Source: Nitrospirales bacterium
GTDB taxonomy: Bacteria > Nitrospirota > Nitrospiria > Nitrospirales > UBA8639
Direction of reading: 5' to 3'
Assembly (NCBI GenBank): GCA_965223295.1
Contig: CBDCWC010000002.1
Span: 64,001 to 128,000 of the forward strand
DNA length: 64,000 bases
This document shows, piece by piece, positions 1 through 64,000 of this stretch. Each line of letters starts with the position of its first letter. Position 1 is the first letter of the stretch. Below the pieces are notes generated by a model that was not told the origin of the DNA, did not search any database, and saw nothing but the letters and a program-made list of their open reading frames with translations. The position numbers were made by a program, and so were the translations under genes.

Positions 1-3000
1 TGGTTTTTCAAACATGGTTTCGAGCGAATCTTCTTTGGAGAGGTCCTGATTCTTCGTCCCTTTCTTTCTTCGTTTTCTTGCCGGAGCGTCTAAAATTAAC
101 AAGGGATTCACAAACTGCCAGGCTGGAACCGTCGACAAGAGAGCCGTGAGAAGGACGCCGCTTCGAAGGAGCCAGATAATATACCCGACGGAAAGTCCGG
201 TAGAGGCCGCGAGGCTCGAGACCACATACATTTGTTCCGTTTCGGATATCGTATTGAGAGTGTCACGTGCTTGGTCAAGGCTGTTGAGCAATCCGGAAGA
301 GGGGTTCAGCAAGGCTTGAACCTCATGTTTGAAATCGATAGTTTCAAATGGCAGTTGTAAGAGACTCAAGAGTTCATTGGCGGTGGCCCCCCGGCCTATC
401 CTGCCGTCGAGAGCTTGGAGCGTTTCGGCATCATTCCCTTGAGATGTGTTGAACGAATCTGGGCCCTTCTGGTTGTCTTCGGAGAGGTTTGAGCCATGAC
501 TGGAACCAAATCCCTGGGACTCAGTCACAAAAAACTCTCCACTTCCTGGTAATTCTTCCTGTGTATCTCCTTCGTCAGGCGGCGGTGGAGATTCAGGTGA
601 TGGATCCGGAGGAGGCGGCAGAACAACAAGTGGCAGATCGGTGACTGTGACGGCAATGGTCTGTGTATCGGTTAAGGTCCCATCAGAGGTTTGCACGATC
701 ACGTCATAGACGTTGTTGGCCCCTACGTCCGTTGGAGCTTGTAGGTCTGGAGCCGTGATGAAGGTCAGCGCGCCAGTGGTGGAGTCTATGCTGAATTGGG
801 CGGCATCAGCCCCGCCGATAATGCTATAGGTTAGTGGCGTGCCTTCGGGATCTGTGGCTGAGACATTGGTGACAGCGGTGTTGCCAGCTAAGACAGTGGC
901 GGTGGCGGTGGCACCGCCTCCATTTGACGTAATGCGGGGTGCATCGTTTTGAGGGGTAATGGTGAGATTCACCATTGCGCCGTTCGATACGGTCCCGGCA
1001 AAGTCCTGGATGGTATAGGTAAAACTGTCCGTCAGGGTCTCCGAACCGTTATGGGTATAGACCACGGTTCCATCAGTGTTGATCTGGGTGATTGTGCCGT
1101 TTGTTGGCCCGGAAACGATGGTGATGCTGGTCAAATCGAGGCCGTCGTCGGCATCCGAATCATTGCCCGCCACATTCAATGTGGCAGAGGCCCCTTCGTT
1201 AACGGTGAACGTGTCGGAAACCGCGGTGGGTGAGGTGTTCGTGGCCGTGACAAGAAGTGTGGTGCGGGCCGCGGCACTGTCAGCCGAGCCATCGTTGACG
1301 GTGACATCAATCAGCCGGTTTCCACCGGTGGGTGTGTTGGTGTCTGTGTGTTGATACTGAATGGCTTGGATCAAGGTTTCAGCTTGGGCTTCGGTGAAGA
1401 CGCCGGCGCTTTGTCTGGTAATCGTGAGGGTCGCGGTTCCGGCACCAGTGGCCACGGCGACGTGATAATTGCCTCCTGAGGTATTTTGACTGGCAACTGC
1501 TGTGCCCAAAGCAAATGTATCGCCGTCGAGAATCAATATTTCGGCATTACCATCCTGGATTCCGCTGATAGTAAGCATGACATTAGCGAAGGAGCCGCTA
1601 TCCACATCAGTGACGGTGGCATCGCTGTCAACGATGGCTACAGGCGCTCCACCTTCGGTAAACGTAGTTTGATAGCCGGTTCCGGTCGCACCAGAACTGT
1701 CATCGGCATCCAGGTCGAGCGTGGGCAGATTGTTTACGGAATTAATGGTGACAGTAATGGATCCTGTCGTGTCTAATGCGCCACCGCTGCCTTGGGCGCC
1801 GGTATTTCCGTCGTTAAAGGTGAAATCGATTTGGACGCTGACGGGCGGGTTGCTGCTGGCGTTGGCGTAGGTCAGGCGGTTTAAGAGTTGATCTACCAAG
1901 GTTGAGGTGGCATTTCCGTTAAACGTGATGACCAGCGTCCCGCCACTATTGGTGGTGGCGGTCCCGATGGTGGTGCCGCCTAACACAATGGAGCTGCCTT
2001 CCATGAGCGATCCTGTAACGCCAGCTGCGCTGAAGCGGTCATCCGCATTGGCGCCGCCATTGCGCGCAAGCGTCAATGTGGCGCCGTTATAGTTGTTAGC
2101 CACATCCAATTCAGGATCAGCGATGGTGGCGTTGGAGTCCAGGACTACGGCTATGCTGCCTTCGGTAAAGACAGGGGTGGCATCAAGGCCGCTAAAAGAT
2201 GGGGGTTCATTGACGGGGTTTACGTTGATCGTGGATCGGGCGGTTGTGCTGCTTAATGCTCCATCGCTGACCTGTACGTCTATGAAGCGATTGCCATCGG
2301 TGGGCGTGCTCGTATTGGTATGTTGGTACTGAATGGTTTGGATCAGCGTTTCGGTTTGAGCCAGGGTCCAGGTGCCTCCTCCGGCTTTCGTGATGGTGAC
2401 GTTGGCGGTTCCGGTTCCGGTGGTGATGACGACATGGTAAAGCCCCCCAGAGGTATTCTGCCCCGCCTCAGCCGTGGCTAGAGCAAAGGTACTTCCATCC
2501 AGCTCTAGGATTTCTGCGTTGCCGTCCAGAAGCCCGATGATTGCCAATGTTACGGATGTAAAGGCCGTGCTGTCAGGATCGGATAGCACGGCATCTGTAT
2601 CGGCAATGGATACCAAGCTTCCGCCTTCTGTGAACGTAAGTTGATAATCGATGCCGCTAGCGCCCGAACTGTCATCGGCATCCAGGTCTAATGTCGGGCC
2701 ATTGGATGCCACGTATTCGTAAGAGCCGATATCCACGTTCGCATCGCGGGTGGTGCTGCGTTGGTCAACAGCAGGCGCGCCGATGGAGTTGCCTGCGTTA
2801 ATAGCAGGGCTTCCGGCCAACAACGCATGGGTGAGCGTGGCTCCGCCGTTATTGGCCAACACACTCAACAATGGGTCCACGTTGTTCTGGTCCGAGGGAT
2901 CGCCTAACAAGGCTGTGCCATCACTGTCGATGTTGTTGCCCAGAGAGGTCAGGGCTACATTGGAATTACCTCCAACGTGATTCACCAAAATGGTGTTTTT

Positions 3001-4620
3001 CAGGCTGATTGATCCACTGCCGGCTAGGTTAATGCCATCATTGCCGGCATTCGAGGCAATCGTGGAGTTGGTGAGTGTCGTCGTGCCTCGGTTAAAAATG
3101 GCTCCGCCGTTTCCCACCGCACTGTTGCCGCTGACTGTGGTATTCAGCACTGTGGTGGTTGCTCCGCCCTGTATGGCCAATCCACCGCCCGTGTTGGCGC
3201 TGTTGTTCACAATGGCCACGCGATCCATAATTGCTGTGCCCAAAACGATTACCCCGCCGCCGCTGCCTGTGGTGGTATTGTCCCGCACAATGGCGTCTTG
3301 TAGCGTGAGCGTGTTGCTTGGGCCGACCCAGAGTCCTCCACCTCCCAACAGACCCGTTTCTCCGTTCTGAGCGGTGAGCCTGGAGATGGTAGCAGTGTTA
3401 CTGTGGACGGCGAATATCCGGTCCGGTGTGCTGCCAAGCCCGGAAGCATCAATGATGGTGGTTGTGGCGGAATCGCCAACAATAGTGACATCTTGTAGTA
3501 TGTCTAAGTCGCCGAAAGTGGCATCTGGCGCAAGTTCGTTGCTGGCGCCGATTGAGAGGGTATAGGTTCCAGCACTCAGGACGATTGTGTCTCCGCCTGA
3601 ACCGGCATTGGCTTGCAGAACGGCTTCGCGTAGCGACGTGACGCCATCACCAGCATCGATGACATCGGCAAAGGTCGTCACGTTGATGGTGGCTAGTTTG
3701 CCAATCCACTCTTCTTGCGTGGAGCTATCGATCACGACGTGCGAGTCAATCGTTCCGGTTTGATATTCCAGATCCCAGTTAGCGCCGTACTGCAGGCTGC
3801 CGGTGTTGTCGGTACTGGCGGCCAGGTCGGCGCCGGTAAGTTTGGCCAATAACCTGGCGGCAGCGCTCCCCGCATCGCCTTGTCCAAAGTCACAGCCGTA
3901 GATAAGAAGGTCTGCGTCTTCCGTTAAGGCTTGATGAATCGTGGCTAGTTCATCGGCGTAGGCATCTTGCATGGACATCATGTTGAGCACTCCTGTTCCC
4001 AGTTGCAATTCGCCTTGATTGCCATGAGAAATGACATGAATTGCGTCGATGCCAGACCGGTCTTTCAAGATTTCAGCCATTTGTTCGATGCCGTCTCTGG
4101 TCGGATCTAAAAGAATCACATCGGCATTAGGATCAATGCCTTCCATGAGTGTCTGATAGTCATTGATATTGGTATCGATGAATACAACTTCCTGTCGACT
4201 AGTGGGCGCTGCAACTGTGGATAGCGCTGACTGAAGATTAATGCTGTCCGTGAATGGATTTGAACGAGATTCAGATTCGGGTGGTGTACTGATTTCTTGA
4301 AGGTTGCGATCTTGAGTGATCTGATCCTGAATCACTTCCACCCCGGTGAGAAGGGCCGCCCCGTCAAACATAATTCTTGGCTCCAGAGGCAGCAGTAAAC
4401 CAATGCTTTGAAACGGTTGGTGCTCATTGGAAGGTCGGTAGGGATGTTTCTTTCTGTGTGAGGCACCTTGATTGAATCCTTGCCCCAGAATCGTGTGCGT
4501 GATTTTTGGGAGAAATCGCTGGACCCAATTCTTGCGTAGTGTAGGGGGGACAAGGTGGGATAGACCTGTATCCCTCTTGCTGTGTGTGCGTCTCATCACA
4601 TCCATTAGTTCCAAGAACAT
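1..4620 (-). CDS. Large DUF4347 surface adhesin 1 (LEPR motif, DUF4347, CSLREA/choice-of-anchor-Q beta-helix, Ig/cadherin repeats, C-terminal hydrophobic segment); 3'-partial, stop lies left of the window
   Basis: Absent from the ORF track because there is no stop in the window. Segments translated by hand: ATG at 4620 preceded by GGAGG, then MFLELMDVMRR...LLPLEPRIMFDGAALLTG, TSLREAVLQANAG, and near position 200-1 GYIIWLLRSGVLLTALLSTVPAWQFVNPLLIL...EDSLETMFEKP, all in one frame (>1540 aa). Confidence 0.9.
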   Translation of the reverse strand, partial: MFLELMDVMRRTHSKRDTGLSHLVPPTLRKNWVQRFLPKITHTILGQGFNQGASHRKKHPYRPSNEHQPFQSIGLLLPLEPRIMFDGAALLTGVEVIQDQITQDRNLQEISTPPESESRSNPFTDSINLQSALSTVAAPTSRQEVVFIDTNINDYQTLMEGIDPNADVILLDPTRDGIEQMAEILKDRSGIDAIHVISHGNQGELQLGTGVLNMMSMQDAYADELATIHQALTEDADLLIYGCDFGQGDAGSAAARLLAKLTGADLAASTDNTGSLQYGANWDLEYQTGTIDSHVVIDSSTQEEWIGKLATINVTTFADVIDAGDGVTSLREAVLQANAGSGGDTIVLSAGTYTLSIGASNELAPDATFGDLDILQDVTIVGDSATTTIIDASGLGSTPDRIFAVHSNTATISRLTAQNGETGLLGGGGLWVGPSNTLTLQDAIVRDNTTTGSGGGVIVLGTAIMDRVAIVNNSANTGGGLAIQGGATTTVLNTTVSGNSAVGNGGAIFNRGTTTLTNSTIASNAGNDGINLAGSGSISLKNTILVNHVGGNSNVALTSLGNNIDSDGTALLGDPSDQNNVDPLLSVLANNGGATLTHALLAGSPAINAGNSIGAPAVDQRSTTRDANVDIGSYEYVASNGPTLDLDADDSSGASGIDYQLTFTEGGSLVSIADTDAVLSDPDSTAFTSVTLAIIGLLDGNAEILELDGSTFALATAEAGQNTSGGLYHVVITTGTGTANVTITKAGGGTWTLAQTETLIQTIQYQHTNTSTPTDGNRFIDVQVSDGALSSTTARSTINVNPVNEPPSFSGLDATPVFTEGSIAVVLDSNATIADPELDVANNYNGATLTLARNGGANADDRFSAAGVTGSLMEGSSIVLGGTTIGTATTNSGGTLVITFNGNATSTLVDQLLNRLTYANASSNPPVSVQIDFTFNDGNTGAQGSGGALDTTGSITVTINSVNNLPTLDLDADDSSGATGTGYQTTFTEGGAPVAIVDSDATVTDVDSGSFANVMLTISGIQDGNAEILILDGDTFALGTAVASQNTSGGNYHVAVATGAGTATLTITRQSAGVFTEAQAETLIQAIQYQHTDTNTPTGGNRLIDVTVNDGSADSAAARTTLLVTATNTSPTAVSDTFTVNEGASATLNVAGNDSDADDGLDLTSITIVSGPTNGTITQINTDGTVVYTHNGSETLTDSFTYTIQDFAGTVSNGAMVNLTITPQNDAPRITSNGGGATATATVLAGNTAVTNVSATDPEGTPLTYSIIGGADAAQFSIDSTTGALTFITAPDLQAPTDVGANNVYDVIVQTSDGTLTDTQTIAVTVTDLPLVVLPPPPDPSPESPPPPDEGDTQEELPGSGEFFVTESQGFGSSHGSNLSEDNQKGPDSFNTSQGNDAETLQALDGRIGRGATANELLSLLQLPFETIDFKHEVQALLNPSSGLLNSLDQARDTLNTISETEQMYVVSSLAASTGLSVGYIIWLLRSGVLLTALLSTVPAWQFVNPLLILDAPARKRRKKGTKNQDLSKEDSLETMFEKP

Positions 4621-4904
4621 AGTATTCCTCCATCTCTCTTTTCGGGAACTTGGATGACGATCTGGAAAATCTTTTGAGAGAACTTTTCCGAACACTGCCA
4701 GTTCTGAGAAATTCTTTCTAATTAATGGATATTACAGAAAGAACTGAAGGGACAGAAGAACGAATAAGTGAAAGTATTCAATATCAAGGAAATATGAACC
4801 GAAAGATTGAACTGGAATCTTATACTTAGGAACTGAGGGTTTTGTGGGGAGAGCTGCTTCTCGGCCTTTCTGAATAAAGACGCATAGGATCTGTTGCAAG
4901 ATAA

Positions 4905-6479
4905 ATGATGAAAGACAATTGTAAGGCTTTGGCAATGGCATCAACATCTATTCATCGATGGATGTGTCTAATGGTGAGTAGTTTCATGTGTGTTGTGGGA
5001 GGCTGTGCGATCGTTCCTGAACCTCTCACTTCCGAAGAGTTAGAACAGCGTGTTCAAAATGATCTCCAGAATCTCAGTGGGTATCAGGAGCCTGTTGCTC
5101 GCCCCATAACCTTGTATGATGCTATGGCTCGGGCATTGAAGTTTAATTTGGAAGCCCGTGTCCAAGGGTTGAAGGAAATGGTAGCGCATCGGCAATTGGA
5201 TCTCGCACATTATGATATGTTACCAAAATTGGTTGCGGATGGGGCCTATAACGGACGTTCAAATTTTGCTGGTGCGCGAAGCCGCTCTTTGCTCTCAGGG
5301 CAAACATCTTTAGAGCCGTCTACCTCGTCAGATAAGGATTTGTTTACGGCGAATCTCACCTTAAGCTGGGATGTTTTAGATTTTGGCTTGTCATATGTCC
5401 GAGCGCAACAAGCATCGAATGATGTGTTGATAGCGGAAGAAGATAAACGACGCATTGCCAATCGTGTCATTCAAGAAGTCCGTTCGGCTTTTTGGAAAGC
5501 TGTCGGGGCGGAACGAGCCCTTGGGCGTCTATCCTTTTTAGACGATTGGGTGACGAAAGCCATTCAAGAGACCCGGGTGATTCGAGCCAGGGCCTTGGAG
5601 GCACCGCTGACCTCTCTCCAATATGAACGAGAACTCCTACAGGCTCAACAAGAAATACAGCAGCTGTATCAAGAACTTTCGGTGGCCAGAATTCAACTTG
5701 GGGAACTCATGAATTTGCAGCCTGGAGAGCCGTATGAACTGGTGAAACCTAAGCGGACGCCACCAGTCTCAAAGGTTAGGGACAATCTGGAGAAGTTGGA
5801 ACAACAAGCTTTACTTAATCGTCCTGAGTTGCGCACGGTGGACTATCAGAAACGTATTAATGCCAAAGAAACTAAGGTGGCCATTTTAGAACTGTTGCCA
5901 AGTCTCAATGTCTACCTTGGAGAAAATTATGATAGTAATTCGTTTCTATTTCATGATAATTGGCTGAGTTATGGAGCAAAAATCAGCTGGAATCTTATGA
6001 ATGTTTTCAGACATCCAACTCGGTTGCAAGTCATTGATGCTCAGGACGAAGTGCTGAATGCACAAAGTTTGGCGCTGACGATGACGATCATGACACAAGT
6101 GCATGTGGCCGTTGCCCAGTACGAGGCTGCCTTAAGGGAAGTCAAAATCGCTCAGCGGTATTTCGCGACGCAACTGAAAATAGCCACTCATGTTCAGCGG
6201 GCTTGGTCCTTGAATCGGCTGAGTGAACATCGTGTGATTCGAGAAAAGGTTCAAGGGTTGTTAGCCGAATTGCGGCATGAAATGGCGTTAGCCAAGTTAG
6301 AGATGGCTTATGCCAATCTATTAGCAGCCATAGGCGAAGATCCTTTCCCTGCGAAATTATCTGATGACGATTTGGACGAATTGGCCGATGCGTTGGAGCA
6401 ACGCTGGGAATTGTTAGAGCAGCATGCCATGGTTTCACCTGTGAATATGGAACAACCAGAAGGAGTGTTACAGCCATGA
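4905..6479 (+). CDS. TolC-family outer membrane channel (probable lipoprotein)
   Basis: 524 aa; lipobox-like VVGGC; two OEP-type repeats (LTLSWDVLDFGLSY, ALLNRPEL, ISWNLMN). True start may be a downstream Met. Confidence 0.9.
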   Translation: MMKDNCKALAMASTSIHRWMCLMVSSFMCVVGGCAIVPEPLTSEELEQRVQNDLQNLSGYQEPVARPITLYDAMARALKFNLEARVQGLKEMVAHRQLDLAHYDMLPKLVADGAYNGRSNFAGARSRSLLSGQTSLEPSTSSDKDLFTANLTLSWDVLDFGLSYVRAQQASNDVLIAEEDKRRIANRVIQEVRSAFWKAVGAERALGRLSFLDDWVTKAIQETRVIRARALEAPLTSLQYERELLQAQQEIQQLYQELSVARIQLGELMNLQPGEPYELVKPKRTPPVSKVRDNLEKLEQQALLNRPELRTVDYQKRINAKETKVAILELLPSLNVYLGENYDSNSFLFHDNWLSYGAKISWNLMNVFRHPTRLQVIDAQDEVLNAQSLALTMTIMTQVHVAVAQYEAALREVKIAQRYFATQLKIATHVQRAWSLNRLSEHRVIREKVQGLLAELRHEMALAKLEMAYANLLAAIGEDPFPAKLSDDDLDELADALEQRWELLEQHAMVSPVNMEQPEGVLQP

Positions 6480-7315
6480 AATCAAAAATTTCAATCACCG
6501 TAATATGTGTGGCGGGCCTCATGGTGGGAAGTGGAGACAACAGTCTTGCGAAAAAAGGAAGCCTTCAATCTGCCAATCTGAATGCTGTTCGTGGAATAGT
6601 CAAGCCCACTCAAGAAGCCGTCATTTCTAGTGAATTACAAGCCCGAGTCAAACAAATCCCTTTTCGGGACGGGCAACGGTTTAAAAAAGGAGACCTACTT
6701 ATTGAATTTGACTGTTCGAAATACTTGGCAGAACTAGCGGCGGCCAAAGCTGAATTCGAGGCACGGGAAAAAACGGCTATCAATAATAAGGAGTTAGCCA
6801 AACTCCATGGCATAGCTCAGCTAGAAGTTGATATCTCTCGGGCAGAGGTCAAACAGGCCAAAGCGGCTGTGAGAAGTGCCAATTTGGCCGTCAGACATTG
6901 CCGAATTACGGCCCCATTTTCGGGACGGATAGTGAAAACGCTCGTTCATCCTTATGAAAGTGTGAATCCTTATGATGAAGTGATGAGTGTGTTAAATGAT
7001 CAGAATTTCGAAATTGAATTGATTCTACCGTCCACGTCTCTGCGGTGGGTGGCGAAAACCAGCCCATTTAAATTTTTTATTGATGAAACCCAAGAAGTCT
7101 ATGCTGCTGAAGTCGTCGATATTGGGGCTCGTGTGGATCCCGTGAGTCAAACCATTCGTATCTTTGGTCAGTTTAGGAAGCAACCGAAGCAGGTGTTGGC
7201 GGGCATGAGCGGGAGTGCCAGATTTACCGATCGAAAGCTTATATCTCAAAACAAGAAATCAACCTTCAATCCCAGTACATCGCCGAGTCCTTCAGCCAAA
7301 ACAGCAAAAAAGTAA
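6476..7315 (+). CDS. Periplasmic adaptor / membrane fusion protein (RND/HlyD type)
   Basis: 279 aa; N-terminal signal/anchor, lipoyl half-motifs (GQRFKKGDLL, ITAPFSGRI), VDPVSQT and LAGMSG motifs; ATGA overlap with tolC. Confidence 0.9.
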   Translation: MKSKISITVICVAGLMVGSGDNSLAKKGSLQSANLNAVRGIVKPTQEAVISSELQARVKQIPFRDGQRFKKGDLLIEFDCSKYLAELAAAKAEFEAREKTAINNKELAKLHGIAQLEVDISRAEVKQAKAAVRSANLAVRHCRITAPFSGRIVKTLVHPYESVNPYDEVMSVLNDQNFEIELILPSTSLRWVAKTSPFKFFIDETQEVYAAEVVDIGARVDPVSQTIRIFGQFRKQPKQVLAGMSGSARFTDRKLISQNKKSTFNPSTSPSPSAKTAKK

Positions 7316-7379
7316 GTCGCTTTGACATTATGTACAGGCTTGACCATTTCCAGCGTATAGAGTTGTCGGTCTTCAACGC

Positions 7380-8843
7380 ATGAGCCAGAATTTTCGAGAC
7401 ACATGCCAGTCTTCTGTTGGTGCGGGGGTGATGGAGCCTCCAGCACCCACTCAAGCTTCATCAGCGTCAACAAGTGGGCAATCTTCGGCACCGCCGGACA
7501 AGGGTTCTGACATTGATCCTCAATTGCTGTTGGCCCTTCTGCAATTAGAAAGTCAGGTCCGTGCTGCGCAAACTGTCAAAGAGTTATGTTTTCTCTTAGC
7601 CAATGAAACTCGCCGTCTTATTGGGTTTCGGCAGGCCTGTGTATTTTCCTTTGGCACGAATTTACGCCAGGCTTGCCAAGTTGAGGTGGTGTCGAGTGTG
7701 GCGATTGTGGATCGAAAATCTCCTATGGTGCAGTGGATGGAAGAAGTTGTGTCCGACCTCTGGGGTCGGCAGGCGTTGCAAGCCCCATGTCATTTGAATG
7801 TCGAGCAATGTGCCAAGCATCTTCAAGCCGATTGGAGACGGTTTGCCTTTCCACATGTGTTGTGGTGTCCCATTGTTTGGAATAGCCAACAAGTGATGGG
7901 AGGGGTCTGGCTGGCACGGGAACGTCCCTGGCAAGAAGGTGAAATTCAATTGATTCGGCGATTTGCCGAAACGGCAGCCCATGCCTGGAATGCTTTAGGG
8001 AAAACCAAGACTTCTGTTAAAAATTGGACATTGTCTCAACGTTGGTTATGGGTTGTGTTGGTCCTGATGGTTGGAGTGATGTGTGTGCCGATTCGGCTAT
8101 CAACCTTGGCTCCGGTTGAAGTGGTAGCTCATGAACCAGCCGTGGTGACAGCTCCGCTCGATGGAGTCATTGCTGAAATTTTCGTTGAACCCAATACCGT
8201 GGTGACAGAAGGACAGGCACTGTACCGCTTTGAAGACACGAAATTTCGTAACGACTATGAAGTCGCTGAGAAAAACTTAGCAGTAGGGTTTATGGAATAT
8301 CGAAAAATGACTCAGGGTGCATTTGTCGATGATGAAACAGGTGCAGGGATGCCTGTGCAAGCTTCTGAAGTGCGGTTGAAAGAAACCGAACGGGACTATG
8401 CCTGGGAAATCTTACAGCAAGTGGAGGTGAAAGCCCCAAGGGGAGGCATTGTCCTGTTCAATGATAAATCCGACTGGATCGGGAAGCCTGTGGTAATTGG
8501 AGAACGGATCATGGAAGTGGCAAATCCGAAAGAATATGAATTAAAAATTGATCTACCTGTGGAAGATGCGATTGTCTTGCGGGAGGGGGCCGAGGTTGAG
8601 GTTTTTTTAAATGCAGATCCCTTGGGAGCGATTCCTGCCAGTTTGTCCCATGCCAGTTACCATGCCGAAGTGTTGCCCGATAATGTGTTGGCCTATCGAG
8701 TGAAAGCCAAGGTTACTGAGCCACCAGAATCCATTCGGATCGGGTGGCAAGGTACGGCTAAGATTTATGGTGAACGTGTATCGCTCTTTTTCTATTTGTT
8801 CCGACGACCGCTGTCCGTCTTTCGCCAAACCGTAGGCTGGTAA
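7380..8843 (+). CDS. GAF-like domain + TM + HlyD-family adaptor
   Basis: 487 aa; N-terminal GAF-like region (HVLWCPI...GGVWLARERPW), one TM helix, lipoyl motifs VTAPLDGVI and VKAPRGGI, C-terminal RIGWQGTAKI...YLFRRP. Confidence 0.85.
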   Translation: MSQNFRDTCQSSVGAGVMEPPAPTQASSASTSGQSSAPPDKGSDIDPQLLLALLQLESQVRAAQTVKELCFLLANETRRLIGFRQACVFSFGTNLRQACQVEVVSSVAIVDRKSPMVQWMEEVVSDLWGRQALQAPCHLNVEQCAKHLQADWRRFAFPHVLWCPIVWNSQQVMGGVWLARERPWQEGEIQLIRRFAETAAHAWNALGKTKTSVKNWTLSQRWLWVVLVLMVGVMCVPIRLSTLAPVEVVAHEPAVVTAPLDGVIAEIFVEPNTVVTEGQALYRFEDTKFRNDYEVAEKNLAVGFMEYRKMTQGAFVDDETGAGMPVQASEVRLKETERDYAWEILQQVEVKAPRGGIVLFNDKSDWIGKPVVIGERIMEVANPKEYELKIDLPVEDAIVLREGAEVEVFLNADPLGAIPASLSHASYHAEVLPDNVLAYRVKAKVTEPPESIRIGWQGTAKIYGERVSLFFYLFRRPLSVFRQTVGW

Positions 8844-10972
8844 TGTCTCCGGCGTCTCCACAAGAAGATATTGCCCTTCCCCCATTACGAGATGATCTAC
8901 AAATCCTGTCTGGCACTCCTACGGCAGAAGGAGTGCCCACTTGGAATATTTTGGATCCCGTCCGGCATCAATACTTTCAAATAGGCTGGGCGGCATTTCA
9001 ACTTCTTTCCCAATGGCATCTGGGGTCAGCAAACAAGCTTATCGAGGTGGTCTCGAGCTCTACGACAGCCAAGGTGTCACAACGGGATGTCATGGAACTG
9101 CTACAGTTTCTCTATCGGCACAATCTCACCAGAGAGGCACCCATGGGAGGCAGCAAAGGCCTCTATGCCCAAGCCGAGCAAAGCAAGCAACATTGGCTCC
9201 TGAAACTTCTCCATAGCTATCTCTTTTTTAGAATTCCGTTGTTCAATCCCGATCGGTTCCTGCAACGAACGTCGCCCATTGTCGCTCCCCTCTATACGAA
9301 AGCAGCCTTGATCCTGATTGTGCTTTTGGGGGTGGTGGGATGCGTGGGGATTGTGCGGCAATGGGAATCATTTGCGAATACGTTTTTGTATTTCTTTTCC
9401 CTGCAAGGGATGACGGCGTATGTGTTGGGATTGCTGGGGATCAAAATCTTGCATGAGTTAGGACATGCCTATACGGCTGCCCGGTATGGCTGCCGGGTCC
9501 AGACTATGGGTGTGGGCTTTCTCATAATGGTGCCGGTCCTCTATACGGATACCACGGATTCTTGGAAATTGACATCCCGTTGGCAGCGTGCTGTGATCGC
9601 TGCAGCAGGGACAGTTGTTGAGTTGGGTATCGCTATGCTTGCTACGTTTGCATGGCATCTGTGCCCGGAAGGAGTCACAAAAAGTGTGCTCTTTGTGTTG
9701 GCCACCACGAGCTGGATCATGGGTTTGTTCATCAATCTGAATCCGCTGCTTCGCTTTGATGGGTATTACGTGTTGTCGGATTGGTTAGGGGTTCCCAATC
9801 TTCAATCACGAGCCTTTGCGTTTGGACAATGGAAGTTACGAGAATGGTTATTTGGCTGGGGGGATGCGCCTCCTGAGGAACTACCCGCTACGCGCCAGCG
9901 AATCTTGATAGGCTATGCTTGGGCGACGTGGGTCTATCGGGCGTTCATGTTTTTGGGTATTGCGGTGTTGGTCTATTATTTCTTTTTCAAAGTCTTGGGC
10001 ATTATTTTGTTTTTAGTGGAAATCGGATGGTTCCTGGCATGGCCGGTCTATCAAGAAATGCACGTGTGGTGGAAGCGACGTGATGAAGTGGCGCGTTCAT
10101 GGCGTGGGAGAGTGGTTGGTGCCCTTGTTATGCTGACGATGGTTGTAGGATTCCTCCCTCTAGATCGGATGGTGTCGATTCCAGCGGTCCTGGAGGCACG
10201 GGAGCGAGCCACAGTGTTTTCACCTGTTCCCGCCAAAATTGTCGACGTGCAAGTGAATGAAGGCGATCGAGTTCAAGAAGGCGATGCATTGATGGTGTTG
10301 GAGTCGCCCGTAACTGAGCAAAACATTCTGATGCTCGAACAACGGATCACGGCGTTACACGTGCGTTTGCAACGGGAAGCAGCGTTCCAAGAAGACCGAG
10401 ATGATCATCAAGTCTTGTGGGAACATCTTCAAGGAGAACTGAAAGAACTGGAAGGCTTGCTGAAAATTCGTGCCCAGTTAGTCCTACGGGCACCGTTTGC
10501 TGGATTGGTCACTGATACGACCTCTTCGCTGCATGAAGGCCGATGGGTTAAAGCTGAGCTTCCTCTCATGCATCTCATCAAACCAGAAGGAATGGTTGTT
10601 CAGGCGTATGCGACAGAAGAACAACATGCTCGAATTGGCTCACAGAGCGAGGGGTGGTTTTATGCGGACGACCCAGCTTTGCCTGCTCGACGGAGTCGCA
10701 TACAGGATCTTCAGGAAGTGGATGAATCACATTTTTCTCTGTCCTATTTGGCTTCGCTGTATTCAGGCCCTGTGCCCGTCCGCCAAGATGAGCAGGGCAA
10801 TCTCAAGCCCGAGACTTCTATCTATCGCGTTCTCTTGGATGTCGACGATGGAGGTGGTCACTGGCCTCAAGCCGTGCGAGGAATCGTCCAGGTTCAAGCA
10901 GAATCCCAGAGTGCTTGGGGACAACTCTGGGAACATGTCGCAGCGGTCTTTATCCGAGAAAGTGGGATGTGA
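8843..10972 (+). CDS. M50 (site-2) zinc metalloprotease fused to an N-terminal PqqD-like domain and a C-terminal HlyD adaptor
   Basis: 709 aa; HELGH zinc motif, NLNPLLRFDGYY (NxxPxxxxDG), multiple TM helices, C-terminal lipoyl/coiled coil (SPVPAKI, LRAPFAG); 1-nt overlap with the upstream gene. Confidence 0.9.
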   Translation: MSPASPQEDIALPPLRDDLQILSGTPTAEGVPTWNILDPVRHQYFQIGWAAFQLLSQWHLGSANKLIEVVSSSTTAKVSQRDVMELLQFLYRHNLTREAPMGGSKGLYAQAEQSKQHWLLKLLHSYLFFRIPLFNPDRFLQRTSPIVAPLYTKAALILIVLLGVVGCVGIVRQWESFANTFLYFFSLQGMTAYVLGLLGIKILHELGHAYTAARYGCRVQTMGVGFLIMVPVLYTDTTDSWKLTSRWQRAVIAAAGTVVELGIAMLATFAWHLCPEGVTKSVLFVLATTSWIMGLFINLNPLLRFDGYYVLSDWLGVPNLQSRAFAFGQWKLREWLFGWGDAPPEELPATRQRILIGYAWATWVYRAFMFLGIAVLVYYFFFKVLGIILFLVEIGWFLAWPVYQEMHVWWKRRDEVARSWRGRVVGALVMLTMVVGFLPLDRMVSIPAVLEARERATVFSPVPAKIVDVQVNEGDRVQEGDALMVLESPVTEQNILMLEQRITALHVRLQREAAFQEDRDDHQVLWEHLQGELKELEGLLKIRAQLVLRAPFAGLVTDTTSSLHEGRWVKAELPLMHLIKPEGMVVQAYATEEQHARIGSQSEGWFYADDPALPARRSRIQDLQEVDESHFSLSYLASLYSGPVPVRQDEQGNLKPETSIYRVLLDVDDGGGHWPQAVRGIVQVQAESQSAWGQLWEHVAAVFIRESGM

Positions 10973-11068
10973 AAAGTGGAAGAGTGGAAAGTGAACAGGG
11001 AGAAGCAAAACATTAGATATAGAGACGTTCCGATGGGGTGTCTTCTTTCTCGCTCCGTAACCGTTTCT

Positions 11069-11467
11069 TCATTTCAATAAGGTGAATTCAGAAGATTTGC
11101 TGGCCTGACGATCAAATGTCATTGTTGTGGTGCAATGCTTGCTGTGATTGATTCGACTCAAGAGATAATCTGCAAAATCTGCTGGATTGTTCCGATAATC
11201 CTCTAAGGCTTGCCAAACCACCTGTGGCTCGTCAACACGAAGTTGAGCCACGCGCAAAATTTGTTCAAGAGTTTTGATCAGGGTGTTCTTAGGCTGGTCA
11301 TAGCATCCTTCTAATACCCAAAGGGTTTCGCATAACACCAAATGATTGAGAAATCCTGGGTCGTCTTTTGTACAGGTTCCCTCGATTAGAACTGTCGCAG
11401 ATTTGGCTTGAGGAAGATCGTCCTGGACAAGGTATCGAACTAAAACGTTGGTATCAATCCCTATCAC
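11069..11467 (-). CDS. vapC: PIN-domain toxin (VapC family)
   Basis: 132 aa; MIGIDTNVLVRYL, ETLWVL, ADFAD and TFDR acidic PIN motifs. Confidence 0.92.
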   Translation of the reverse strand: MIGIDTNVLVRYLVQDDLPQAKSATVLIEGTCTKDDPGFLNHLVLCETLWVLEGCYDQPKNTLIKTLEQILRVAQLRVDEPQVVWQALEDYRNNPADFADYLLSRINHSKHCTTTMTFDRQASKSSEFTLLK

Positions 11468-11702
11468 CGCTTTTCCCTCGTTGTTTAATTACTGACCGCA
11501 TAGCTTCCAATGAAACTGATTGTTTGGGCCTTGGAATTAGGCCTTTCAAGGTCGTGACGTCTGAGGTCACCGGCCAGACAGTGACCTGTCCATTAGGCCC
11601 AAGCAAAAATTCGACTCGGTCCCCTGGTTGCAGCTGTAGCTGGTCTCGAATGACTTTTGGAAGGGTAATTTGCCCTTTACTCGTCAAGGTAGCAACAGAC
11701 AT
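11454..11702 (-). CDS. vapB: AbrB/MazE/SpoVT-family antitoxin
   Basis: 82 aa; TLTSKGQITLPKVIRDQLQLQPGDRVEF; overlaps the vapC start. Confidence 0.92.
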   Translation of the reverse strand: MSVATLTSKGQITLPKVIRDQLQLQPGDRVEFLLGPNGQVTVWPVTSDVTTLKGLIPRPKQSVSLEAMRSVIKQRGKSGDRD

Positions 11703-11727
11703 AAAAATCCTTTCTAATATTAATAAT

Positions 11728-11756
11728 CCTTACCATGCAGTAAGGGGAATGGTCAA
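11728..11756 (-). promoter_or_regulatory. vapBC promoter with putative autoregulatory operator palindrome
   Basis: CCTTAC-catgca-GTAAGG inverted repeat at 11728-11745, about 25 nt upstream of the antitoxin ATG; TTGACC (-35-like, minus strand) at 11756-11751. Confidence 0.55.
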
Positions 11757-12020
11757 GAAACTCGTGGACCTTTTATTTCATGAAAGTCTTAAAGTTTTTT
11801 ATAAATGCCAAAGCCGAGCAATACCTTTTCAGTCAAGAGAATCTCCAACAATGGTGAGTAATCTCAAAATAACTGGGCAACATATTCCTCTGATTCCGTC
11901 AAGAGATTCACTAAATGCCCGACAAGGAAATGAGGTCCCCTCGTTTGAGGGAGGAGAGGCTTCTACCCAATACACTGGGGAATAGTTCTCACCCTGATGA
12001 TATAGACAGGAAGCTGAACA

Positions 12021-15000
12021 ATGAAAAAGATGAATTGTAAGCCCGCCACATTGGAGTCGGCCCAAGAAAAGAAAAGTAGGCCGTCTAAGGCCGGGACCAC
12101 TAAAAAGAAAAAGAATCCACCCTTGGAAGAGTTCGAAGTGATAGAGCCATCTGGGGGAATCGGGACGCTGGTAGCTCTAGAGCCTCGTATCATGTTTGAT
12201 GGGGCAGCGGTCGCCACTGGAGCCGAGGTCATCCAAGACGCCATGACAACGGATCAAACTCCAATCCCCGGAAGTGATGGAGATATGCCTGCTGGTCAAG
12301 ATACTGCTCAAAACTCAGATGAGATCCTCTGGTCGTCTGGTCTTTCACTCTCGGCTCCCTCGGATCGTAAGGAAATTGTGTTCATAGATACGAGTGTGGA
12401 TGACTATCAAACACTTATGGCAGGCATCGATCCCAATGCGGAAGTTATTCTCTTAGACCCTACCCGTGATGGCATTGAACAAATCGCAGAGATTCTCGGG
12501 GATCGCTCGGATATTGATGCCATCCATCTCATTTCACATGGAGATCCAGGGGAGCTGCAACTCGGCACAGGGACACTTAACCTTGCGTCGATGCAAGGGG
12601 AGTATGCCGACGAACTAGCCATTATAAGCCAAGCCTTAACAGAAGAAGCGGATTTTCTCATCTACGGCTGTAATTTTGGAGAAGGCGAATCTGGCAGTAA
12701 TGCCGCCACTCTCCTAGCCGAACTGACCGGGGCGGATATCGCCGCTAGCATCGACCTCACAGGGGCCGAAGCGCTGGGCGGCGACTGGGATCTTGAAGTG
12801 CAAACCGGCTCTATTGAAACGGCCGTAATTATTGATGAGCAAGTGCAAGAGGACTTTGCTGGCGTTTTAGATATCACCACGGGGTTAGTTGGTAATTGGA
12901 CGTTTGATGCGGACGCCACTGATTCAAGCGGCAATAATTATGACGGAACCTTAACTGGTGATGCGTCAATTGATACCGCAGATGCCACAGATATTGTAGG
13001 AGAGGGCAAGCTTTCGCTGGATGGCAGCGGGGACTATGTTGATCTCTCGGCCCATGTAGCAACCTTCAATAGCTTTTCGGAAGGCACGATTACCGCCTGG
13101 GTGAGGACCACCGATTCCGGCGAGAGCGTCATTTTCGACATGACGGACAACGATGGCAGTGGCGAGGTGGCGAAGTTTGGCATAGAGGCCGGCGGGCAAC
13201 TGAAGTGGCTGACGTTCAATGACGTGGGTGGCTATGTGATTGCCTATAGTGATGCGACCGTCAATGATGGAAACTGGCATCATGTCGCAGTCACCGTCGG
13301 GGCAGGCGGCAATACCCTGTATATCGATGGCGCAGTGGTCAGTGTGACCTATTCTGGGGGAAGCAGCTCAGATTCCGACTTTCTCAGTGCGATTACCGGT
13401 GCCGATTCGGTGAGCATTGGCCGCTCGGAGTATACCGGGAGTACTGCCGACTACAGTGGATTGGTCGATAACGTACATTTGTACAATCGGGTCTTGAGTC
13501 TCGGAGATATCCAAGAACTCATGGCCGAGGCCCCAACCTCTTATGGCGAAATTGGGCACTGGACCTTTGATGCGGATGCAACGGATTCGAGCGGGAATAA
13601 CTACGATGGAACGCTGACCAATGGCGCCACCGTCGATACGACCGATACGACCGATCAGGTGGGTGTGGCCAAACTGTCGTTGGATGGGACGAATGATTAT
13701 GTTGATCTCTCTAGTCACGTATCCAATTTTAGTAGTCTCAATGAAGGCACCATTTCTGCTTGGGTCAACACCACCGGGACCTCCGAAACGATATTTTCAA
13801 TCTCTGATACGGCGGACGCCAATAGTTATGCCACCTTGTTTGTAGGGGTTTCCGGGTACCTCACGTTTGAAGTGTATGAAAATGGAACCCCATTGTTGGC
13901 GGTCTATAATGGGAATGGGGACACGATTAATGATGGGGCATGGCATCACGTGTCGATCTCAATGAGTGCGACAGGGCATAGTCTCTACATAGATGGACAA
14001 CTGATTGCACCAGGCGATCTGATCTATGATACAGGGTCATCAAGCACAAGTGCGTTCTTTAATGATGTTTCTGGCCTGGATGCCATGGCGATCGGACGCA
14101 TTGAAAACTCAAGTGGAGGACGATGGTATTCAAGCGGCTTGATTGATGATGTTCGTGTGCATAATCGAGCATTAAGCACGGCAGTTATTGATCAGTTAGC
14201 GCAAGAAGGGCCTGTTGCCAACGATGATACAGCGACGACTAGTGTAGACACTGCGGTAAATATTAATCTAACTGCAAACGACACTGATCTAGACAGCGAA
14301 ACCATCACGGTCCTTGATGTCAGCAATCCCACCAACGGCACGGTGGTGAATAATGAAGACGGCACCGTCACCTATACTCCCGATGGTGGTTATTCCGGGC
14401 CTGACAGCTTTACCTATCTTACGGCCGATCTGGATGACACGGTCAGCTATTGGCGGTTAGACGGCGATGCCACTGATGCGGTGGGGAGCAATGATGGGAC
14501 GATTACAGGCACGACCACCGTGGAAGGCCATTATGGGGATGCGCTGAGTTTCGATGAAGTCGATGACAAAGTGGTGATTTCTGATTTCGCGATCAATAAC
14601 GAGTTTTCCATCTCCTTTAAAATTAAAATCGATGATAACACGGGCTCGTTGTTTCAATATATCTACAGCCACGGGGATATCAATTCGACCAACAGCTTGA
14701 ATGTATTTCTGGTTGAGGCGTCTCATGGAGACCTTGCAGCCCAAAATAAATTGCGAACGGTCATTCGTGACACCAACGATACCCTCTTAAACACGGCTTT
14801 GGAATTTGATGCGAGTAGTATCATCGGGGATGGCAATTGGCACACCTACACCTTGACGGTGGCGGCAGGAGAAGGGGCCAAAGTCTATCTCGATGGGGTG
14901 CTGCAAAATACTGATGCGACGCGTGGAGGCGATGCCTTTGATCCTGGGACTAACCTCTATCTTGGAGCTAGGCAGGACCTCGATTCCAATCGGTTTTTCG

Positions 15001-18000
15001 GAGGAGCATTGGACAGTGTCCAAGTATTCAATCGTGCATTGAGTGCTTCTGAGGCCAATGAGACTCACACCGGCGGGAGTTCACTAGGGACTGTGAATGT
15101 TACAATTGATTCCAATGCCACACCGGTCAACACGGTGCCCGGGGCGCAGGCGGTGGCCGAAGATACTTCATTAGCGATCACCGGGATCTCGGTCAATGAT
15201 TCGGATGGAAATCTCTCCACGGTCCAACTCTCGGTCACCAATGGCACGTTGAGTGTCACCCTTTCCGGTTCTGCCGCGATTAGTGCAGGGGCTGACGGCA
15301 CCAATACATTGACTCTTTCTGGCACGCAAGCCGATATTAATGCGACTTTGGCCAGTCTCACCTATCAAGGCGATCTGAACTACACGGGCAGCGATACGCT
15401 GACGGTAACCAGCACTGACGCCAATAGCGCGACGGATGTCGATACCGTGGCAATCACGGTCAATGCGGTGAACGATGCGCCCACCGACTTATCAAGCGGC
15501 ATTGAGGTGAATACGGACGGTGGGAATGATGCCTACCTGATTGCCGACGATGGCGGTGCGATCTTGGGTGGCCTCTCGTCGGTGACCTTTGAGATCCAGT
15601 TTGCCACGGACGATACGAGTTCGTTTACGCCGCTTGTCTCCTACGCGACGGCGACGAATGACAACGAGTTCGCTTTTGTGTTCGCCGGAACTGATGCCTA
15701 TCTCTACATCGCAAACAACGACATTCTGCTCAATAGTATTGACTACACGAGTCTCAGGGATGGAACGCTGCAGCATCTGGCCGTCACCTGGGACAACACG
15801 AATGGGGATTGGGCAGTTTACAGCAACGGCGTGCTCATTGAGCAGGGCACGGGTCATGAGGTGGGCAATACCATTGAGGGCGGGGGTGAGCTGGTGTTCG
15901 GTAACGAACAGGATGCGCTGGGCGGTTCTTTTCAATCCAACCAGGCGTTCAAAGGCACCTACTACGACGTCCGCATCTGGAACGATGTGCGAACCGCCGG
16001 TGAGATTGCCCAGTATGATCAGCAGCAGCTCGCTCTGACACCGTCAGGAGCGGCAGCCATCGGCCTAGTGGCCAATTGGCAGATGGATGGTCTCGATGGT
16101 TCCAACCAGGTGGTCGATATCGTCAGTGGCAACAACCTGAGCATTGCGCATGCGAGTGGGACGGGATTCACTGCAGGAAACGTGGATTCACAACTGTCGA
16201 TCGATGAAAATAGTGCCAACGGCAGCCATGTTGGTTTTGTGACGACGCAAGACCCCGATGCTAGCGAAACGTTCAGCTATAGCCTCACTGATTCTGCTGG
16301 GGGACGGTTTGCCATCAATGCGTCCACGGGCGAGATCACGGTTGCCGATGGATCGCTGCTCGACTACGAATCGTCCACCTCCCACAGCGTTACCGTGCGG
16401 GTGACTGATTCCGGTGGGCTGACCTATGATGAGGTCCTTACGATTCAAATCAATGATCTCGACGAGGCGCCAGTCAACACGGTGCCGGGGGGGCAAACGA
16501 CCAATGAAGATACCACTCTCACCTTTAATACGACTAACAGTAATCTGATCTCCATTGCGGATGATGCTGGCGATACCTTGGTGGTCACCGTGTCAGTAAA
16601 TAACGGCACCGTGACATTGTCGGGCACGACCGGTCTGACTTTCACGGCTGGAGACGGGACGGCCGATGCCACGATGACCTTCTCCGGCACGGTGGAAGAC
16701 ATCAATGCCGCGCTGGATGGCCTGCAATACGACCCCACCACGGATTACTCCGGAAGCGATACGCTCACCATCACAAGCTACGATCAAACGCTCTACTCCT
16801 TGGATTTTGACGCCAACCTGCAAGGGTATTATCAGTTCGACAGCGCCGACCCTGGTAATGACAGCAGCCCAAGTGGGACGCTAGATGGCACGCTTAATGG
16901 CGACGCGACGGTGGTCACAGATGGAACAAGAGGGGATGTGCTATCTCTAGATGGTACCGGTGACTATGTGGAGATTGCCGGAACATTATCAAATCCCACC
17001 AACGTCACCCTTTCCGCTTGGGTGAAATATTCTTCCGCCCCGGCCAATGGGGGTGAAGTGATCTCTATCGGCAACGACATCGCGTTGCGAGTTGATGATT
17101 GGACACAGGGGGTAACGGGATTCTTCTGGGACGGGACCACTCATCAATTTGTTGGAAGCAATGTCAGTTTGGCCGATAACAGTTGGCACCATATTGCGTT
17201 TTCCTTCGATGATGGTGCGAACACTCAAAGTCTCTACATTGATGGGACTTTAGTTGCTTCGGGGAACTTTACCTCTTCCATTACCTATACTGGCTGGTTC
17301 CCTCAAACGACGATCGGAACCCACGCTGATTTGGGCGACTCTAGTTTTGACTTTAGTGGGTTGATCGATGACGCCCGAATCTATGATCGCGCCTTATCCG
17401 CCAGCGAAATTCAGGGATTGGCCTCCGCGCCGGTCACCGCCAGCGACACCGATACGGTGGCTATGATTGTGACTGCAGTGAACGATGCGCCGGTGAACAC
17501 GGTGCCAGGGGCGCAAGTGGTTCTTGAGGATTCCGCGTTGAACATCACGGGCATTTCCGTGAATGACGTGGACGGCAATCTGTCCACTGTCCAGCTGTCC
17601 GTCACGAACGGGACACTGAATGTGACTTTAAGTGGCGCGGCGACGATTAGTGCAGGGGCGAACGGAACGAACACTCTGACCTTGAGTGGGACCCAAACCG
17701 ACATCAATGCGACGTTAGCTAGCCTGACTTATCAGGGTGCTCTCAATTATGTCGGGGGTGATACATTGACCGTGCTCTCAACGGACAGCAATGCGGATAC
17801 TGATTCTGACATGGTCACCATCACCGTCAATCAAGATAATGATGCGCCGGTGGTCACCGCTAGCGGTGGGGTGACGAGTTATGCCGAACAAGCGACTGCC
17901 ACTGTGATTGATAGCGCGGTGACCTTAGTAGACCCCGATGGTTTTGATGGGACCGATCCGTCGGATCAGTATGTGGGTGTGGTTCAGATCACAGGGAATT

Positions 18001-21000
18001 ACGAGGCGGCAGATATTTTGGGCTTTACCAACACCTCGAAGATTCAAGGCAATCTCGTAGGCGATACCTTGACACTCACGGTCATTGGCGGGCAGACCGC
18101 GACGGTTGCGGAGTTTGAGGCGGCCTTGCGCACCGTCACTTTCTATAACGGAAGTGATACGCCAGGAGTGTTGGATCGGACGATTACCTTTAGCTTTGAT
18201 GATGGAGTGGATAGCTCCAACTCATCTACGAAAACGGTGCAATTGTCAGCCGTGAATGATCAAGCTATTGCTGATCTTAATGGGGTGGATGGGGGAGGAA
18301 ATAATTATTCCACGACCTTTACGGAAGGATCGAGTGCTGTCAATGTCACTGATACCGATGCCACACTGAGTGATGTAGATCACTCCACATACGATTCCAT
18401 CGGCATCAATTTGTCCGGCTTTGTGGATGGGAGTAATGAAAAGATCACCATCGGAGGTTATACCTTCACGTTTGGCACCGCAGAAACCGTTGTCCGAACT
18501 GTCGGGGCCACGGATTTTGAGATCGACTTTGATGGGAGTGGCTTTTCTATACAAAAAAATATCAGTGGCGAAATGCCGGAGGCAGACCTGCAAACTCTCC
18601 TTCGTGGCATCACGTACGAAAATATTTCAGAAAACCCGACTATTGGGAATCGTACCATCGATTTTATTCCCCAAGATGGTGATGCCTTGGTCGGACAGAC
18701 CTCTACCAGCACCATTACGGTAGCCGCTACCAACGATGCACCCGTTATTGCCAATTTAGGCGGTGATGCGCTCACCTACACCGAAGGTGATGGAGCCCAA
18801 GTAATTGAGCAGAGTGCCGATGCTGCCGTTTCGGATGTGGATAGTTCCAACTTCGATACCGGCACCTTAACGGTTTCCTTCCAAGCTGGCAGTGATTCCG
18901 CCGAAGACATCTTGAGTATTCGCAACCAAGGCACGGGGGCAGGGCAGATTGGCGTGAGTGGTTCAAATGTCACCTATCAAGGGGTCACGATCGGCACATT
19001 CACTGGGGGATCGGGTGGGACCGATCTGGTAATTACCTTGAATGCCAGTGCTGATGCAGATGCCGTCAGCGCCTTAATCCAAAATATCACCTATGAGAAT
19101 ACCGATATCGATAATCCCACGACTGGTGCCCGCACCGTGCGTTACATTCTGACCGATGGGGATAGCGGCACGAGCGCCAATTACGACACGACCGTGACAG
19201 TCAGCGCGGTCAATGATATGCCTATCATCACGACCTCCGGAGGAATTTCGATTGACGAAGATACCTCGGGCACGATGATGCTTTCCATCAATGATCCTGA
19301 CGTTGGCAGTGGAAACCTTCGAGTGACACTGACCGTCAGCAATGGATTGATTTCTTTAGCTTCCACCACTGGGCTGACCTTCACAACGGGTGATGGTACC
19401 AGTGATCTTACGATGACCTTCGAAGGCACCCAAGCCGATGTGAACACGGCCTTAGCCACGATCACCTATACACCAAACCCGGATTATACGGGATCAGATT
19501 CGCTGAGTTATTCCATTAATGATTTGGGGAATACAGGTGGACCTGCCAATACGTTTAATGCGGCTGTGGGCATCACCGTGAATTCTGTCAACGACGCGCC
19601 GGTCAATACAGTGCCGGGGGCGCAAGTGGTGGCGGAAGATACCGCGCTGAATATCAGCGGCATTAGCGTCAATGACGTGGATGGTAATCTGAGCAAGGTG
19701 CAGCTGGCGGTAACCAACGGGACCTTGAACGTGACGCTCTCGGGCAGTGCTACGATTAGCACGGGTGCGAATGGGACGAGCACCTTGACCTTAAGCGGCA
19801 CGCAAGCTGACATCAATGCGACCTTGGCGAGCCTCAGCTATCAAGGGACCCTGAACTATACCGGGGCGGATACGCTGACGGTGACCAGCACTGACGCTAA
19901 CAGTGTGACAGACGTCGATACGGTGGCGATTAATGTCGGATTGTTTGTGACCACGACCAGTGATGTGTCCGATGGCGATACGTCCTCCACTGCGGCTCTG
20001 TTGGCGAACATGGGGGCTGATGGATTCATCTCTTTGCGAGAAGCCATTGAAGCGACCAATAACACGCTGGGCTTGGACACCATTAGTTTTAACATTGGAT
20101 TAAGCGATGCTGGACATGTGTATTACCAAGATGATGCGATTGGTGGATCGCTTTCGACAATAGTGAATACGACGTTAGCGGATGGCAGTATTTCAGACTT
20201 TGATGCCGATTATGTTGGTGGTGCTGGGCAAGGTTTTTCTTGGTGGCAGATTGAACCTACCTCTCTGTTACCGAGCATTACCGATTCGGTGATTATTGAT
20301 GGGTCGACGCAAGCTGGGTGGCAAGCCGGGCGTCCGGTCATTGAACTCAGTGGGTCGTTGGCTGGGACGGGAGCGAATTTCAATGGCTTGACCCTCAACT
20401 CAGCAGCCGGCAGTACGATTCGTGGTTTGGCGATTAATCAATTCGATTGGGCTGGCATTCAGCTCAATGGCGGCGGCGGACATACGATTGTTAGCAATTT
20501 TATTGGCACGGATATTACCGGCACCCAAGACTTGGGCAATCGAATCAACGGGATCGAGGTGAGTTCGCTTAATAGTAACAATGTGATTGGTGGGACCACG
20601 TTAGTTGATCGGAATGTGATTGCTGGAAACGACCAAGGGGAGATCACGTTAGGTTCTGGCACAGGGAATATCGTGCAGGGTAATTATTTGGGTGTGGATG
20701 TCACAGGGATGAATCGGTTGGGTAATAGCTATGGATTGCGTATCTATGGTGACAGCAATCAAATCGGGGGAACCGGCGCAGGAGAAGAAAATGTCATTGC
20801 TGGGATACGTTTAGAAACCAGCGCGCAATCCAATACCTTTGAAGGCAATTTTATTGGAACCAATGCAGCTGGAACAGCATCCATCGGGGGGACCTGGGGG
20901 ATGGTGGTGTATGGATCGGATAATGTGATTGGTGGCACCGCCACGGGGGCTGGCAATGTGATTGCTGGGAATTCCTCAATCGGCATCTTGTTATCGGGGA

Positions 21001-24000
21001 CCTCCGCGACCGGGAACTTTGTCCAAGGGAATTTCATTGGAACAGATATTACCGGAACATTAGCGCTTGGCAATGGGGATGGGGTTCGGATTGAAAATGG
21101 GGCGAGTAATAATACCATTGGCGGTTCCACCGCTGGAGTACGCAATATTATTTCAGGCAATACGAGTGACGGGATTGAAATATCTGGAGCAACTTCCACG
21201 GGCAACATTGTGCAGGGTAATTATATTGGTACGGACGTGACCGGCACAGTTGATCTGGGAAATAATGTGGCCGGTATTCGGCTCAATGGGGCGAATAATA
21301 TTATTGGTGGGACGACGGCCGGAGAGGGCAATGTGATTGCTGGGAATAGTTCTGGGATTACCATTGCCTCAACCGATGCGACGGGGAACACGATTGAAGG
21401 GAATTATATTGGCACGGATGCCACGGGTACGGCGGCATTGGGAAATTCGTTTGGTATTTGGGTGACGGCAGGGTCAAGCAACGTTATTGGGGGCACCGTA
21501 TCTGGAGCGGGTAATGTAATTGCCGGGAATACCAATCATGGTATTTATCTGCTTGGAAGTGGGACAACAGGAAACCTTGTTCAGGGAAATTATATCGGCA
21601 CGACGTCTGGAAGCCTTGCCCTTGGTAATGGTGGAGCTGGGGTGTTTGTGAGTAGTGGAGCGTCAAGCAATATCATTGGCGGAACGAGTGTTGGTGCGCG
21701 CAATGTGATATCTGGTAATACAAGTGATGGAATCTATGTTACTGGGGCAGGGACAGACGACAACGTCATTCAGGGTAATTTTATTGGGACGAATGTGGCT
21801 GGAACTGCGGCCCTTGGGAATGGTGATCGAGGTATTCAAATCGAAGATAACGCCTCCAATACGCAAATTGGTGGCACTGCAGCTGGTGCGGGTAATGTGA
21901 TTTCTGGGAATAGCAACGATGGCATCATCCTATCGAATTCCTCTACTGGCAGCATCATTGAGGGGAATTTTATTGGCACTGATCTGACCGGAACAACCAA
22001 TATTGGCAATGGCGCCTGGGGCATACGAATAACGAATTCCAGTGGTAACACCATAGGAGGAACAGAGGTTGATGCCGGAAACGCCATTGCGTACAACGCG
22101 CAAGCAGGTATCGGACTCCAGGACACGTCTGGTGCTGGCAATAGTATTCTCGGTAATGCGATCTACTTGAATTCGGGGATAGGGATTGATCTTGGAATTG
22201 ATGGCGTGACCGCTAATGATACGGGAGATGGGGATACGGGGCCTAATGATCTGCAAAATTTCCCGGTGTTAACTTCCGTGTACACAGATGGGTCCAATCT
22301 GAATGTGATTGGTACTTTTAACAGCACGGCCAGCACGACCTATCGCATCGAATTTTTTGCCAGTACGACGGCGGATGGCTCAGGCTATGGAGAAGCGGAA
22401 CGCTATCTCGGCTTTGCCACGGTCACGACTGATGGAAGTGGCAATGCCATCTTCAATGCCACGCTCGCTGCAGCTGTAGGCCTTGGCGAATTTGTCACGG
22501 CCACGGCTACAGTTGATCTTGGTGGAGGCAATTATGAGAATACGTCGGAGTTTGCCGCTAACGTAGCAGCGGGAAATCCAATTCCCTTCATTGACCTTGA
22601 TGCTGATGACAGTTCGGGTGCCGGCATCACCAACTTCGTGACGAGTTTTACAGAAGACGGTGGGCCAGTCACATTGGCCGATAGTGATGCTACCCTTACG
22701 GACCTGGATAGCGCCAATCTCACTTCTCTTACTGTCACGATTACCAACTTACAGGATGGAGCTTTTGAACTCTTAGCGGCTGATACAACGGGGACCAATA
22801 TCACCGCGAGCTATGATAGTGGGACAGGCGTTCTCACATTGAGTGGTACGGATACCGTCGCCAATTATGAACAGGTGTTGCGCACCGTCATGTATGACAA
22901 CACCTCTGATAGCCCAACAACAACGACCAGGGTCATTCAGTTTCAAGCCAACGACGGGACCTACTCAGGAAATGTTGCGACCACGAATCTTACGGTAACT
23001 GCCGTCAATGATGCGCCGGTGAACACGGTACCGGGCGCGCAGACGGTGGCGGAAGATACCTCGCTGGCTATCAGTGGCATTTCCGTGACCGATGTGGACG
23101 GCAACCTCTCGACGGTGCAGCTGAGCGTGACGAACGGGACCTTAAACGTCACGCTCTCGGGCAGTGCTACGATCAGCGCGGGAGCCAATGGGAGTAATAC
23201 CCTGACGCTCTCGGGGTCCCATGCTGACATCAATGCGACGTTGACGTCGCTGAGCTATCAAGGGACCCTGAACTATACCGGCAGCGATACGCTGACCATC
23301 ACGAGCACGGATGGTAACTCGGCGACGGATGTGGACACGGTGGCCATCACGGTGACCAACGTGGATGATGCGGCGACCATTGGCGGGCAGACGAGCTACA
23401 GTGGCAACGAAGGCGACGTGGGCAGCGGCACCATGACGGCCACCGACCCGGATGGGCTGACCGACGGGACGTACTTCACGGTGACGACGCCGGCCAGTAA
23501 CGGCACCGCGGCCATTGACCCAGCGACGGGCGCGTGGACGTTTACGCCGACCGACCCCAACTGGTTTGGAACGGACAGCTTCACGGTGACGGTGACGGAC
23601 GATCAAGGGGGCACGACCACGCAAGTGATCTCGGTGACCCTCGCCAACGTGGATGATGCGGCGACCATTGGCGGGCAGACGAGCTACAGTGGCAACGAAG
23701 GCGACGTGGGCAGCGGCACCATGACGGCCACCGACCCGGATGGGCTGACCGACGGGACGTACTTCACGGTGACGACGCCGGCCAGTAACGGCACCGCGGC
23801 CATTGACCCAGCGACGGGCGCGTGGACGTTTACGCCGACCGACCCCAACTGGTTTGGAACGGACAGCTTCACGGTGACGGTGACGGACGATCAAGGGGGC
23901 ACGACCACGCAAGTGATCTCGGTGACCCTCGCCAACGTGGATGATGCGGCGACCATTGGCGGGCAGACGAGCTACAGTGGCAACGAAGGCGACGTGGGCA

Positions 24001-27000
24001 GCGGCACCATGACGGCCACCGACCCGGATGGGCTGACCGACGGGACGTACTTCACGGTGACGACGCCGGCCAGTAACGGCACCGCGGCCATTGACCCAGC
24101 GACGGGCGCGTGGACGTTTACGCCGACCGACCCCAACTGGTTTGGAACGGACAGCTTCACGGTGACGGTGACGGACGATCAAGGGGGCACGACCACGCAA
24201 GTGATCTCGGTGACCCTCGCCAACGTGGATGATGCGGCGACCATTGGCGGGCAGACGAGCTACAGTGGCAACGAAGGCGACGTGGGCAGCGGCACCATGA
24301 CGGCCACCGACCCGGATGGGCTGACCGACGGGACGTACTTCACGGTGACGACGCCGGCCAGTAACGGCACCGCGGCCATTGACCCAGCGACGGGCGCGTG
24401 GACGTTTACGCCGACCGACCCCAACTGGTTTGGAACGGACAGCTTCACGGTGACGGTGACGGACGATCAAGGGGGCACGACCACGCAAGTGATCTCGGTG
24501 ACCCTCGCCAACGTGGATGATGCGGCGACCATTGGCGGGCAGACGAGCTACAGTGGCAAGAAGGCGACGTGGGCAGCGGCACCATGACGGCCACCGACCC
24601 GGATGGGCTGACCGACGGGACGTACTTCACGGTGACGACGCCGGCCAGTAACGGCACCGCGGCCATTGACCCAGCGACGGGCGCGTGGACGTTTACGCCG
24701 ACCGACCCCAACTGGTTTGGAACGGACAGCTTCACGGTGACGGTGACGGACGATCAAGGGGGCACGACCACGCAAGTGATCTCGGTGACCCTCGCCAACG
24801 TGGATGATGCGGCGACCATTGGCGGGCAGACGAGCTACAGTGGCAACGAAGGCGACGTGGGCAGCGGCACCATGACGGCCACCGACCCGGATGGGCTGAC
24901 CGACGGGACGTACTTCACGGTGACGACGCCGGCCAGTAACGGCACCGCGGCCATTGACCCAGCGACGGGCGCGTGGACGTTTACGCCGACCGACCCCAAC
25001 TGGTTTGGAACGGACAGCTTCACGGTGACGGTGACGGACGATCAAGGGGGCACGACCACGCAAGTGATCTCGGTGACCCTCGCCAACGTGGATGATGCGG
25101 CGACCATTGGCGGGCAGACGAGCTACAGTGGCAACGAAGGCGACGTGGGCAGCGGCACCATGACGGCCACCGACCCGGATGGGCTGACCGACGGGACGTA
25201 CTTCACGGTGACGACGCCGGCCAGTAACGGCACCGCGGCCATTGACCCAGCGACGGGCGCGTGGACGTTTACGCCGACCGACCCCAACTGGTTTGGAACG
25301 GACAGCTTCACGGTGACGGTGACGGACGATCAAGGGGGCACGACCACGCAAGTGATCTCGGTGACCCTCGCCAACGTGGATGATGCGGCGACCATTGGCG
25401 GGCAGACGAGCTACAGTGGCAACGAAGGCGACGTGGGCAGCGGCACCATGACGGCCACCGACCCGGATGGGCTGACCGACGGGACGTACTTCACGGTGAC
25501 GACGCCGGCCAGTAACGGCACCGCGGCCATTGACCCAGCGACGGGCGCGTGGATCGTTTACGCCGACCGACCCCAACTGGTTTGGAACGGACAGCTTCAC
25601 GGTGACGGTGACGGACGATCAAGGGGGCACGACCACGCAAGTGATCTCGGTGACCCTCGCCAACGTGGATGATGCGGCGACCATTGGCGGGCAGACGAGC
25701 TACAGTGGCAACGAAGGCGACGTGGGCAGCGGCACCATGACGGCCACCGACCCGGATGGGCTGACCGACGGGACGTACTTCACGGTGACGACGCCGGCCA
25801 GTAACGGCACCGCGGCCATTGACCCAGCGACGGGCGCGTGGACGTTTACGCCGACCGACCCCAACTGGTTTGGAACGGACAGCTTCACGGTGACGGTGAC
25901 GGACGATCAAGGGGGCACGACCACGCAAGTGATCTCGGTGACCCTCGCCAACGTGGATGATGCGGCGACCATTGGCGGGCAGACGAGCTACAGTGGCAAC
26001 GAAGGCGACGTGGGCAGCGGCACCATGACGGCCACCGACCCGGATGGGCTGACCGACGGGACGTACTTCACGGTGACGACGCCGGCCAGTAACGGCACCG
26101 CGGCCATTGACCCAGCGACGGGCGCGTGGACGTTTACGCCGACCGACCCCAACTGGTTTGGAACGGACAGCTTCACGGTGACGGTGACGGACGATCAAGG
26201 GGGCACGACCACGCAAGTGATCTCGGTGACCCTCGCCAACGTGGATGATGCGGCGACCATTGGCGGGCAGACGAGCTACAGTGGCAACGAAGGCGACGTG
26301 GGCAGCGGCACCATGACGGCCACCGACCCGGATGGGCTGACCGACGGGACGTACTTCACGGTGACGACGCCGGCCAGTAACGGCACCGCGGCCATTGACC
26401 CAGCGACGGGCGCGTGGACGTTTACGCCGACCGACCCCAACTGGTTTGGAACGGACAGCTTCACGGTGACGGTGACGGACGATCAAGGGGGCACGACCAC
26501 GCAAGTGATCTCGGTGACCCTCGCCAACGTGGATGATGCGGCGACCATTGGCGGGCAGACGAGCTACAGTGGCAACGAAGGCGACGTGGGCAGCGGCACC
26601 ATGACGGCCACCGACCCGGATGGGCTGACCGACGGGACGTACTTCACGGTGACGACGCCGGCCAGTAACGGCACCGCGGCCATTGACCCAGCGACGGGCG
26701 CGTGGACGTTTACGCCGACCGACCCCAACTGGTTTGGAACGGACAGCTTCACGGTGACGGTGACGGACGATCAAGGGGGCACGACCACGCAAGTGATCTC
26801 GGTGACCCTCGCCAACGTGGATGATGCGGCGACCATTGGCGGGCAGACGAGCTACAGTGGCAACGAAGGCGACGTGGGCAGCGGCACCATGACGGCCACC
26901 GACCCGGATGGGCTGACCGACGGGACGTACTTCACGGTGACGACGCCGGCCAGTAACGGCACCGCGGCCATTGACCCAGCGACGGGCGCGTGGACGTTTA

Positions 27001-29027
27001 CGCCGACCGACCCCAACTGGTTTGGAACGGACAGCTTCACGGTGACGGTGACGGACGATCAAGGGGGCACGACCACGCAAGTGATCTCGGTGACCCTCGC
27101 CAACGTGGATGATGCGGCGACCATTGGCGGGCAGACGAGCTACAGTGGCAACGAAGGCGACGTGGGCAGCGGCACCATGACGGCCACCGACCCGGATGGG
27201 CTGACCGACGGGACGTACTTCACGGTGACGACGCCGGCCAGTAACGGCACCGCGGCCATTGACCCAGCGACGGGCGCGTGGACGTTTACGCCGACCGACC
27301 CCAACTGGTTTGGAACGGACAGCTTCACGGTGACGGTGACGGACGATCAAGGGGGCACGACCACGCAAGTGATCTCGGTGACCCTCGCCAACGTGGATGA
27401 TGCGGCGACCATTGGCGGGCAGACGAGCTACAGTGGCAACGAAGGCGACGTGGGCAGCGGCACCATGACGGCCACCGACCCGGATGGGCTGACCGACGGG
27501 ACGTACTTCACGGTGACGACGCCGGCCAGTAACGGCACCGCGGCCATTGACCCAGCGACGGGCGCGTGGACGTTTACGCCGACCGACCCCAACTGGTTTG
27601 GAACGGACAGCTTCACGGTGACGGTGACGGACGATCAAGGGGGCACGACCACGCAAGTGATCAGCGTGACGTTGGCGAACGTGAACGATGGGCCAGTGGC
27701 GAACGACGATAGTTTTACCACTCTAGAAGACACTCCGATTTCTGCAACACTTGGGACAGGAGTCTTAGCCAATGATACCGATGTGGATGGAGATTCGTTA
27801 ACCGTTAACACAATTCCTATCATGGACGTCTCAAATGGGGCATTAGTTCTGAATACCGATGGCAGCTTTACCTATACACCGAATATCGGCTGGAGTGGAA
27901 CGGATACCTTTACCTATCAGATTACGGATGGTAATGGAGGCAGTGCGCAGGCCACCGTGACCCTTACGGTAGTCAGTGTGAACGATTCCCCGGTCTTCAC
28001 GTCGCATGGTGGTGGAGCCACCGCTGGTGTCAGCGTTGCGGAGAATCTGACCAATGTGGCGGCCATGACGGCGATGGATCCCGATGGGGATCCCTTGACC
28101 TATAGCATTGTGGGAGGCGAGGATGCCGCTCGTTTCACGGTCGATGCGACGACAGGGGCACTAAGGTTTATGAGCGCTCCAGATTTTGAGCATCCAACTG
28201 ACGTCGGCGGAGACAATGTGTATGAAGTGCAGGTGCAGGTGAGTGATGGGCGGGGGGGTGCGACTCTCCAAACGCTAACCGTGTCGGTGACGGACGTCGC
28301 GGAGGGCTTGGTCCTGCTACCGGATCCCACCCCGGATCCCACTCCGGAGCCGACGCCGGAACCAGAGCTGATGCCCGAGGTAGAGGCCGAAATAGCAATG
28401 TTGGCACCCAGTGGTTCCGGGGGAGAAGGCGAGGGGAGCCGCGAAGGGACATATGCGGAGCTAGCCAGTCGAGGGCTGGAAGACCAAGCCCAGGTTGGAA
28501 CCGACCGTGAGGTGGTGGATGTGCGGAACTTGCCGCCGCTACTGCGACCAGGGGCCTGGGCCACCACGTCCGACCAGATTCGGTCCTATTATCCCGATCC
28601 GGTAGATATGACGAAAACAGCATTGCCGACTGAATTTCTTCAGCAATTGAGTACATTTTCCGATGAATTAGGAGAGACAATGGACGAGCAGACCACGGCC
28701 CGGTCCATGTTCGTGAACATGGTGAAGAGTACGGGGCTGGCGCTGTGGACAGGAATTGTGGCTTGGATGGTCCGAGGCGGCGCGTTACTAACAGGCTTGA
28801 TGGCAGCGGCTCTCCCGGCGTGGCGGCAGTTTGATCCGGTGCCGATTCTGCGGATGGATAAAAAGGACCAGGAAGCCTGGTCTCGCCGAGTGAAGGAAGC
28901 GGCCACAATGGAAGCCCGAGAACATCAGGGGTTAGATCAGATTCTTCAGGATGCGGGTAAAGAATCCTCTCCGTCTACATACGAAACGTCATCTGCGAAG
29001 AATACAAAATTCACATCACAGTCTTAG
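12021..29027 (+). CDS. Giant DUF4347 adhesin 2 (about 5668 aa if the two indels are corrected): LEPR motif, DUF4347, LamG/pentraxin domains, Ig/cadherin repeats, parallel beta-helix, 15 tandem Ig-like repeats, cadherin, Pro-rich linker, hydrophobic C-terminus
   Basis: ORFs 12021-24587, 24569-25672 and 25530-29027 are joined by a 1-bp deletion (24559/24560) and a 1-bp insertion (25554) inside the repeat array. Total span is 17007 nt = 5669 codons, and the first and last pieces are in the same frame. Confidence 0.88.
23358..27677 (+). repeat. Intragenic tandem array: 15 x 288 bp (96-aa Ig/cadherin-like unit)
   Basis: Unit starts AACGTGGATGATGCGGCGACC at 23358, 23646, 23934, 24222, 24510, 24797, 25085, 25373, 25662, 25950, 26238, 26526, 26814, 27102 and 27390. 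Copies appear identical apart from two 1-bp indels and the tail of the last unit. Confidence 0.97.
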
Positions 29028-29072
29028 TTCACGACTCATCGTATTTTCTCAGCGAAGTTGTTCCTTGAGAGG

Positions 29073-29194
29073 GGGTCGGTTCAAAAAAGTCCGTCCAACA
29101 AGGCCACAGCCATTTTTGCGCGCGGAGCGTGCTGGTCCTACGTGAGCAAGGAAAAAGGGCGAGAACGCCGCTGACAGCTTTTTTCAACAGACCC
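29073..29194 (+). mobile_element. MITE-like repeat copy 1 (core only)
   Basis: Imperfect terminal inverted repeats GGGTCGGTTCAAAAAAG ... CTTTTTTCAACAGACCC; core CAAGGCCACAGCCATTTTTGCGCGCGGAGCGT shared with copies 3, 4 and 6. Confidence 0.8.
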
Positions 29195-29683
29195 CTGTTG
29201 GTATCAGGCTCTTGGGCCACAACCTCTGACCAAATTCAAGCTAACTACCCGGATCCGGTGGATATGACAAAAACAGCATAGCCGACCGAATTCCTTCAGC
29301 GATTGAATTCGTTTTCCGATGAATGAAGGAAGAACCTGCAAGAAGAGACAGGTGCCTGCTCCATGTTGGTCAATATGGTAAAGAATCAGGGGGTGGTGCC
29401 CTCAACCGAGATTGTAGCCTGGATGGTTCGAGTTGGCATGTTGCTGACGAGGTTTATGGAGGCGGCAGTTCCAGCCTGTCGCCAATTTGATCCAGTGCCG
29501 ATATTGGGCATGGGTAAAAAGGGCCGAGAAACCTGGATCCGACGAGTAAAGGAAACCGCAACAATGGAACGTTGCAAATACCAAGGATTAGACCAAATTC
29601 TTCAAAAAGCTGAGAAAGAGGCACCGGCTTTGATTTTGGGAAAGACTGCATCAGATACGCCGCGAACGATGACTTTCTCATGA
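29195..29683 (+). pseudogene. Degraded paralogous adhesin C-terminus
   Basis: Colinear with 28539-29027 (both 489 nt): LLVSGSWATTSDQIQANYPDPVDMTKTA*PTEFLQRLNSFSDE*...FDPVPILGM; in-frame stops at 29279 (TAG) and 29324 (TGA). Confidence 0.88.
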
Positions 29684-31191
29684 AGCGTCCTACTCCACTA
29701 CTTTGGATTAGTTTTGGCCTTGTTTCGCTTACGCTCAGTATCCTTTTAATGAGCGACCTAGCCGTTGATTTGATCCCTGATCAAGCCGTCGAAATTTTTG
29801 AATATCGACAAAAATATAGCGAGGCTCTTGCGGTGCAATATTCTTTGTTGGCAGAAAATGGGGATAGTCGCGCGATTCAAGAAGCCTTTGATCTCTTAGT
29901 GGAACGGAATGACGATATCCTGTCTGCTGCGGTTGTCCTAAGTGACGGGGATCTGTTGGCCTTTGCTGGAAGGCATCAGGAGGTCTGGGAACAGCCGCCG
30001 GGTGATTCTTCAACTTCTGACCACATTCAAGTTCCAATTTTCAATGGGGCAGACCGCTGGGGAACGGTTCAACTCCGGTTTCGTACGCTTGAGAATGGTA
30101 GTTGGAGTGAGTGGCTCAACGATCCATGGACTCGATTTTTAGGTATGGTGGTAGGAGCAACGTTTTTGGGGTATTTTTTGTATATGAAACGGACTCTTCG
30201 CCAACTTGATCCCAGTGCAGTGGTGCCTCTGCGGGTGAAGGCCGCTTTTGATGTGCTGACCGAAGGCGTAGTGTTATTGAACAATCAAGGAGACATTGTG
30301 TTGGCTAACCGTGCTTTTGGGAAAGTTGTGAATCAAGATCCCAGTGAGATGCTCGGGAAGCGTTTAGATGAATTTTCCTGGACCTCGGTTCCTCCGGCGC
30401 CACCCTTAACGCAATTACCGTGGGTTACGGCTCGACAGGATAAGTGCTTGGAGTTGGATGTGCCCATCATGCTTCCTGATCCTTCAGGCAAGTTACTGAA
30501 ATTTCGTGTCAATTGTACGCCGATTTTGAATGAACAAGAACGGGTCCAGGGGATGTTAGTGTCGCTTGATGACGTAACCAAGCTGGAAGAAACGATTCGC
30601 GAGTTAGAATCTTCCAAAGCCGAGTTAGAAACCTTGGCAATGCGTGATCCTCTTACTGGGTGTTTTAATCGCCGTGCCCTGTTTGAAGCCTTTGAAGATC
30701 TTTGCAGGGTAAGCCTTGCTAGCGGACAAGATCTTGGATGTATTATGACGGATATTGACCATTTCAAATCCTTTAATGATCGATTTGGTCATGCTGTTGG
30801 AGACCAGGTCATTCAAGTCGTCTCGAATATCCTCACTGAGACGATAAGGCCAACCGACATTATTAGTCGGTATGGGGGAGAGGAATTCTGTATCTTATTG
30901 CCTGGGCAAGGTCCAGAGGGAACAGCAATGGCGGCTGAACGTCTTCGTCTTGCTGTCGAAACTCAGGCTAACCAAATCATTCGGACAACCCATTCAACCA
31001 AGATTACCATGAGTTTTGGTATTTCCTGTTTATCCCTAGGTTCGGCTGATGCATTAGAACTTGTCGATCAAGCGGATAAAGGTCTCTATGCGGCAAAACA
31101 GGGAGGGAGGAATCAGGTCGGACAGTGGACCCACACGGGTCCAGTAGCCGGATCGCTCTCTGCCGAAGAACTTGTCAGATTTTTATCGTGA
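29680..31191 (+). CDS. Membrane-bound sensor diguanylate cyclase (2 TM, periplasmic domain, PAS, GGDEF)
   Basis: 503 aa; DPLTGCFNRR, DIDHFKSFNDRFGH, RPTD I-site, RYGGEEF. Confidence 0.93.
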   Translation: MKRPTPLLWISFGLVSLTLSILLMSDLAVDLIPDQAVEIFEYRQKYSEALAVQYSLLAENGDSRAIQEAFDLLVERNDDILSAAVVLSDGDLLAFAGRHQEVWEQPPGDSSTSDHIQVPIFNGADRWGTVQLRFRTLENGSWSEWLNDPWTRFLGMVVGATFLGYFLYMKRTLRQLDPSAVVPLRVKAAFDVLTEGVVLLNNQGDIVLANRAFGKVVNQDPSEMLGKRLDEFSWTSVPPAPPLTQLPWVTARQDKCLELDVPIMLPDPSGKLLKFRVNCTPILNEQERVQGMLVSLDDVTKLEETIRELESSKAELETLAMRDPLTGCFNRRALFEAFEDLCRVSLASGQDLGCIMTDIDHFKSFNDRFGHAVGDQVIQVVSNILTETIRPTDIISRYGGEEFCILLPGQGPEGTAMAAERLRLAVETQANQIIRTTHSTKITMSFGISCLSLGSADALELVDQADKGLYAAKQGGRNQVGQWTHTGPVAGSLSAEELVRFLS

Positions 31192-31301
31192 AGATGCCCA
31201 GTGAACGAAAAATCTTGGGAGAAGGTGTCTGCCGGAAATTATCAACGTAGATAGGGTAGGGAGGATTTTTCGCGGGTTGCTCTTTGTGGAGTGTGCCGCT
31301 A

Positions 31302-32018
31302 TCACGTTTGAGGCTTCATGGCATGGTGCAAAGTGTCGGTGATCCATAGGTTAAAAAATCGGCGAGCGGATTGGTGGTAGTCGTTGAGTTTTGTTTGAAC
31401 ATCCGCTAAGGCGAATTGCCCCTCAACAAAAAAGTCGTGATCAATAAGATACCCCATTTCTTTGACGGGCTGGGCAATGGGGACCAAGCCGTGCCGTACA
31501 CAAACCAAATCGTTTCCTCCATTTAATCCCATAAGCACTTCACTGTGTGTTGCCTTCATTTCTCCAGCTGTTCCTGCCCAAGCTAAATCGCCTGTCCATT
31601 TAGTTTGGAGGAGGTGTGTCCATTCTTTCTTTGCCACGCCCAAAGCTGATTTGCGTATGATGTTGCGGAAACGTAAGCCGACTCGCGATAAAAATTGTGG
31701 GGGATATTCTTTCTCGAAAGCTGTCAGAGATTCTTGAAAGTATTGCGAAAAATTCTCCCATCCCTCGTATTGCCTGGCGACCAGAGTCAGGGCGCCTTTT
31801 CCTAACACAAGTTGTTTGCGTTGATCGGCACTTGTGAAATTATAAGCAGTTTTATCTTGTGTGAGGGAGAACATCGGTAGTTTGGCCTTAACCTTTTCTT
31901 GAAATCCTACAGGAGGAGCGGCTGAAATTTTCAGATTTTGGGGGAAAGTCAATTGACAGGTGACATCAATTAACGGGGCGTTTTCGTAGGTAACGGAAGA
32001 GGTTGAGATTCCGGTCAT
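31302..32018 (-). CDS. TIGR04255-family protein
   Basis: YENAPLIDVTCQLTFP, RVGLRFRNII and YLIDHD motifs; start moved to the ATG at 32018 (GAAGGAG RBS), which avoids overlap with the HDOD gene. Confidence 0.78.
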   Translation of the reverse strand: MTGISTSSVTYENAPLIDVTCQLTFPQNLKISAAPPVGFQEKVKAKLPMFSLTQDKTAYNFTSADQRKQLVLGKGALTLVARQYEGWENFSQYFQESLTAFEKEYPPQFLSRVGLRFRNIIRKSALGVAKKEWTHLLQTKWTGDLAWAGTAGEMKATHSEVLMGLNGGNDLVCVRHGLVPIAQPVKEMGYLIDHDFFVEGQFALADVQTKLNDYHQSARRFFNLWITDTLHHAMKPQT

Positions 32019-32101
32019 GAGAGGTTCTCCTTCGTGTGTTTTTTCGTAAGATGTTTTTCTAGAAAGGATAGAAGTTGAGTTCTTCGAAACCTCATAGGCA
32101 A

Positions 32102-32962
32102 TTAGGCGACCCGAACCTGGGCTTCTTCCATGAGATCTAACATAGGAGAAAGCTGCTTGCCCGCTTCCAACAAGCACATTTTGATGGCCTCTTCATCCAA
32201 GCTGGTGAGCGACCATGATTCTGGAGCGACTTGAGCTTCCCAATTTCCCTGACCATTTGGCGTTTGGAACCCTTCAGTCAGTGCACCTGCTATGTTGAGC
32301 AGGGCAGCTTCGAATTGATAGTCAGGAGTCCCGTTGGGATTATGCTGATGCCGAATGGCTTCTCCCAAATTTTTCGGTAATTCCCATAAGTCAACGAGGG
32401 CTTTTCCTACTTCCGTGTAATCAAATCCAATGATGCGTTGCTCTGCAGTATAAATCGGTTCCCCCGTCTCAGCTGATTTTTTCATGGCCTCTTCAGCTTG
32501 CTCCGGAAGGTACTGGTATAATAGAAGGTGTCCAAGGTCTCGAAGGAGACCTTCCACAAACATTCGTTCGCTATCGATCAAGAAGCACTTCCTGGCTAAT
32601 TCTCGGGCCGCTAACCCACTAAAGAAGCTATTGGCCCAAAAAATATTCATATTCATGACCTGTTGAGATAAGCCTCCAAACGTTTTAGTAACTGATACGG
32701 CTAATACCAAATCATGGAGAGGTTGCATCCCTAAAATTCCCACGGCTCGGGAAATGGTTTCCACCTTTCTTGGCATCCCATAAAAGGCACTGTTGACGAG
32801 TTTGAGTACCATGGCGGTCATGCCGGGATCGATGCTGATCGCAGCAGAAAGATCAGCCATTGTGGCATCAGGGTCGTCGATAACTTTTTTCACTTCCAAG
32901 TAGACTCCTGGGAGCGAAACCAGTGAGGAGCATTGCTTGACTAGTTCTTCAGCGGTTTTCAT
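32102..32962 (-). CDS. HDOD-domain protein
   Basis: DPGMTAMVLKLVNSAFYG...AVGILG, GLLRDLG, WELP, HQH; probable start MKTAEELV at 32962. Confidence 0.9.
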   Translation of the reverse strand: MKTAEELVKQCSSLVSLPGVYLEVKKVIDDPDATMADLSAAISIDPGMTAMVLKLVNSAFYGMPRKVETISRAVGILGMQPLHDLVLAVSVTKTFGGLSQQVMNMNIFWANSFFSGLAARELARKCFLIDSERMFVEGLLRDLGHLLLYQYLPEQAEEAMKKSAETGEPIYTAEQRIIGFDYTEVGKALVDLWELPKNLGEAIRHQHNPNGTPDYQFEAALLNIAGALTEGFQTPNGQGNWEAQVAPESWSLTSLDEEAIKMCLLEAGKQLSPMLDLMEEAQVRVA

Positions 32963-33023
32963 AGTTGACCTATTGCGGATAAACAGGGTGTGTGTCTCGT
33001 CCACCTTGGGGATACTTATACCT

Positions 33024-33051
33024 CTTTCGGTCATTCATTGTTAGACCTTGA
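33024..33051 (-). promoter_or_regulatory. Putative sigma28 (FliA)-type promoter of the HDOD gene
   Basis: Minus strand TCAAG-N15-ACCGAAAG, about 60 nt upstream of the ATG at 32962. Confidence 0.45.
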
Positions 33052-33096
33052 CCGTCATGGATGTATGCGACTCAATCTAAGTGAAAATACTTATCT

Positions 33097-33346
33097 GGGC
33101 GTGTTGAATATGACAACCCATCAGAGGCAAATTTGCTCATGATCACATCGGATACCAACAGCTTCGAGGCGGTTCAAAAAAGTCCGCTCGGCTGCGCGCT
33201 TGCGCGGTGAAGCGCTACTGCGCGTAAACGCGAAGCCGCTTTCAGCCTTCGTAACGATTTCGGCGAAGGCAGGAATGTTGCTCCCGGCCTTCGCAGCCTA
33301 TCGAGTTACTTCGGCGGAGTAGACGGCGGCTTTTTTCAACAAACCC
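33097..33346 (+). mobile_element. MITE-like repeat copy 2 (left extension + nested hairpin modules)
   Basis: GGGCGTGTTGAATA left end, internal GGCGGTTCAAAAAAGTCCG, right end CTTTTTTCAACAAACCC; modules shared with copies 5 and 7. Confidence 0.75.
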
Positions 33347-33373
33347 AAAAAGGTGGAGAATTGGGAAGGAAAT

Positions 33374-34771
33374 TTAGTGAGTAGCGGAGGAATGAGATTC
33401 GCTCTGACTTTCGGGGGCTGAATACTGTCGTTGGATCCGATTTTTCCCCCAGGTGATGAGCCCGAAGGAGAGGCCTAACGCGATGGGTACAAAAATACCT
33501 GATGCAAGGACAGCGTTGGGAAGCCATCCTAACTCGTGCAGGGCCTTAAAGAGATAATGAGCTAATCCACTCAGATAATAGGCGATGACGATGACGGATA
33601 ACCCTTCGACCGTATGTTGGAGCATGGCCTGGCTTTTGGTGGTCTGGTCGACGCTCGCAAGCAGTTTTGTATTTTGGTCCTGAAGGAGGAGGTTTTGTTC
33701 TTGTCTTGCTAGTTCCACCTGGGTTCGCAGGACAGCGATGGTGCCCTCAAAGTCTTGTTCCAGGGAATGAATTCTGGTTAAGAGCTGTTGGTACCCGTCA
33801 GCGACACCAGTTGTTTTCCACCGAAAGTAATTGTTCAGGGTTCGGCCAAAAGCAAGAGATTCATCCTGTAACGTTTGGAGGTTACTTTGGATGATTCGGT
33901 CATAGGGAACTGATGCCGACAGCCGAACGCGCATAGAATCGGCAAGCCGACCGACCTCCAAAAAATCCTGCGTGAGCCCTTCCAGCCATTGTTGAAGCGT
34001 GGTATGGGTCGCGCCTTTGAGTTGTTTCGTAATCAGGCTGCGCTGATACAGGTGGCGTTGCTCATAAATCTGTACCTGATCCACGGTGCGTGAAAACGCT
34101 TGATAGGGTAAAAGAATTAAATGCGTATAATTTTCAAGTGTAATCAGAATATCAATGAGTTGGGGAAGTTTTGGCAGGAGCCGTTGGGAATTTGGCGACC
34201 ATATTAAGTAGCGTTCACGGCCATGTTCATCTGGGGTGAAACTGGTAGCGACAGAAATATCTTCCCCCAAGACTTTACTTGCATACATTTGAGGTCCTGG
34301 TAAACGGGTGGCTAAATCTTCTTGGTCATATGTTTGCGAGGGCGTGACAAGTAAGTCCAAGGCATTCACGGCTAATCCCAAAGGTGAAATCGGAAACGCA
34401 TACCCTGGAAAGGTTAAAGGGCCAAAGCCCAGTGGCTGAGTTTGATCTTGGGGAATATGCCAAATTTGATAACTGTAATATTCGGTGTGTGCTTCCCAAC
34501 GGGCAAGTAAACGATCTCCATTGGGCGCCGTCGTGACGCCAAACCCAGATTTTTCTTCGATGACTTGATTCGATGGTTCAATGTCTAAACAGGTGAGGAG
34601 TTGTTCAAATTCTTTCCGGCTTTGAGGCCGTTCAATGCTTGGATTGGCCATCCGATGAGCCATGTGGTGGATATGCGCAGGCGCATCCAGCCATCCTTCT
34701 AGATACTTTTCATGCGCCTGATGAATGTGGCGAAGCAGGCCTTTTCCTGGCAATGTTGGTTTAAGACTCAT
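33374..34771 (-). CDS. DUF3422-family membrane-anchored protein
   Basis: 465 aa; RWEAHTEYYSY, LENY, LRTQVEL and QHTVEGLSVIVIAYY followed by two C-terminal TM helices. Confidence 0.85.
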   Translation of the reverse strand: MSLKPTLPGKGLLRHIHQAHEKYLEGWLDAPAHIHHMAHRMANPSIERPQSRKEFEQLLTCLDIEPSNQVIEEKSGFGVTTAPNGDRLLARWEAHTEYYSYQIWHIPQDQTQPLGFGPLTFPGYAFPISPLGLAVNALDLLVTPSQTYDQEDLATRLPGPQMYASKVLGEDISVATSFTPDEHGRERYLIWSPNSQRLLPKLPQLIDILITLENYTHLILLPYQAFSRTVDQVQIYEQRHLYQRSLITKQLKGATHTTLQQWLEGLTQDFLEVGRLADSMRVRLSASVPYDRIIQSNLQTLQDESLAFGRTLNNYFRWKTTGVADGYQQLLTRIHSLEQDFEGTIAVLRTQVELARQEQNLLLQDQNTKLLASVDQTTKSQAMLQHTVEGLSVIVIAYYLSGLAHYLFKALHELGWLPNAVLASGIFVPIALGLSFGLITWGKNRIQRQYSAPESQSESHSSATH

Positions 34772-34926
34772 CAGAATAACCGGATGGCGATATGGAAGGT
34801 TTGAACATCTCTTTTTCAGGTTCTACCTCAGTTGGTTGAAAAGCCGCAAGGGGGGACATCATCTTGTTAGGCGGGAACGTAGCTAGTCTGTAGACTTTTA
34901 TTGGCGAGTTTCTCGGTTAAGTCTAT

Positions 34927-35140
34927 GGGGCTGTTGAAAAAAGCCGCCAGCGGCGTTCTGGCCCTTGTTCCGTGCTCACGTCATACCAGTACGCTCCGCG
35001 CGCAAACATGGCTGCGGCCTTCCCTTCGAGAAGCCTCAGGACAGGACTGGACGGACTTTTTTGAACAGACCCGAGGCCTCTGACATGTGACGTCGCAGAG
35101 ACGAAATTTGGCCGTAGATATCATCATTATTCAACGGCCC
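34927..35140 (-). mobile_element. MITE-like repeat copy 3 (reverse orientation, close match to copy 4 plus an insertion of about 24 nt)
   Basis: GGGGCTGTTGAAAAAAGCCGCCAGCGGCGTTCT...GGACTTTTTGAACAGACCCGAGGCCTCTGACATGTGACGTC...GATATCATCATTATTCAACGGCCC. Confidence 0.85.
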
Positions 35141-35142
35141 CT

Positions 35143-36123
35143 CTATGATTGTTGCTGAATCCAGTCCAGGATACGGTTTTCTGCCCAAAAGGGATCTTCA
35201 TTGAGGCCCTGACGTTGGAAAAATCCACAATGTCCTCCGTAGATTGGTGCCTCCATTTGGATGAAAGAGTTCTCCTTAATGGAAGGCCTGTCAAAAATGG
35301 AATAGGGAATAAAAGGGTCGTCCTGTGCAGTGATGATGAGAGTGGGACGCTGAATAGCATGGAGCACATGTTGAGCGGCGCTTTTTTCATAGTAGTCCTC
35401 TGCGTCTTGGTACCCTCCATCAGGTGCCGTATAGATCTCGTCAAATTCCCACATCGTTTGAATGGTTGGCAGGCGGGAGAGATCCCATGTCCCAGGATAG
35501 AGCTGAGCTTTGTGCCGCAATTTTGTTTTTAAACTTCGTAAGAAATATTGATGATAGATCCAATTGGACGGGCGTTGGAGTGCCCGTACACACGTGGCCG
35601 GCTGAATGTTTGGGCAGACCGCTGCGATACCGCGCAAGGACGGGAGTGTCTTGTGTATTTCTCCTGCCAACTTAAGAACCAAATTGCCTCCCATGGAATA
35701 GCCAATCAACCAAACTTGACGGCATTCATCGTGTTCCGCCAACTCTCGAATAATTTGGCCATAATCCTGACTCAATCCATTGTGATAAAGAGTAGGAGTC
35801 AGGTGTTCTGAGCCGCCACAGTTCCGCTGGTTAATACGGATACAACTCCATCCTCTGCGCCAGGCTTTTTGGGCCAGGCCAATCATGTAGTGGGACTCTG
35901 TGCAACCTTCGAGGCCGTGAACGATCAAAAGGGTAGGTTTGTCGGTAGAGCCTGGTTGCCAGTGACATTTGGCGAGGATGGCGGTTTCGGGAGTGATTTG
36001 GAACGTGCGCTGACGAGTTGAGAGTTCTGAAGGCATGTCTCCCCGAGGCCACCATCGGGGGATGAGACTCATCCGGTGCGGACCTTTTAATAAAGGATGG
36101 GGTTGGAATGGGGGAAAATTCAA
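35143..36123 (-). CDS. YheT-family alpha/beta hydrolase
   Basis: 326 aa; HGLEG, GYSMGG nucleophile elbow, DDPFIP, GGHCGF; TTG start. Confidence 0.9.
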   Translation of the reverse strand: MNFPPFQPHPLLKGPHRMSLIPRWWPRGDMPSELSTRQRTFQITPETAILAKCHWQPGSTDKPTLLIVHGLEGCTESHYMIGLAQKAWRRGWSCIRINQRNCGGSEHLTPTLYHNGLSQDYGQIIRELAEHDECRQVWLIGYSMGGNLVLKLAGEIHKTLPSLRGIAAVCPNIQPATCVRALQRPSNWIYHQYFLRSLKTKLRHKAQLYPGTWDLSRLPTIQTMWEFDEIYTAPDGGYQDAEDYYEKSAAQHVLHAIQRPTLIITAQDDPFIPYSIFDRPSIKENSFIQMEAPIYGGHCGFFQRQGLNEDPFWAENRILDWIQQQS

Positions 36124-36407
36124 ACTGGAATAGTCATATGTTGATGGTGAACGATGTGCATGTCTCCAGAAGTAGACCTAAATGCTGAAGAGGATGCCAA
36201 AAGAACATGCCCTGTTTTAACCGGTCAAGCCTTCTTGAGGCTGAAGGGAATGCGAATGTCTTTCGAAAGATTTTCTTGACTTGATCGTAATTGACAGTCT
36301 CTCCTGAATTTAGGTACAGGAGCAATGAGAAAATTAATTCATACGAACCGAGGCGGTTATGACGAGCGAAGATACAAGCGCCCTGAGTATTCAGGATCAG
36401 ATCTTTT

Positions 36408-36950
36408 ATGAAAAAATCTAAGCCATCAAAAAATTCTGGAGGACGAGAAAGTTTTTTAATTTTCATGGTCGTCGGTTGTGGTCTGTTGGCGACTGTGTCG
36501 CTTCATTCAGTAACAAAGCCTGGAACAGGGTTACAGAATGAACGTGGTGAAGAGAAAGCCGAGCAATCCAAACAATCGTTGAAAGAAAAGAAAGAAAAAC
36601 CGTTGGCCCTGATCGATGTCCCTTTGGCGACGGGGAATGAGCCGCTTGATAAATTGTTTGTACAGTCTGGGTGTGCCGTTTGTCATACCATTCCAGGCAT
36701 TGGTCCAGCAAAAGGGCGGCAAGGTCCAAAGTTAGTCTTAGGCACAAATGGTCCGAAACGGATAGCGGACCCGAATTATGAAGGAACGGCGGAAAGTGTT
36801 CGGGAGTACATCCACGAATCCATCTTGAAGCCTGGCGCCTATGTCGTGCCTGGTTATTCTGATCGAGTGATGCCGCGGTGGTATGGGAAACGCCTTAATG
36901 CTCAAGCTTTGGATAGGATTGCCACGTATTTAGAGGAAATCAGAGAATAG
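36408..36950 (+). CDS. Membrane-anchored monoheme cytochrome c
   Basis: CAVCH heme-binding motif, GPKL, YIHESILKPGAYVVPGY...MP; N-terminal hydrophobic anchor. Confidence 0.88.
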   Translation: MKKSKPSKNSGGRESFLIFMVVGCGLLATVSLHSVTKPGTGLQNERGEEKAEQSKQSLKEKKEKPLALIDVPLATGNEPLDKLFVQSGCAVCHTIPGIGPAKGRQGPKLVLGTNGPKRIADPNYEGTAESVREYIHESILKPGAYVVPGYSDRVMPRWYGKRLNAQALDRIATYLEEIRE

Positions 36951-36994
36951 ATCGTACGATGGATTTACGCAAGGAAATAGCGGAATGCCTGATC

Positions 36995-37524
36995 TCAGGG
37001 ATGGAAGCGGAATCCGAACATTAAACCGACATTGAGATTGTCACTGTTTCTGCGATTATCAAAGTCCAGATCTTGAAATGTGAAGATCAACGTGCTGGCT
37101 AAAGAAATCGTTTGGGTCACGTGAAAGGCTGCAGTGGCTCCGAATGGGAAGCTATAGCTTGCCTCCTGATCATCACTCCCTCTACGTTCATAATCTCCGA
37201 AGACAAAGCCTATTCCACCGAACGGGACTAAGGAGAGGGAGCCCATTGGGATGTGATAGCGAGCGATACCAGCAAAAGTGAGCTGGGTTAAATCTCCGCC
37301 AGGGGTAATGAGGACTTGAGGGCCTATTGAAAAATCTGAATCTAAATAGTAGTCGCCCTGAAAACTGAGCGTAAATACGGTGTCATCAGCCGTATCGGCA
37401 AGAAAGCCGATGTCGGAGCCAAATCCCCAAGAGTTTTCTGCCTTTACGCGGAATTATTTCCTACCGTATAAAAAAAGAGGAGAGCCAAAATGGCTAATAT
37501 GGTTTTTATCCATCTGCCTATCAT
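36995..37524 (-). pseudogene. Small outer-membrane beta-barrel protein, frameshifted just after the signal peptide
   Basis: ATG at 37524 gives MIGRWIKTILAILALLFFYTVGNNSA*. A different frame from about 37444 gives KAENSWGFGSDIGFLADTADDTVFTLSFQGDYYLD...LNVGLMFGFRFHP with amphipathic strands. Confidence 0.72.
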
Positions 37525-37760
37525 ATCTGGAACCACTTCTCACTTCGCGATAGCTCCGCCCGACCGGCTGTAGGTTGTCTCCGCTTCATGAATGAACTCA
37601 ATATACCCCAGACAATCCCATAATTTCACCTTTTTGTAGAGCTTTGGGACAAAATACTCCCAACCATTCTAACGATGGCAAGCGGAATGTCTGTTGTCTA
37701 GAAGACAAACCTCTAAGGCCAAATGTTGGAGCTTACATTGCTAAGGAAGTGGATTGTCCG

Positions 37761-38099
37761 TTAATCTTTTAAGCCAACGGCTTCCGTTACTGTCTCACTG
37801 GTTGAATCTGCCGCATCGCTCAGAGCTTCTCCAGCGCTTTCTGTGGCGTCTTGAATCGCTTCTCCTGTATTTTCAAGAGCCTCATTCATTGCGTCGCCGG
37901 CATCTTCAGCGGCGTTGGTGATCGCCTCTCCTGTGCTTTCCATGGCATCACTTACCGTATTCGTTGTACTTTCAATTGCGTCGTCTACCGCCTTTCCAGC
38001 CTGTTGCGCAGGTCCTTCCTGTTCACCGCAGGCGACACAGAACAGGGCAACAGCACAAATGAGGGTGGTAGATAGTTTTCGGGTGTGACTGTGTTTCAT
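37761..38099 (-). CDS. Small acidic lipoprotein with 11-aa helical repeats (YtxH/LEA-like)
   Basis: Lipobox CVAC, GGAGG RBS, repeats of type AMESTGEAITN/ALENTGEAIQD. Confidence 0.8.
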   Translation of the reverse strand: MKHSHTRKLSTTLICAVALFCVACGEQEGPAQQAGKAVDDAIESTTNTVSDAMESTGEAITNAAEDAGDAMNEALENTGEAIQDATESAGEALSDAADSTSETVTEAVGLKD

Positions 38100-38333
38100 G
38101 TGGCGAACCTCCTGTTAGAAAATGGCTGACGTCGTGACATCCTTTCTCGTTTGGATGTCCATTGGGGGAGTGTAAACCGGCAGGATTGATTGGATGGTCT
38201 AATGATCACTCCAGTTAGGAATCAACAGTAACTGTTCTTATTGTATCCTAAAAATACCAAAGTGCAATGGTTAGAGTTGATGTCTTGCAGAATCCTCCCG
38301 GAAAGGGGTGTTGGTGGAAATGGCAGACGGTGT

Positions 38334-38523
38334 GGGCCTGTTGAATAATGATGATATCAACGGCCACATTTCGTCTCTGTGACGTCACATGTCAGAGGCC
38401 TCGGGTCTGTTCAAAAAGTCCGTTCAGCAAGGCCGCAGCCATGTTTGCGCGCGGAGCGTACTGGTATGAGGTGAGCACGGAAAAAAGGCGAGAACGCCGC
38501 TGGCGGCTTTTTTCAACAGACCC
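38334..38523 (+). mobile_element. MITE-like repeat copy 4 (left extension + core)
   Basis: GGGCCTGTTGAATAATGATGATATC...GGGTCTGTTCAAAAAGTCCG...GCCGCTGGCGGCTTTTTTCAACAGACCC. Confidence 0.85.
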
Positions 38524-38605
38524 GGTGTTGTTCCAGAATGGGGTTGAGAACGTAGGAGACGATCACGTCATTGTGGAAGAGGGCTAGAGTTTTTGTCGTT
38601 TTGCC

Positions 38606-38632
38606 TTAACTTTTTTTCAAAGATGTCGATAA
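38606..38632 (+). promoter_or_regulatory. Putative sigma28-type promoter
   Basis: TTAA-N15-GTCGATAA, about 70 nt upstream of the ATG at 38700. Confidence 0.45.
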
Positions 38633-38699
38633 GCATCTGTACGGACTGTCTATTGGAAGCTGTCTAAAGATCCACAATTTCAATAATTTTGAGGATATT

Positions 38700-39377
38700 A
38701 TGGGAAAACCAGTTGGAAAACTCAGAAAAATTAATTTAAGTGAAGTATGGGCAAATGAAGCGGACGGATTTGCCGCATGGCTTCAACAAGAAGAAATATT
38801 GGAAATGTTGGGTGAGTCCTTGGAGCTAACTCTGAAGCCCACCGGGGGAGAGATTCCACTGGATACGCTACCTGGCGGAGTGTTGGCTAAAGATACCAAA
38901 CGGGGTGATTATGTGCTGATCCTTGGACATTTAGACGGTATGAGCCATGAGGCTTTTGGCAAGCTGATCATGTATTCTGCAGGGTTGGAAGCCAAGTGTA
39001 TTGTGTGTGTGGGACAAGAAATCACGGCAGAAATTCGTCAGAGTTTTGATTGGCTGAATATGGTTTCACGGGATGACGTCAATTTTTACGGCCTTGAACT
39101 CGAATTATGGCGGATTGATGATTCGGTGCCTGCCCCTAATTTCAATGTGGTCTGCCAGCCCAACATGTGGGCCAGACAACTGAAGATGGGCCAAGAGGAG
39201 GGAGAACCTAACAGCAGTCCAAAGTCTAAAGAATCTTCTGCCTCAAAAGCCCAGAAAGAAGAGCCTCCTAAAAATTCCAAAGAAAAAGCTTCAGCTCCAC
39301 AAGGAAAGACTGGCGCAGGTTCTAAAGACGGAGTATCTGTTCGGCAAAACTTTGTCTACACGAAAACGTTCTCGTAA
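38700..39377 (+). CDS. Degenerate PD-(D/E)xK nuclease-like protein (resembles the N-terminal domain of DUF4268-containing proteins) with a low-complexity tail
   Basis: LRKINLSEVWANEADGFAAWL, GKLIMYSAGL, DWLN and LELWRIDDSVPAPNFNVVCQPN motifs; GAGG RBS. Confidence 0.7.
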   Translation: MGKPVGKLRKINLSEVWANEADGFAAWLQQEEILEMLGESLELTLKPTGGEIPLDTLPGGVLAKDTKRGDYVLILGHLDGMSHEAFGKLIMYSAGLEAKCIVCVGQEITAEIRQSFDWLNMVSRDDVNFYGLELELWRIDDSVPAPNFNVVCQPNMWARQLKMGQEEGEPNSSPKSKESSASKAQKEEPPKNSKEKASAPQGKTGAGSKDGVSVRQNFVYTKTFS

Positions 39378-39423
39378 GGTTTTTCAGATCTTGTCTCATG
39401 TCTAACGATTGAGAGTGGAGAAC

Positions 39424-39501
39424 ATGAAAATCCTTCTCGCAGTCAATGATTTTTATGAGGAGCCGTTTTCTGCGATTCAACAGTTGCCTTTGGGCTGTTG
39501 A
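39424..39501 (+). pseudogene. Possible remnant of a universal stress protein N-terminus (25 aa)
   Basis: GGAG RBS then MKILLAVNDFYEEPFSAIQQLPLGC*, resembling the MKILxAVD start of Usp proteins. Confidence 0.3.
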
Positions 39502-39658
39502 GTTTTTCCGAAGATTGACTTAAGAGTAGTTTCTCTCTCGCCCACAAAAAGCTTTCCGTTTTCAAAACCTAGGGATCCTACCTAAGCGTCTTGAGGGCTC
39601 GCCTTGAAAATTTCTAGACAGAACCTTTGGCTTGCGCTAATCTACCGCACCCCCACTT

Positions 39659-41341
39659 ATGATATCCTCTCACCACAATTCTCCCACAGATTTTATTCGC
39701 AGCGCGATTCTCTTGGATCAGGAGAGTCGGCGATTTGACCAGCGCGTCCATACCCGATTCCCTCCTGAGCCGAACGGACATTTACACATTGGTCATGCGA
39801 AGTCGATTTGTTTGAATTTTGGCATTGCTCAAGAATTTGGAGGGCTTTGTAATCTGAGATTCGATGATACGAATCCGACAACAGAGCATATGGATTATGT
39901 GCAATCGATTCAAGAAGATGTCAGATGGTTGGGCTTTGAGTGGGACAACCGGTTGTTTTATGCCTCGGACTATTTTCAAACGATATACGAATATGCATTG
40001 AAGCTCGTTCGAAAAGGTCAAGCGTATGTTGATAGTTTATCAGCAGAGGAAATACGAGAGTATCGAGGGACCTTAACGGAGCCCGGCAAAGAAAGTCCCT
40101 ATCGTTATCGAAGTCCTGAAGAAAATTTAGAGTTATTGAACAAGATGCGGGCTGGAGACTTTGAAGATGGGGCTCATGTCCTACGTGCCAAAATTGATAT
40201 GGCTTCTCCCAATATTAATCTGCGTGACCCGGCTTTATATCGTATACGCCATGCGACTCACTATCGGACTGGAGATGACTGGTGTATCTATCCGACGTAC
40301 GATTTTGCTCATCCTTTATCGGACGCTCTTGAAGGCATTACGCATTCCTTGTGTACGCTGGAATTTGAAGATCATCGTCCCTTATATGATTGGGTTTTGC
40401 GTGAATGCGAGGTATCATGCCATTCCCAGCAAATTGAGTTTGCCCGTTTGAACCTTGGTCACACAGTCATGAGCAAGCGAAAACTCTTGCAAATGGTCGA
40501 AGAACGGCAGGTCAACGGATGGGATGATCCCCGTATGCCGACTCTGAAGGGGCTTCGACGGCGTGGCTATACTCCGACCGCCATTAGGAATTTTTGTGAT
40601 CGCGTGGGCGTGGCGAAGCGGGATAGCGTGATTGAAATGGCACAGTTAGAACATGCCATACGGGAAGATTTAAACCAATCAGCCTCTCGGGTGATGGCGG
40701 TGCTGCGTCCACTCAAAGTCATCATTGAAAACTATCCGGATGGGCAAACCGAAGAGGTCGAAGCTGTCAACAACCCTGAAGATGAGAGCCAGGGAACTAG
40801 GCAACTTTCATTTTCTCGGGAAATCTATATTGAAGAAGACGACTTTCGTGAAGAGCCACCTAAAAAATTCTTTCGTCTTTCGCCCGGGCAGGAAGTGCGT
40901 CTCCGCTATGCCTATATCATCCGTTGTGTTGCGGTCGAAAAGGATGAGCAATCAGGGACTATTACCGCGATTCGCTGTACCTATGACCTAGATAGCAAGC
41001 GTGGTGGATCTCAGGCTGGTCGAAAAGTCAAAGGGACGCTTCATTGGGTCTCGGCGGGCCATGCCATTGCCGCAGAGGTTCGGTTGTTTGAACCCTTGCT
41101 CACAGAGGCGTCTTCTGATCCTCAAGCACAGCCTTCTCTTCCGATGCTCAATCCAGATTCTTTGATGGTTCTTTCAACCTGTTGGGTTGAGCCTAGTCTG
41201 AAGCAGGCTGAAATCGGGAGCCGGTTCCAATTTGAACGGCAAGGGTATTTTTGCTTGGACCCTGACTCTTCTGACCAGAAGTTAGTCTTTAACCGAACCG
41301 TCTCTCTTCGTGACTCCTGGGCTAGAATCCAGAAGAAGTGA
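39659..41341 (+). CDS. glnS: Glutamine--tRNA ligase
   Basis: 560 aa; [29 protein letters not shown]. Confidence 0.97.
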
Positions 41342-41440
41342 GACATTGCTTGAAAGTGCTCTATCACATTTATGTATCGAATATTTCCTCAAGATTCATA
41401 CCATAAAATATATTCATCATGATCATTTGTAAGGCCTGTC

Positions 41441-41707
41441 ATGTTGTGGCGCAAACGTGAACAGCAGATTGATTCTTATTCAAAAAGAATTCTCTTAGAA
41501 CGAAAAATGTTCTGGGGGCGACCGCATACCCGCAAATATATTGAACGCGATCTTCCTCATGCCAAGGGCCATCCGGTGGGAACGGTCTTTTGTTTAACCC
41601 GGCTTCGCCCCTTTTGGCGATTCAGGCTACGGAGACCCTTGCAGTCGACCTATTTTACGCTGAACGCCAAAAGGCGATGGATTCAAACGTGTCGAACCTT
41701 TCATTAA
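41441..41707 (+). CDS. Hypothetical basic protein
   Basis: 88-aa ATG ORF in otherwise empty space; no recognisable motif. Confidence 0.35.
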   Translation: MLWRKREQQIDSYSKRILLERKMFWGRPHTRKYIERDLPHAKGHPVGTVFCLTRLRPFWRFRLRRPLQSTYFTLNAKRRWIQTCRTFH

Positions 41708-41918
41708 GTTTCATTTTTTCGTTATTCTGTCGCGACTCAAGGTATGGAACGGAGTTAGTGGAACCTTAGATCTTCATAAGAGAGAAATGGGTTAGAGCCT
41801 TGGGTGTCAAATTTTACTTAGGTAGAAAAATTTATAGAAAGAATAGCCTGTTACTCGTTACCATAGAAAAGCAAAAGCCCTCTAGACGAAGAAACGTCAT
41901 TGATTAAGAGATTTTGGG

Positions 41919-41946
41919 TAAAGATTTTTCAGAATCCTGCCGATAG
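41919..41946 (+). promoter_or_regulatory. Putative sigma28-type promoter
   Basis: TAAAGATT-N12-GCCGATAG, about 350 nt upstream of the ATG at 42294. Confidence 0.5.
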
Positions 41947-42293
41947 TTTAGTATAGATGGCAGGAAAGAAGAACCGCTTCATTGAGGGGTCTTCCACATG
42001 TTTGGGAAAGCATGTTTTGTGTTAGCTGTTGTCTGTTTAGCCTGTTGCGTTGCCGTGCTGTCTTGGTTTGGCTGGGTGCATGGTATATCTTGGTCACGTC
42101 GAAGAACGAGTTTTCCCACTCACGTATAAGTCCTTGTTCTGGTTTTTCCCTCCCTGCCTGTTTGACGTAAAAAATCCTTAACGGTTCTGCAAGAAAAAGG
42201 ATTTTCCCCTGACTGTACTCATTCAGTACGGTAGTCAATGTATTCTGCAAGAAACTTCAAACGGATGCATTCCCGAAGAACAATTGGTGTGCG

Positions 42294-43034
42294 ATGCTTG
42301 ATAGCAGTTTCTCAGTCACGGAAATGAACGCTCAACACGTTCACTCAGAGTTTGGGCAACATTGGGCGTCTGGAGAGGCCTATCCGAAACCAGATAGTTT
42401 GAACGATACGTTCTGGCGATGGGAGTTTCTTCGCCGGCGGACTGATTATCGTCAAGATTGGGAGAAGTATTTTCAGTCAACCTATGAATACGATGTCGCC
42501 TGTGCAAACGATCCGAATTATCCCACCCGATATCAAAAAAAAGTTTTTTCTCCTGACCATCCAGCGTTTAAAGCCCGTATGCCGAACTCCCTAGAAAAAT
42601 ATCACTTGAGTGGGCTTCCAAATCCCACAATTGCGAAACCATGGATGCTGTCATTTGATTCCAACTATGGACGAATGTACTTTGGTCAAGGTCCTGATTG
42701 GTTAGGCGGGGGCGAAGAAGTGAGTTTGTGCCTTTCTGAATGGCGGGTCGCTGCGGTCTTTGATTTGAAAAAACCCCTCTCTCCACAAATAGACAAAGTG
42801 AAGGCAGATCTCTTGGAATGGCAAGAACATCAAGTGGGGCGAAATTTAGAGCGGAGAAAATGCCGGGATGAATGGCCGCTCTATCTCAGAGTGTTAGATG
42901 GCGTTGAAGTTGGTGTGTCGTTTCGGGAAATTGGGCATAGGCTTTTGGATATCAAGGAGGATGACGTGGCGGAGGCTCGCATCGCCCAGTTGTATAAACA
43001 AGCCTGTCAAATTAGTTTGCATTTTCCCGTGTAA
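42294..43034 (+). CDS. DUF6499/DUF2285-like transcriptional regulator (FseA-like)
   Basis: 246 aa; WRWEFLRRRTDY (WEFLRR motif) and C-terminal HTH-like YLRVLDGVEVGVSFREIGHRL. Confidence 0.7.
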   Translation: MLDSSFSVTEMNAQHVHSEFGQHWASGEAYPKPDSLNDTFWRWEFLRRRTDYRQDWEKYFQSTYEYDVACANDPNYPTRYQKKVFSPDHPAFKARMPNSLEKYHLSGLPNPTIAKPWMLSFDSNYGRMYFGQGPDWLGGGEEVSLCLSEWRVAAVFDLKKPLSPQIDKVKADLLEWQEHQVGRNLERRKCRDEWPLYLRVLDGVEVGVSFREIGHRLLDIKEDDVAEARIAQLYKQACQISLHFPV

Positions 43035-43159
43035 AGCGTGGAGGAGAAAAGTTTTCAAAGAGAAAAGACCATGAATAATCGATTGAACAAGAATGGCATA
43101 CGAATATTCACCAATCATGAAGCATGACGGTGTGCGCATCGAACCATTAAGGAATACCT

Positions 43160-45739
43160 ATGAGTAAATTAATTGAGGCTCTCAATCGGTTGCAAACAAT
43201 GAAAGACGACGCTCCTCCTGCCATGGTTGCCGAAACAGATCCCGTTGAGGTTATGGAAACTCCGTCACTTTTCAGTTCTGTTATCCCATCTGAAAGTCCG
43301 AAGAAAGTTTCCGTCAAGAAAACGGTGGAAGCGGATCGGCCATTGTTCAATATGGCTGCGGATGATTGGCTTGGGGTGATCCAGCAAGAGTATCTGAGTA
43401 AATTTGTCAGAGAGGGTGGCGGTGCGGTGAAGGTTGCCGTCTTCCCTGATCACGACTCTTTAAAGAATTGCCGTCAGGAGCTAGATACCTTAGCCAATAA
43501 AGAAGCGTATGTTTTTGTGAAGGTTGATGCCCGGTTTACGAAAATACATATGGTGGAGCGGCTCTTTCACAAAATTGCCAAGCAGATCGATTGGGATGAT
43601 TTAGCCTATCGGTTTCTGCTTCGGTTATTCGAAGAAAATGGATATCAAAAACCTGATAGCCGGAAAGAGTTCTCTTTGCGTCAGATTGCGGCGTTGAATG
43701 AGCGGAAAGAACCCATGTTGCGTCGGGATGTCCAGACGTGGCTAGAAAAATCTATCGAAGGGGACTCCGGGCTTTGTCGTGAGTTTCGGATGGCGATGAT
43801 CCGTCTCTGTATAGCTCAATTAGAAGCTGGTGATTCAGATCGCGTGATGGCTACGGCTGTGAAGCAATGGTTGTGTGGTGATCTTCGTCTCATCTCTGGG
43901 GTCAAGAAAGCTATGATCTATCAAAAGGTGGCGCGGCATAATGCGCGGCATATGTTGACGTCGTTGACTCGGTGGTTGCGGTTGACTGGCATGGGCGGGC
44001 TCATTCTTACTCTGGATATTTCCCGGTATTTTGGTAAACGCCATGAATCTCCAGAAGACGGTTCCTTGAAATTCACACCTTCAGCCACGATGGATTTATT
44101 TGAATTGCTTCGACAATTTTTAGATACGGCTGATGAAATTGAAGGCCTTCTCATGGTGGTGATGGCACCTCAAGAATTTCTCACAGATTCGCGCCGAGGT
44201 GTTGACCGATATGAAGCGTTAAAGTTGAGAGTCTGGGATGATATCCGGCCGAAACATCGCCAGAACCCTTTAGCCTCAATGGTGCGGATTCAAGGTGTGG
44301 AAGAAGGAGCCCTTGCGTCCAGTCCCCTTTCTCCGCCAACCCTTCAAGGGCATGGGACTGTGCCGGATGTCGAGGCTCGGCGAGTGATGGAAGGTCTCCG
44401 GGCAGGGGTGCCCAATCAGAGCGTGGTTGCGGCGTTAGGCTGTTTGCAGCCTGAGATCGAGGGACGGTTCCGTCGGATGCTGGAGGCCACTCAACAAAAC
44501 ATTACGACAGGTCCTTGTCCGCGAGGGATGGTGATTGAGGGTGGATTTGGAAGTGGAAAATCTCATGTCCTAGAGTTTTTGCAACATCTGGCCTTGGATG
44601 CCAATTTTATTTGCAGCCGCGTGGTCATTAGTAAAGAAACGCCGTTCTATCATCCTGTTCGACTGTTTTATTCGGCTATTGAATCGGCCGTTGTTCCGGA
44701 TAAACAGGGGGAGGTGTTTGCGGAAATTGCCAGTGAATGTGATGTGTGGGCGCCTCGCTATAAGGAGCTTGTGGCCTGGGTCAATGATCCTGAGCATCAT
44801 ATTGATACGCGTTTTGCTGCGACCTTGCTTCTCTACGAACGGATGAGTTCGGATTTAGAATTAGGTCACAGAATGGCTCGTTTTTGGACAGGGGATCCGA
44901 TTGGGGTCGGAGAGTTGAAAAAGTATCTGAAAGAGGCTGGTTTTGGAGGGCATTATACGTTTGGTCGCGTATCGGCCGCTGAGCTAGCCCTTCAGCGGTT
45001 CCAGTTCGCATCTCGGTTGATGCAGGCAGCTGGCTATGCCGGATGGATTTTGCTCATTGATGAAGCCGAACTGATCGGGCGGTATTCTGTCAATCAACGA
45101 GCGAAGTCTTACGCGGAAGTGGCTCGCTTAATGAATATGATCGATGGACAAATGCTGCCAGGGCTGGGAACGGTCATTGCCTTAACCAACGATTTTCGAG
45201 AAGAAATTTTAGAGAAAAAAGGCGATAGCGTGAAGTTGTTGGAGAAACTTCGTAACAAACAGACTGAGGCTGATCGGATCCTAGCCGACAAAGCGGAATT
45301 AGGCATGAGCCTTCTTCAATCTCAACGCATTCCGCTAGGACAACCGTCGTTCGAGACGATTCAGGAAGTGTATCAAGTTGTCCGAGGGCTTCATCTTAAG
45401 GGACATGGCTGGCGTATGTGGGAGAATACCTCAGAGGATTCACCCACGATGGTGGCTGGAACGAGAATGCGGAAATACGTGAAAAGTTGGGTCACGGAAT
45501 GGGATTTTTCCCGTCTCTATCCAGGGGAAGCCTGTGAAATTGAAGTGTCACCTTGGAAGCCTTCCTATGATGAACCCGAAGAGGTTTTTGATGAACCAGC
45601 AGAACCTGAAGTCAGTCCTACGATACAAATTTTGGAAGTGCCTGACGTATCGCCTAGCAGTTCTTCAGAAGATGCCGGTGAATGTGAGGCTCCTTCCACT
45701 TCTTCGACCATGGATTCTTTGCCTCCGTCCTCGTCTTAG
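43160..45739 (+). CDS. Fused tandem DUF2791 (BrxD-like) P-loop ATPase
   Basis: 859 aa; domain 1 WLGVIQQEYL..FVREGGGAVKV...YEALKLRV; domain 2 EGLRAGVPN, Walker A GGFGSGKS, Walker B ILLIDEAE; acidic tail. Confidence 0.8.
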   Translation: MSKLIEALNRLQTMKDDAPPAMVAETDPVEVMETPSLFSSVIPSESPKKVSVKKTVEADRPLFNMAADDWLGVIQQEYLSKFVREGGGAVKVAVFPDHDSLKNCRQELDTLANKEAYVFVKVDARFTKIHMVERLFHKIAKQIDWDDLAYRFLLRLFEENGYQKPDSRKEFSLRQIAALNERKEPMLRRDVQTWLEKSIEGDSGLCREFRMAMIRLCIAQLEAGDSDRVMATAVKQWLCGDLRLISGVKKAMIYQKVARHNARHMLTSLTRWLRLTGMGGLILTLDISRYFGKRHESPEDGSLKFTPSATMDLFELLRQFLDTADEIEGLLMVVMAPQEFLTDSRRGVDRYEALKLRVWDDIRPKHRQNPLASMVRIQGVEEGALASSPLSPPTLQGHGTVPDVEARRVMEGLRAGVPNQSVVAALGCLQPEIEGRFRRMLEATQQNITTGPCPRGMVIEGGFGSGKSHVLEFLQHLALDANFICSRVVISKETPFYHPVRLFYSAIESAVVPDKQGEVFAEIASECDVWAPRYKELVAWVNDPEHHIDTRFAATLLLYERMSSDLELGHRMARFWTGDPIGVGELKKYLKEAGFGGHYTFGRVSAAELALQRFQFASRLMQAAGYAGWILLIDEAELIGRYSVNQRAKSYAEVARLMNMIDGQMLPGLGTVIALTNDFREEILEKKGDSVKLLEKLRNKQTEADRILADKAELGMSLLQSQRIPLGQPSFETIQEVYQVVRGLHLKGHGWRMWENTSEDSPTMVAGTRMRKYVKSWVTEWDFSRLYPGEACEIEVSPWKPSYDEPEEVFDEPAEPEVSPTIQILEVPDVSPSSSSEDAGECEAPSTSSTMDSLPPSSS

Positions 45740-45790
45740 CATCCAGCTTGGTGCGAGACACGTTCCCTGTGTTAATCTACAGTCCGAGTG

Positions 45791-45817
45791 AAGGAGCGTT
45801 TGCCAAGAACGCTCTTT
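45791..45817 (+). terminator. Putative intrinsic terminator
   Basis: GAGCGTT-tgccaag-AACGCTC hairpin followed by TTT, about 55 nt after the ATPase stop. Confidence 0.4.
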
Positions 45818-45931
45818 GCAGCCCTATTCTTTGTCACGTCTTTTCCTCTTTATTTTGTTTCTAGGCACTTCATTTTCTCCTGAAACCCGTCTTCATTTGC
45901 CTATTCCCGGATAATCGTTAGGATAGTCTTC

Positions 45932-47227
45932 TTGCTACACAGTTCCTCCTCGCCTGTATCAACCATTTTCCGTATGTGGTGGCCGTTAGCGGGCAGTTGG
46001 CTTCTGATGGGAGTGGAATTGTTGTTAGTCGCGGCCATTGTGTCTCGTTTAGCCAATCCGGAAATTCATTTAGCCGCCTATGGTGGGGTGGTCTTTCCAC
46101 TTTCCCTGTTGATTGAAGCACCCATCATCATGATTTTGGTGGCCTCAACGGCGTTATGTAAAGACTGGCAGGCTTACCGCTTGATGCGAAATTTTATTGT
46201 GACGTTAGGGGCGGGTCTCACGTTCCTTCATATGCTTTTGGCTTTTACCCCTTTGTACGATGTGGTTGTGAAAGTCATTCTAGAGGCTCCACAAAGTATT
46301 TGGGAGCCTGCCAGAATGGGGTTGCAAATGATGACGCTCTGGACCATGGCAATTGCGTTGAGGCGGTTTTTCCAAGGTCTGGTGATTCGGGCGAGCCGGA
46401 CTCGTCTTGTGGGTATTGGGACGATACTTCGCTTGGGCGTTAGTGCATCAGTCTTATTTGCTGGGCTGATGATACAAAACTTTTCAGGCATCTTTGTGGC
46501 AACAGCCGCTCTCTCGGCTGGGGTGCTTGTTGAGGCAGGTTTTATGTTCTGGTGTGTTCATCCGATTGTGCAAAACTTGCGTGATCAGCCTGTGGTGCCC
46601 GAGTGGAAGCCGTTAACGCTTTCTTATTTAATGAAATTTTATTGGCCATTGGCGGTTACTCCGTTAATTGCTTTGGCCACGCTCCCTATCTTAAGCGCAG
46701 CCATCAGTCGTATGCCGCAGGCCTTAGAATCATTAGCGGTATGGCCAGTGATAAGCGGGCTCACCTTCGTGTTCCGAAGTGTGGGGATTGCGGTTCAAGA
46801 GGTGGTGGTGACTTTTTCAGACCGGCCTCAATATTTTCGGCCTCTGCAACACTTTGTGGGGTTGGTGTCTTTGGGTTCTTTCGGATCGTTGTTCTTGATT
46901 GCTGCTACGCCGCTGTCAACGTTTTGGTTTGGAACTGTCGCGGCTCTCAGTCCTGAGCTTGCGGCCATGGCCAATACTGCACTGTGGATAGCGGTGATCT
47001 TGCCAGCCCTAAGTCCCTGGGAAAGTTATTTTCAAGGAAAACTGGTCTATCATGGCGCGACCGTTTCTATTACACAAGCTGTCAGTCTCTATCTCATAGG
47101 AATGGCGCTCCTCTTAAGCCTGGGAATCATATATGGACAAATCCCAGGTTTGTATATAGGACTCACCGCGGTTCTGGTTGGGTTAGGAGTCCAAATAAGC
47201 TGGCTTTGGAAGCATAGTCAAAGATGA
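45932..47227 (+). CDS. MATE/ANKH-like (MOP superfamily) multi-pass transporter
   Basis: 431 aa, about 12 TM, two-fold internal repeat (MWWPLAGS...SRL...LAAYG / FYWPLAVT...SRM...LAVW). Confidence 0.78.
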   Translation: MLHSSSSPVSTIFRMWWPLAGSWLLMGVELLLVAAIVSRLANPEIHLAAYGGVVFPLSLLIEAPIIMILVASTALCKDWQAYRLMRNFIVTLGAGLTFLHMLLAFTPLYDVVVKVILEAPQSIWEPARMGLQMMTLWTMAIALRRFFQGLVIRASRTRLVGIGTILRLGVSASVLFAGLMIQNFSGIFVATAALSAGVLVEAGFMFWCVHPIVQNLRDQPVVPEWKPLTLSYLMKFYWPLAVTPLIALATLPILSAAISRMPQALESLAVWPVISGLTFVFRSVGIAVQEVVVTFSDRPQYFRPLQHFVGLVSLGSFGSLFLIAATPLSTFWFGTVAALSPELAAMANTALWIAVILPALSPWESYFQGKLVYHGATVSITQAVSLYLIGMALLLSLGIIYGQIPGLYIGLTAVLVGLGVQISWLWKHSQR

Positions 47228-47235
47228 TTATATAA

Positions 47236-47273
47236 GGGGTCAGACTCGAATTAAATAATTCGAGTCTGACCCC
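47236..47273. repeat. Perfect REP-like palindrome
   Basis: GGGGTCAGACTCGAATT-aaat-AATTCGAGTCTGACCCC, 17-bp perfect arms, starting just after the transporter stop codon. Confidence 0.85.
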
Positions 47274-47288
47274 CTATTGTTAATATTT

Positions 47289-47380
47289 GAGAGTGTTGTA
47301 TATTGCAACGCACCAGAGGCAAATTTGCCCGTGATGACGTTGGGTGCCAAGCACCGCTGGTGGCTTTTTTCAACAGGCCC
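47289..47380 (+). mobile_element. MITE-like repeat copy 5 (internally deleted)
   Basis: Left module CAGAGGCAAATTTGC as in copy 2, joined directly to the right end GCACCGCTGGTGGCTTTTTTCAACAGGCCC. Confidence 0.7.
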
Positions 47381-47395
47381 TATTTAGATAGAAGG

Positions 47396-47434
47396 TGCAT
47401 GAAAATCCATTCAAAGTGTATGGATTTTCATGCA
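47396..47434. repeat. 15-bp inverted repeat
   Basis: TGCATGAAAATCCAT-N9-ATGGATTTTCATGCA. Confidence 0.75.
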
Positions 47435-47549
47435 TAGTGAATATGTGATGGGACAGAGTTGAATCTTGTAAGTTATTGAATTGTTTATAAAATTTTTTCT
47501 AATTTCTAGGGATATTTATAGGAACATACATTGCTTGTGTTTGGGTACT

Positions 47550-47915
47550 ATGCAGAAAGTATTAGTCATTGAAGATGATGAACTGGTACGAGATTCTGTC
47601 TCGCTTTCTTTGGAATCGGCTGGGTATGAGGTGATGGAGGCATCGAGTAGCCTGGAAGGCCTTCAAAGTCAGAAGCAATTTGGTGCTTCAGTCATCATTT
47701 CTGATGCCTTGTCGTTAGAAAACGAAGAAGGGAAGGCTTTTCAGCAATTTTGCCTACAATCTCCAGGCATTCCTCTTATTACATTAATGGGTTCCATGTC
47801 AGATTCTGATACTTTGCACTCAGACTCTGCAGTGTCTAAGTCTCCACACACGTTGCAGAAACCCTTTACTCTAGATGAGCTTCTCGCCACAGTTGAAAAC
47901 GCCTTAACTCATTAA
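47550..47915 (+). CDS. Single-domain response regulator (receiver), atypical
   Basis: MQKVLVIEDD, IISD, KPF; start reassigned to the ATG at 47550. Confidence 0.8.
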   Translation: MQKVLVIEDDELVRDSVSLSLESAGYEVMEASSSLEGLQSQKQFGASVIISDALSLENEEGKAFQQFCLQSPGIPLITLMGSMSDSDTLHSDSAVSKSPHTLQKPFTLDELLATVENALTH

Positions 47916-48024
47916 GAGCACCGGCAGTTTTCTTTCCTGATCGTTTAGGTCTGTTCTTCCAGTTACCCGAACTCGCAAACATTGTAGACGGTCAGGCTGT
48001 CAAGCCGCCTTTGTTTTCTTAGCG

Positions 48025-48492
48025 TTAGTCGCTAGGTGGTTCGAAATGTCCCGGTGGACGTGAACCCCACGGGACTGTGGTGGCGCGGATTTGTTTAGAC
48101 AAGCTTTGAAGGTTGACATGGGCCGCTCGAATGAGTTTTGGGTCATCGTGATGAATAAGGTTGGTGAGTAAGACAAAAAGATCCGGATAGTCACGTCGGG
48201 CTTGAATCATCCGTTCGAAGATAGGGTCGATGTCATGACCTGTGGGCAATTCGGGTTGGTCGTCATCCAGGTCATTCCATAAACGTTGAATGATCAAGGG
48301 GTGGTAATGAAGCCATGAGATGGGGATCTGCAAATATCTGGCAAGCGTTGCGAGGAGAGAAACTGTCGGATCCATACTCCCATTTTGGATGCCCTGTAAC
48401 GTGCTGAGATCAATAGCCGATTGTTGGGCCAGTTTCGAGAGAGGGAGTTGACGATATTGACACCATGGTTGAAGATACAGTTCTTGAGGCAT
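48025..48492 (-). CDS. XRE-family HTH transcriptional regulator
   Basis: LSKLAQQSAIDLSTLQGIQNGSMDPTVSLLATLARYLQIPISWL. Confidence 0.8.
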   Translation of the reverse strand: MPQELYLQPWCQYRQLPLSKLAQQSAIDLSTLQGIQNGSMDPTVSLLATLARYLQIPISWLHYHPLIIQRLWNDLDDDQPELPTGHDIDPIFERMIQARRDYPDLFVLLTNLIHHDDPKLIRAAHVNLQSLSKQIRATTVPWGSRPPGHFEPPSD

Positions 48493-48666
48493 GCGAGATC
48501 ATAGCCAACCGCTGTATGCAAGTCCACCATATAAAATGTGAAAAATGCAGCGTGGAGGGCGACAATCGAGATAGGCACTAACTCTGCTCCTGAGATGGCT
48601 TGCACTCTGAACGACATGCCATTCACTAATTTGGAATGTGTCAAGGTGGTGAGGTAGAGTCTCTTC

Positions 48667-50442
48667 GTGTCAATCTCTGCACGATATGTGTTGCCAGTAG
48701 TGGTCCTGATGTGGGTGTTACTTCCGCTAGCCATTTCGGCCGAGGTCTTGCCTGAACAGGTGGCTGTGCTCGTAAATATCCAAAATCCTGCCAGTCAAGA
48801 ATTGGCGAACTACTATATGGAGCGTCGACATATTCCGCCTGTTAACCGCGTGGACTTGGATCTCCCTACCTCCAACGCGATTAATCGCGATGCGTACGAC
48901 AAGGATTTGGTTGTGTCTGTGCGAAAAGCATTAAGGAAAAAGGGATTGGCGGATACGATTAGCACATTGGTGAGCGTATTTGGCATACCATTGCGAGTCC
49001 GTGCTCCCAAGCCAACGGAAGAAGAACAAGTCTGGATAGAGGATGCCAGAGGCTGGAGACAGTCGGCTCTGAATCTCCTGCACGAACAGGAACAAGAGGT
49101 ACGAAATTTACAGGCGCGTGTGATGCTAGCTGAGCAGCCTCTTGCCAAATTCATTATTCCGCCACCAGATACAAGTGGGCAGCCAACCACATCCAAAATC
49201 CGCACTTGGAAAAATAGCCTCACGACATTGCTCAAGACCAGCCATGAAGACATTGTTGTAAACGCTCATGCGCAGAACAAAGAGGAGGTCCTTGCCGTAT
49301 ACCGGAAAATTGTTCGACGTATGTTTGGGAAATTTGGCGTGAAGGCGTTTAGTAGAGAGATGTCTGGTTCATCGGTTGATTCTAAGGGTGAAGAAGTTGT
49401 GGCTCAGCAGCGGATAGCAAGGCTCATGCAGCAGCCGTCCTTCAAGACGCGGACTAAAGCCTATGGCCTTGTGCAGCCAGCGTTTGGTCTATGGGGGATT
49501 TTGGCACTCGCCCATTGGGAAATAGAACGATATGGACAGGCTGACGGAAGTGCAAGTGTCGATAGTGAGCTGAGTTTTTTGTGGTGGAATGCTGAAACGT
49601 ATCCTGTTGGGGGACGTCTGCCCAATCCCTTGTACCTGGGGTATGCTGGCCAGGTTGCTGAGTGGCCACTTCCTACTTTAATGGTGAGTCGATTGGATGC
49701 CCCAACTCCTGAACATGTGCGAGGGATGATTGATCAATCCATTGAAACGGAATCACGAGGTCTTTCCGGCAAGGTGTACGTGGATGCACGAGGCATAAAA
49801 AAGGAAGGCGCTCCTTTGTCCACTGGGTTTTACGATTTGGATATGCAGAATTTTGCAACACAATTCCGGAAAGGTTCGAACTATCCTGTGATCTTAGAAA
49901 ATACCGAACAACGTTTGAGTCAACCGGGAGATGCACCAAATGTTGCGCTCTATGTTGGGTGGTATCGGCTGAGGCATTACGAAAATGCTTTTACGTTTAA
50001 TCCGGGTGCAATTGGCTATCATATTGCCTCTGGCGAAGCGGCGAATGTTCATAATCCGCAAGAGTCCGGGTGGTGTAAAAACGCTTTGGAGCGGGGAATT
50101 ACGGTCACACTCGGTCCAGTTGATGAACCCTATTTAGATGCGTTCCCTTTGCCCACGGAATTTTTTGGTCTGTTGTATTCCGGGAAGTACTCTCTTGTCG
50201 AAGCCTATTATCTTTCCACACGGTATCTCAGTTGGAAAATGGTGCTCTTTGGCGATCCCTTGTATCGCCCTTGGCCGCCTTCGGATGTTGGGCGGCAAAA
50301 AGTGGTGCAGACATTATTACAGAAGGCCTCTTTGCCGAATCCTCCTTCTTTGCACATCTTTCCTTCTCCAAACACGGAATATGATTCCAGAAAATTCCCA
50401 GGAAAATATCCTCCATTTGATGTGAGAATGTTGAATCCATAA
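48667..50442 (+). CDS. TIGR03790-family exported protein
   Basis: Signal peptide, VAVLVN...YYMERRHIP, ASVDSELS, MVSRLDAP, YVGWY, GAIGYHIAS, GPVDEPYLDAFP, GDPLYRP. Confidence 0.85.
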   Translation: MSISARYVLPVVVLMWVLLPLAISAEVLPEQVAVLVNIQNPASQELANYYMERRHIPPVNRVDLDLPTSNAINRDAYDKDLVVSVRKALRKKGLADTISTLVSVFGIPLRVRAPKPTEEEQVWIEDARGWRQSALNLLHEQEQEVRNLQARVMLAEQPLAKFIIPPPDTSGQPTTSKIRTWKNSLTTLLKTSHEDIVVNAHAQNKEEVLAVYRKIVRRMFGKFGVKAFSREMSGSSVDSKGEEVVAQQRIARLMQQPSFKTRTKAYGLVQPAFGLWGILALAHWEIERYGQADGSASVDSELSFLWWNAETYPVGGRLPNPLYLGYAGQVAEWPLPTLMVSRLDAPTPEHVRGMIDQSIETESRGLSGKVYVDARGIKKEGAPLSTGFYDLDMQNFATQFRKGSNYPVILENTEQRLSQPGDAPNVALYVGWYRLRHYENAFTFNPGAIGYHIASGEAANVHNPQESGWCKNALERGITVTLGPVDEPYLDAFPLPTEFFGLLYSGKYSLVEAYYLSTRYLSWKMVLFGDPLYRPWPPSDVGRQKVVQTLLQKASLPNPPSLHIFPSPNTEYDSRKFPGKYPPFDVRMLNP

Positions 50443-50507
50443 ATGCTATTCATTATCCATTGATGAGGCTTGCGTACTTGTAAAATTTTACATGAAAGGG
50501 TTGGGGG

Positions 50508-51008
50508 ATGGCTGAATCTTTAACGTCTTCTTCGTATTGTATCTGGCCTAGTCCTGTAGGGCGGCTTTTACTCGTTGGCGATCATGATGGGCTGCGAGGC
50601 CTGCATTTTCAGGATGGCAAACATCCTGTGAAAATAGACAAGTCATGGAAAGAGAACCGAGGTCCTTTTAAGGACGTGATTAAACAATTGGACCAATATT
50701 TTTCTGGGCGGTTGAAAAATTTTACTGTTCCATTGGCTTTAGAGGGGACGAAATTTCAACGTTCTGTGTGGCGAGCGTTGACAACTATTCCCTATGGAGC
50801 CACCGTTTCATATGGGGCCATTGCGAAAAAAATTGGGAACTCCCATGCTTCGCGGGCTGTGGGAGCAGCAAATGGGCAAAATCCGGTTTCCATTATTGTG
50901 CCCTGTCATCGGGTGATTGGTAGTAATGGACGATTAGTGGGGTATGGAGGAGGATTGTCGATTAAAGAAACCTTATTGGATTTGGAAACAAATTTTGTCG
51001 GGAATTAA
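50508..51008 (+). CDS. ogt: Methylated-DNA--protein-cysteine methyltransferase
   Basis: GTKFQRSVW, RAVGAANGQNP, PCHRV active site. Confidence 0.95.
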   Translation: MAESLTSSSYCIWPSPVGRLLLVGDHDGLRGLHFQDGKHPVKIDKSWKENRGPFKDVIKQLDQYFSGRLKNFTVPLALEGTKFQRSVWRALTTIPYGATVSYGAIAKKIGNSHASRAVGAANGQNPVSIIVPCHRVIGSNGRLVGYGGGLSIKETLLDLETNFVGN

Positions 51009-51057
51009 AGGATGACTAGGGAAACAGAAAGTTTCGCCTAGCTTGCTCTGAGACGTT

Positions 51058-51669
51058 CTACGTCCTGGGATATTCTTGTTTTGAAATTGCCCCAAAGTGG
51101 ACTTGAAATGGTGGCTGAGCAACATTGTTTACGTAGCGGTTTAACGTTTCTCTAATCACAGGAAAAGCCAGTTGGTCCCATGGAATAGCTTCAATGGGCA
51201 TCAATTGCACTTCCAGGCTTTCTTCGCCTGGCCCAAAGTTCAAGTCTTGTAAGAGGGCACGATACACCACATACACTTGGCTGACATGTGGCAAGCTAAA
51301 TAGCGCGAATAACGAGTCAATCGTGACATTGGCTTGAGCTTCTTCCAGCGTTTCCCGAGCGGCCGCTTCTTCGATGCTTTCTCCTAATTCCATAAAGCCA
51401 GCTGGAAACGTCCAGAAGCCCAGACGAGGTTCAATTGCCCGTCGGCATAACAGAATCTGATCTTCCCATTCAGGTATGCATCCAGCCACCATTTTCGGAT
51501 TTTGGTAATGAATAGCCTCACAGGAAGGGCAGACCGCACGCAAGAGGGTTTCCCCCTGCGGGATTTTCTGCTCAACTTCTTCTCCACACTGGCTGCAAAA
51601 ATTGATTGGCGGAACCATTGAAGAAGACGTCGTAGATCGAAGGTTAGGCATGGCGCATCTCTTTCTCAT
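51058..51669 (-). CDS. NUDIX hydrolase with N-terminal zinc ribbon
   Basis: FCSQCG, CPSC, Nudix box GFMELGESIEEAAARETLEEA; real start may be the Met at 51619 or 51651. Confidence 0.92.
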   Translation of the reverse strand: MRKRCAMPNLRSTTSSSMVPPINFCSQCGEEVEQKIPQGETLLRAVCPSCEAIHYQNPKMVAGCIPEWEDQILLCRRAIEPRLGFWTFPAGFMELGESIEEAAARETLEEAQANVTIDSLFALFSLPHVSQVYVVYRALLQDLNFGPGEESLEVQLMPIEAIPWDQLAFPVIRETLNRYVNNVAQPPFQVHFGAISKQEYPRT

Positions 51670-51760
51670 ATGATACTCAGAATCCTGCCTATTTCAAATT
51701 GTGCAGTGGCGGCGTCATTTTACGGTGCTTTCGTTGCTTGAAGCTATGCCCTGTCCATTT

Positions 51761-51985
51761 GGGAGTGTTGAATAATGAGGATATCAAAGGTCGTATGTCG
51801 GCATAAAACCCTTGGCGATCAATAGCGCCGGGTCTGTTCAAAATAGTCCGCTCGCCTGCGCGAAGCCGCTTCGGCGAAGCCAAGTCCAGCAAGGCCACAG
51901 CCATTTTTGCGCGCGGAGCGTACGGGCAGTACGTGAGTACGGAATAATGGCGAGAACGTTGCTGGCGGATTTTTTCAATCGATCC
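51761..51985 (+). mobile_element. MITE-like repeat copy 6 (left extension, core with nested hairpin)
   Basis: GGGAGTGTTGAATAATGAGGATATC...GGGTCTGTTCAAAATAGTCCG, inserted CTCGCCTGCGCGAAGCCGCTTCGGCGAAGCCAA, then core, right end GATTTTTTCAATCGATCC. Confidence 0.8.
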
Positions 51986-52090
51986 GTCATCATTGTGAAT
52001 CTGTCTGGTCCTTTGGTAAGGTGAACCGCATTTTTCGTCGTCAATTCAATACATTCATCAACAGTAGGAATTGTAAAGGAAAGACCTGGC

Positions 52091-53779
52091 ATGAGTGCGA
52101 ATGATAAGCAAGTTATTTTTTCTTTAGTAGGTGTTGGCAAAATTCACCCCCCGAAAAAGCAAGTGCTGAAGGATATCTATCTGTCATTTTTTTATGGCGC
52201 GAAGATTGGTGTGCTGGGTTTAAATGGGTCAGGAAAAAGTACACTTCTGCGAATTATCGCGGGTGTCGACAAGGACTATGTCGGAGAAATAACTTTTTCG
52301 AAAGGCTATTCAGTCGGACTCTTTGAACAAGAACCGCATCTTGAGTCGGGGAAGACTGTGAAGGAAGTTGTAGAAGAGGGTCGTGCCGAAGTTGTCCAAT
52401 TGTTGCGGGATTATGAAGATGTCAGTCAACGATTCGCAGAGGAGATGACTTCGGAGGAGATGGAAGCGTTAATTGAGCGGCAAGGGAAACTGCAGGAACA
52501 AATTGAGGCTGCGAATGGTTGGGAATTAGAGCATCAATTGGATGTAGCCATGGATGCATTGCGCTGTCCGCCAAAAGACGCGTTGGTGGATGATTTGTCA
52601 GGAGGGGAACGTCGCCGAGTGGCCTTGTGCCGTTTGCTCATTCAGGAGCCGGATATTTTGTTGCTGGATGAACCGACGAATCACTTAGATGCTGAGACGG
52701 TGCAATGGTTGGAACAGCATCTTCAGCAATATAAAGGCACCGTGATTGCGGTAACCCATGACCGCTATTTTCTTGATAACGTGGCAGGGTGGATCTTGGA
52801 ACTCGACCGTGGACAAGGGATGCCATTTCAAGGGAATTATTCTTCCTGGCTAGAGCAAAAGAAGGATCGGTTAGCTAAGGAAGAAAAATCTGAATCGAAA
52901 CGACAGAAAACTCTTGAGCGGGAACTTGAATGGATTCGCATGTCACCCAAAGGCAGACAAGCTAAGGGTAAAGCGCGAATGAGCAGGTATGAGCAGTTGG
53001 TGGGGGAAGAGCAGGCTAAACAAGTTGATGATTTGGAAATTTATATTCCGTCCGGTCCCCGATTGGGTGATGTGGTCGTGGAAGCAGAAAATCTTGCCAA
53101 AAGTTTCGGTGAAAATTTGTTGTTTGATCAGTTGTCTTTTTCCTTGCCGAAAGGTGGGATTGTTGGCGTGATTGGCCCAAATGGAGCCGGCAAATCCACT
53201 TTGTTTAAGATGATTGCTGGGCAAGTCACGCCTGATTTCGGGACGTTAACCTTAGGTGAGACTGTCAGATTGGGTTACGTCGATCAAAATCGACTGATCG
53301 ATGACGCGTTGAATGTGTGGGAATGTATTTCAGATGGCAAAGAAACGGTAATGCTAGGAAAAGTCGAAGTGAATTCCCGAGGGTACGTGTCCCGATTTAA
53401 TTTCTCTGGGTCGGATCAGCAAAAAAAAGTGAAAGATCTTTCTGGTGGTGAACGCAATCGTGTGCACTTAGCCCGTATGCTGAAAGAAGGAGCCAATGTG
53501 TTGTTATTAGATGAGCCGACCAACGACTTGGATGTGAATACGTTGCGTGCTCTCGAAGAAGGGTTGGAGCATTTTGGAGGTTGTGCGGTGGTGAGTAGTC
53601 ATGACCGATGGTTTTTGGATCGTATTGCCACACATATTTTAGCCTTTGAAGGCGATAGCCAAGTAGTATGGTTTGAGGGGAATTATTCAGAATATGAAGC
53701 TAATCGGAAAAAGCGGTTGGGGAAAGCCGCTGAAAGCCCCCATCAGATCCGTTATCGCAAATTAACCAAATCTTCCTAA
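52091..53779 (+). CDS. ettA: Energy-dependent translational throttle protein (ABC-F)
   Basis: 562 aa; two ABC domains (GLNGSGKS, GPNGAGKS), LSGGE, ELEWIRMSPKGRQAK linker. Confidence 0.96.
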   Translation: MSANDKQVIFSLVGVGKIHPPKKQVLKDIYLSFFYGAKIGVLGLNGSGKSTLLRIIAGVDKDYVGEITFSKGYSVGLFEQEPHLESGKTVKEVVEEGRAEVVQLLRDYEDVSQRFAEEMTSEEMEALIERQGKLQEQIEAANGWELEHQLDVAMDALRCPPKDALVDDLSGGERRRVALCRLLIQEPDILLLDEPTNHLDAETVQWLEQHLQQYKGTVIAVTHDRYFLDNVAGWILELDRGQGMPFQGNYSSWLEQKKDRLAKEEKSESKRQKTLERELEWIRMSPKGRQAKGKARMSRYEQLVGEEQAKQVDDLEIYIPSGPRLGDVVVEAENLAKSFGENLLFDQLSFSLPKGGIVGVIGPNGAGKSTLFKMIAGQVTPDFGTLTLGETVRLGYVDQNRLIDDALNVWECISDGKETVMLGKVEVNSRGYVSRFNFSGSDQQKKVKDLSGGERNRVHLARMLKEGANVLLLDEPTNDLDVNTLRALEEGLEHFGGCAVVSSHDRWFLDRIATHILAFEGDSQVVWFEGNYSEYEANRKKRLGKAAESPHQIRYRKLTKSS

Positions 53780-53788
53780 CACGATGAC

Positions 53789-54052
53789 ATGTCTTCTGGT
53801 CCTCCAAAAACGCCTGACTCTATGAAGTCGACTCCTGATTTGCCAGAAACTCATAAATCAGGACCAGTTATTGTTGCAAGGGTTCTGGGCATTCTGTTTG
53901 TGGCTGGAGGGTTTATGTTAGGCATTCAGGGCTTGGATCATCCTCAGTCTCCGATGCTTCCTACTGCTTTAGGCCTCATCGTTGCGGGGCTGGTTGCTCA
54001 GGTCTTTGCACTGATTCGGTCATGGTACCTGTATTCTCAACGAAACGTCTAA
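53789..54052 (+). CDS. Small 2-TM membrane protein
   Basis: 87 aa, two hydrophobic helices, 9-nt gap after ettA. Confidence 0.65.
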   Translation: MSSGPPKTPDSMKSTPDLPETHKSGPVIVARVLGILFVAGGFMLGIQGLDHPQSPMLPTALGLIVAGLVAQVFALIRSWYLYSQRNV

Positions 54053-54059
54053 GTCAGCA

Positions 54060-54512
54060 ATGTGGTCTGTTTTGTTGAATCGCACCGATAAAGATAGATT
54101 TGTGACGTACTGGGAGTTGTTTGTCGTTTTGGGATTGAGCCTGTTCATGGTGAGCTGTGAGCCCTGGCGCGACAGCTATCTTGATAAGGGGATCGGTGTG
54201 CTGACACAGCCGGAGGTGCGAGAAAAATTAGGAAAGCCCCATGCGATCGAAGATCCCTTACTGTCGGATGAAACCACATGGCGATACCGATATGTTCTGA
54301 CTGAAGGTGATTTAGATCCGTGGGGAATTAAGACCTTTGGGAAAGAAGCTGGAAGTGTCTTAAGTGGTCCGGAAGGAACCTTGAGGGAAAAGGTGTATTG
54401 TTATGTGCATGTATTAGTTTTTGATAAGGAAAAGGTGCTTCGCGAATGGGAACGAGAGTTATGCCAAGTTCCGACCCGTCCTAATCCTTTTGAACAAACA
54501 CTTTCTGAGTAG
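54060..54512 (+). CDS. Putative lipoprotein (SmpA/OmlA-like fold)
   Basis: Lipobox-like MVSC; EVREKLGKP...TWRY...LVFDKEKVLREW pattern. Confidence 0.7.
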   Translation: MWSVLLNRTDKDRFVTYWELFVVLGLSLFMVSCEPWRDSYLDKGIGVLTQPEVREKLGKPHAIEDPLLSDETTWRYRYVLTEGDLDPWGIKTFGKEAGSVLSGPEGTLREKVYCYVHVLVFDKEKVLREWERELCQVPTRPNPFEQTLSE

Positions 54513-54604
54513 AAGGGCTATCCTTCTGAGATTTCTGCTAGTAGAAGGCGTTTTCGAAGGAGTGAGCGTTATCTCTCGAACAAGCTATTCTAGGTACAAC
54601 TCTT

Positions 54605-54949
54605 ATGCCTGTGTTTAACAGCGGAGCGTTCCTTCAGCAATGTTTTTCCGTGCATCCCCTCACTTTGACCCTAAAGTTAGTCACGCCTCCTGCCCTTGTC
54701 GGGGTCGTGTGCACGAATTGTCGGATGAAACATCGGTTAACCGTCAAACAGGTAGGGCAAAAAGAAGGAGAAAATGCCGCAGTTGCTGAAGATGAGATGG
54801 GCGTATTTCAAGTATGCTACCAAACCCATTATGAAGATGTTCGTATTTCAGAGGTTGATGTGATCAAGAATCTTGTGGAATTTCGGTGCTTTCCTTGTCG
54901 GCGAACGTTTCGCTTTGATCTAGAGAAAATTGAAACACATCAACCCTGA
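54605..54949 (+). CDS. Hypothetical Cys/His-rich (probable Zn-binding) protein
   Basis: 114 aa; duplicated CxxxH...CxxC pattern (CFSVH/CTNC, CYQTH/CFPC). Confidence 0.7.
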   Translation: MPVFNSGAFLQQCFSVHPLTLTLKLVTPPALVGVVCTNCRMKHRLTVKQVGQKEGENAAVAEDEMGVFQVCYQTHYEDVRISEVDVIKNLVEFRCFPCRRTFRFDLEKIETHQP

Positions 54950-55013
54950 ACAGAGCCATACAGTTGTCACGAAACTTGAGATCCTGAGATTTACTGAGGA
55001 AGTACGAGGCTTG

Positions 55014-55047
55014 AACGCCCGCAACGAATTGCTCTGTTGCGGGCGTT
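55014..55047. terminator. Hairpin between convergent genes
   Basis: AACGCCCGCAAC-N10-GTTGCGGGCGTT. Confidence 0.6.
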
Positions 55048-55063
55048 TCAGAAAAAGAAGACC

Positions 55064-55699
55064 CTAACGGTTTGGCTGTGGCGTATAACGAAGATAAGGT
55101 TTGATGACCCGATGACCTTTAGGAAATAAATTTGGAATATCGGCATCGGCGACAGCTGGAGTAATGATACAATCTTCACCATCTGTCCAGTTTGCTGGCG
55201 TTGCCACTTTGTATTTTGCGGTGAGTTGCAGGGAATCCACCACTCGCAAAATTTCTTGAAAATTCCGGCCTGTAGAGGCGGGATAAGTGAGCATCAATTT
55301 GACTTTTTTATCAGGCCCAATGATGAAGACTGAACGCACCGTCATATTATCTAACGCATTGGGATGAATCATGTCATAGAGATTGGCCACCTTCTTGTCA
55401 GGGTCAGCAATAATGGGGTAACTCACAGTGCAATTTTGGGTTTCATTAATATCGTTGACCCAGCCCTTATGAGAGTCAATGGGATCAACGCTGACGGCTA
55501 GCACTTTCACATTACGTTGTTTAAATTCGTCCGTGATCTTTGCCATCGTTCCGAGTTCGGTCGTACAAACAGGCGTATAATCTTTAGGATGAGAAAACAG
55601 GATACCCCATCCATCGCCAAGCCACTCATGAAAGTTCACAGTGCCTACTGTGGTTTCTGCGGTAAAGTTGGGTGCTTCGTCGCCAAGTCGTAATGCCAT
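55064..55699 (-). CDS. 1-Cys peroxiredoxin (Prx6 family)
   Basis: FSHPKDYTPVCTTE, YPASTGRNF, VATPANW. Confidence 0.96.
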   Translation of the reverse strand: MALRLGDEAPNFTAETTVGTVNFHEWLGDGWGILFSHPKDYTPVCTTELGTMAKITDEFKQRNVKVLAVSVDPIDSHKGWVNDINETQNCTVSYPIIADPDKKVANLYDMIHPNALDNMTVRSVFIIGPDKKVKLMLTYPASTGRNFQEILRVVDSLQLTAKYKVATPANWTDGEDCIITPAVADADIPNLFPKGHRVIKPYLRYTPQPNR

Positions 55700-55938
55700 A
55701 ATGCCCCTCTTTTCTGTGAGAAGAATTGTGAATAAAGATATCTGGGTTTGAACTACCCATAATGTATGATCGTTACTCAGGAAGAAATATCAACAACTGT
55801 CTTCTGAGCTTGAGGAATACCGAAAGTCTAAGTCAGTCTCCTTGAGATGGTCAATATAGAGGCGAGGCAATACGTTTTCAAGAAATAGACTAGGGTTCTT
55901 TTTCGTAAACCTTATACACAAGGGAGGGATAGGACGGT

Positions 55939-56427
55939 ATGGCAGAATCTTCTTTGCAGGTCTCAGTGATCATGGGCAGTAAGTCTGATTGGGAGACCAT
56001 GAAATTAACAAGTGAAACGCTGGAAAAATTGGAAATATCTCATGAATGCAAGGTTCTCTCAGCTCACCGGGCTCCGGATGCATTGGTCGAGTATATTAGA
56101 CAGGCCGAAACGCGGGGCGCTCAAGTGTTTATCGCCGGCGCGGGGGGAGCGGCTCATCTAGGTGGGGTGATTGCGGCAAAAACTCAATTACCTGTTCTCG
56201 GGGTGCCTATGCAATCAAAGTCCTTGGGAGGGCTGGATTCGCTCCTCTCAATTGTACAAATGCCAAAAGGCATTCCGGTTGGTTCATTAGCGATTGGTAG
56301 TGCAGGGGCGATTAATGCTGCCTTATTGGCTGCAGCCATATTGGCCCTGGCTGATTCTGCCCTGGCAAAACGATTGGGTGCCTATCGTGAAGCGCAGACT
56401 CAGGCGGTATTAGCCGACCAATTATAA
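55939..56427 (+). CDS. purE: N5-carboxyaminoimidazole ribonucleotide mutase
   Basis: [31 protein letters not shown]. Confidence 0.97.
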
Positions 56428-56480
56428 TTGATACCTTGAAATTTTTTGCAAGCAGAGCTTTAAGCTTGTAAATGTGTTAT

Positions 56481-56696
56481 GAGCCTATTTAATAGTGATG
56501 ATAGCAACGGCTACATCTAGTCTCTGAATCTTAATAGGGCAGAGGCCTCGGATCGGTTCAACAAATTCCGCTCGTTTGCGTGGTGAAGCGCTACTGCGCG
56601 TAAACGCGCAAGCGGCTTTCAGCCTTCGTAGCCGCTATGGCGAAGGAGTCCCGGCGAAGCCAGGGAGCACCGCTGGTGGCTTTTTTCAAAAGACCC
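56481..56696 (+). mobile_element. MITE-like repeat copy 7
   Basis: Left extension like copy 4 (GAGCCTATTTAATAGTGATGATAGCAACGG...CAGAGGCCTCGG), internal module like copy 2 (GGTGAAGCGCTACTGCGCGTAAACGCG), right end CTTTTTTCAAAAGACCC. Confidence 0.8.
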
Positions 56697-56714
56697 TATA
56701 TTAATTTTTCATCC

Positions 56715-56942
56715 TCATGAGGGTTTTCTTTTTTCTTGGTCGAGTAATGCAAATCGAGGGATGCTTTTTCCTTCTATCTCGACTTTCTCATAGAACATGT
56801 CTAAGGGTCTGACCCATAATCCGCATTCACCATAGAGGGCTCGGTAGACCACCATCTGTTCTTCGGTCTTTGAATGTGTAGTAATACCGATGACTTGATA
56901 GGTGTTCCCTTTGTAATGACGATATGTGCCTGGTTGGATCAT
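56715..56942 (-). CDS. DUF1653-family protein
   Basis: GTYRHYKGNTY, MVVYRALYG, LWVRP, PRF. Confidence 0.9.
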   Translation of the reverse strand: MIQPGTYRHYKGNTYQVIGITTHSKTEEQMVVYRALYGECGLWVRPLDMFYEKVEIEGKSIPRFALLDQEKRKPS

Positions 56943-56987
56943 GTGATATTTCCTTGAAGAGAAAAGCTCGCTAGGACAAAGCTCAGA

Positions 56988-57791
56988 TTAGATTGGTGAT
57001 TGTTTGCACTGCTGTGGATGTTGTTGTCGATAAGAATGTAGCGCAATGCTACTCGCAACGGTGGCGTTCAATGGAATGGACGGGTGAATCTGAGAGATGC
57101 AAAATTGTCGTGAAAAGGGCAATGAAGGTATGCCCATGCCTTCTTCCCCAATGAGCAGACGAATGTTTTGAGGCCAAGTAAGAGTGGCGATATCTTCCCC
57201 TTGCATGTCCAGTGGGATAATCCATTGTAATCTGTCTGGTTGGTGTAATTCCGAGATTGAACACCCCAAGGTGAGTGGCTGAAAAAAAACGGCTCCACTG
57301 CTGGCTCGAATGACCTTGGGATGAAAAGGATGAACAGCCTCGCATAGAAGGACGACCCTGTGGACCCCGAAGGCCAGACAGGAACGAAGGAGGGCTCCTA
57401 GATTACCTGGATCGCCGATTGGACAGAGGACTTCTAACCCTGCGGGTGCTTGCGTGAGATCGAATGGTGGTAGAGAGGGAGTGGCGCAGACCATCAATGG
57501 ATCTTTAGTCCCGAAAATATCTAATTCATCATAGAGTGATTTAGATAATACAAATCTCTGGCCGCCGCAGGCCAGATCTTCATCGGCGTCATACTTGGGA
57601 GGTAGCAATATCTCGGAGAGAGAAATTTCAGAATGTTGGCTAAGTTCTTTTCTGAGTTTGGTTCCGGCTACGACACATTGCTGGTGAGTTTTGACGCCTT
57701 GGGAATCCAGTAGTGAAACCCACCGTTTAAATCGAGGATTCTGTCGGCTCGTAATGGATTGCACTGATCGCATAAGAATTGGAGATAGCAA
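56988..57791 (-). CDS. TrmH/SpoU-family RNA methyltransferase
   Basis: ITSRQNP, DPGNLGALLRS, RASSGA, GEEGMG, LNATVA; start possibly the Met at 57773. Confidence 0.9.
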   Translation of the reverse strand: MLSPILMRSVQSITSRQNPRFKRWVSLLDSQGVKTHQQCVVAGTKLRKELSQHSEISLSEILLPPKYDADEDLACGGQRFVLSKSLYDELDIFGTKDPLMVCATPSLPPFDLTQAPAGLEVLCPIGDPGNLGALLRSCLAFGVHRVVLLCEAVHPFHPKVIRASSGAVFFQPLTLGCSISELHQPDRLQWIIPLDMQGEDIATLTWPQNIRLLIGEEGMGIPSLPFSRQFCISQIHPSIPLNATVASSIALHSYRQQHPQQCKQSPI

Positions 57792-58004
57792 TGAAGGATG
57801 AAATATTTGCTGAAAGAGGTGAGGTTGGAAGGCTCTCCTGTTTTGGTGAACAACCGATTCTCACCCTCATCCTTGGTCCCTCTTTGGAATCAAGCCCTCA
57901 AGAGAGAAAGAATGTTCATAGGTTTCAGTTGAACGTTAAAACCCTGTAGTACTAAATTCTACAAAACCGCATGTTTTTTAGCCTAAATCTTAGCAAATCT
58001 GCCT

Positions 58005-58031
58005 TAAGAGACCTATAAAAATAGCCGATAA
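58005..58031 (+). promoter_or_regulatory. sigma28 (FliA)-type promoter
   Basis: TAAG-N15-GCCGATAA, one mismatch to the TAAA-N15-GCCGATAA consensus, about 110 nt upstream of the GGDEF gene. Confidence 0.7.
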
Positions 58032-58140
58032 CTGACTTAAACAGAGTTTTTTGACCCCTAAATACTGTGTTGTACGCGAGAAGCGATTATTGACTCTCTC
58101 TAAGTATCTCAACGTTCAGTACGTGTAACAGGAGACAGCT

Positions 58141-59292
58141 ATGTTTGGATCTTGGTCTGGAGGAAAAGCTGCTCAGAAAGATCAAACAACCGTGAGCCCC
58201 TCTAAGACACCCGCTTCGAATGGGACTACTCAATCAAAAGATTTTGATCAAGCTATAGAATCTTTGGCCAGAGTGCTGCGTTGTCTCGGACGACATTCAT
58301 TTGAATTAGAGCAGCAAACAGAAAAAGAAATTGAAAAAGAATTTGAACGATGGGCCATGCATGTGTTGGTTGGAGCGACGCTTCGCGATGAGGATTCCGA
58401 GACTGAAGAAGGGACGATTCGGCGTGACTGGGGGGAACTGGCCAAGTTTGTGAATCGGCATCGGCAACAAGAAAAAAACTATGTTGATCGTAATCTTCAA
58501 GATGTGCGAAATGTCTTGTGGGAGTTTACCAACACGGTCGGGCGTGCGATTGTTGAAGATAAAGAATCCGACCAGCAGGTGGATAGCTACCTTGGGCAAT
58601 TACGAGTAGCCACGGAGGCCGGATCGTTTAACGAGGTGAAGCATGCGTTGTTAGCGGTCGTTCAAGGGATGAATGCCGTCGTTGACGAAAGAAAAAAGCG
58701 ACAACAGCAACGGATAAAACGGCTGGGTGAAAAATTGAAGGCCGTTGAACAGGAACTGGGAAGTGCGCGAAAGGAAATGGAATTAGATCCACTCACCCGG
58801 CTCTATAATCGTGGGGCTTTGGATTTACAGCTAGAGCGGACGGTCGGTGTGAGTTTCTTTTCGGAAACTCCAGCCTGTGTGTTCATGGTTGATATCGACC
58901 ACTTTAAGCAAGTCAATGATACGCATGGTCATCCTGCCGGAGATGCTGTCATTCAGCAAATTGCGGATCGTTTGGTGTCGACGTTTCCCAGAAAAACGGA
59001 TTTTGTGGCACGGTATGGAGGTGAAGAATTCTGTATTTTACTGCCGGGAGCGAGTCTTGAAGTCTGTCAGCGCTTGGGAGATCGTCTGTTGGAGGCTGTG
59101 CGTCGTGAGCCTTTTCAGTACCAAGAGTTGAGCATCCCTGCCACGGTCTCTATCGGGATGGCAGAGTTAGTGCCTGGGGAATCTGTGCCAAGTTGGTTGG
59201 AACGGGCTGATCGGGCATTGTATCGAGCGAAGGAAAGCGGTCGAAACCAAGCCTGTATCGCACTTGAGACCGAAGCTTCAACCAAAAGTTAA
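58141..59292 (+). CDS. Cytoplasmic diguanylate cyclase (helical N-terminus + GGDEF)
   Basis: DPLTRLYNR, DIDHFKQVNDTHGH, RKTD I-site, RYGGEEF; AGGAG RBS. Confidence 0.93.
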   Translation: MFGSWSGGKAAQKDQTTVSPSKTPASNGTTQSKDFDQAIESLARVLRCLGRHSFELEQQTEKEIEKEFERWAMHVLVGATLRDEDSETEEGTIRRDWGELAKFVNRHRQQEKNYVDRNLQDVRNVLWEFTNTVGRAIVEDKESDQQVDSYLGQLRVATEAGSFNEVKHALLAVVQGMNAVVDERKKRQQQRIKRLGEKLKAVEQELGSARKEMELDPLTRLYNRGALDLQLERTVGVSFFSETPACVFMVDIDHFKQVNDTHGHPAGDAVIQQIADRLVSTFPRKTDFVARYGGEEFCILLPGASLEVCQRLGDRLLEAVRREPFQYQELSIPATVSIGMAELVPGESVPSWLERADRALYRAKESGRNQACIALETEASTKS

Positions 59293-59325
59293 GAAAGATT
59301 GCAGCCAGATATTCCGATCTCTGTG

Positions 59326-60312
59326 TTAAGTTGTTGACTCTTGGGTTTGTCCTGCCAGTTCTGTTACCGCTAAGCAGTGAATCTTCTCAATGTCTTCAAT
59401 CTTCCCAAGCCGAGTATGAAAGAAGCTGGCGATTTGAGGAATTCCTGTCATGATATCTTCTAAGATTGGTTCCCAGGCTTCTGGCTGAATGATTAACCGA
59501 GCTTGGCTTTTTTCTCTGACCATGGCAATTGCTGTTTCGGGTGTTTCTGTTACCCACATATCCGCGACGAAGCTGGATAAGGCCACGACATCGACCAAAG
59601 CCTGAAATTCCGGAGGAGTTTCAAACAATTCTGGAGTATGGCTATAAAGAATTGCCACTTGAAACTCTTCAGGCAGTTCCCATTGTTGAGCCAGCCATGC
59701 ACCAACTTGCGCATGGTCGACGCCCAGATGTTCGAGTTCAATCCGATTTAAATCAGCATGATTCTGAGGTGTGTGTTTCTGGATCGACTGCATTTCTCCT
59801 GTTGCGACTTCATGCAACGCCAAAATTCCAATATCCTGGAGGAGTGCCGCAAGGAACATGAGTTCGGTGTCAGGGTGGGACAGATGTTTCCCAATCGCTC
59901 GGGCGGTGATACTCGCAAAAATTGACCGTCGCCAATATTGCATATGGTCAATCGCGGAGTTAGAACTATCTTTGATATCTTTGATAAGACGATAAAAGCA
60001 AAATGAAAGTGCCAAATTGGCAATCTTTGAAAACCCGAGTAGCGTGACGCCCTGTAGAACGCTGGTCACCTTGTGACGCGTCCCTCCGTAATAGCCTGAA
60101 TTGGCCATAAACAGGATTTGTGCCGCCATCCCGGAATCTTGAACAATCAACTCAGCGAGGGTTGAAGCGTCTGTTTCTTCGTCTTGGCACATCTTGAGAA
60201 TTTTCGAAGCCAATGGAGATAAGATGGGCAGAGACTTGCAGTCTTTAATACGCTCCAAGATCGTGGCTGTTTCTTCGTGTTCTTCGACATCAAGCGGTAG
60301 TGACAGTTGCAT
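59326..60312 (-). CDS. HDOD-domain protein
   Basis: DSGMAAQILFMANSGYYG, LLQDIG, DHAQVGAWLAQQWELP. Confidence 0.9.
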   Translation of the reverse strand: MQLSLPLDVEEHEETATILERIKDCKSLPILSPLASKILKMCQDEETDASTLAELIVQDSGMAAQILFMANSGYYGGTRHKVTSVLQGVTLLGFSKIANLALSFCFYRLIKDIKDSSNSAIDHMQYWRRSIFASITARAIGKHLSHPDTELMFLAALLQDIGILALHEVATGEMQSIQKHTPQNHADLNRIELEHLGVDHAQVGAWLAQQWELPEEFQVAILYSHTPELFETPPEFQALVDVVALSSFVADMWVTETPETAIAMVREKSQARLIIQPEAWEPILEDIMTGIPQIASFFHTRLGKIEDIEKIHCLAVTELAGQTQESTT

Positions 60313-60392
60313 GGACAGATCCTTGGTAATAAGGGATTATCATTGTCAGTCGAAATTTACGTTCTCGTTTCTTTCTCTGATTCTGTTCCTCT

Positions 60393-60420
60393 GTTTCGGT
60401 TAGAACCCTGCTCAGCTTAA
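60393..60420 (-). promoter_or_regulatory. Putative sigma28-type promoter of the HDOD gene
   Basis: Minus strand TTAAG-N15-ACCGAAAC, about 80 nt upstream of the ATG at 60312. Confidence 0.5.
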
Positions 60421-60454
60421 GAAGAAGCTTGATGGTTCCGTGAGTAAAAGGGAA

Positions 60455-62431
60455 CTAAGTTGAAGTATTGTGGAAAAATATATACTCAATTCCGAGTCGG
60501 AAGGTGAGAGGCGGGGCGGGAAACCCGCGAAAGTTTTCATAGGAGGCATTGGTCAGGTTTTCCAAAGCCACATACCCGCGCCAGTTTGGGGTAGGAAGAT
60601 AGGTGATCGTGGTGTCGGCTTTGGTATAGCCTCCCACGCGAGCTATTTGGGTGGGTATTTGGAAGTCCATTCGTGAACTGACAATGGTCACCCGGCTGCT
60701 CAGGCTGAGGTTGGGAAACAGTTGAACGGTCAATCCTAATCCACCTCGCCATTTGGGTCGATTTCTTAAGAGGTCTCCAGTTCCGGTGGAGCGGGTGGTT
60801 AAATAAGTAAGATTACCCTGGAATGAGACAGAGGCATTAGGAGAGAGTCCCAAAGAAAATTCCCAGCCCTTTGTCCTGGCCGACTTGAGATTTGTCAGTT
60901 GAAAGATTCCTTGGTCCAAAAGATCCGGATCTAAATCGATGAGTCCGCGAAAGCGATTCTGAAAATAGGTGATCGAGGCCGTGATTTCTTGGTGAGATGT
61001 GGCATACTCCAGGCCGATGTCCCAGCCTGTGTTGGTTTCTGGTTTTAAGTTAGGGTTACCAATAAGCGGATCGCCTAGGCTGGCTAGTCCCGGCAACTTA
61101 AAGCCTTTGCCGTAGGCGCCACGAACATGCAGTAACGGAAGCAATGTATATCGTGCGCTCATTCGAGGACTTAGTTGAGGTTGCGATTGTTTGGTTAGGT
61201 CTAGGCGCGCGCCGGTGTTGAGCGTGAATGTTTCCCAGGGAGTCGTGGTGAGTTCGACAAAACTCCCCCCAAATGTCCGGTTCAGAGAAAAATCCAATGG
61301 TTCATCAGCAGGACCTCCCAGCGAACTCAAGTCTTGTGTGCCGTCACGGTGTCCTCTTTCGTGCGTGAGTTGTCCGCCAAAGGAGAATGTCCAATGCGGT
61401 GTTATTGTCCAGGTTTCAATGAGACGCCCCTGATAACGCTGATAATCGGTGGTAAAGCGGGCTGGAGGAATTTGGAACTGAGACGGAGAAGAGAGAACTC
61501 CCGGGCTGTCTACATCTTGAGAGCGTTTGGATAGGCTCAAAAAAAATTGATGATCCCAAGTGTCGGGAATGGAAAAAGAAGTTGTGAAGCCTGTCAAGAA
61601 TGAGTGTGTGTCGCGCTTCTCCGTTTCCTGTAAAAGCGCAAAGGTAGGACCGCCACTGCCTTCAGGAAAATTTTTCACTGAAGTATCCGTATAATTGCCG
61701 GTGAGACGAACATTCCAATGAGGTTCTGAATGCATGCCGAAGTTCCAAGCGATGGTATGTTGAGAAAATGCGTCTTTCTCAACTTGTTCGCCATTGTGGG
61801 AATGGGATGCTGACAGGTTTGCGGATACGGGGCCTAAGATGCCCTGGCCTTGGATCACGCCTCTGACTGAATCAAATCGTCCGCCTTCAAGGAGAATGCG
61901 ACCTTTTGTCTGTTCCGAATCCATGTCTGTCACGAGATTAACCGCACCGGCCATGGCCTCAGAGCCATAGAATGCCGAGAGCGGCCCACGGACGATTTCA
62001 ACGCGCGAGACTTGGTCAATGGGGATTGTTGAAAGGTCTACCGAACCACCGCGTTGGTCAGTGGTATCATTGAGAGGGATGCCATCGATCATGACTAAGG
62101 TGAAGTTTGGATCGGCACCGCGAAGGTAGATCGAGCTGATTCCCGCACGGCCACCCATTTCATCAAGATGCACTCCAGAGATCTGCTGGAGCATACTGCT
62201 AAGACGATTGGGTTGAAGGGATGACAATTTTTTCTGATCGAGGAGTTCATGACTTTGTGTCGTACGGTCAAGTCGAGTAGGATGCGCAGATCCGGTTACA
62301 AAGATTGGATCAAGGGTAGGGATAGTCAAGTCATCGGCATGCCCCATTGAAGTGCCGAATAAGTTAGATGCCAAAGCGATGGTGTAGAAGTATTTGATGA
62401 GGAAAACGGACTTATTGTACAAGGACATCAC
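60455..62431 (-). CDS. TonB-dependent receptor (BtuB-like)
   Basis: TonB box PIFVTG, plug (IYLRG, VMIDG, VEIVRGPLSAFYGSEAMAG), NPNLKPE, ENLTNASY. Confidence 0.9.
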   Translation of the reverse strand: MMSLYNKSVFLIKYFYTIALASNLFGTSMGHADDLTIPTLDPIFVTGSAHPTRLDRTTQSHELLDQKKLSSLQPNRLSSMLQQISGVHLDEMGGRAGISSIYLRGADPNFTLVMIDGIPLNDTTDQRGGSVDLSTIPIDQVSRVEIVRGPLSAFYGSEAMAGAVNLVTDMDSEQTKGRILLEGGRFDSVRGVIQGQGILGPVSANLSASHSHNGEQVEKDAFSQHTIAWNFGMHSEPHWNVRLTGNYTDTSVKNFPEGSGGPTFALLQETEKRDTHSFLTGFTTSFSIPDTWDHQFFLSLSKRSQDVDSPGVLSSPSQFQIPPARFTTDYQRYQGRLIETWTITPHWTFSFGGQLTHERGHRDGTQDLSSLGGPADEPLDFSLNRTFGGSFVELTTTPWETFTLNTGARLDLTKQSQPQLSPRMSARYTLLPLLHVRGAYGKGFKLPGLASLGDPLIGNPNLKPETNTGWDIGLEYATSHQEITASITYFQNRFRGLIDLDPDLLDQGIFQLTNLKSARTKGWEFSLGLSPNASVSFQGNLTYLTTRSTGTGDLLRNRPKWRGGLGLTVQLFPNLSLSSRVTIVSSRMDFQIPTQIARVGGYTKADTTITYLPTPNWRGYVALENLTNASYENFRGFPAPPLTFRLGIEYIFFHNTST

Positions 62432-62550
62432 GATGTTGTTTGATGTGTTGCAGGTACACAGACGGCTGTGAGATTGTACTGAATGTGGAGCTTGATCTGT
62501 AATCTTTAAATCCTTCTCTGAAAATTTTCTCCTTCAATCACAACCTGGTT

Positions 62551-63906
62551 ATGTCACAAGAAGAGACTTCTCCGAAAGCGTTGGATGGTTTGGCTATGCC
62601 TCCGGGTGTCTTGCATCTAGTAGCGAACGAGGGGGCGGAACGGTTTAGCTACTATGGGATGCGGGCAATTCTGGTGGTGTTCATGACCAGTCTGCTCATG
62701 AACAGCCAGGGAGAACTTGAGCCTATGGGTGAGGCGGAGGCAAAGACGTATTTTCATCTTTTTGCTTCAGCTGTGTACTTCTTTCCGTTTGCCGGAGCGT
62801 TGTTAGCAGATGTCTGGTGGGGGAAATACCGCACAATTTTTTTGTTGTCTCTTGTCTATTGTGCAGGGCACGTGGCCTTGTCTCTGGATCATACTCGAGT
62901 GGGTCTCTTGATTGGGTTGGCACTCATTGCTATTGGCTCCGGAGGCATTAAGCCCTGTGTGTCAGCTCTGCTTGGCGACCAGTTTGATTCGAACAATCAA
63001 CAACTGCTTCCCAAAGCTTTTTCCTGGTTTTATTTTGCCATCAATGTCGGGGCGTTCTGTTCCATGATGGTTACGCCTATATTACTCGATCGGTATGGGC
63101 CAGGGCTGGCTTTTGGTGTTCCGGGAATTCTGATGTTTGTGGCGACATTTATTTTCTGGATGGGCCGGCAACGGTATACGCTCATTCCACCGGATAGAAT
63201 TGGGGTTCTTCGAGAGTTAAAAAGTCCTGCAGCTTGGCAAGCCATTTTCAAATTGTCCGGCATCTATATATTTGTCGCATTTTTTTGGTCTCTGTACGAT
63301 CAAACGTCTTCTGCTTGGGTTTTGCAAGCACAGCACATGGATCGCCAGTGGATGGGGATAGAATGGCTGCCGACTCAAATTCAAGCTATTAACCCGATTT
63401 TGATTTTGTTGTTTATTCCACTCTTTGTGTATGGGATCTATCCCTTGTTAGGGCGCTGTATAGAATTAACGGCCTTAAGAAAAATCTCGATAGGGTTTTT
63501 TGTGACGGTAGTGGCGTTTATGATTTCGGCGTACATTGAACAACTCATAGCTCGGGGGCAGGTACCAACTATTGCCTGGCAAATATTGGCCTTTGTGGTC
63601 ATCACGGCGGCTGAAGTGATGGTCTCGATTACCTGTCTGGAGTTTTCCTATACGCAAGCCCCGCTGAAACTCAAGTCGCTGATCATGGGACTGTTTTTAC
63701 TCTCGGTCTCTCTCGGAAACGGCTTTACTGCCTTAGTAAATTATTGGATTCAAAATCCGGATGGCAGTGTGGCGCTCACTGGCCCAGACTATTACTGGTT
63801 CTTTGCTGGTGTGATGTTTGTGGTGGCTTGTATGTTTCTCTTTGTGGTGGGCAGGTATCAGGAAACGACTTACCTTCAAGGTTCAGAGCGAAAAGCGGAG
63901 GCATGA
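62551..63906 (+). CDS. POT/PTR-family proton-dependent oligopeptide transporter
   Basis: ERFSYYGMR, GSGGIKP, FYFAINVG, QAINP. Confidence 0.93.
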   Translation: MSQEETSPKALDGLAMPPGVLHLVANEGAERFSYYGMRAILVVFMTSLLMNSQGELEPMGEAEAKTYFHLFASAVYFFPFAGALLADVWWGKYRTIFLLSLVYCAGHVALSLDHTRVGLLIGLALIAIGSGGIKPCVSALLGDQFDSNNQQLLPKAFSWFYFAINVGAFCSMMVTPILLDRYGPGLAFGVPGILMFVATFIFWMGRQRYTLIPPDRIGVLRELKSPAAWQAIFKLSGIYIFVAFFWSLYDQTSSAWVLQAQHMDRQWMGIEWLPTQIQAINPILILLFIPLFVYGIYPLLGRCIELTALRKISIGFFVTVVAFMISAYIEQLIARGQVPTIAWQILAFVVITAAEVMVSITCLEFSYTQAPLKLKSLIMGLFLLSVSLGNGFTALVNYWIQNPDGSVALTGPDYYWFFAGVMFVVACMFLFVVGRYQETTYLQGSERKAEA

Positions 63907-64000
63907 AAGTCGTGAATTCGCTACTTAGCAGAAGGTGCCACGTGGGTTTCTTGCCGAAGATAGAGAATTTGGTTAACCCGAAAAGCCTGGTCGTAATCGC

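Follow-up and report, generated by a model that had tools for sequence, protein, structure and literature searches.

How giant proteins that carry no obvious export signal leave the cell is the question raised by a locus in a window of 64,000 nucleotides (contig CBDCWC010000002.1, positions 64,001 to 128,000; assembly GCA_965223295.1 of a Nitrospirales bacterium). An operon encoding a TolC-family outer membrane factor (OMF) and three membrane fusion proteins (MFPs, periplasmic adaptors), the last of them fused to an M50 site-2 protease, is flanked there by two giants sharing one N-terminal motif (Table 1). Classical type I secretion requires an ABC transporter, and M50 proteases cut within or near membranes. 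The operon is probably an uncharacterised export route for very large proteins, since in many bacteria the set travels with tagged giants and includes no ATP-driven pump. Such a route would account for the exit of giant proteins without a signal, a large class, would give a function to the LEPR motif and to DUF4347, and would mean that a site-2 protease can do the work of an ABC transporter. Four exporter genes together with a short, portable tag at the N-terminus would also be of practical use for moving very large cargo.

Table 1 Features of the locus (positions in the window)
Feature	Position	Strand	Remarks
Giant A	1..4620	-	1558 aa in the genome; last 57 bases left of the window
C-terminal hydrophobic motif, giant A	70..282	-	membrane sensor histidine kinase gene directly after, outside the window
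DUF4347, giant A	3700..4188	-	caspase-like; His199, Cys243
Leader motif LEPRIMFDGAA, giant A	4354..4386	-	residue 79
TolC-family OMF	4905..6479	+	524 aa; Pfam OEP; lipoprotein-type signal, Cys34
Short MFP	6476..7315	+	279 aa
GAF - one TM helix - MFP	7380..8843	+	487 aa
RRE - M50 site-2 protease - MFP (M50-MFP)	8843..10972	+	709 aa; ~7 membrane helices in model
RiPP recognition element (RRE, PqqD-like) fold	8873..9136	+	residues 11-98 of M50-MFP
M50 active-site motifs HELGH and NPLLRFDG	9452..9763	+	HELGH at 204-208; third ligand D306
MazE/AbrB antitoxin and PIN toxin	11069..11702	-	11454-11702 and 11069-11467; insertion between operon and giant B
Giant B	12021..29027	+	three frames: 12021-24587, 24521-25672, 25500-29027
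Leader motif LEPRIMFDGAA, giant B	12177..12209	+	residue 53
DUF4347, giant B	12375..12869	+	caspase-like; His173, Cys217
15 identical 288-base (96-aa) Ig-like repeat units, giant B	23361..27680	+	
C-terminal hydrophobic motif, giant B	28644..28868	+	
106-aa ORF	29363..29683	+	carries a further, degenerate copy of the C-terminal motif
Membrane sensor - PAS - GGDEF diguanylate cyclase	29680..31191	+	member of the sensor family following the C-terminal motif

A preliminary description of this DNA had listed an operon of TolC with a plain, a GAF-fused and an M50-fused MFP, and all these parts are present, the GAF domain scoring 24.8 bits against a cut-off of 22.4. Stop and start codons overlap at two of the three junctions and a 64-base gap separates the genes at the remaining one; giant A is transcribed divergently. 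The toxin-antitoxin pair is an insertion and stands outside the cassette proper; a 205-aa ORF at 11368-11985, the antisense shadow of this pair, was rejected as a gene. A scan for promoters and terminators returned fewer sites than shuffled sequences (3 vs 8.9 and 5 vs 8.0). No ABC, RND or SecA gene lies within the locus, as had been claimed for ABC ATPases and RND pumps, and no RND, MFS or ABC energising subunit is found among its ORFs; the nearest ABC match on the contig is at window position 52025, 23 kb beyond giant B. The operon adaptors score as RND/EmrA/MacA-like and reach <33 bits on TIGR01843; among the Foldseek matches listed for the full-length M50-MFP model, all are adaptor structures.

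Giant A is built, in order, of the leader, DUF4347, beta-helix-like repeats, Ig/cadherin domains, a Pro-rich linker and a C-terminal hydrophobic motif; in giant B the leader and DUF4347 are followed by LamG, Ig/cadherin domains, a repeat stalk, a linker and the C-terminal motif. Giant B is present as claimed but is not one open frame: the 5668 codons that 12021-29027 would cover are broken by the loss of one base near 24559 and the gain of one near 25553, both within the repeats, and these compensating indels are probably assembly errors. Its middle frame is made up of this 288-base repeat unit. The claimed properties of the two giants hold: both carry LEPRIMFDGAA near the N-terminus, a hydropathy scan found no hydrophobic N-terminal segment in either, and searching giant A and the two outer frames of giant B for RTX nonapeptide patterns gave 0 matches. 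An LEPR-pattern match near C3:1589971 proved to be a secretin.

M50-MFP proteins fall into two clades, separated with SH-aLRT 100 in a quick tree. SecA-like ATPase genes accompany the sister clade in 10/12 loci, and neither SecA nor RND genes occur in any of the 42 loci of the clade to which the present protein belongs (the SecA-less clade), ABC genes being near three of them. This clade was found in 62/301 sampled Pseudomonadota genomes and 10/121 Nitrospirota genomes. The leader profile matched 59 of these 62 Pseudomonadota genomes vs 0/239 others (of the 62, the 27 that had supplied no training sequence gave 24 matches), and in Nitrospirota operon and giants occurred together in 10/10 vs 0/111; the sampled genomes are related to one another, so such counts overstate independence. 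Operon and giants, whose failure to co-occur had been named as a possible refutation, therefore do occur together. They adjoin in varied gene orders, and the intact five-gene set is carried on plasmids without an ABC gene, the plasmid carriers of the clade being E. coli, Azospirillum, Variovorax and Magnetospirillum. The leader of the SecA-less clade has the form LExR-hh-FD, ending [FY]D-[GA]A, and the profile match ends at most 116 residues from the N-terminus in 150/150 best library matches. Leader type differs by M50 clade, the LL[SA] form going with the SecA clade. NF012209 (LEPR-XLL, a 24-position model) gave no match at E 0.01 or 0.001, and none in control genomes either. The proposed co-distribution of the protease with LEPR/DUF4347 proteins thus stands for the motif but not for the domain: 9 genomes lacking the cassette have DUF4347 and 6 genomes with the SecA-less clade do not, for which reason it was rejected as an export tag. 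In those 9 genomes the proteins with DUF4347 have no leader and show other export signs. It is the N-terminal motif, not DUF4347, that tracks the M50-MFP clade.

These distributions bear on the reading of the operon as a small-molecule or small-peptide efflux system with the giants as chance neighbours. The adaptors do resemble EmrA and MacA, and among characterised proteases the nearest ones have short RiPP precursors as substrates; the co-occurrence in both phyla and the adjacency in varied orders leave this reading strongly disfavoured. Co-occurrence cannot by itself separate export from processing, anchoring or signalling, and that the giants are substrates exported through the operon's machine is an inference.

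The lack of an ATPase at the locus could be made good elsewhere if any resident ABC exporter docked on the cassette adaptors, making this a type I system with its ABC borrowed in trans. The genome is 100% complete. A canonical type I ABC, which the preliminary description had suggested seeking genome-wide, is absent from it (best score 341.8 bits vs the 693.1 cut-off of TIGR03375), and no ABC partner co-distributed with the cassette was found among the compared genomes. The genome does hold five fused ABC exporters and an unlinked ABC-OMF-HlyD operon; against three type I models whose cut-offs are 510-726, the ABC of that operon reaches 77-116 bits. This operon occurs in 19/19 genomes of a neighbouring family, and 10 of these lack the cassette; the same query found it neither in a close relative that bears the cassette nor in any of 20 proteobacterial cassette genomes, so it was rejected as the cassette partner on distribution. 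Canonical type I HlyD is above cut-off in 67/76 cassette genomes, which favours borrowing, but is missing from 8/76, namely the Nitrospirales genome studied and 7 others. A short amphipathic-looking helix ends 17/21 proteobacterial giants, and type I C-terminal signals are of a similar kind; the giants lack RTX repeats, however, and the cassette travels on plasmids unaccompanied by an ABC gene. Borrowing is accordingly considered very unlikely.

The cassette resembles the type I systems for giant adhesins (HlyBD-TolC, LapBCE-LapA) in having an OMF and MFP conduit beside a giant Ig/cadherin repeat protein. It differs from them in the missing ABC, the three dissimilar adaptors, the giants without RTX repeats and the tag at the N-terminus, where type I systems use an uncleaved C-terminal signal; the candidate retention segment is C-terminal in the cassette giants and N-terminal in type I adhesins. 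Indirect evidence, from the distribution and N-terminal position of the leader and from the sensor genes that follow the C-terminal motif, points against the type I style of one-step, C-terminus-first export with an uncleaved C-terminal signal.

The N-terminal fold of M50-MFP had been overlooked in the preliminary description. Modelled with pLDDT 77-88 across residues 11-90, it has three strands and three helices, and its structural matches include 6jx3_B (Z 10.0, rmsd 2.8, 82 aligned), 5v1u_A (Z 9.5) and 5sxy (Z 8.6). Pfam PqqD matches SecA-clade relatives and gave no match to the RRE of M50-MFP itself or of two clade relatives, where only fold comparison found it. Residues H204, E205, H208 and D306 are kept in 61/61 relatives and HExxH in 92/92. 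The membrane-helix glutamate E393 is conserved in 48/49 SecA-less vs 0/12 SecA-clade proteins; the two clades align uncertainly around it, the SecA clade having nothing but gaps in column 383. Against the daptide RRE-protease model NF041824, residues 36-394 give E 2.9e-47, below the family cut-offs (161.6 of 300 bits; 27 of 225 bits for NF058609). The RiPP leader peptidases MpaP (NF041824) and YydH/EpeP (NF058609) are thus homologous over this stretch, with an RRE followed by M50, and share the HExxH and distal Asp zinc ligands; for MpaP, removal of a leader has been reported whose motif, ELExMEAP, starts with L-E (10.1101/2023.03.08.531785), as does LExR-hh-FD. They differ from M50-MFP, which is fused to an MFP, belongs to a diderm envelope with TolC and has a likely cargo of 1,000 to >10,000 aa instead of a short peptide. 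EpeP is thought to cleave and also export its peptide, but EpeX production persists after epeP deletion (PMC10885120), which counts against an EpeP-like export analogy. The RRE points to the leader as target of M50-MFP, whose binding and removal of it are predicted. A complex prediction of the RRE (residues 8-135) with a 40-residue leader scored 0.02 vs a mark of 0.32; with the partner fold uncertain and no controls, it weighs neither way. Peptidase-containing ABC transporters couple leader removal to export, as would the present system, with a C39 domain in place of an RRE metalloprotease.

M50 need not be the leader-removing enzyme, because the giants carry a caspase-like domain of their own. 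DUF4347 (model pLDDT 95.4) best matches another DUF4347 chain, 9qpe_G (Z 13.2, rmsd 3.0, 146 aligned), followed at middling Z by SAVED-CHAT (Z 8.9, rmsd 3.1, 131 aligned) and then C11 proteases, legumain and separase (Z 6.8-7.6); Foldseek gave caspase-3 and legumain at E 7e-4. Among 64 sequences the dyad Cys is invariant and His-Gly is kept in at least 90%. DUF4347 is therefore newly recognized here as a caspase-like domain of clan CD type with an intact dyad, a predicted peptidase.

The preliminary description knew of no mechanism for such clusters, yet Kamneva, Poudel and Ward in 2015 described in silico a module of M50-HlyD, GAF-HlyD, HlyD and OEP that has a second SecA but no ABC, and suggested that its M50 protein forms an inner-membrane pore, the cargo not being named (PMC4452313). 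The main text of that paper makes no mention of adhesins, PqqD, leader or giant proteins. The M50-as-pore idea is thus in print for the SecA-containing sister module, and the earlier statement is partly wrong. For the SecA-less version we found no literature naming the cargo and no experimental study of any member; reviews and reports on a Rhizobium genome, on Vibrio and on an E. coli strain say nothing about the cassette. M50-MFP is homologous to its counterpart in that module (~280 bits to the profile) and differs in lacking a second SecA in the locus, the genome and the 42 clade loci, and in forming its own clade, with a distinct variant of the leader and additional charged residues conserved in the membrane part.

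Housekeeping SecA is present in 76/76 cassette genomes (exactly one SecA in 55/76; here one SecA_DEAD match of 907 aa), so the description of the system as ATPase-less is right for locus and clade but leaves room for this SecA in trans. On that basis the giants might cross in two steps: through SecYEG, with housekeeping SecA or, in the sister clade, its second SecA, the leader acting as a non-classical signal and RRE-M50 as signal peptidase, and then from the periplasm via adaptors and TolC. Against this, the TolC channel conducts unfolded chains, and chains of 5000 residues are expected to fold in the periplasm; the leader has no hydrophobic core, and the protease-adaptor fusion argues for direct hand-over. 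The SecA-like ATPase of the sister clade favours two steps, as do a type II secretion cluster following the cassette on one plasmid and a leaderless 996-aa protein of the Nitrospirales genome studied that shares the C-terminal motif and sensor and has, by eye, an N-terminal signal-like segment. LEPR-XLL (NF012209)/Planc_extracel giants such as Chlorobium Cag_663 and Cag_665, exported proteins, likewise have an N-terminal LEPR motif, an adjoining TolC gene and no known signal, though theirs is LEPRxLL and the motif here ends in [FY]D-[GA]A; LEPRxLL giants of Chlorobium were recovered chiefly from cytoplasmic fractions and partly from the periplasm, consistent with a regulated or two-step route (10.64898/2026.03.19.712371). 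On balance we regard two-step export as unlikely.

With moderate confidence we take the four genes to be a dedicated leader-guided export machine for the giants, the export, cleavage and energy source being proposed as follows. The cytoplasmic RRE would bind the N-terminal LExR-hh-FD leader. The chain would then enter at the M50 membrane domain, which would replace the ABC transporter and whose zinc site would clip the leader; to our knowledge, no protein-conducting pore is known for the site-2 protease fold. The unfolded chain would pass N-terminus first and in one step through the three-adaptor conduit into the TolC channel and fold outside. Energy is the weakest step: with no dedicated ATPase, our first guess would be the proton motive force with a folding ratchet, and the second housekeeping SecA or the ribosome.

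The direction is suggested by the second motif shared by the giants, at their C-termini, which had also been overlooked. It is moderately hydrophobic only (1.69 in giant A, <1.6 in giant B) and precedes the same membrane sensor family in 8/12 Nitrospirota sensor copies and 3/3 proteobacterial cases. This coupling of the C-terminal motif to a sensor kinase or cyclase of the inner membrane is new here and favours N-terminus-first export. As a general export tag the motif was rejected, being present in just 3/72 proteobacterial M50-MFP genomes. In Nitrospirales, where a low-complexity linker of ~155 residues comes before it, the motif would remain at the inner membrane, tethering the adhesin across the envelope and signalling to the cognate kinase or diguanylate cyclase. 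A bolder version of the export reading, possible but held tentatively, would be a separate one-step secretion class: an ion-driven, protease-gated channel derived from RiPP leader processing that moves giants N-terminus first without an ATPase, the Nitrospirales adhesin staying threaded in the conduit with its C-terminus docked on the inner-membrane sensor kinase or diguanylate cyclase as a trans-envelope touch sensor wired to c-di-GMP.

The same coupling would suit a machine for holding and release or for signalling, in which a segment near the membrane, for instance the C-terminal motif, would be cut by M50 so as to shed the adhesin or switch the sensor, export taking some other route. M50 proteases do cut in or near membranes, the M50 fold also resembles RseP (Z 10.3) and SpoIVFB (Z 9.5), and DUF4347 could itself remove the leader. 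Such a role is quite improbable: the C-terminal motif is missing in 69/72 proteobacterial M50-MFP genomes and the N-terminal leader nearly universal, the RRE points to the leader, and no other export route is common to the cassette genomes. The periplasmic domain of the sensor matched no Pfam family above cut-off; its Atlas neighbours are single-Cache-like, which we note as a lead.

The cassette between giants A and B is widespread and mechanistically odd. Both giants carry the LEPRIMFDGAA leader about 65 residues N-terminal of a DUF4347 domain; no hydrophobic N-terminus has been found in either by hydropathy scan and no RTX nonapeptide by pattern scan. Giant B is read in three frames because a deletion near 24559 and an insertion near 25553, each of a single base, lie inside its array of identical repeats (15 units of 288 bases, zero mismatches). 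From the assembled sequence, these compensating indels are most simply taken as residual assembly errors, and the repeat number may be an assembly artefact too. The 13 closest loci come from Nitrospirales, Nitrospirota or Nitrospirae, with M50 protein identity of 62-84%, and DNA resembling the MazE/PIN insertion occupies the same spot in three related loci.

Features of the locus and of stretches outside the window (L-numbers; L154, L155 and L162 belong to the same genome)
Feature	Stretch	Position	Strand	Remark
Giant A, 1558 aa	window	ends 57 bases left of window	-	divergent from operon
TolC-family channel, short adaptor, GAF-adaptor, M50-adaptor (four genes)	window	4905-10972	+	
MazE/AbrB antitoxin and PIN toxin pair	window	11069-11702	-	inserted between operon and giant B
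Giant B	window	12021-29027	+	three frames
288-base array of giant B	window	23361-27680		
106-aa ORF repeating the C-terminal motif, then diguanylate cyclase	window	29363-31191		behind giant B
Hybrid histidine kinase	L155	6413-9007	-	behind giant A
Leaderless 996-aa protein, then third sensor	L162	1541-6087		
Unlinked ABC-OMF-HlyD operon	L154	5759-11495		with NhaR-like regulator
Leaderless DUF4347 protein	L066	1078-2550		another in L067
Giant gene between adaptor genes	L116	9423-17342		also in L118
SecA-less-clade M50-MFP (G151)	L123	5875-8001		
Magnetospirillum plasmid cassette	L019	9502-17088		
Variovorax cassette region	L018	17282-25912		

The M50 membrane fusion protein (M50-MFP) was modelled with a pLDDT of 82.5, its N-terminus consisting of three strands and three helices. 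In structure comparisons residues 11-98 resemble proteins that bind lasso-peptide leaders (6jx3_B, Z 10.0, rmsd 2.8 over 82 aligned; 5v1u_A, Z 9.5) as well as PqqD (Z 8.6). RseP (Z 10.3), SpoIVFB (Z 9.5) and archaeal S2P (Z 8.7) are matched by the membrane part, MacA/EmrA (Z 14.4) by the C-terminal part. As modelled, the protein is a fusion of a RiPP recognition element (RRE), a protease and an adaptor. Its top NCBIfam match, under the family cut-off, covers residues 36-394 (E 2.9e-47) and belongs to the daptide intramembrane metalloprotease. According to the available part of the daptide study, RREs are fused there N-terminally to a site-2 protease removing a leader with an ELExMEAP motif (10.1101/2023.03.08.531785); a review describes EpeP, an M50 protease, as believed to cleave as well as export, with production persisting after it was deleted (PMC10885120, available part). 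The model holds about seven long membrane helices, six of them above the hydropathy cut; an odd number would leave the RRE cytoplasmic and the adaptor periplasmic. Zinc ligands and the catalytic Glu are conserved in 61/61 aligned relatives, and R333, K383, E393 and E405 in 47-48 of 49 SecA-less M50-MFPs; the SecA clade has no acidic residue at position 393, where the alignment is uncertain.

M50-MFP matches split into two score groups, which a quick tree of 49 SecA-less and 12 SecA-clade rows, midpoint-rooted only, separates with SH-aLRT 100. The SecA clade, in which a shortened SecA adjoins the M50-MFP in 10 of 12 loci and the leader ends LL[SA] where seen, is the module published by Kamneva et al. 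2015 (PMC4452313); the available part of that paper describes a module without ABC, proposes that SecA_DEAD is the ATPase and that the M50 protein forms the pore, and does not name the cargo. The cassette of the window, lacking a second SecA, falls outside the strict definition in that part of the paper; it is the sister clade of the Kamneva module, of a kind known from genomes alone. Nor is the cassette a type I system: it has no ABC component, and giants A and B have no RTX repeats. In 42 fetched SecA-less loci, picked for long contigs and some of them closely related, SecA and RND were each found in none, each of the two partner adaptors in 40 and an OMF (outer membrane factor) in 39 after the windows had been extended; an ABC gene lay near three, once 3.9 kb beyond the OMF and twice past it on the opposite strand. 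Gene order varies and content is kept in loci with the giant gene between adaptor genes, and one SecA-less-clade M50-MFP (L123) has no partner genes within the fetched stretch. Two Nitrospira-family genomes (L134, L135, L146, L148) hold cassettes of both types, with a separate leader variant close to each.

A full-text search covering few subscription journals found no literature that treats the SecA-less cassette, its RRE, or a role of the leader as its signal. Azospirillum adhesins carry DUF4347, with no M50 or HlyD in the available text (PMC13723633), and nothing bearing on the cassette was found in the available parts of PMC8277102, PMC4446572, PMC3557214, PMC11451748, PMC11169474 and 10.1101/2023.11.21.568195.

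The preliminary description had linked the M50-HlyD fusion to LEPR/DUF4347 proteins and proposed phylogenetic profiling of the two. Among 121 Nitrospirota genomes M50-MFP and DUF4347 occur together in 10 and are both absent from the other 111; among 301 Pseudomonadota genomes M50-MFP occurs in 72, DUF4347 in 68, both in 59 and DUF4347 alone in 9. A 40-position leader profile, with L, E, R and D invariant, matches 59 of the 301: by hand comparison of the lists, 59 of the 62 genomes carrying a SecA-less M50-MFP as against 0 of 239 others, the latter including the 9 DUF4347-only and 10 SecA-clade-only genomes. Training sequences came from 35 of the 59 matched genomes, and the leader was matched in 24 of the 27 SecA-less-clade genomes that gave none. 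The proposed link thus holds for the leader, which is the feature tracking the cassette, and fails for DUF4347 in the nine genomes without M50-MFP. In these (one undetected by local search, two with cut ORFs) the domain opens the protein, comes after a signal-like segment or has an ABC gene next to it; the C-termini, judged by eye, are presumably RTX, GlyGly-CTERM, IPTL-CTERM or barrel-like. In a 50% library, 1516 clusters match the leader profile at E 0.001, and in all of the best 150 the matched stretch is over by residue 116. Efflux unrelated to the giants, for all the likeness of the adaptor part to known pumps, is considered extremely improbable. Leaderless DUF4347 proteins also occur inside cassette-bearing genomes (L066, L067).

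A dedicated ABC partner, missing from the locus, did not turn up in a search of the whole genome either (3 contigs, given as 100% complete): no ABC above the type I model cut-off and no type I HlyD were found. SecA_DEAD has a single match (907 aa), M50-MFP is present in a single copy, and no motor fitting the cassette is in the genome. An ABC-OMF-HlyD operon unlinked to the cassette, of a sort common in the order, is rejected as partner on its distribution: its HlyD was found in 19/19 neighbouring-family genomes, 10 of them without cassette, and by the same query neither in a close cassette-bearing relative nor in any of 20 proteobacterial cassette genomes. Of the 76 SecA-less-clade genomes, 55 match SecA_DEAD just once; with no more than 19 HlyD candidates scored for each, type I HlyD is over the cut-off in 67 and absent at E 1e-35 in 8, and both it and a second SecA are missing from 7. 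An ABC transporter acting in trans, for which those 67 genomes leave room and against which the 8 without type I HlyD speak, seems very unlikely.

Giants A and B end in a hydrophobic C-terminal motif, with a low-complexity linker some 155 residues long before it. The genome holds four copies of the motif, one on a leaderless 996-aa protein with a 56-residue linker and a signal-like N-terminus. All three genome members of one membrane sensor family, with two hydrophobic segments flanking a likely periplasmic domain and then PAS plus kinase or GGDEF, begin directly after a motif copy; the membrane sensor domain of the kinase behind giant A is homologous to that of giant B's cyclase. With profiles trained on motif-sensor loci, 8 of 12 Nitrospirota sensor copies begin less than 200 bases from a motif match and the other 4 are orphans; of 17 motif matches, 9 lack a sensor immediately after them; in Pseudomonadota, which gave no training sequence, the same sensor stands directly behind 3/3 motif-bearing giants. 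In place of the motif, most of the clade's proteobacterial giants have a short [FL]xxQ[LIVFM] helix at the end (17/21, and controls 0/7, 0/7 and 22/1529), the pattern having been derived from the tested giants themselves. If the C-terminus has to meet an inner-membrane sensor, it could not exit first, which would favour export N-terminus first. A cassette serving only for holding, shedding or signalling would agree with the sensor coupling; we regard it as quite unlikely. The DUF4347 model (pLDDT 95.4) has a caspase-family peptidase-like fold with middling Z and a conserved His-Gly...Cys dyad, and the giants may therefore process themselves.

In the reading we prefer, with somewhat better than even confidence, the RRE would bind the leader, the M50 membrane domain would act as entry gate and clip it, and the chain would pass N-first through the adaptors and TolC to fold outside, its C-terminus in Nitrospirales remaining tethered to the sensor. 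One conserved membrane Glu is the basis for a first guess that energy might come from proton motive force and a folding ratchet. The only experiments near the question concern Chlorobium, where, in the available part of the study, LEPRxLL giants are made, are mostly cytoplasmic and partly periplasmic, and are transferred to the partner cell; SapC, TolC and one HlyD are proposed as exporter, and 'M50' is absent from that text (10.64898/2026.03.19.712371). These data, as far as available, support export of leader-bearing giants and are hard to square with one-step export that is strictly co-translational. Passage through Sec first and then through the conduit, with which a periplasmic fraction is compatible and the N-termini of giants A and B less so, is judged unlikely.

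The cassette moves on plasmids, 66 plasmid records matching it. Four of six plasmids examined carry genes for a surface protein, TolC, two MFPs and M50-MFP without ABC or SecA, and two hold a SecA-type cassette. The E. coli giant has both leader and DUF4347, and its cassette occurs in 23 of the 5426 complete genomes of that species. Azospirillum brasilense, Magnetospirillum gryphiswaldense and Variovorax paradoxus, all harmless and culturable, carry the cassette too. A Magnetospirillum plasmid of 36 kb has its cassette behind an ELWxxDGT repeat gene of only 492 codons, whose product is a possible small, tractable cargo, next to conjugation genes. In Variovorax a type II secretion gene cluster comes directly after the cassette.
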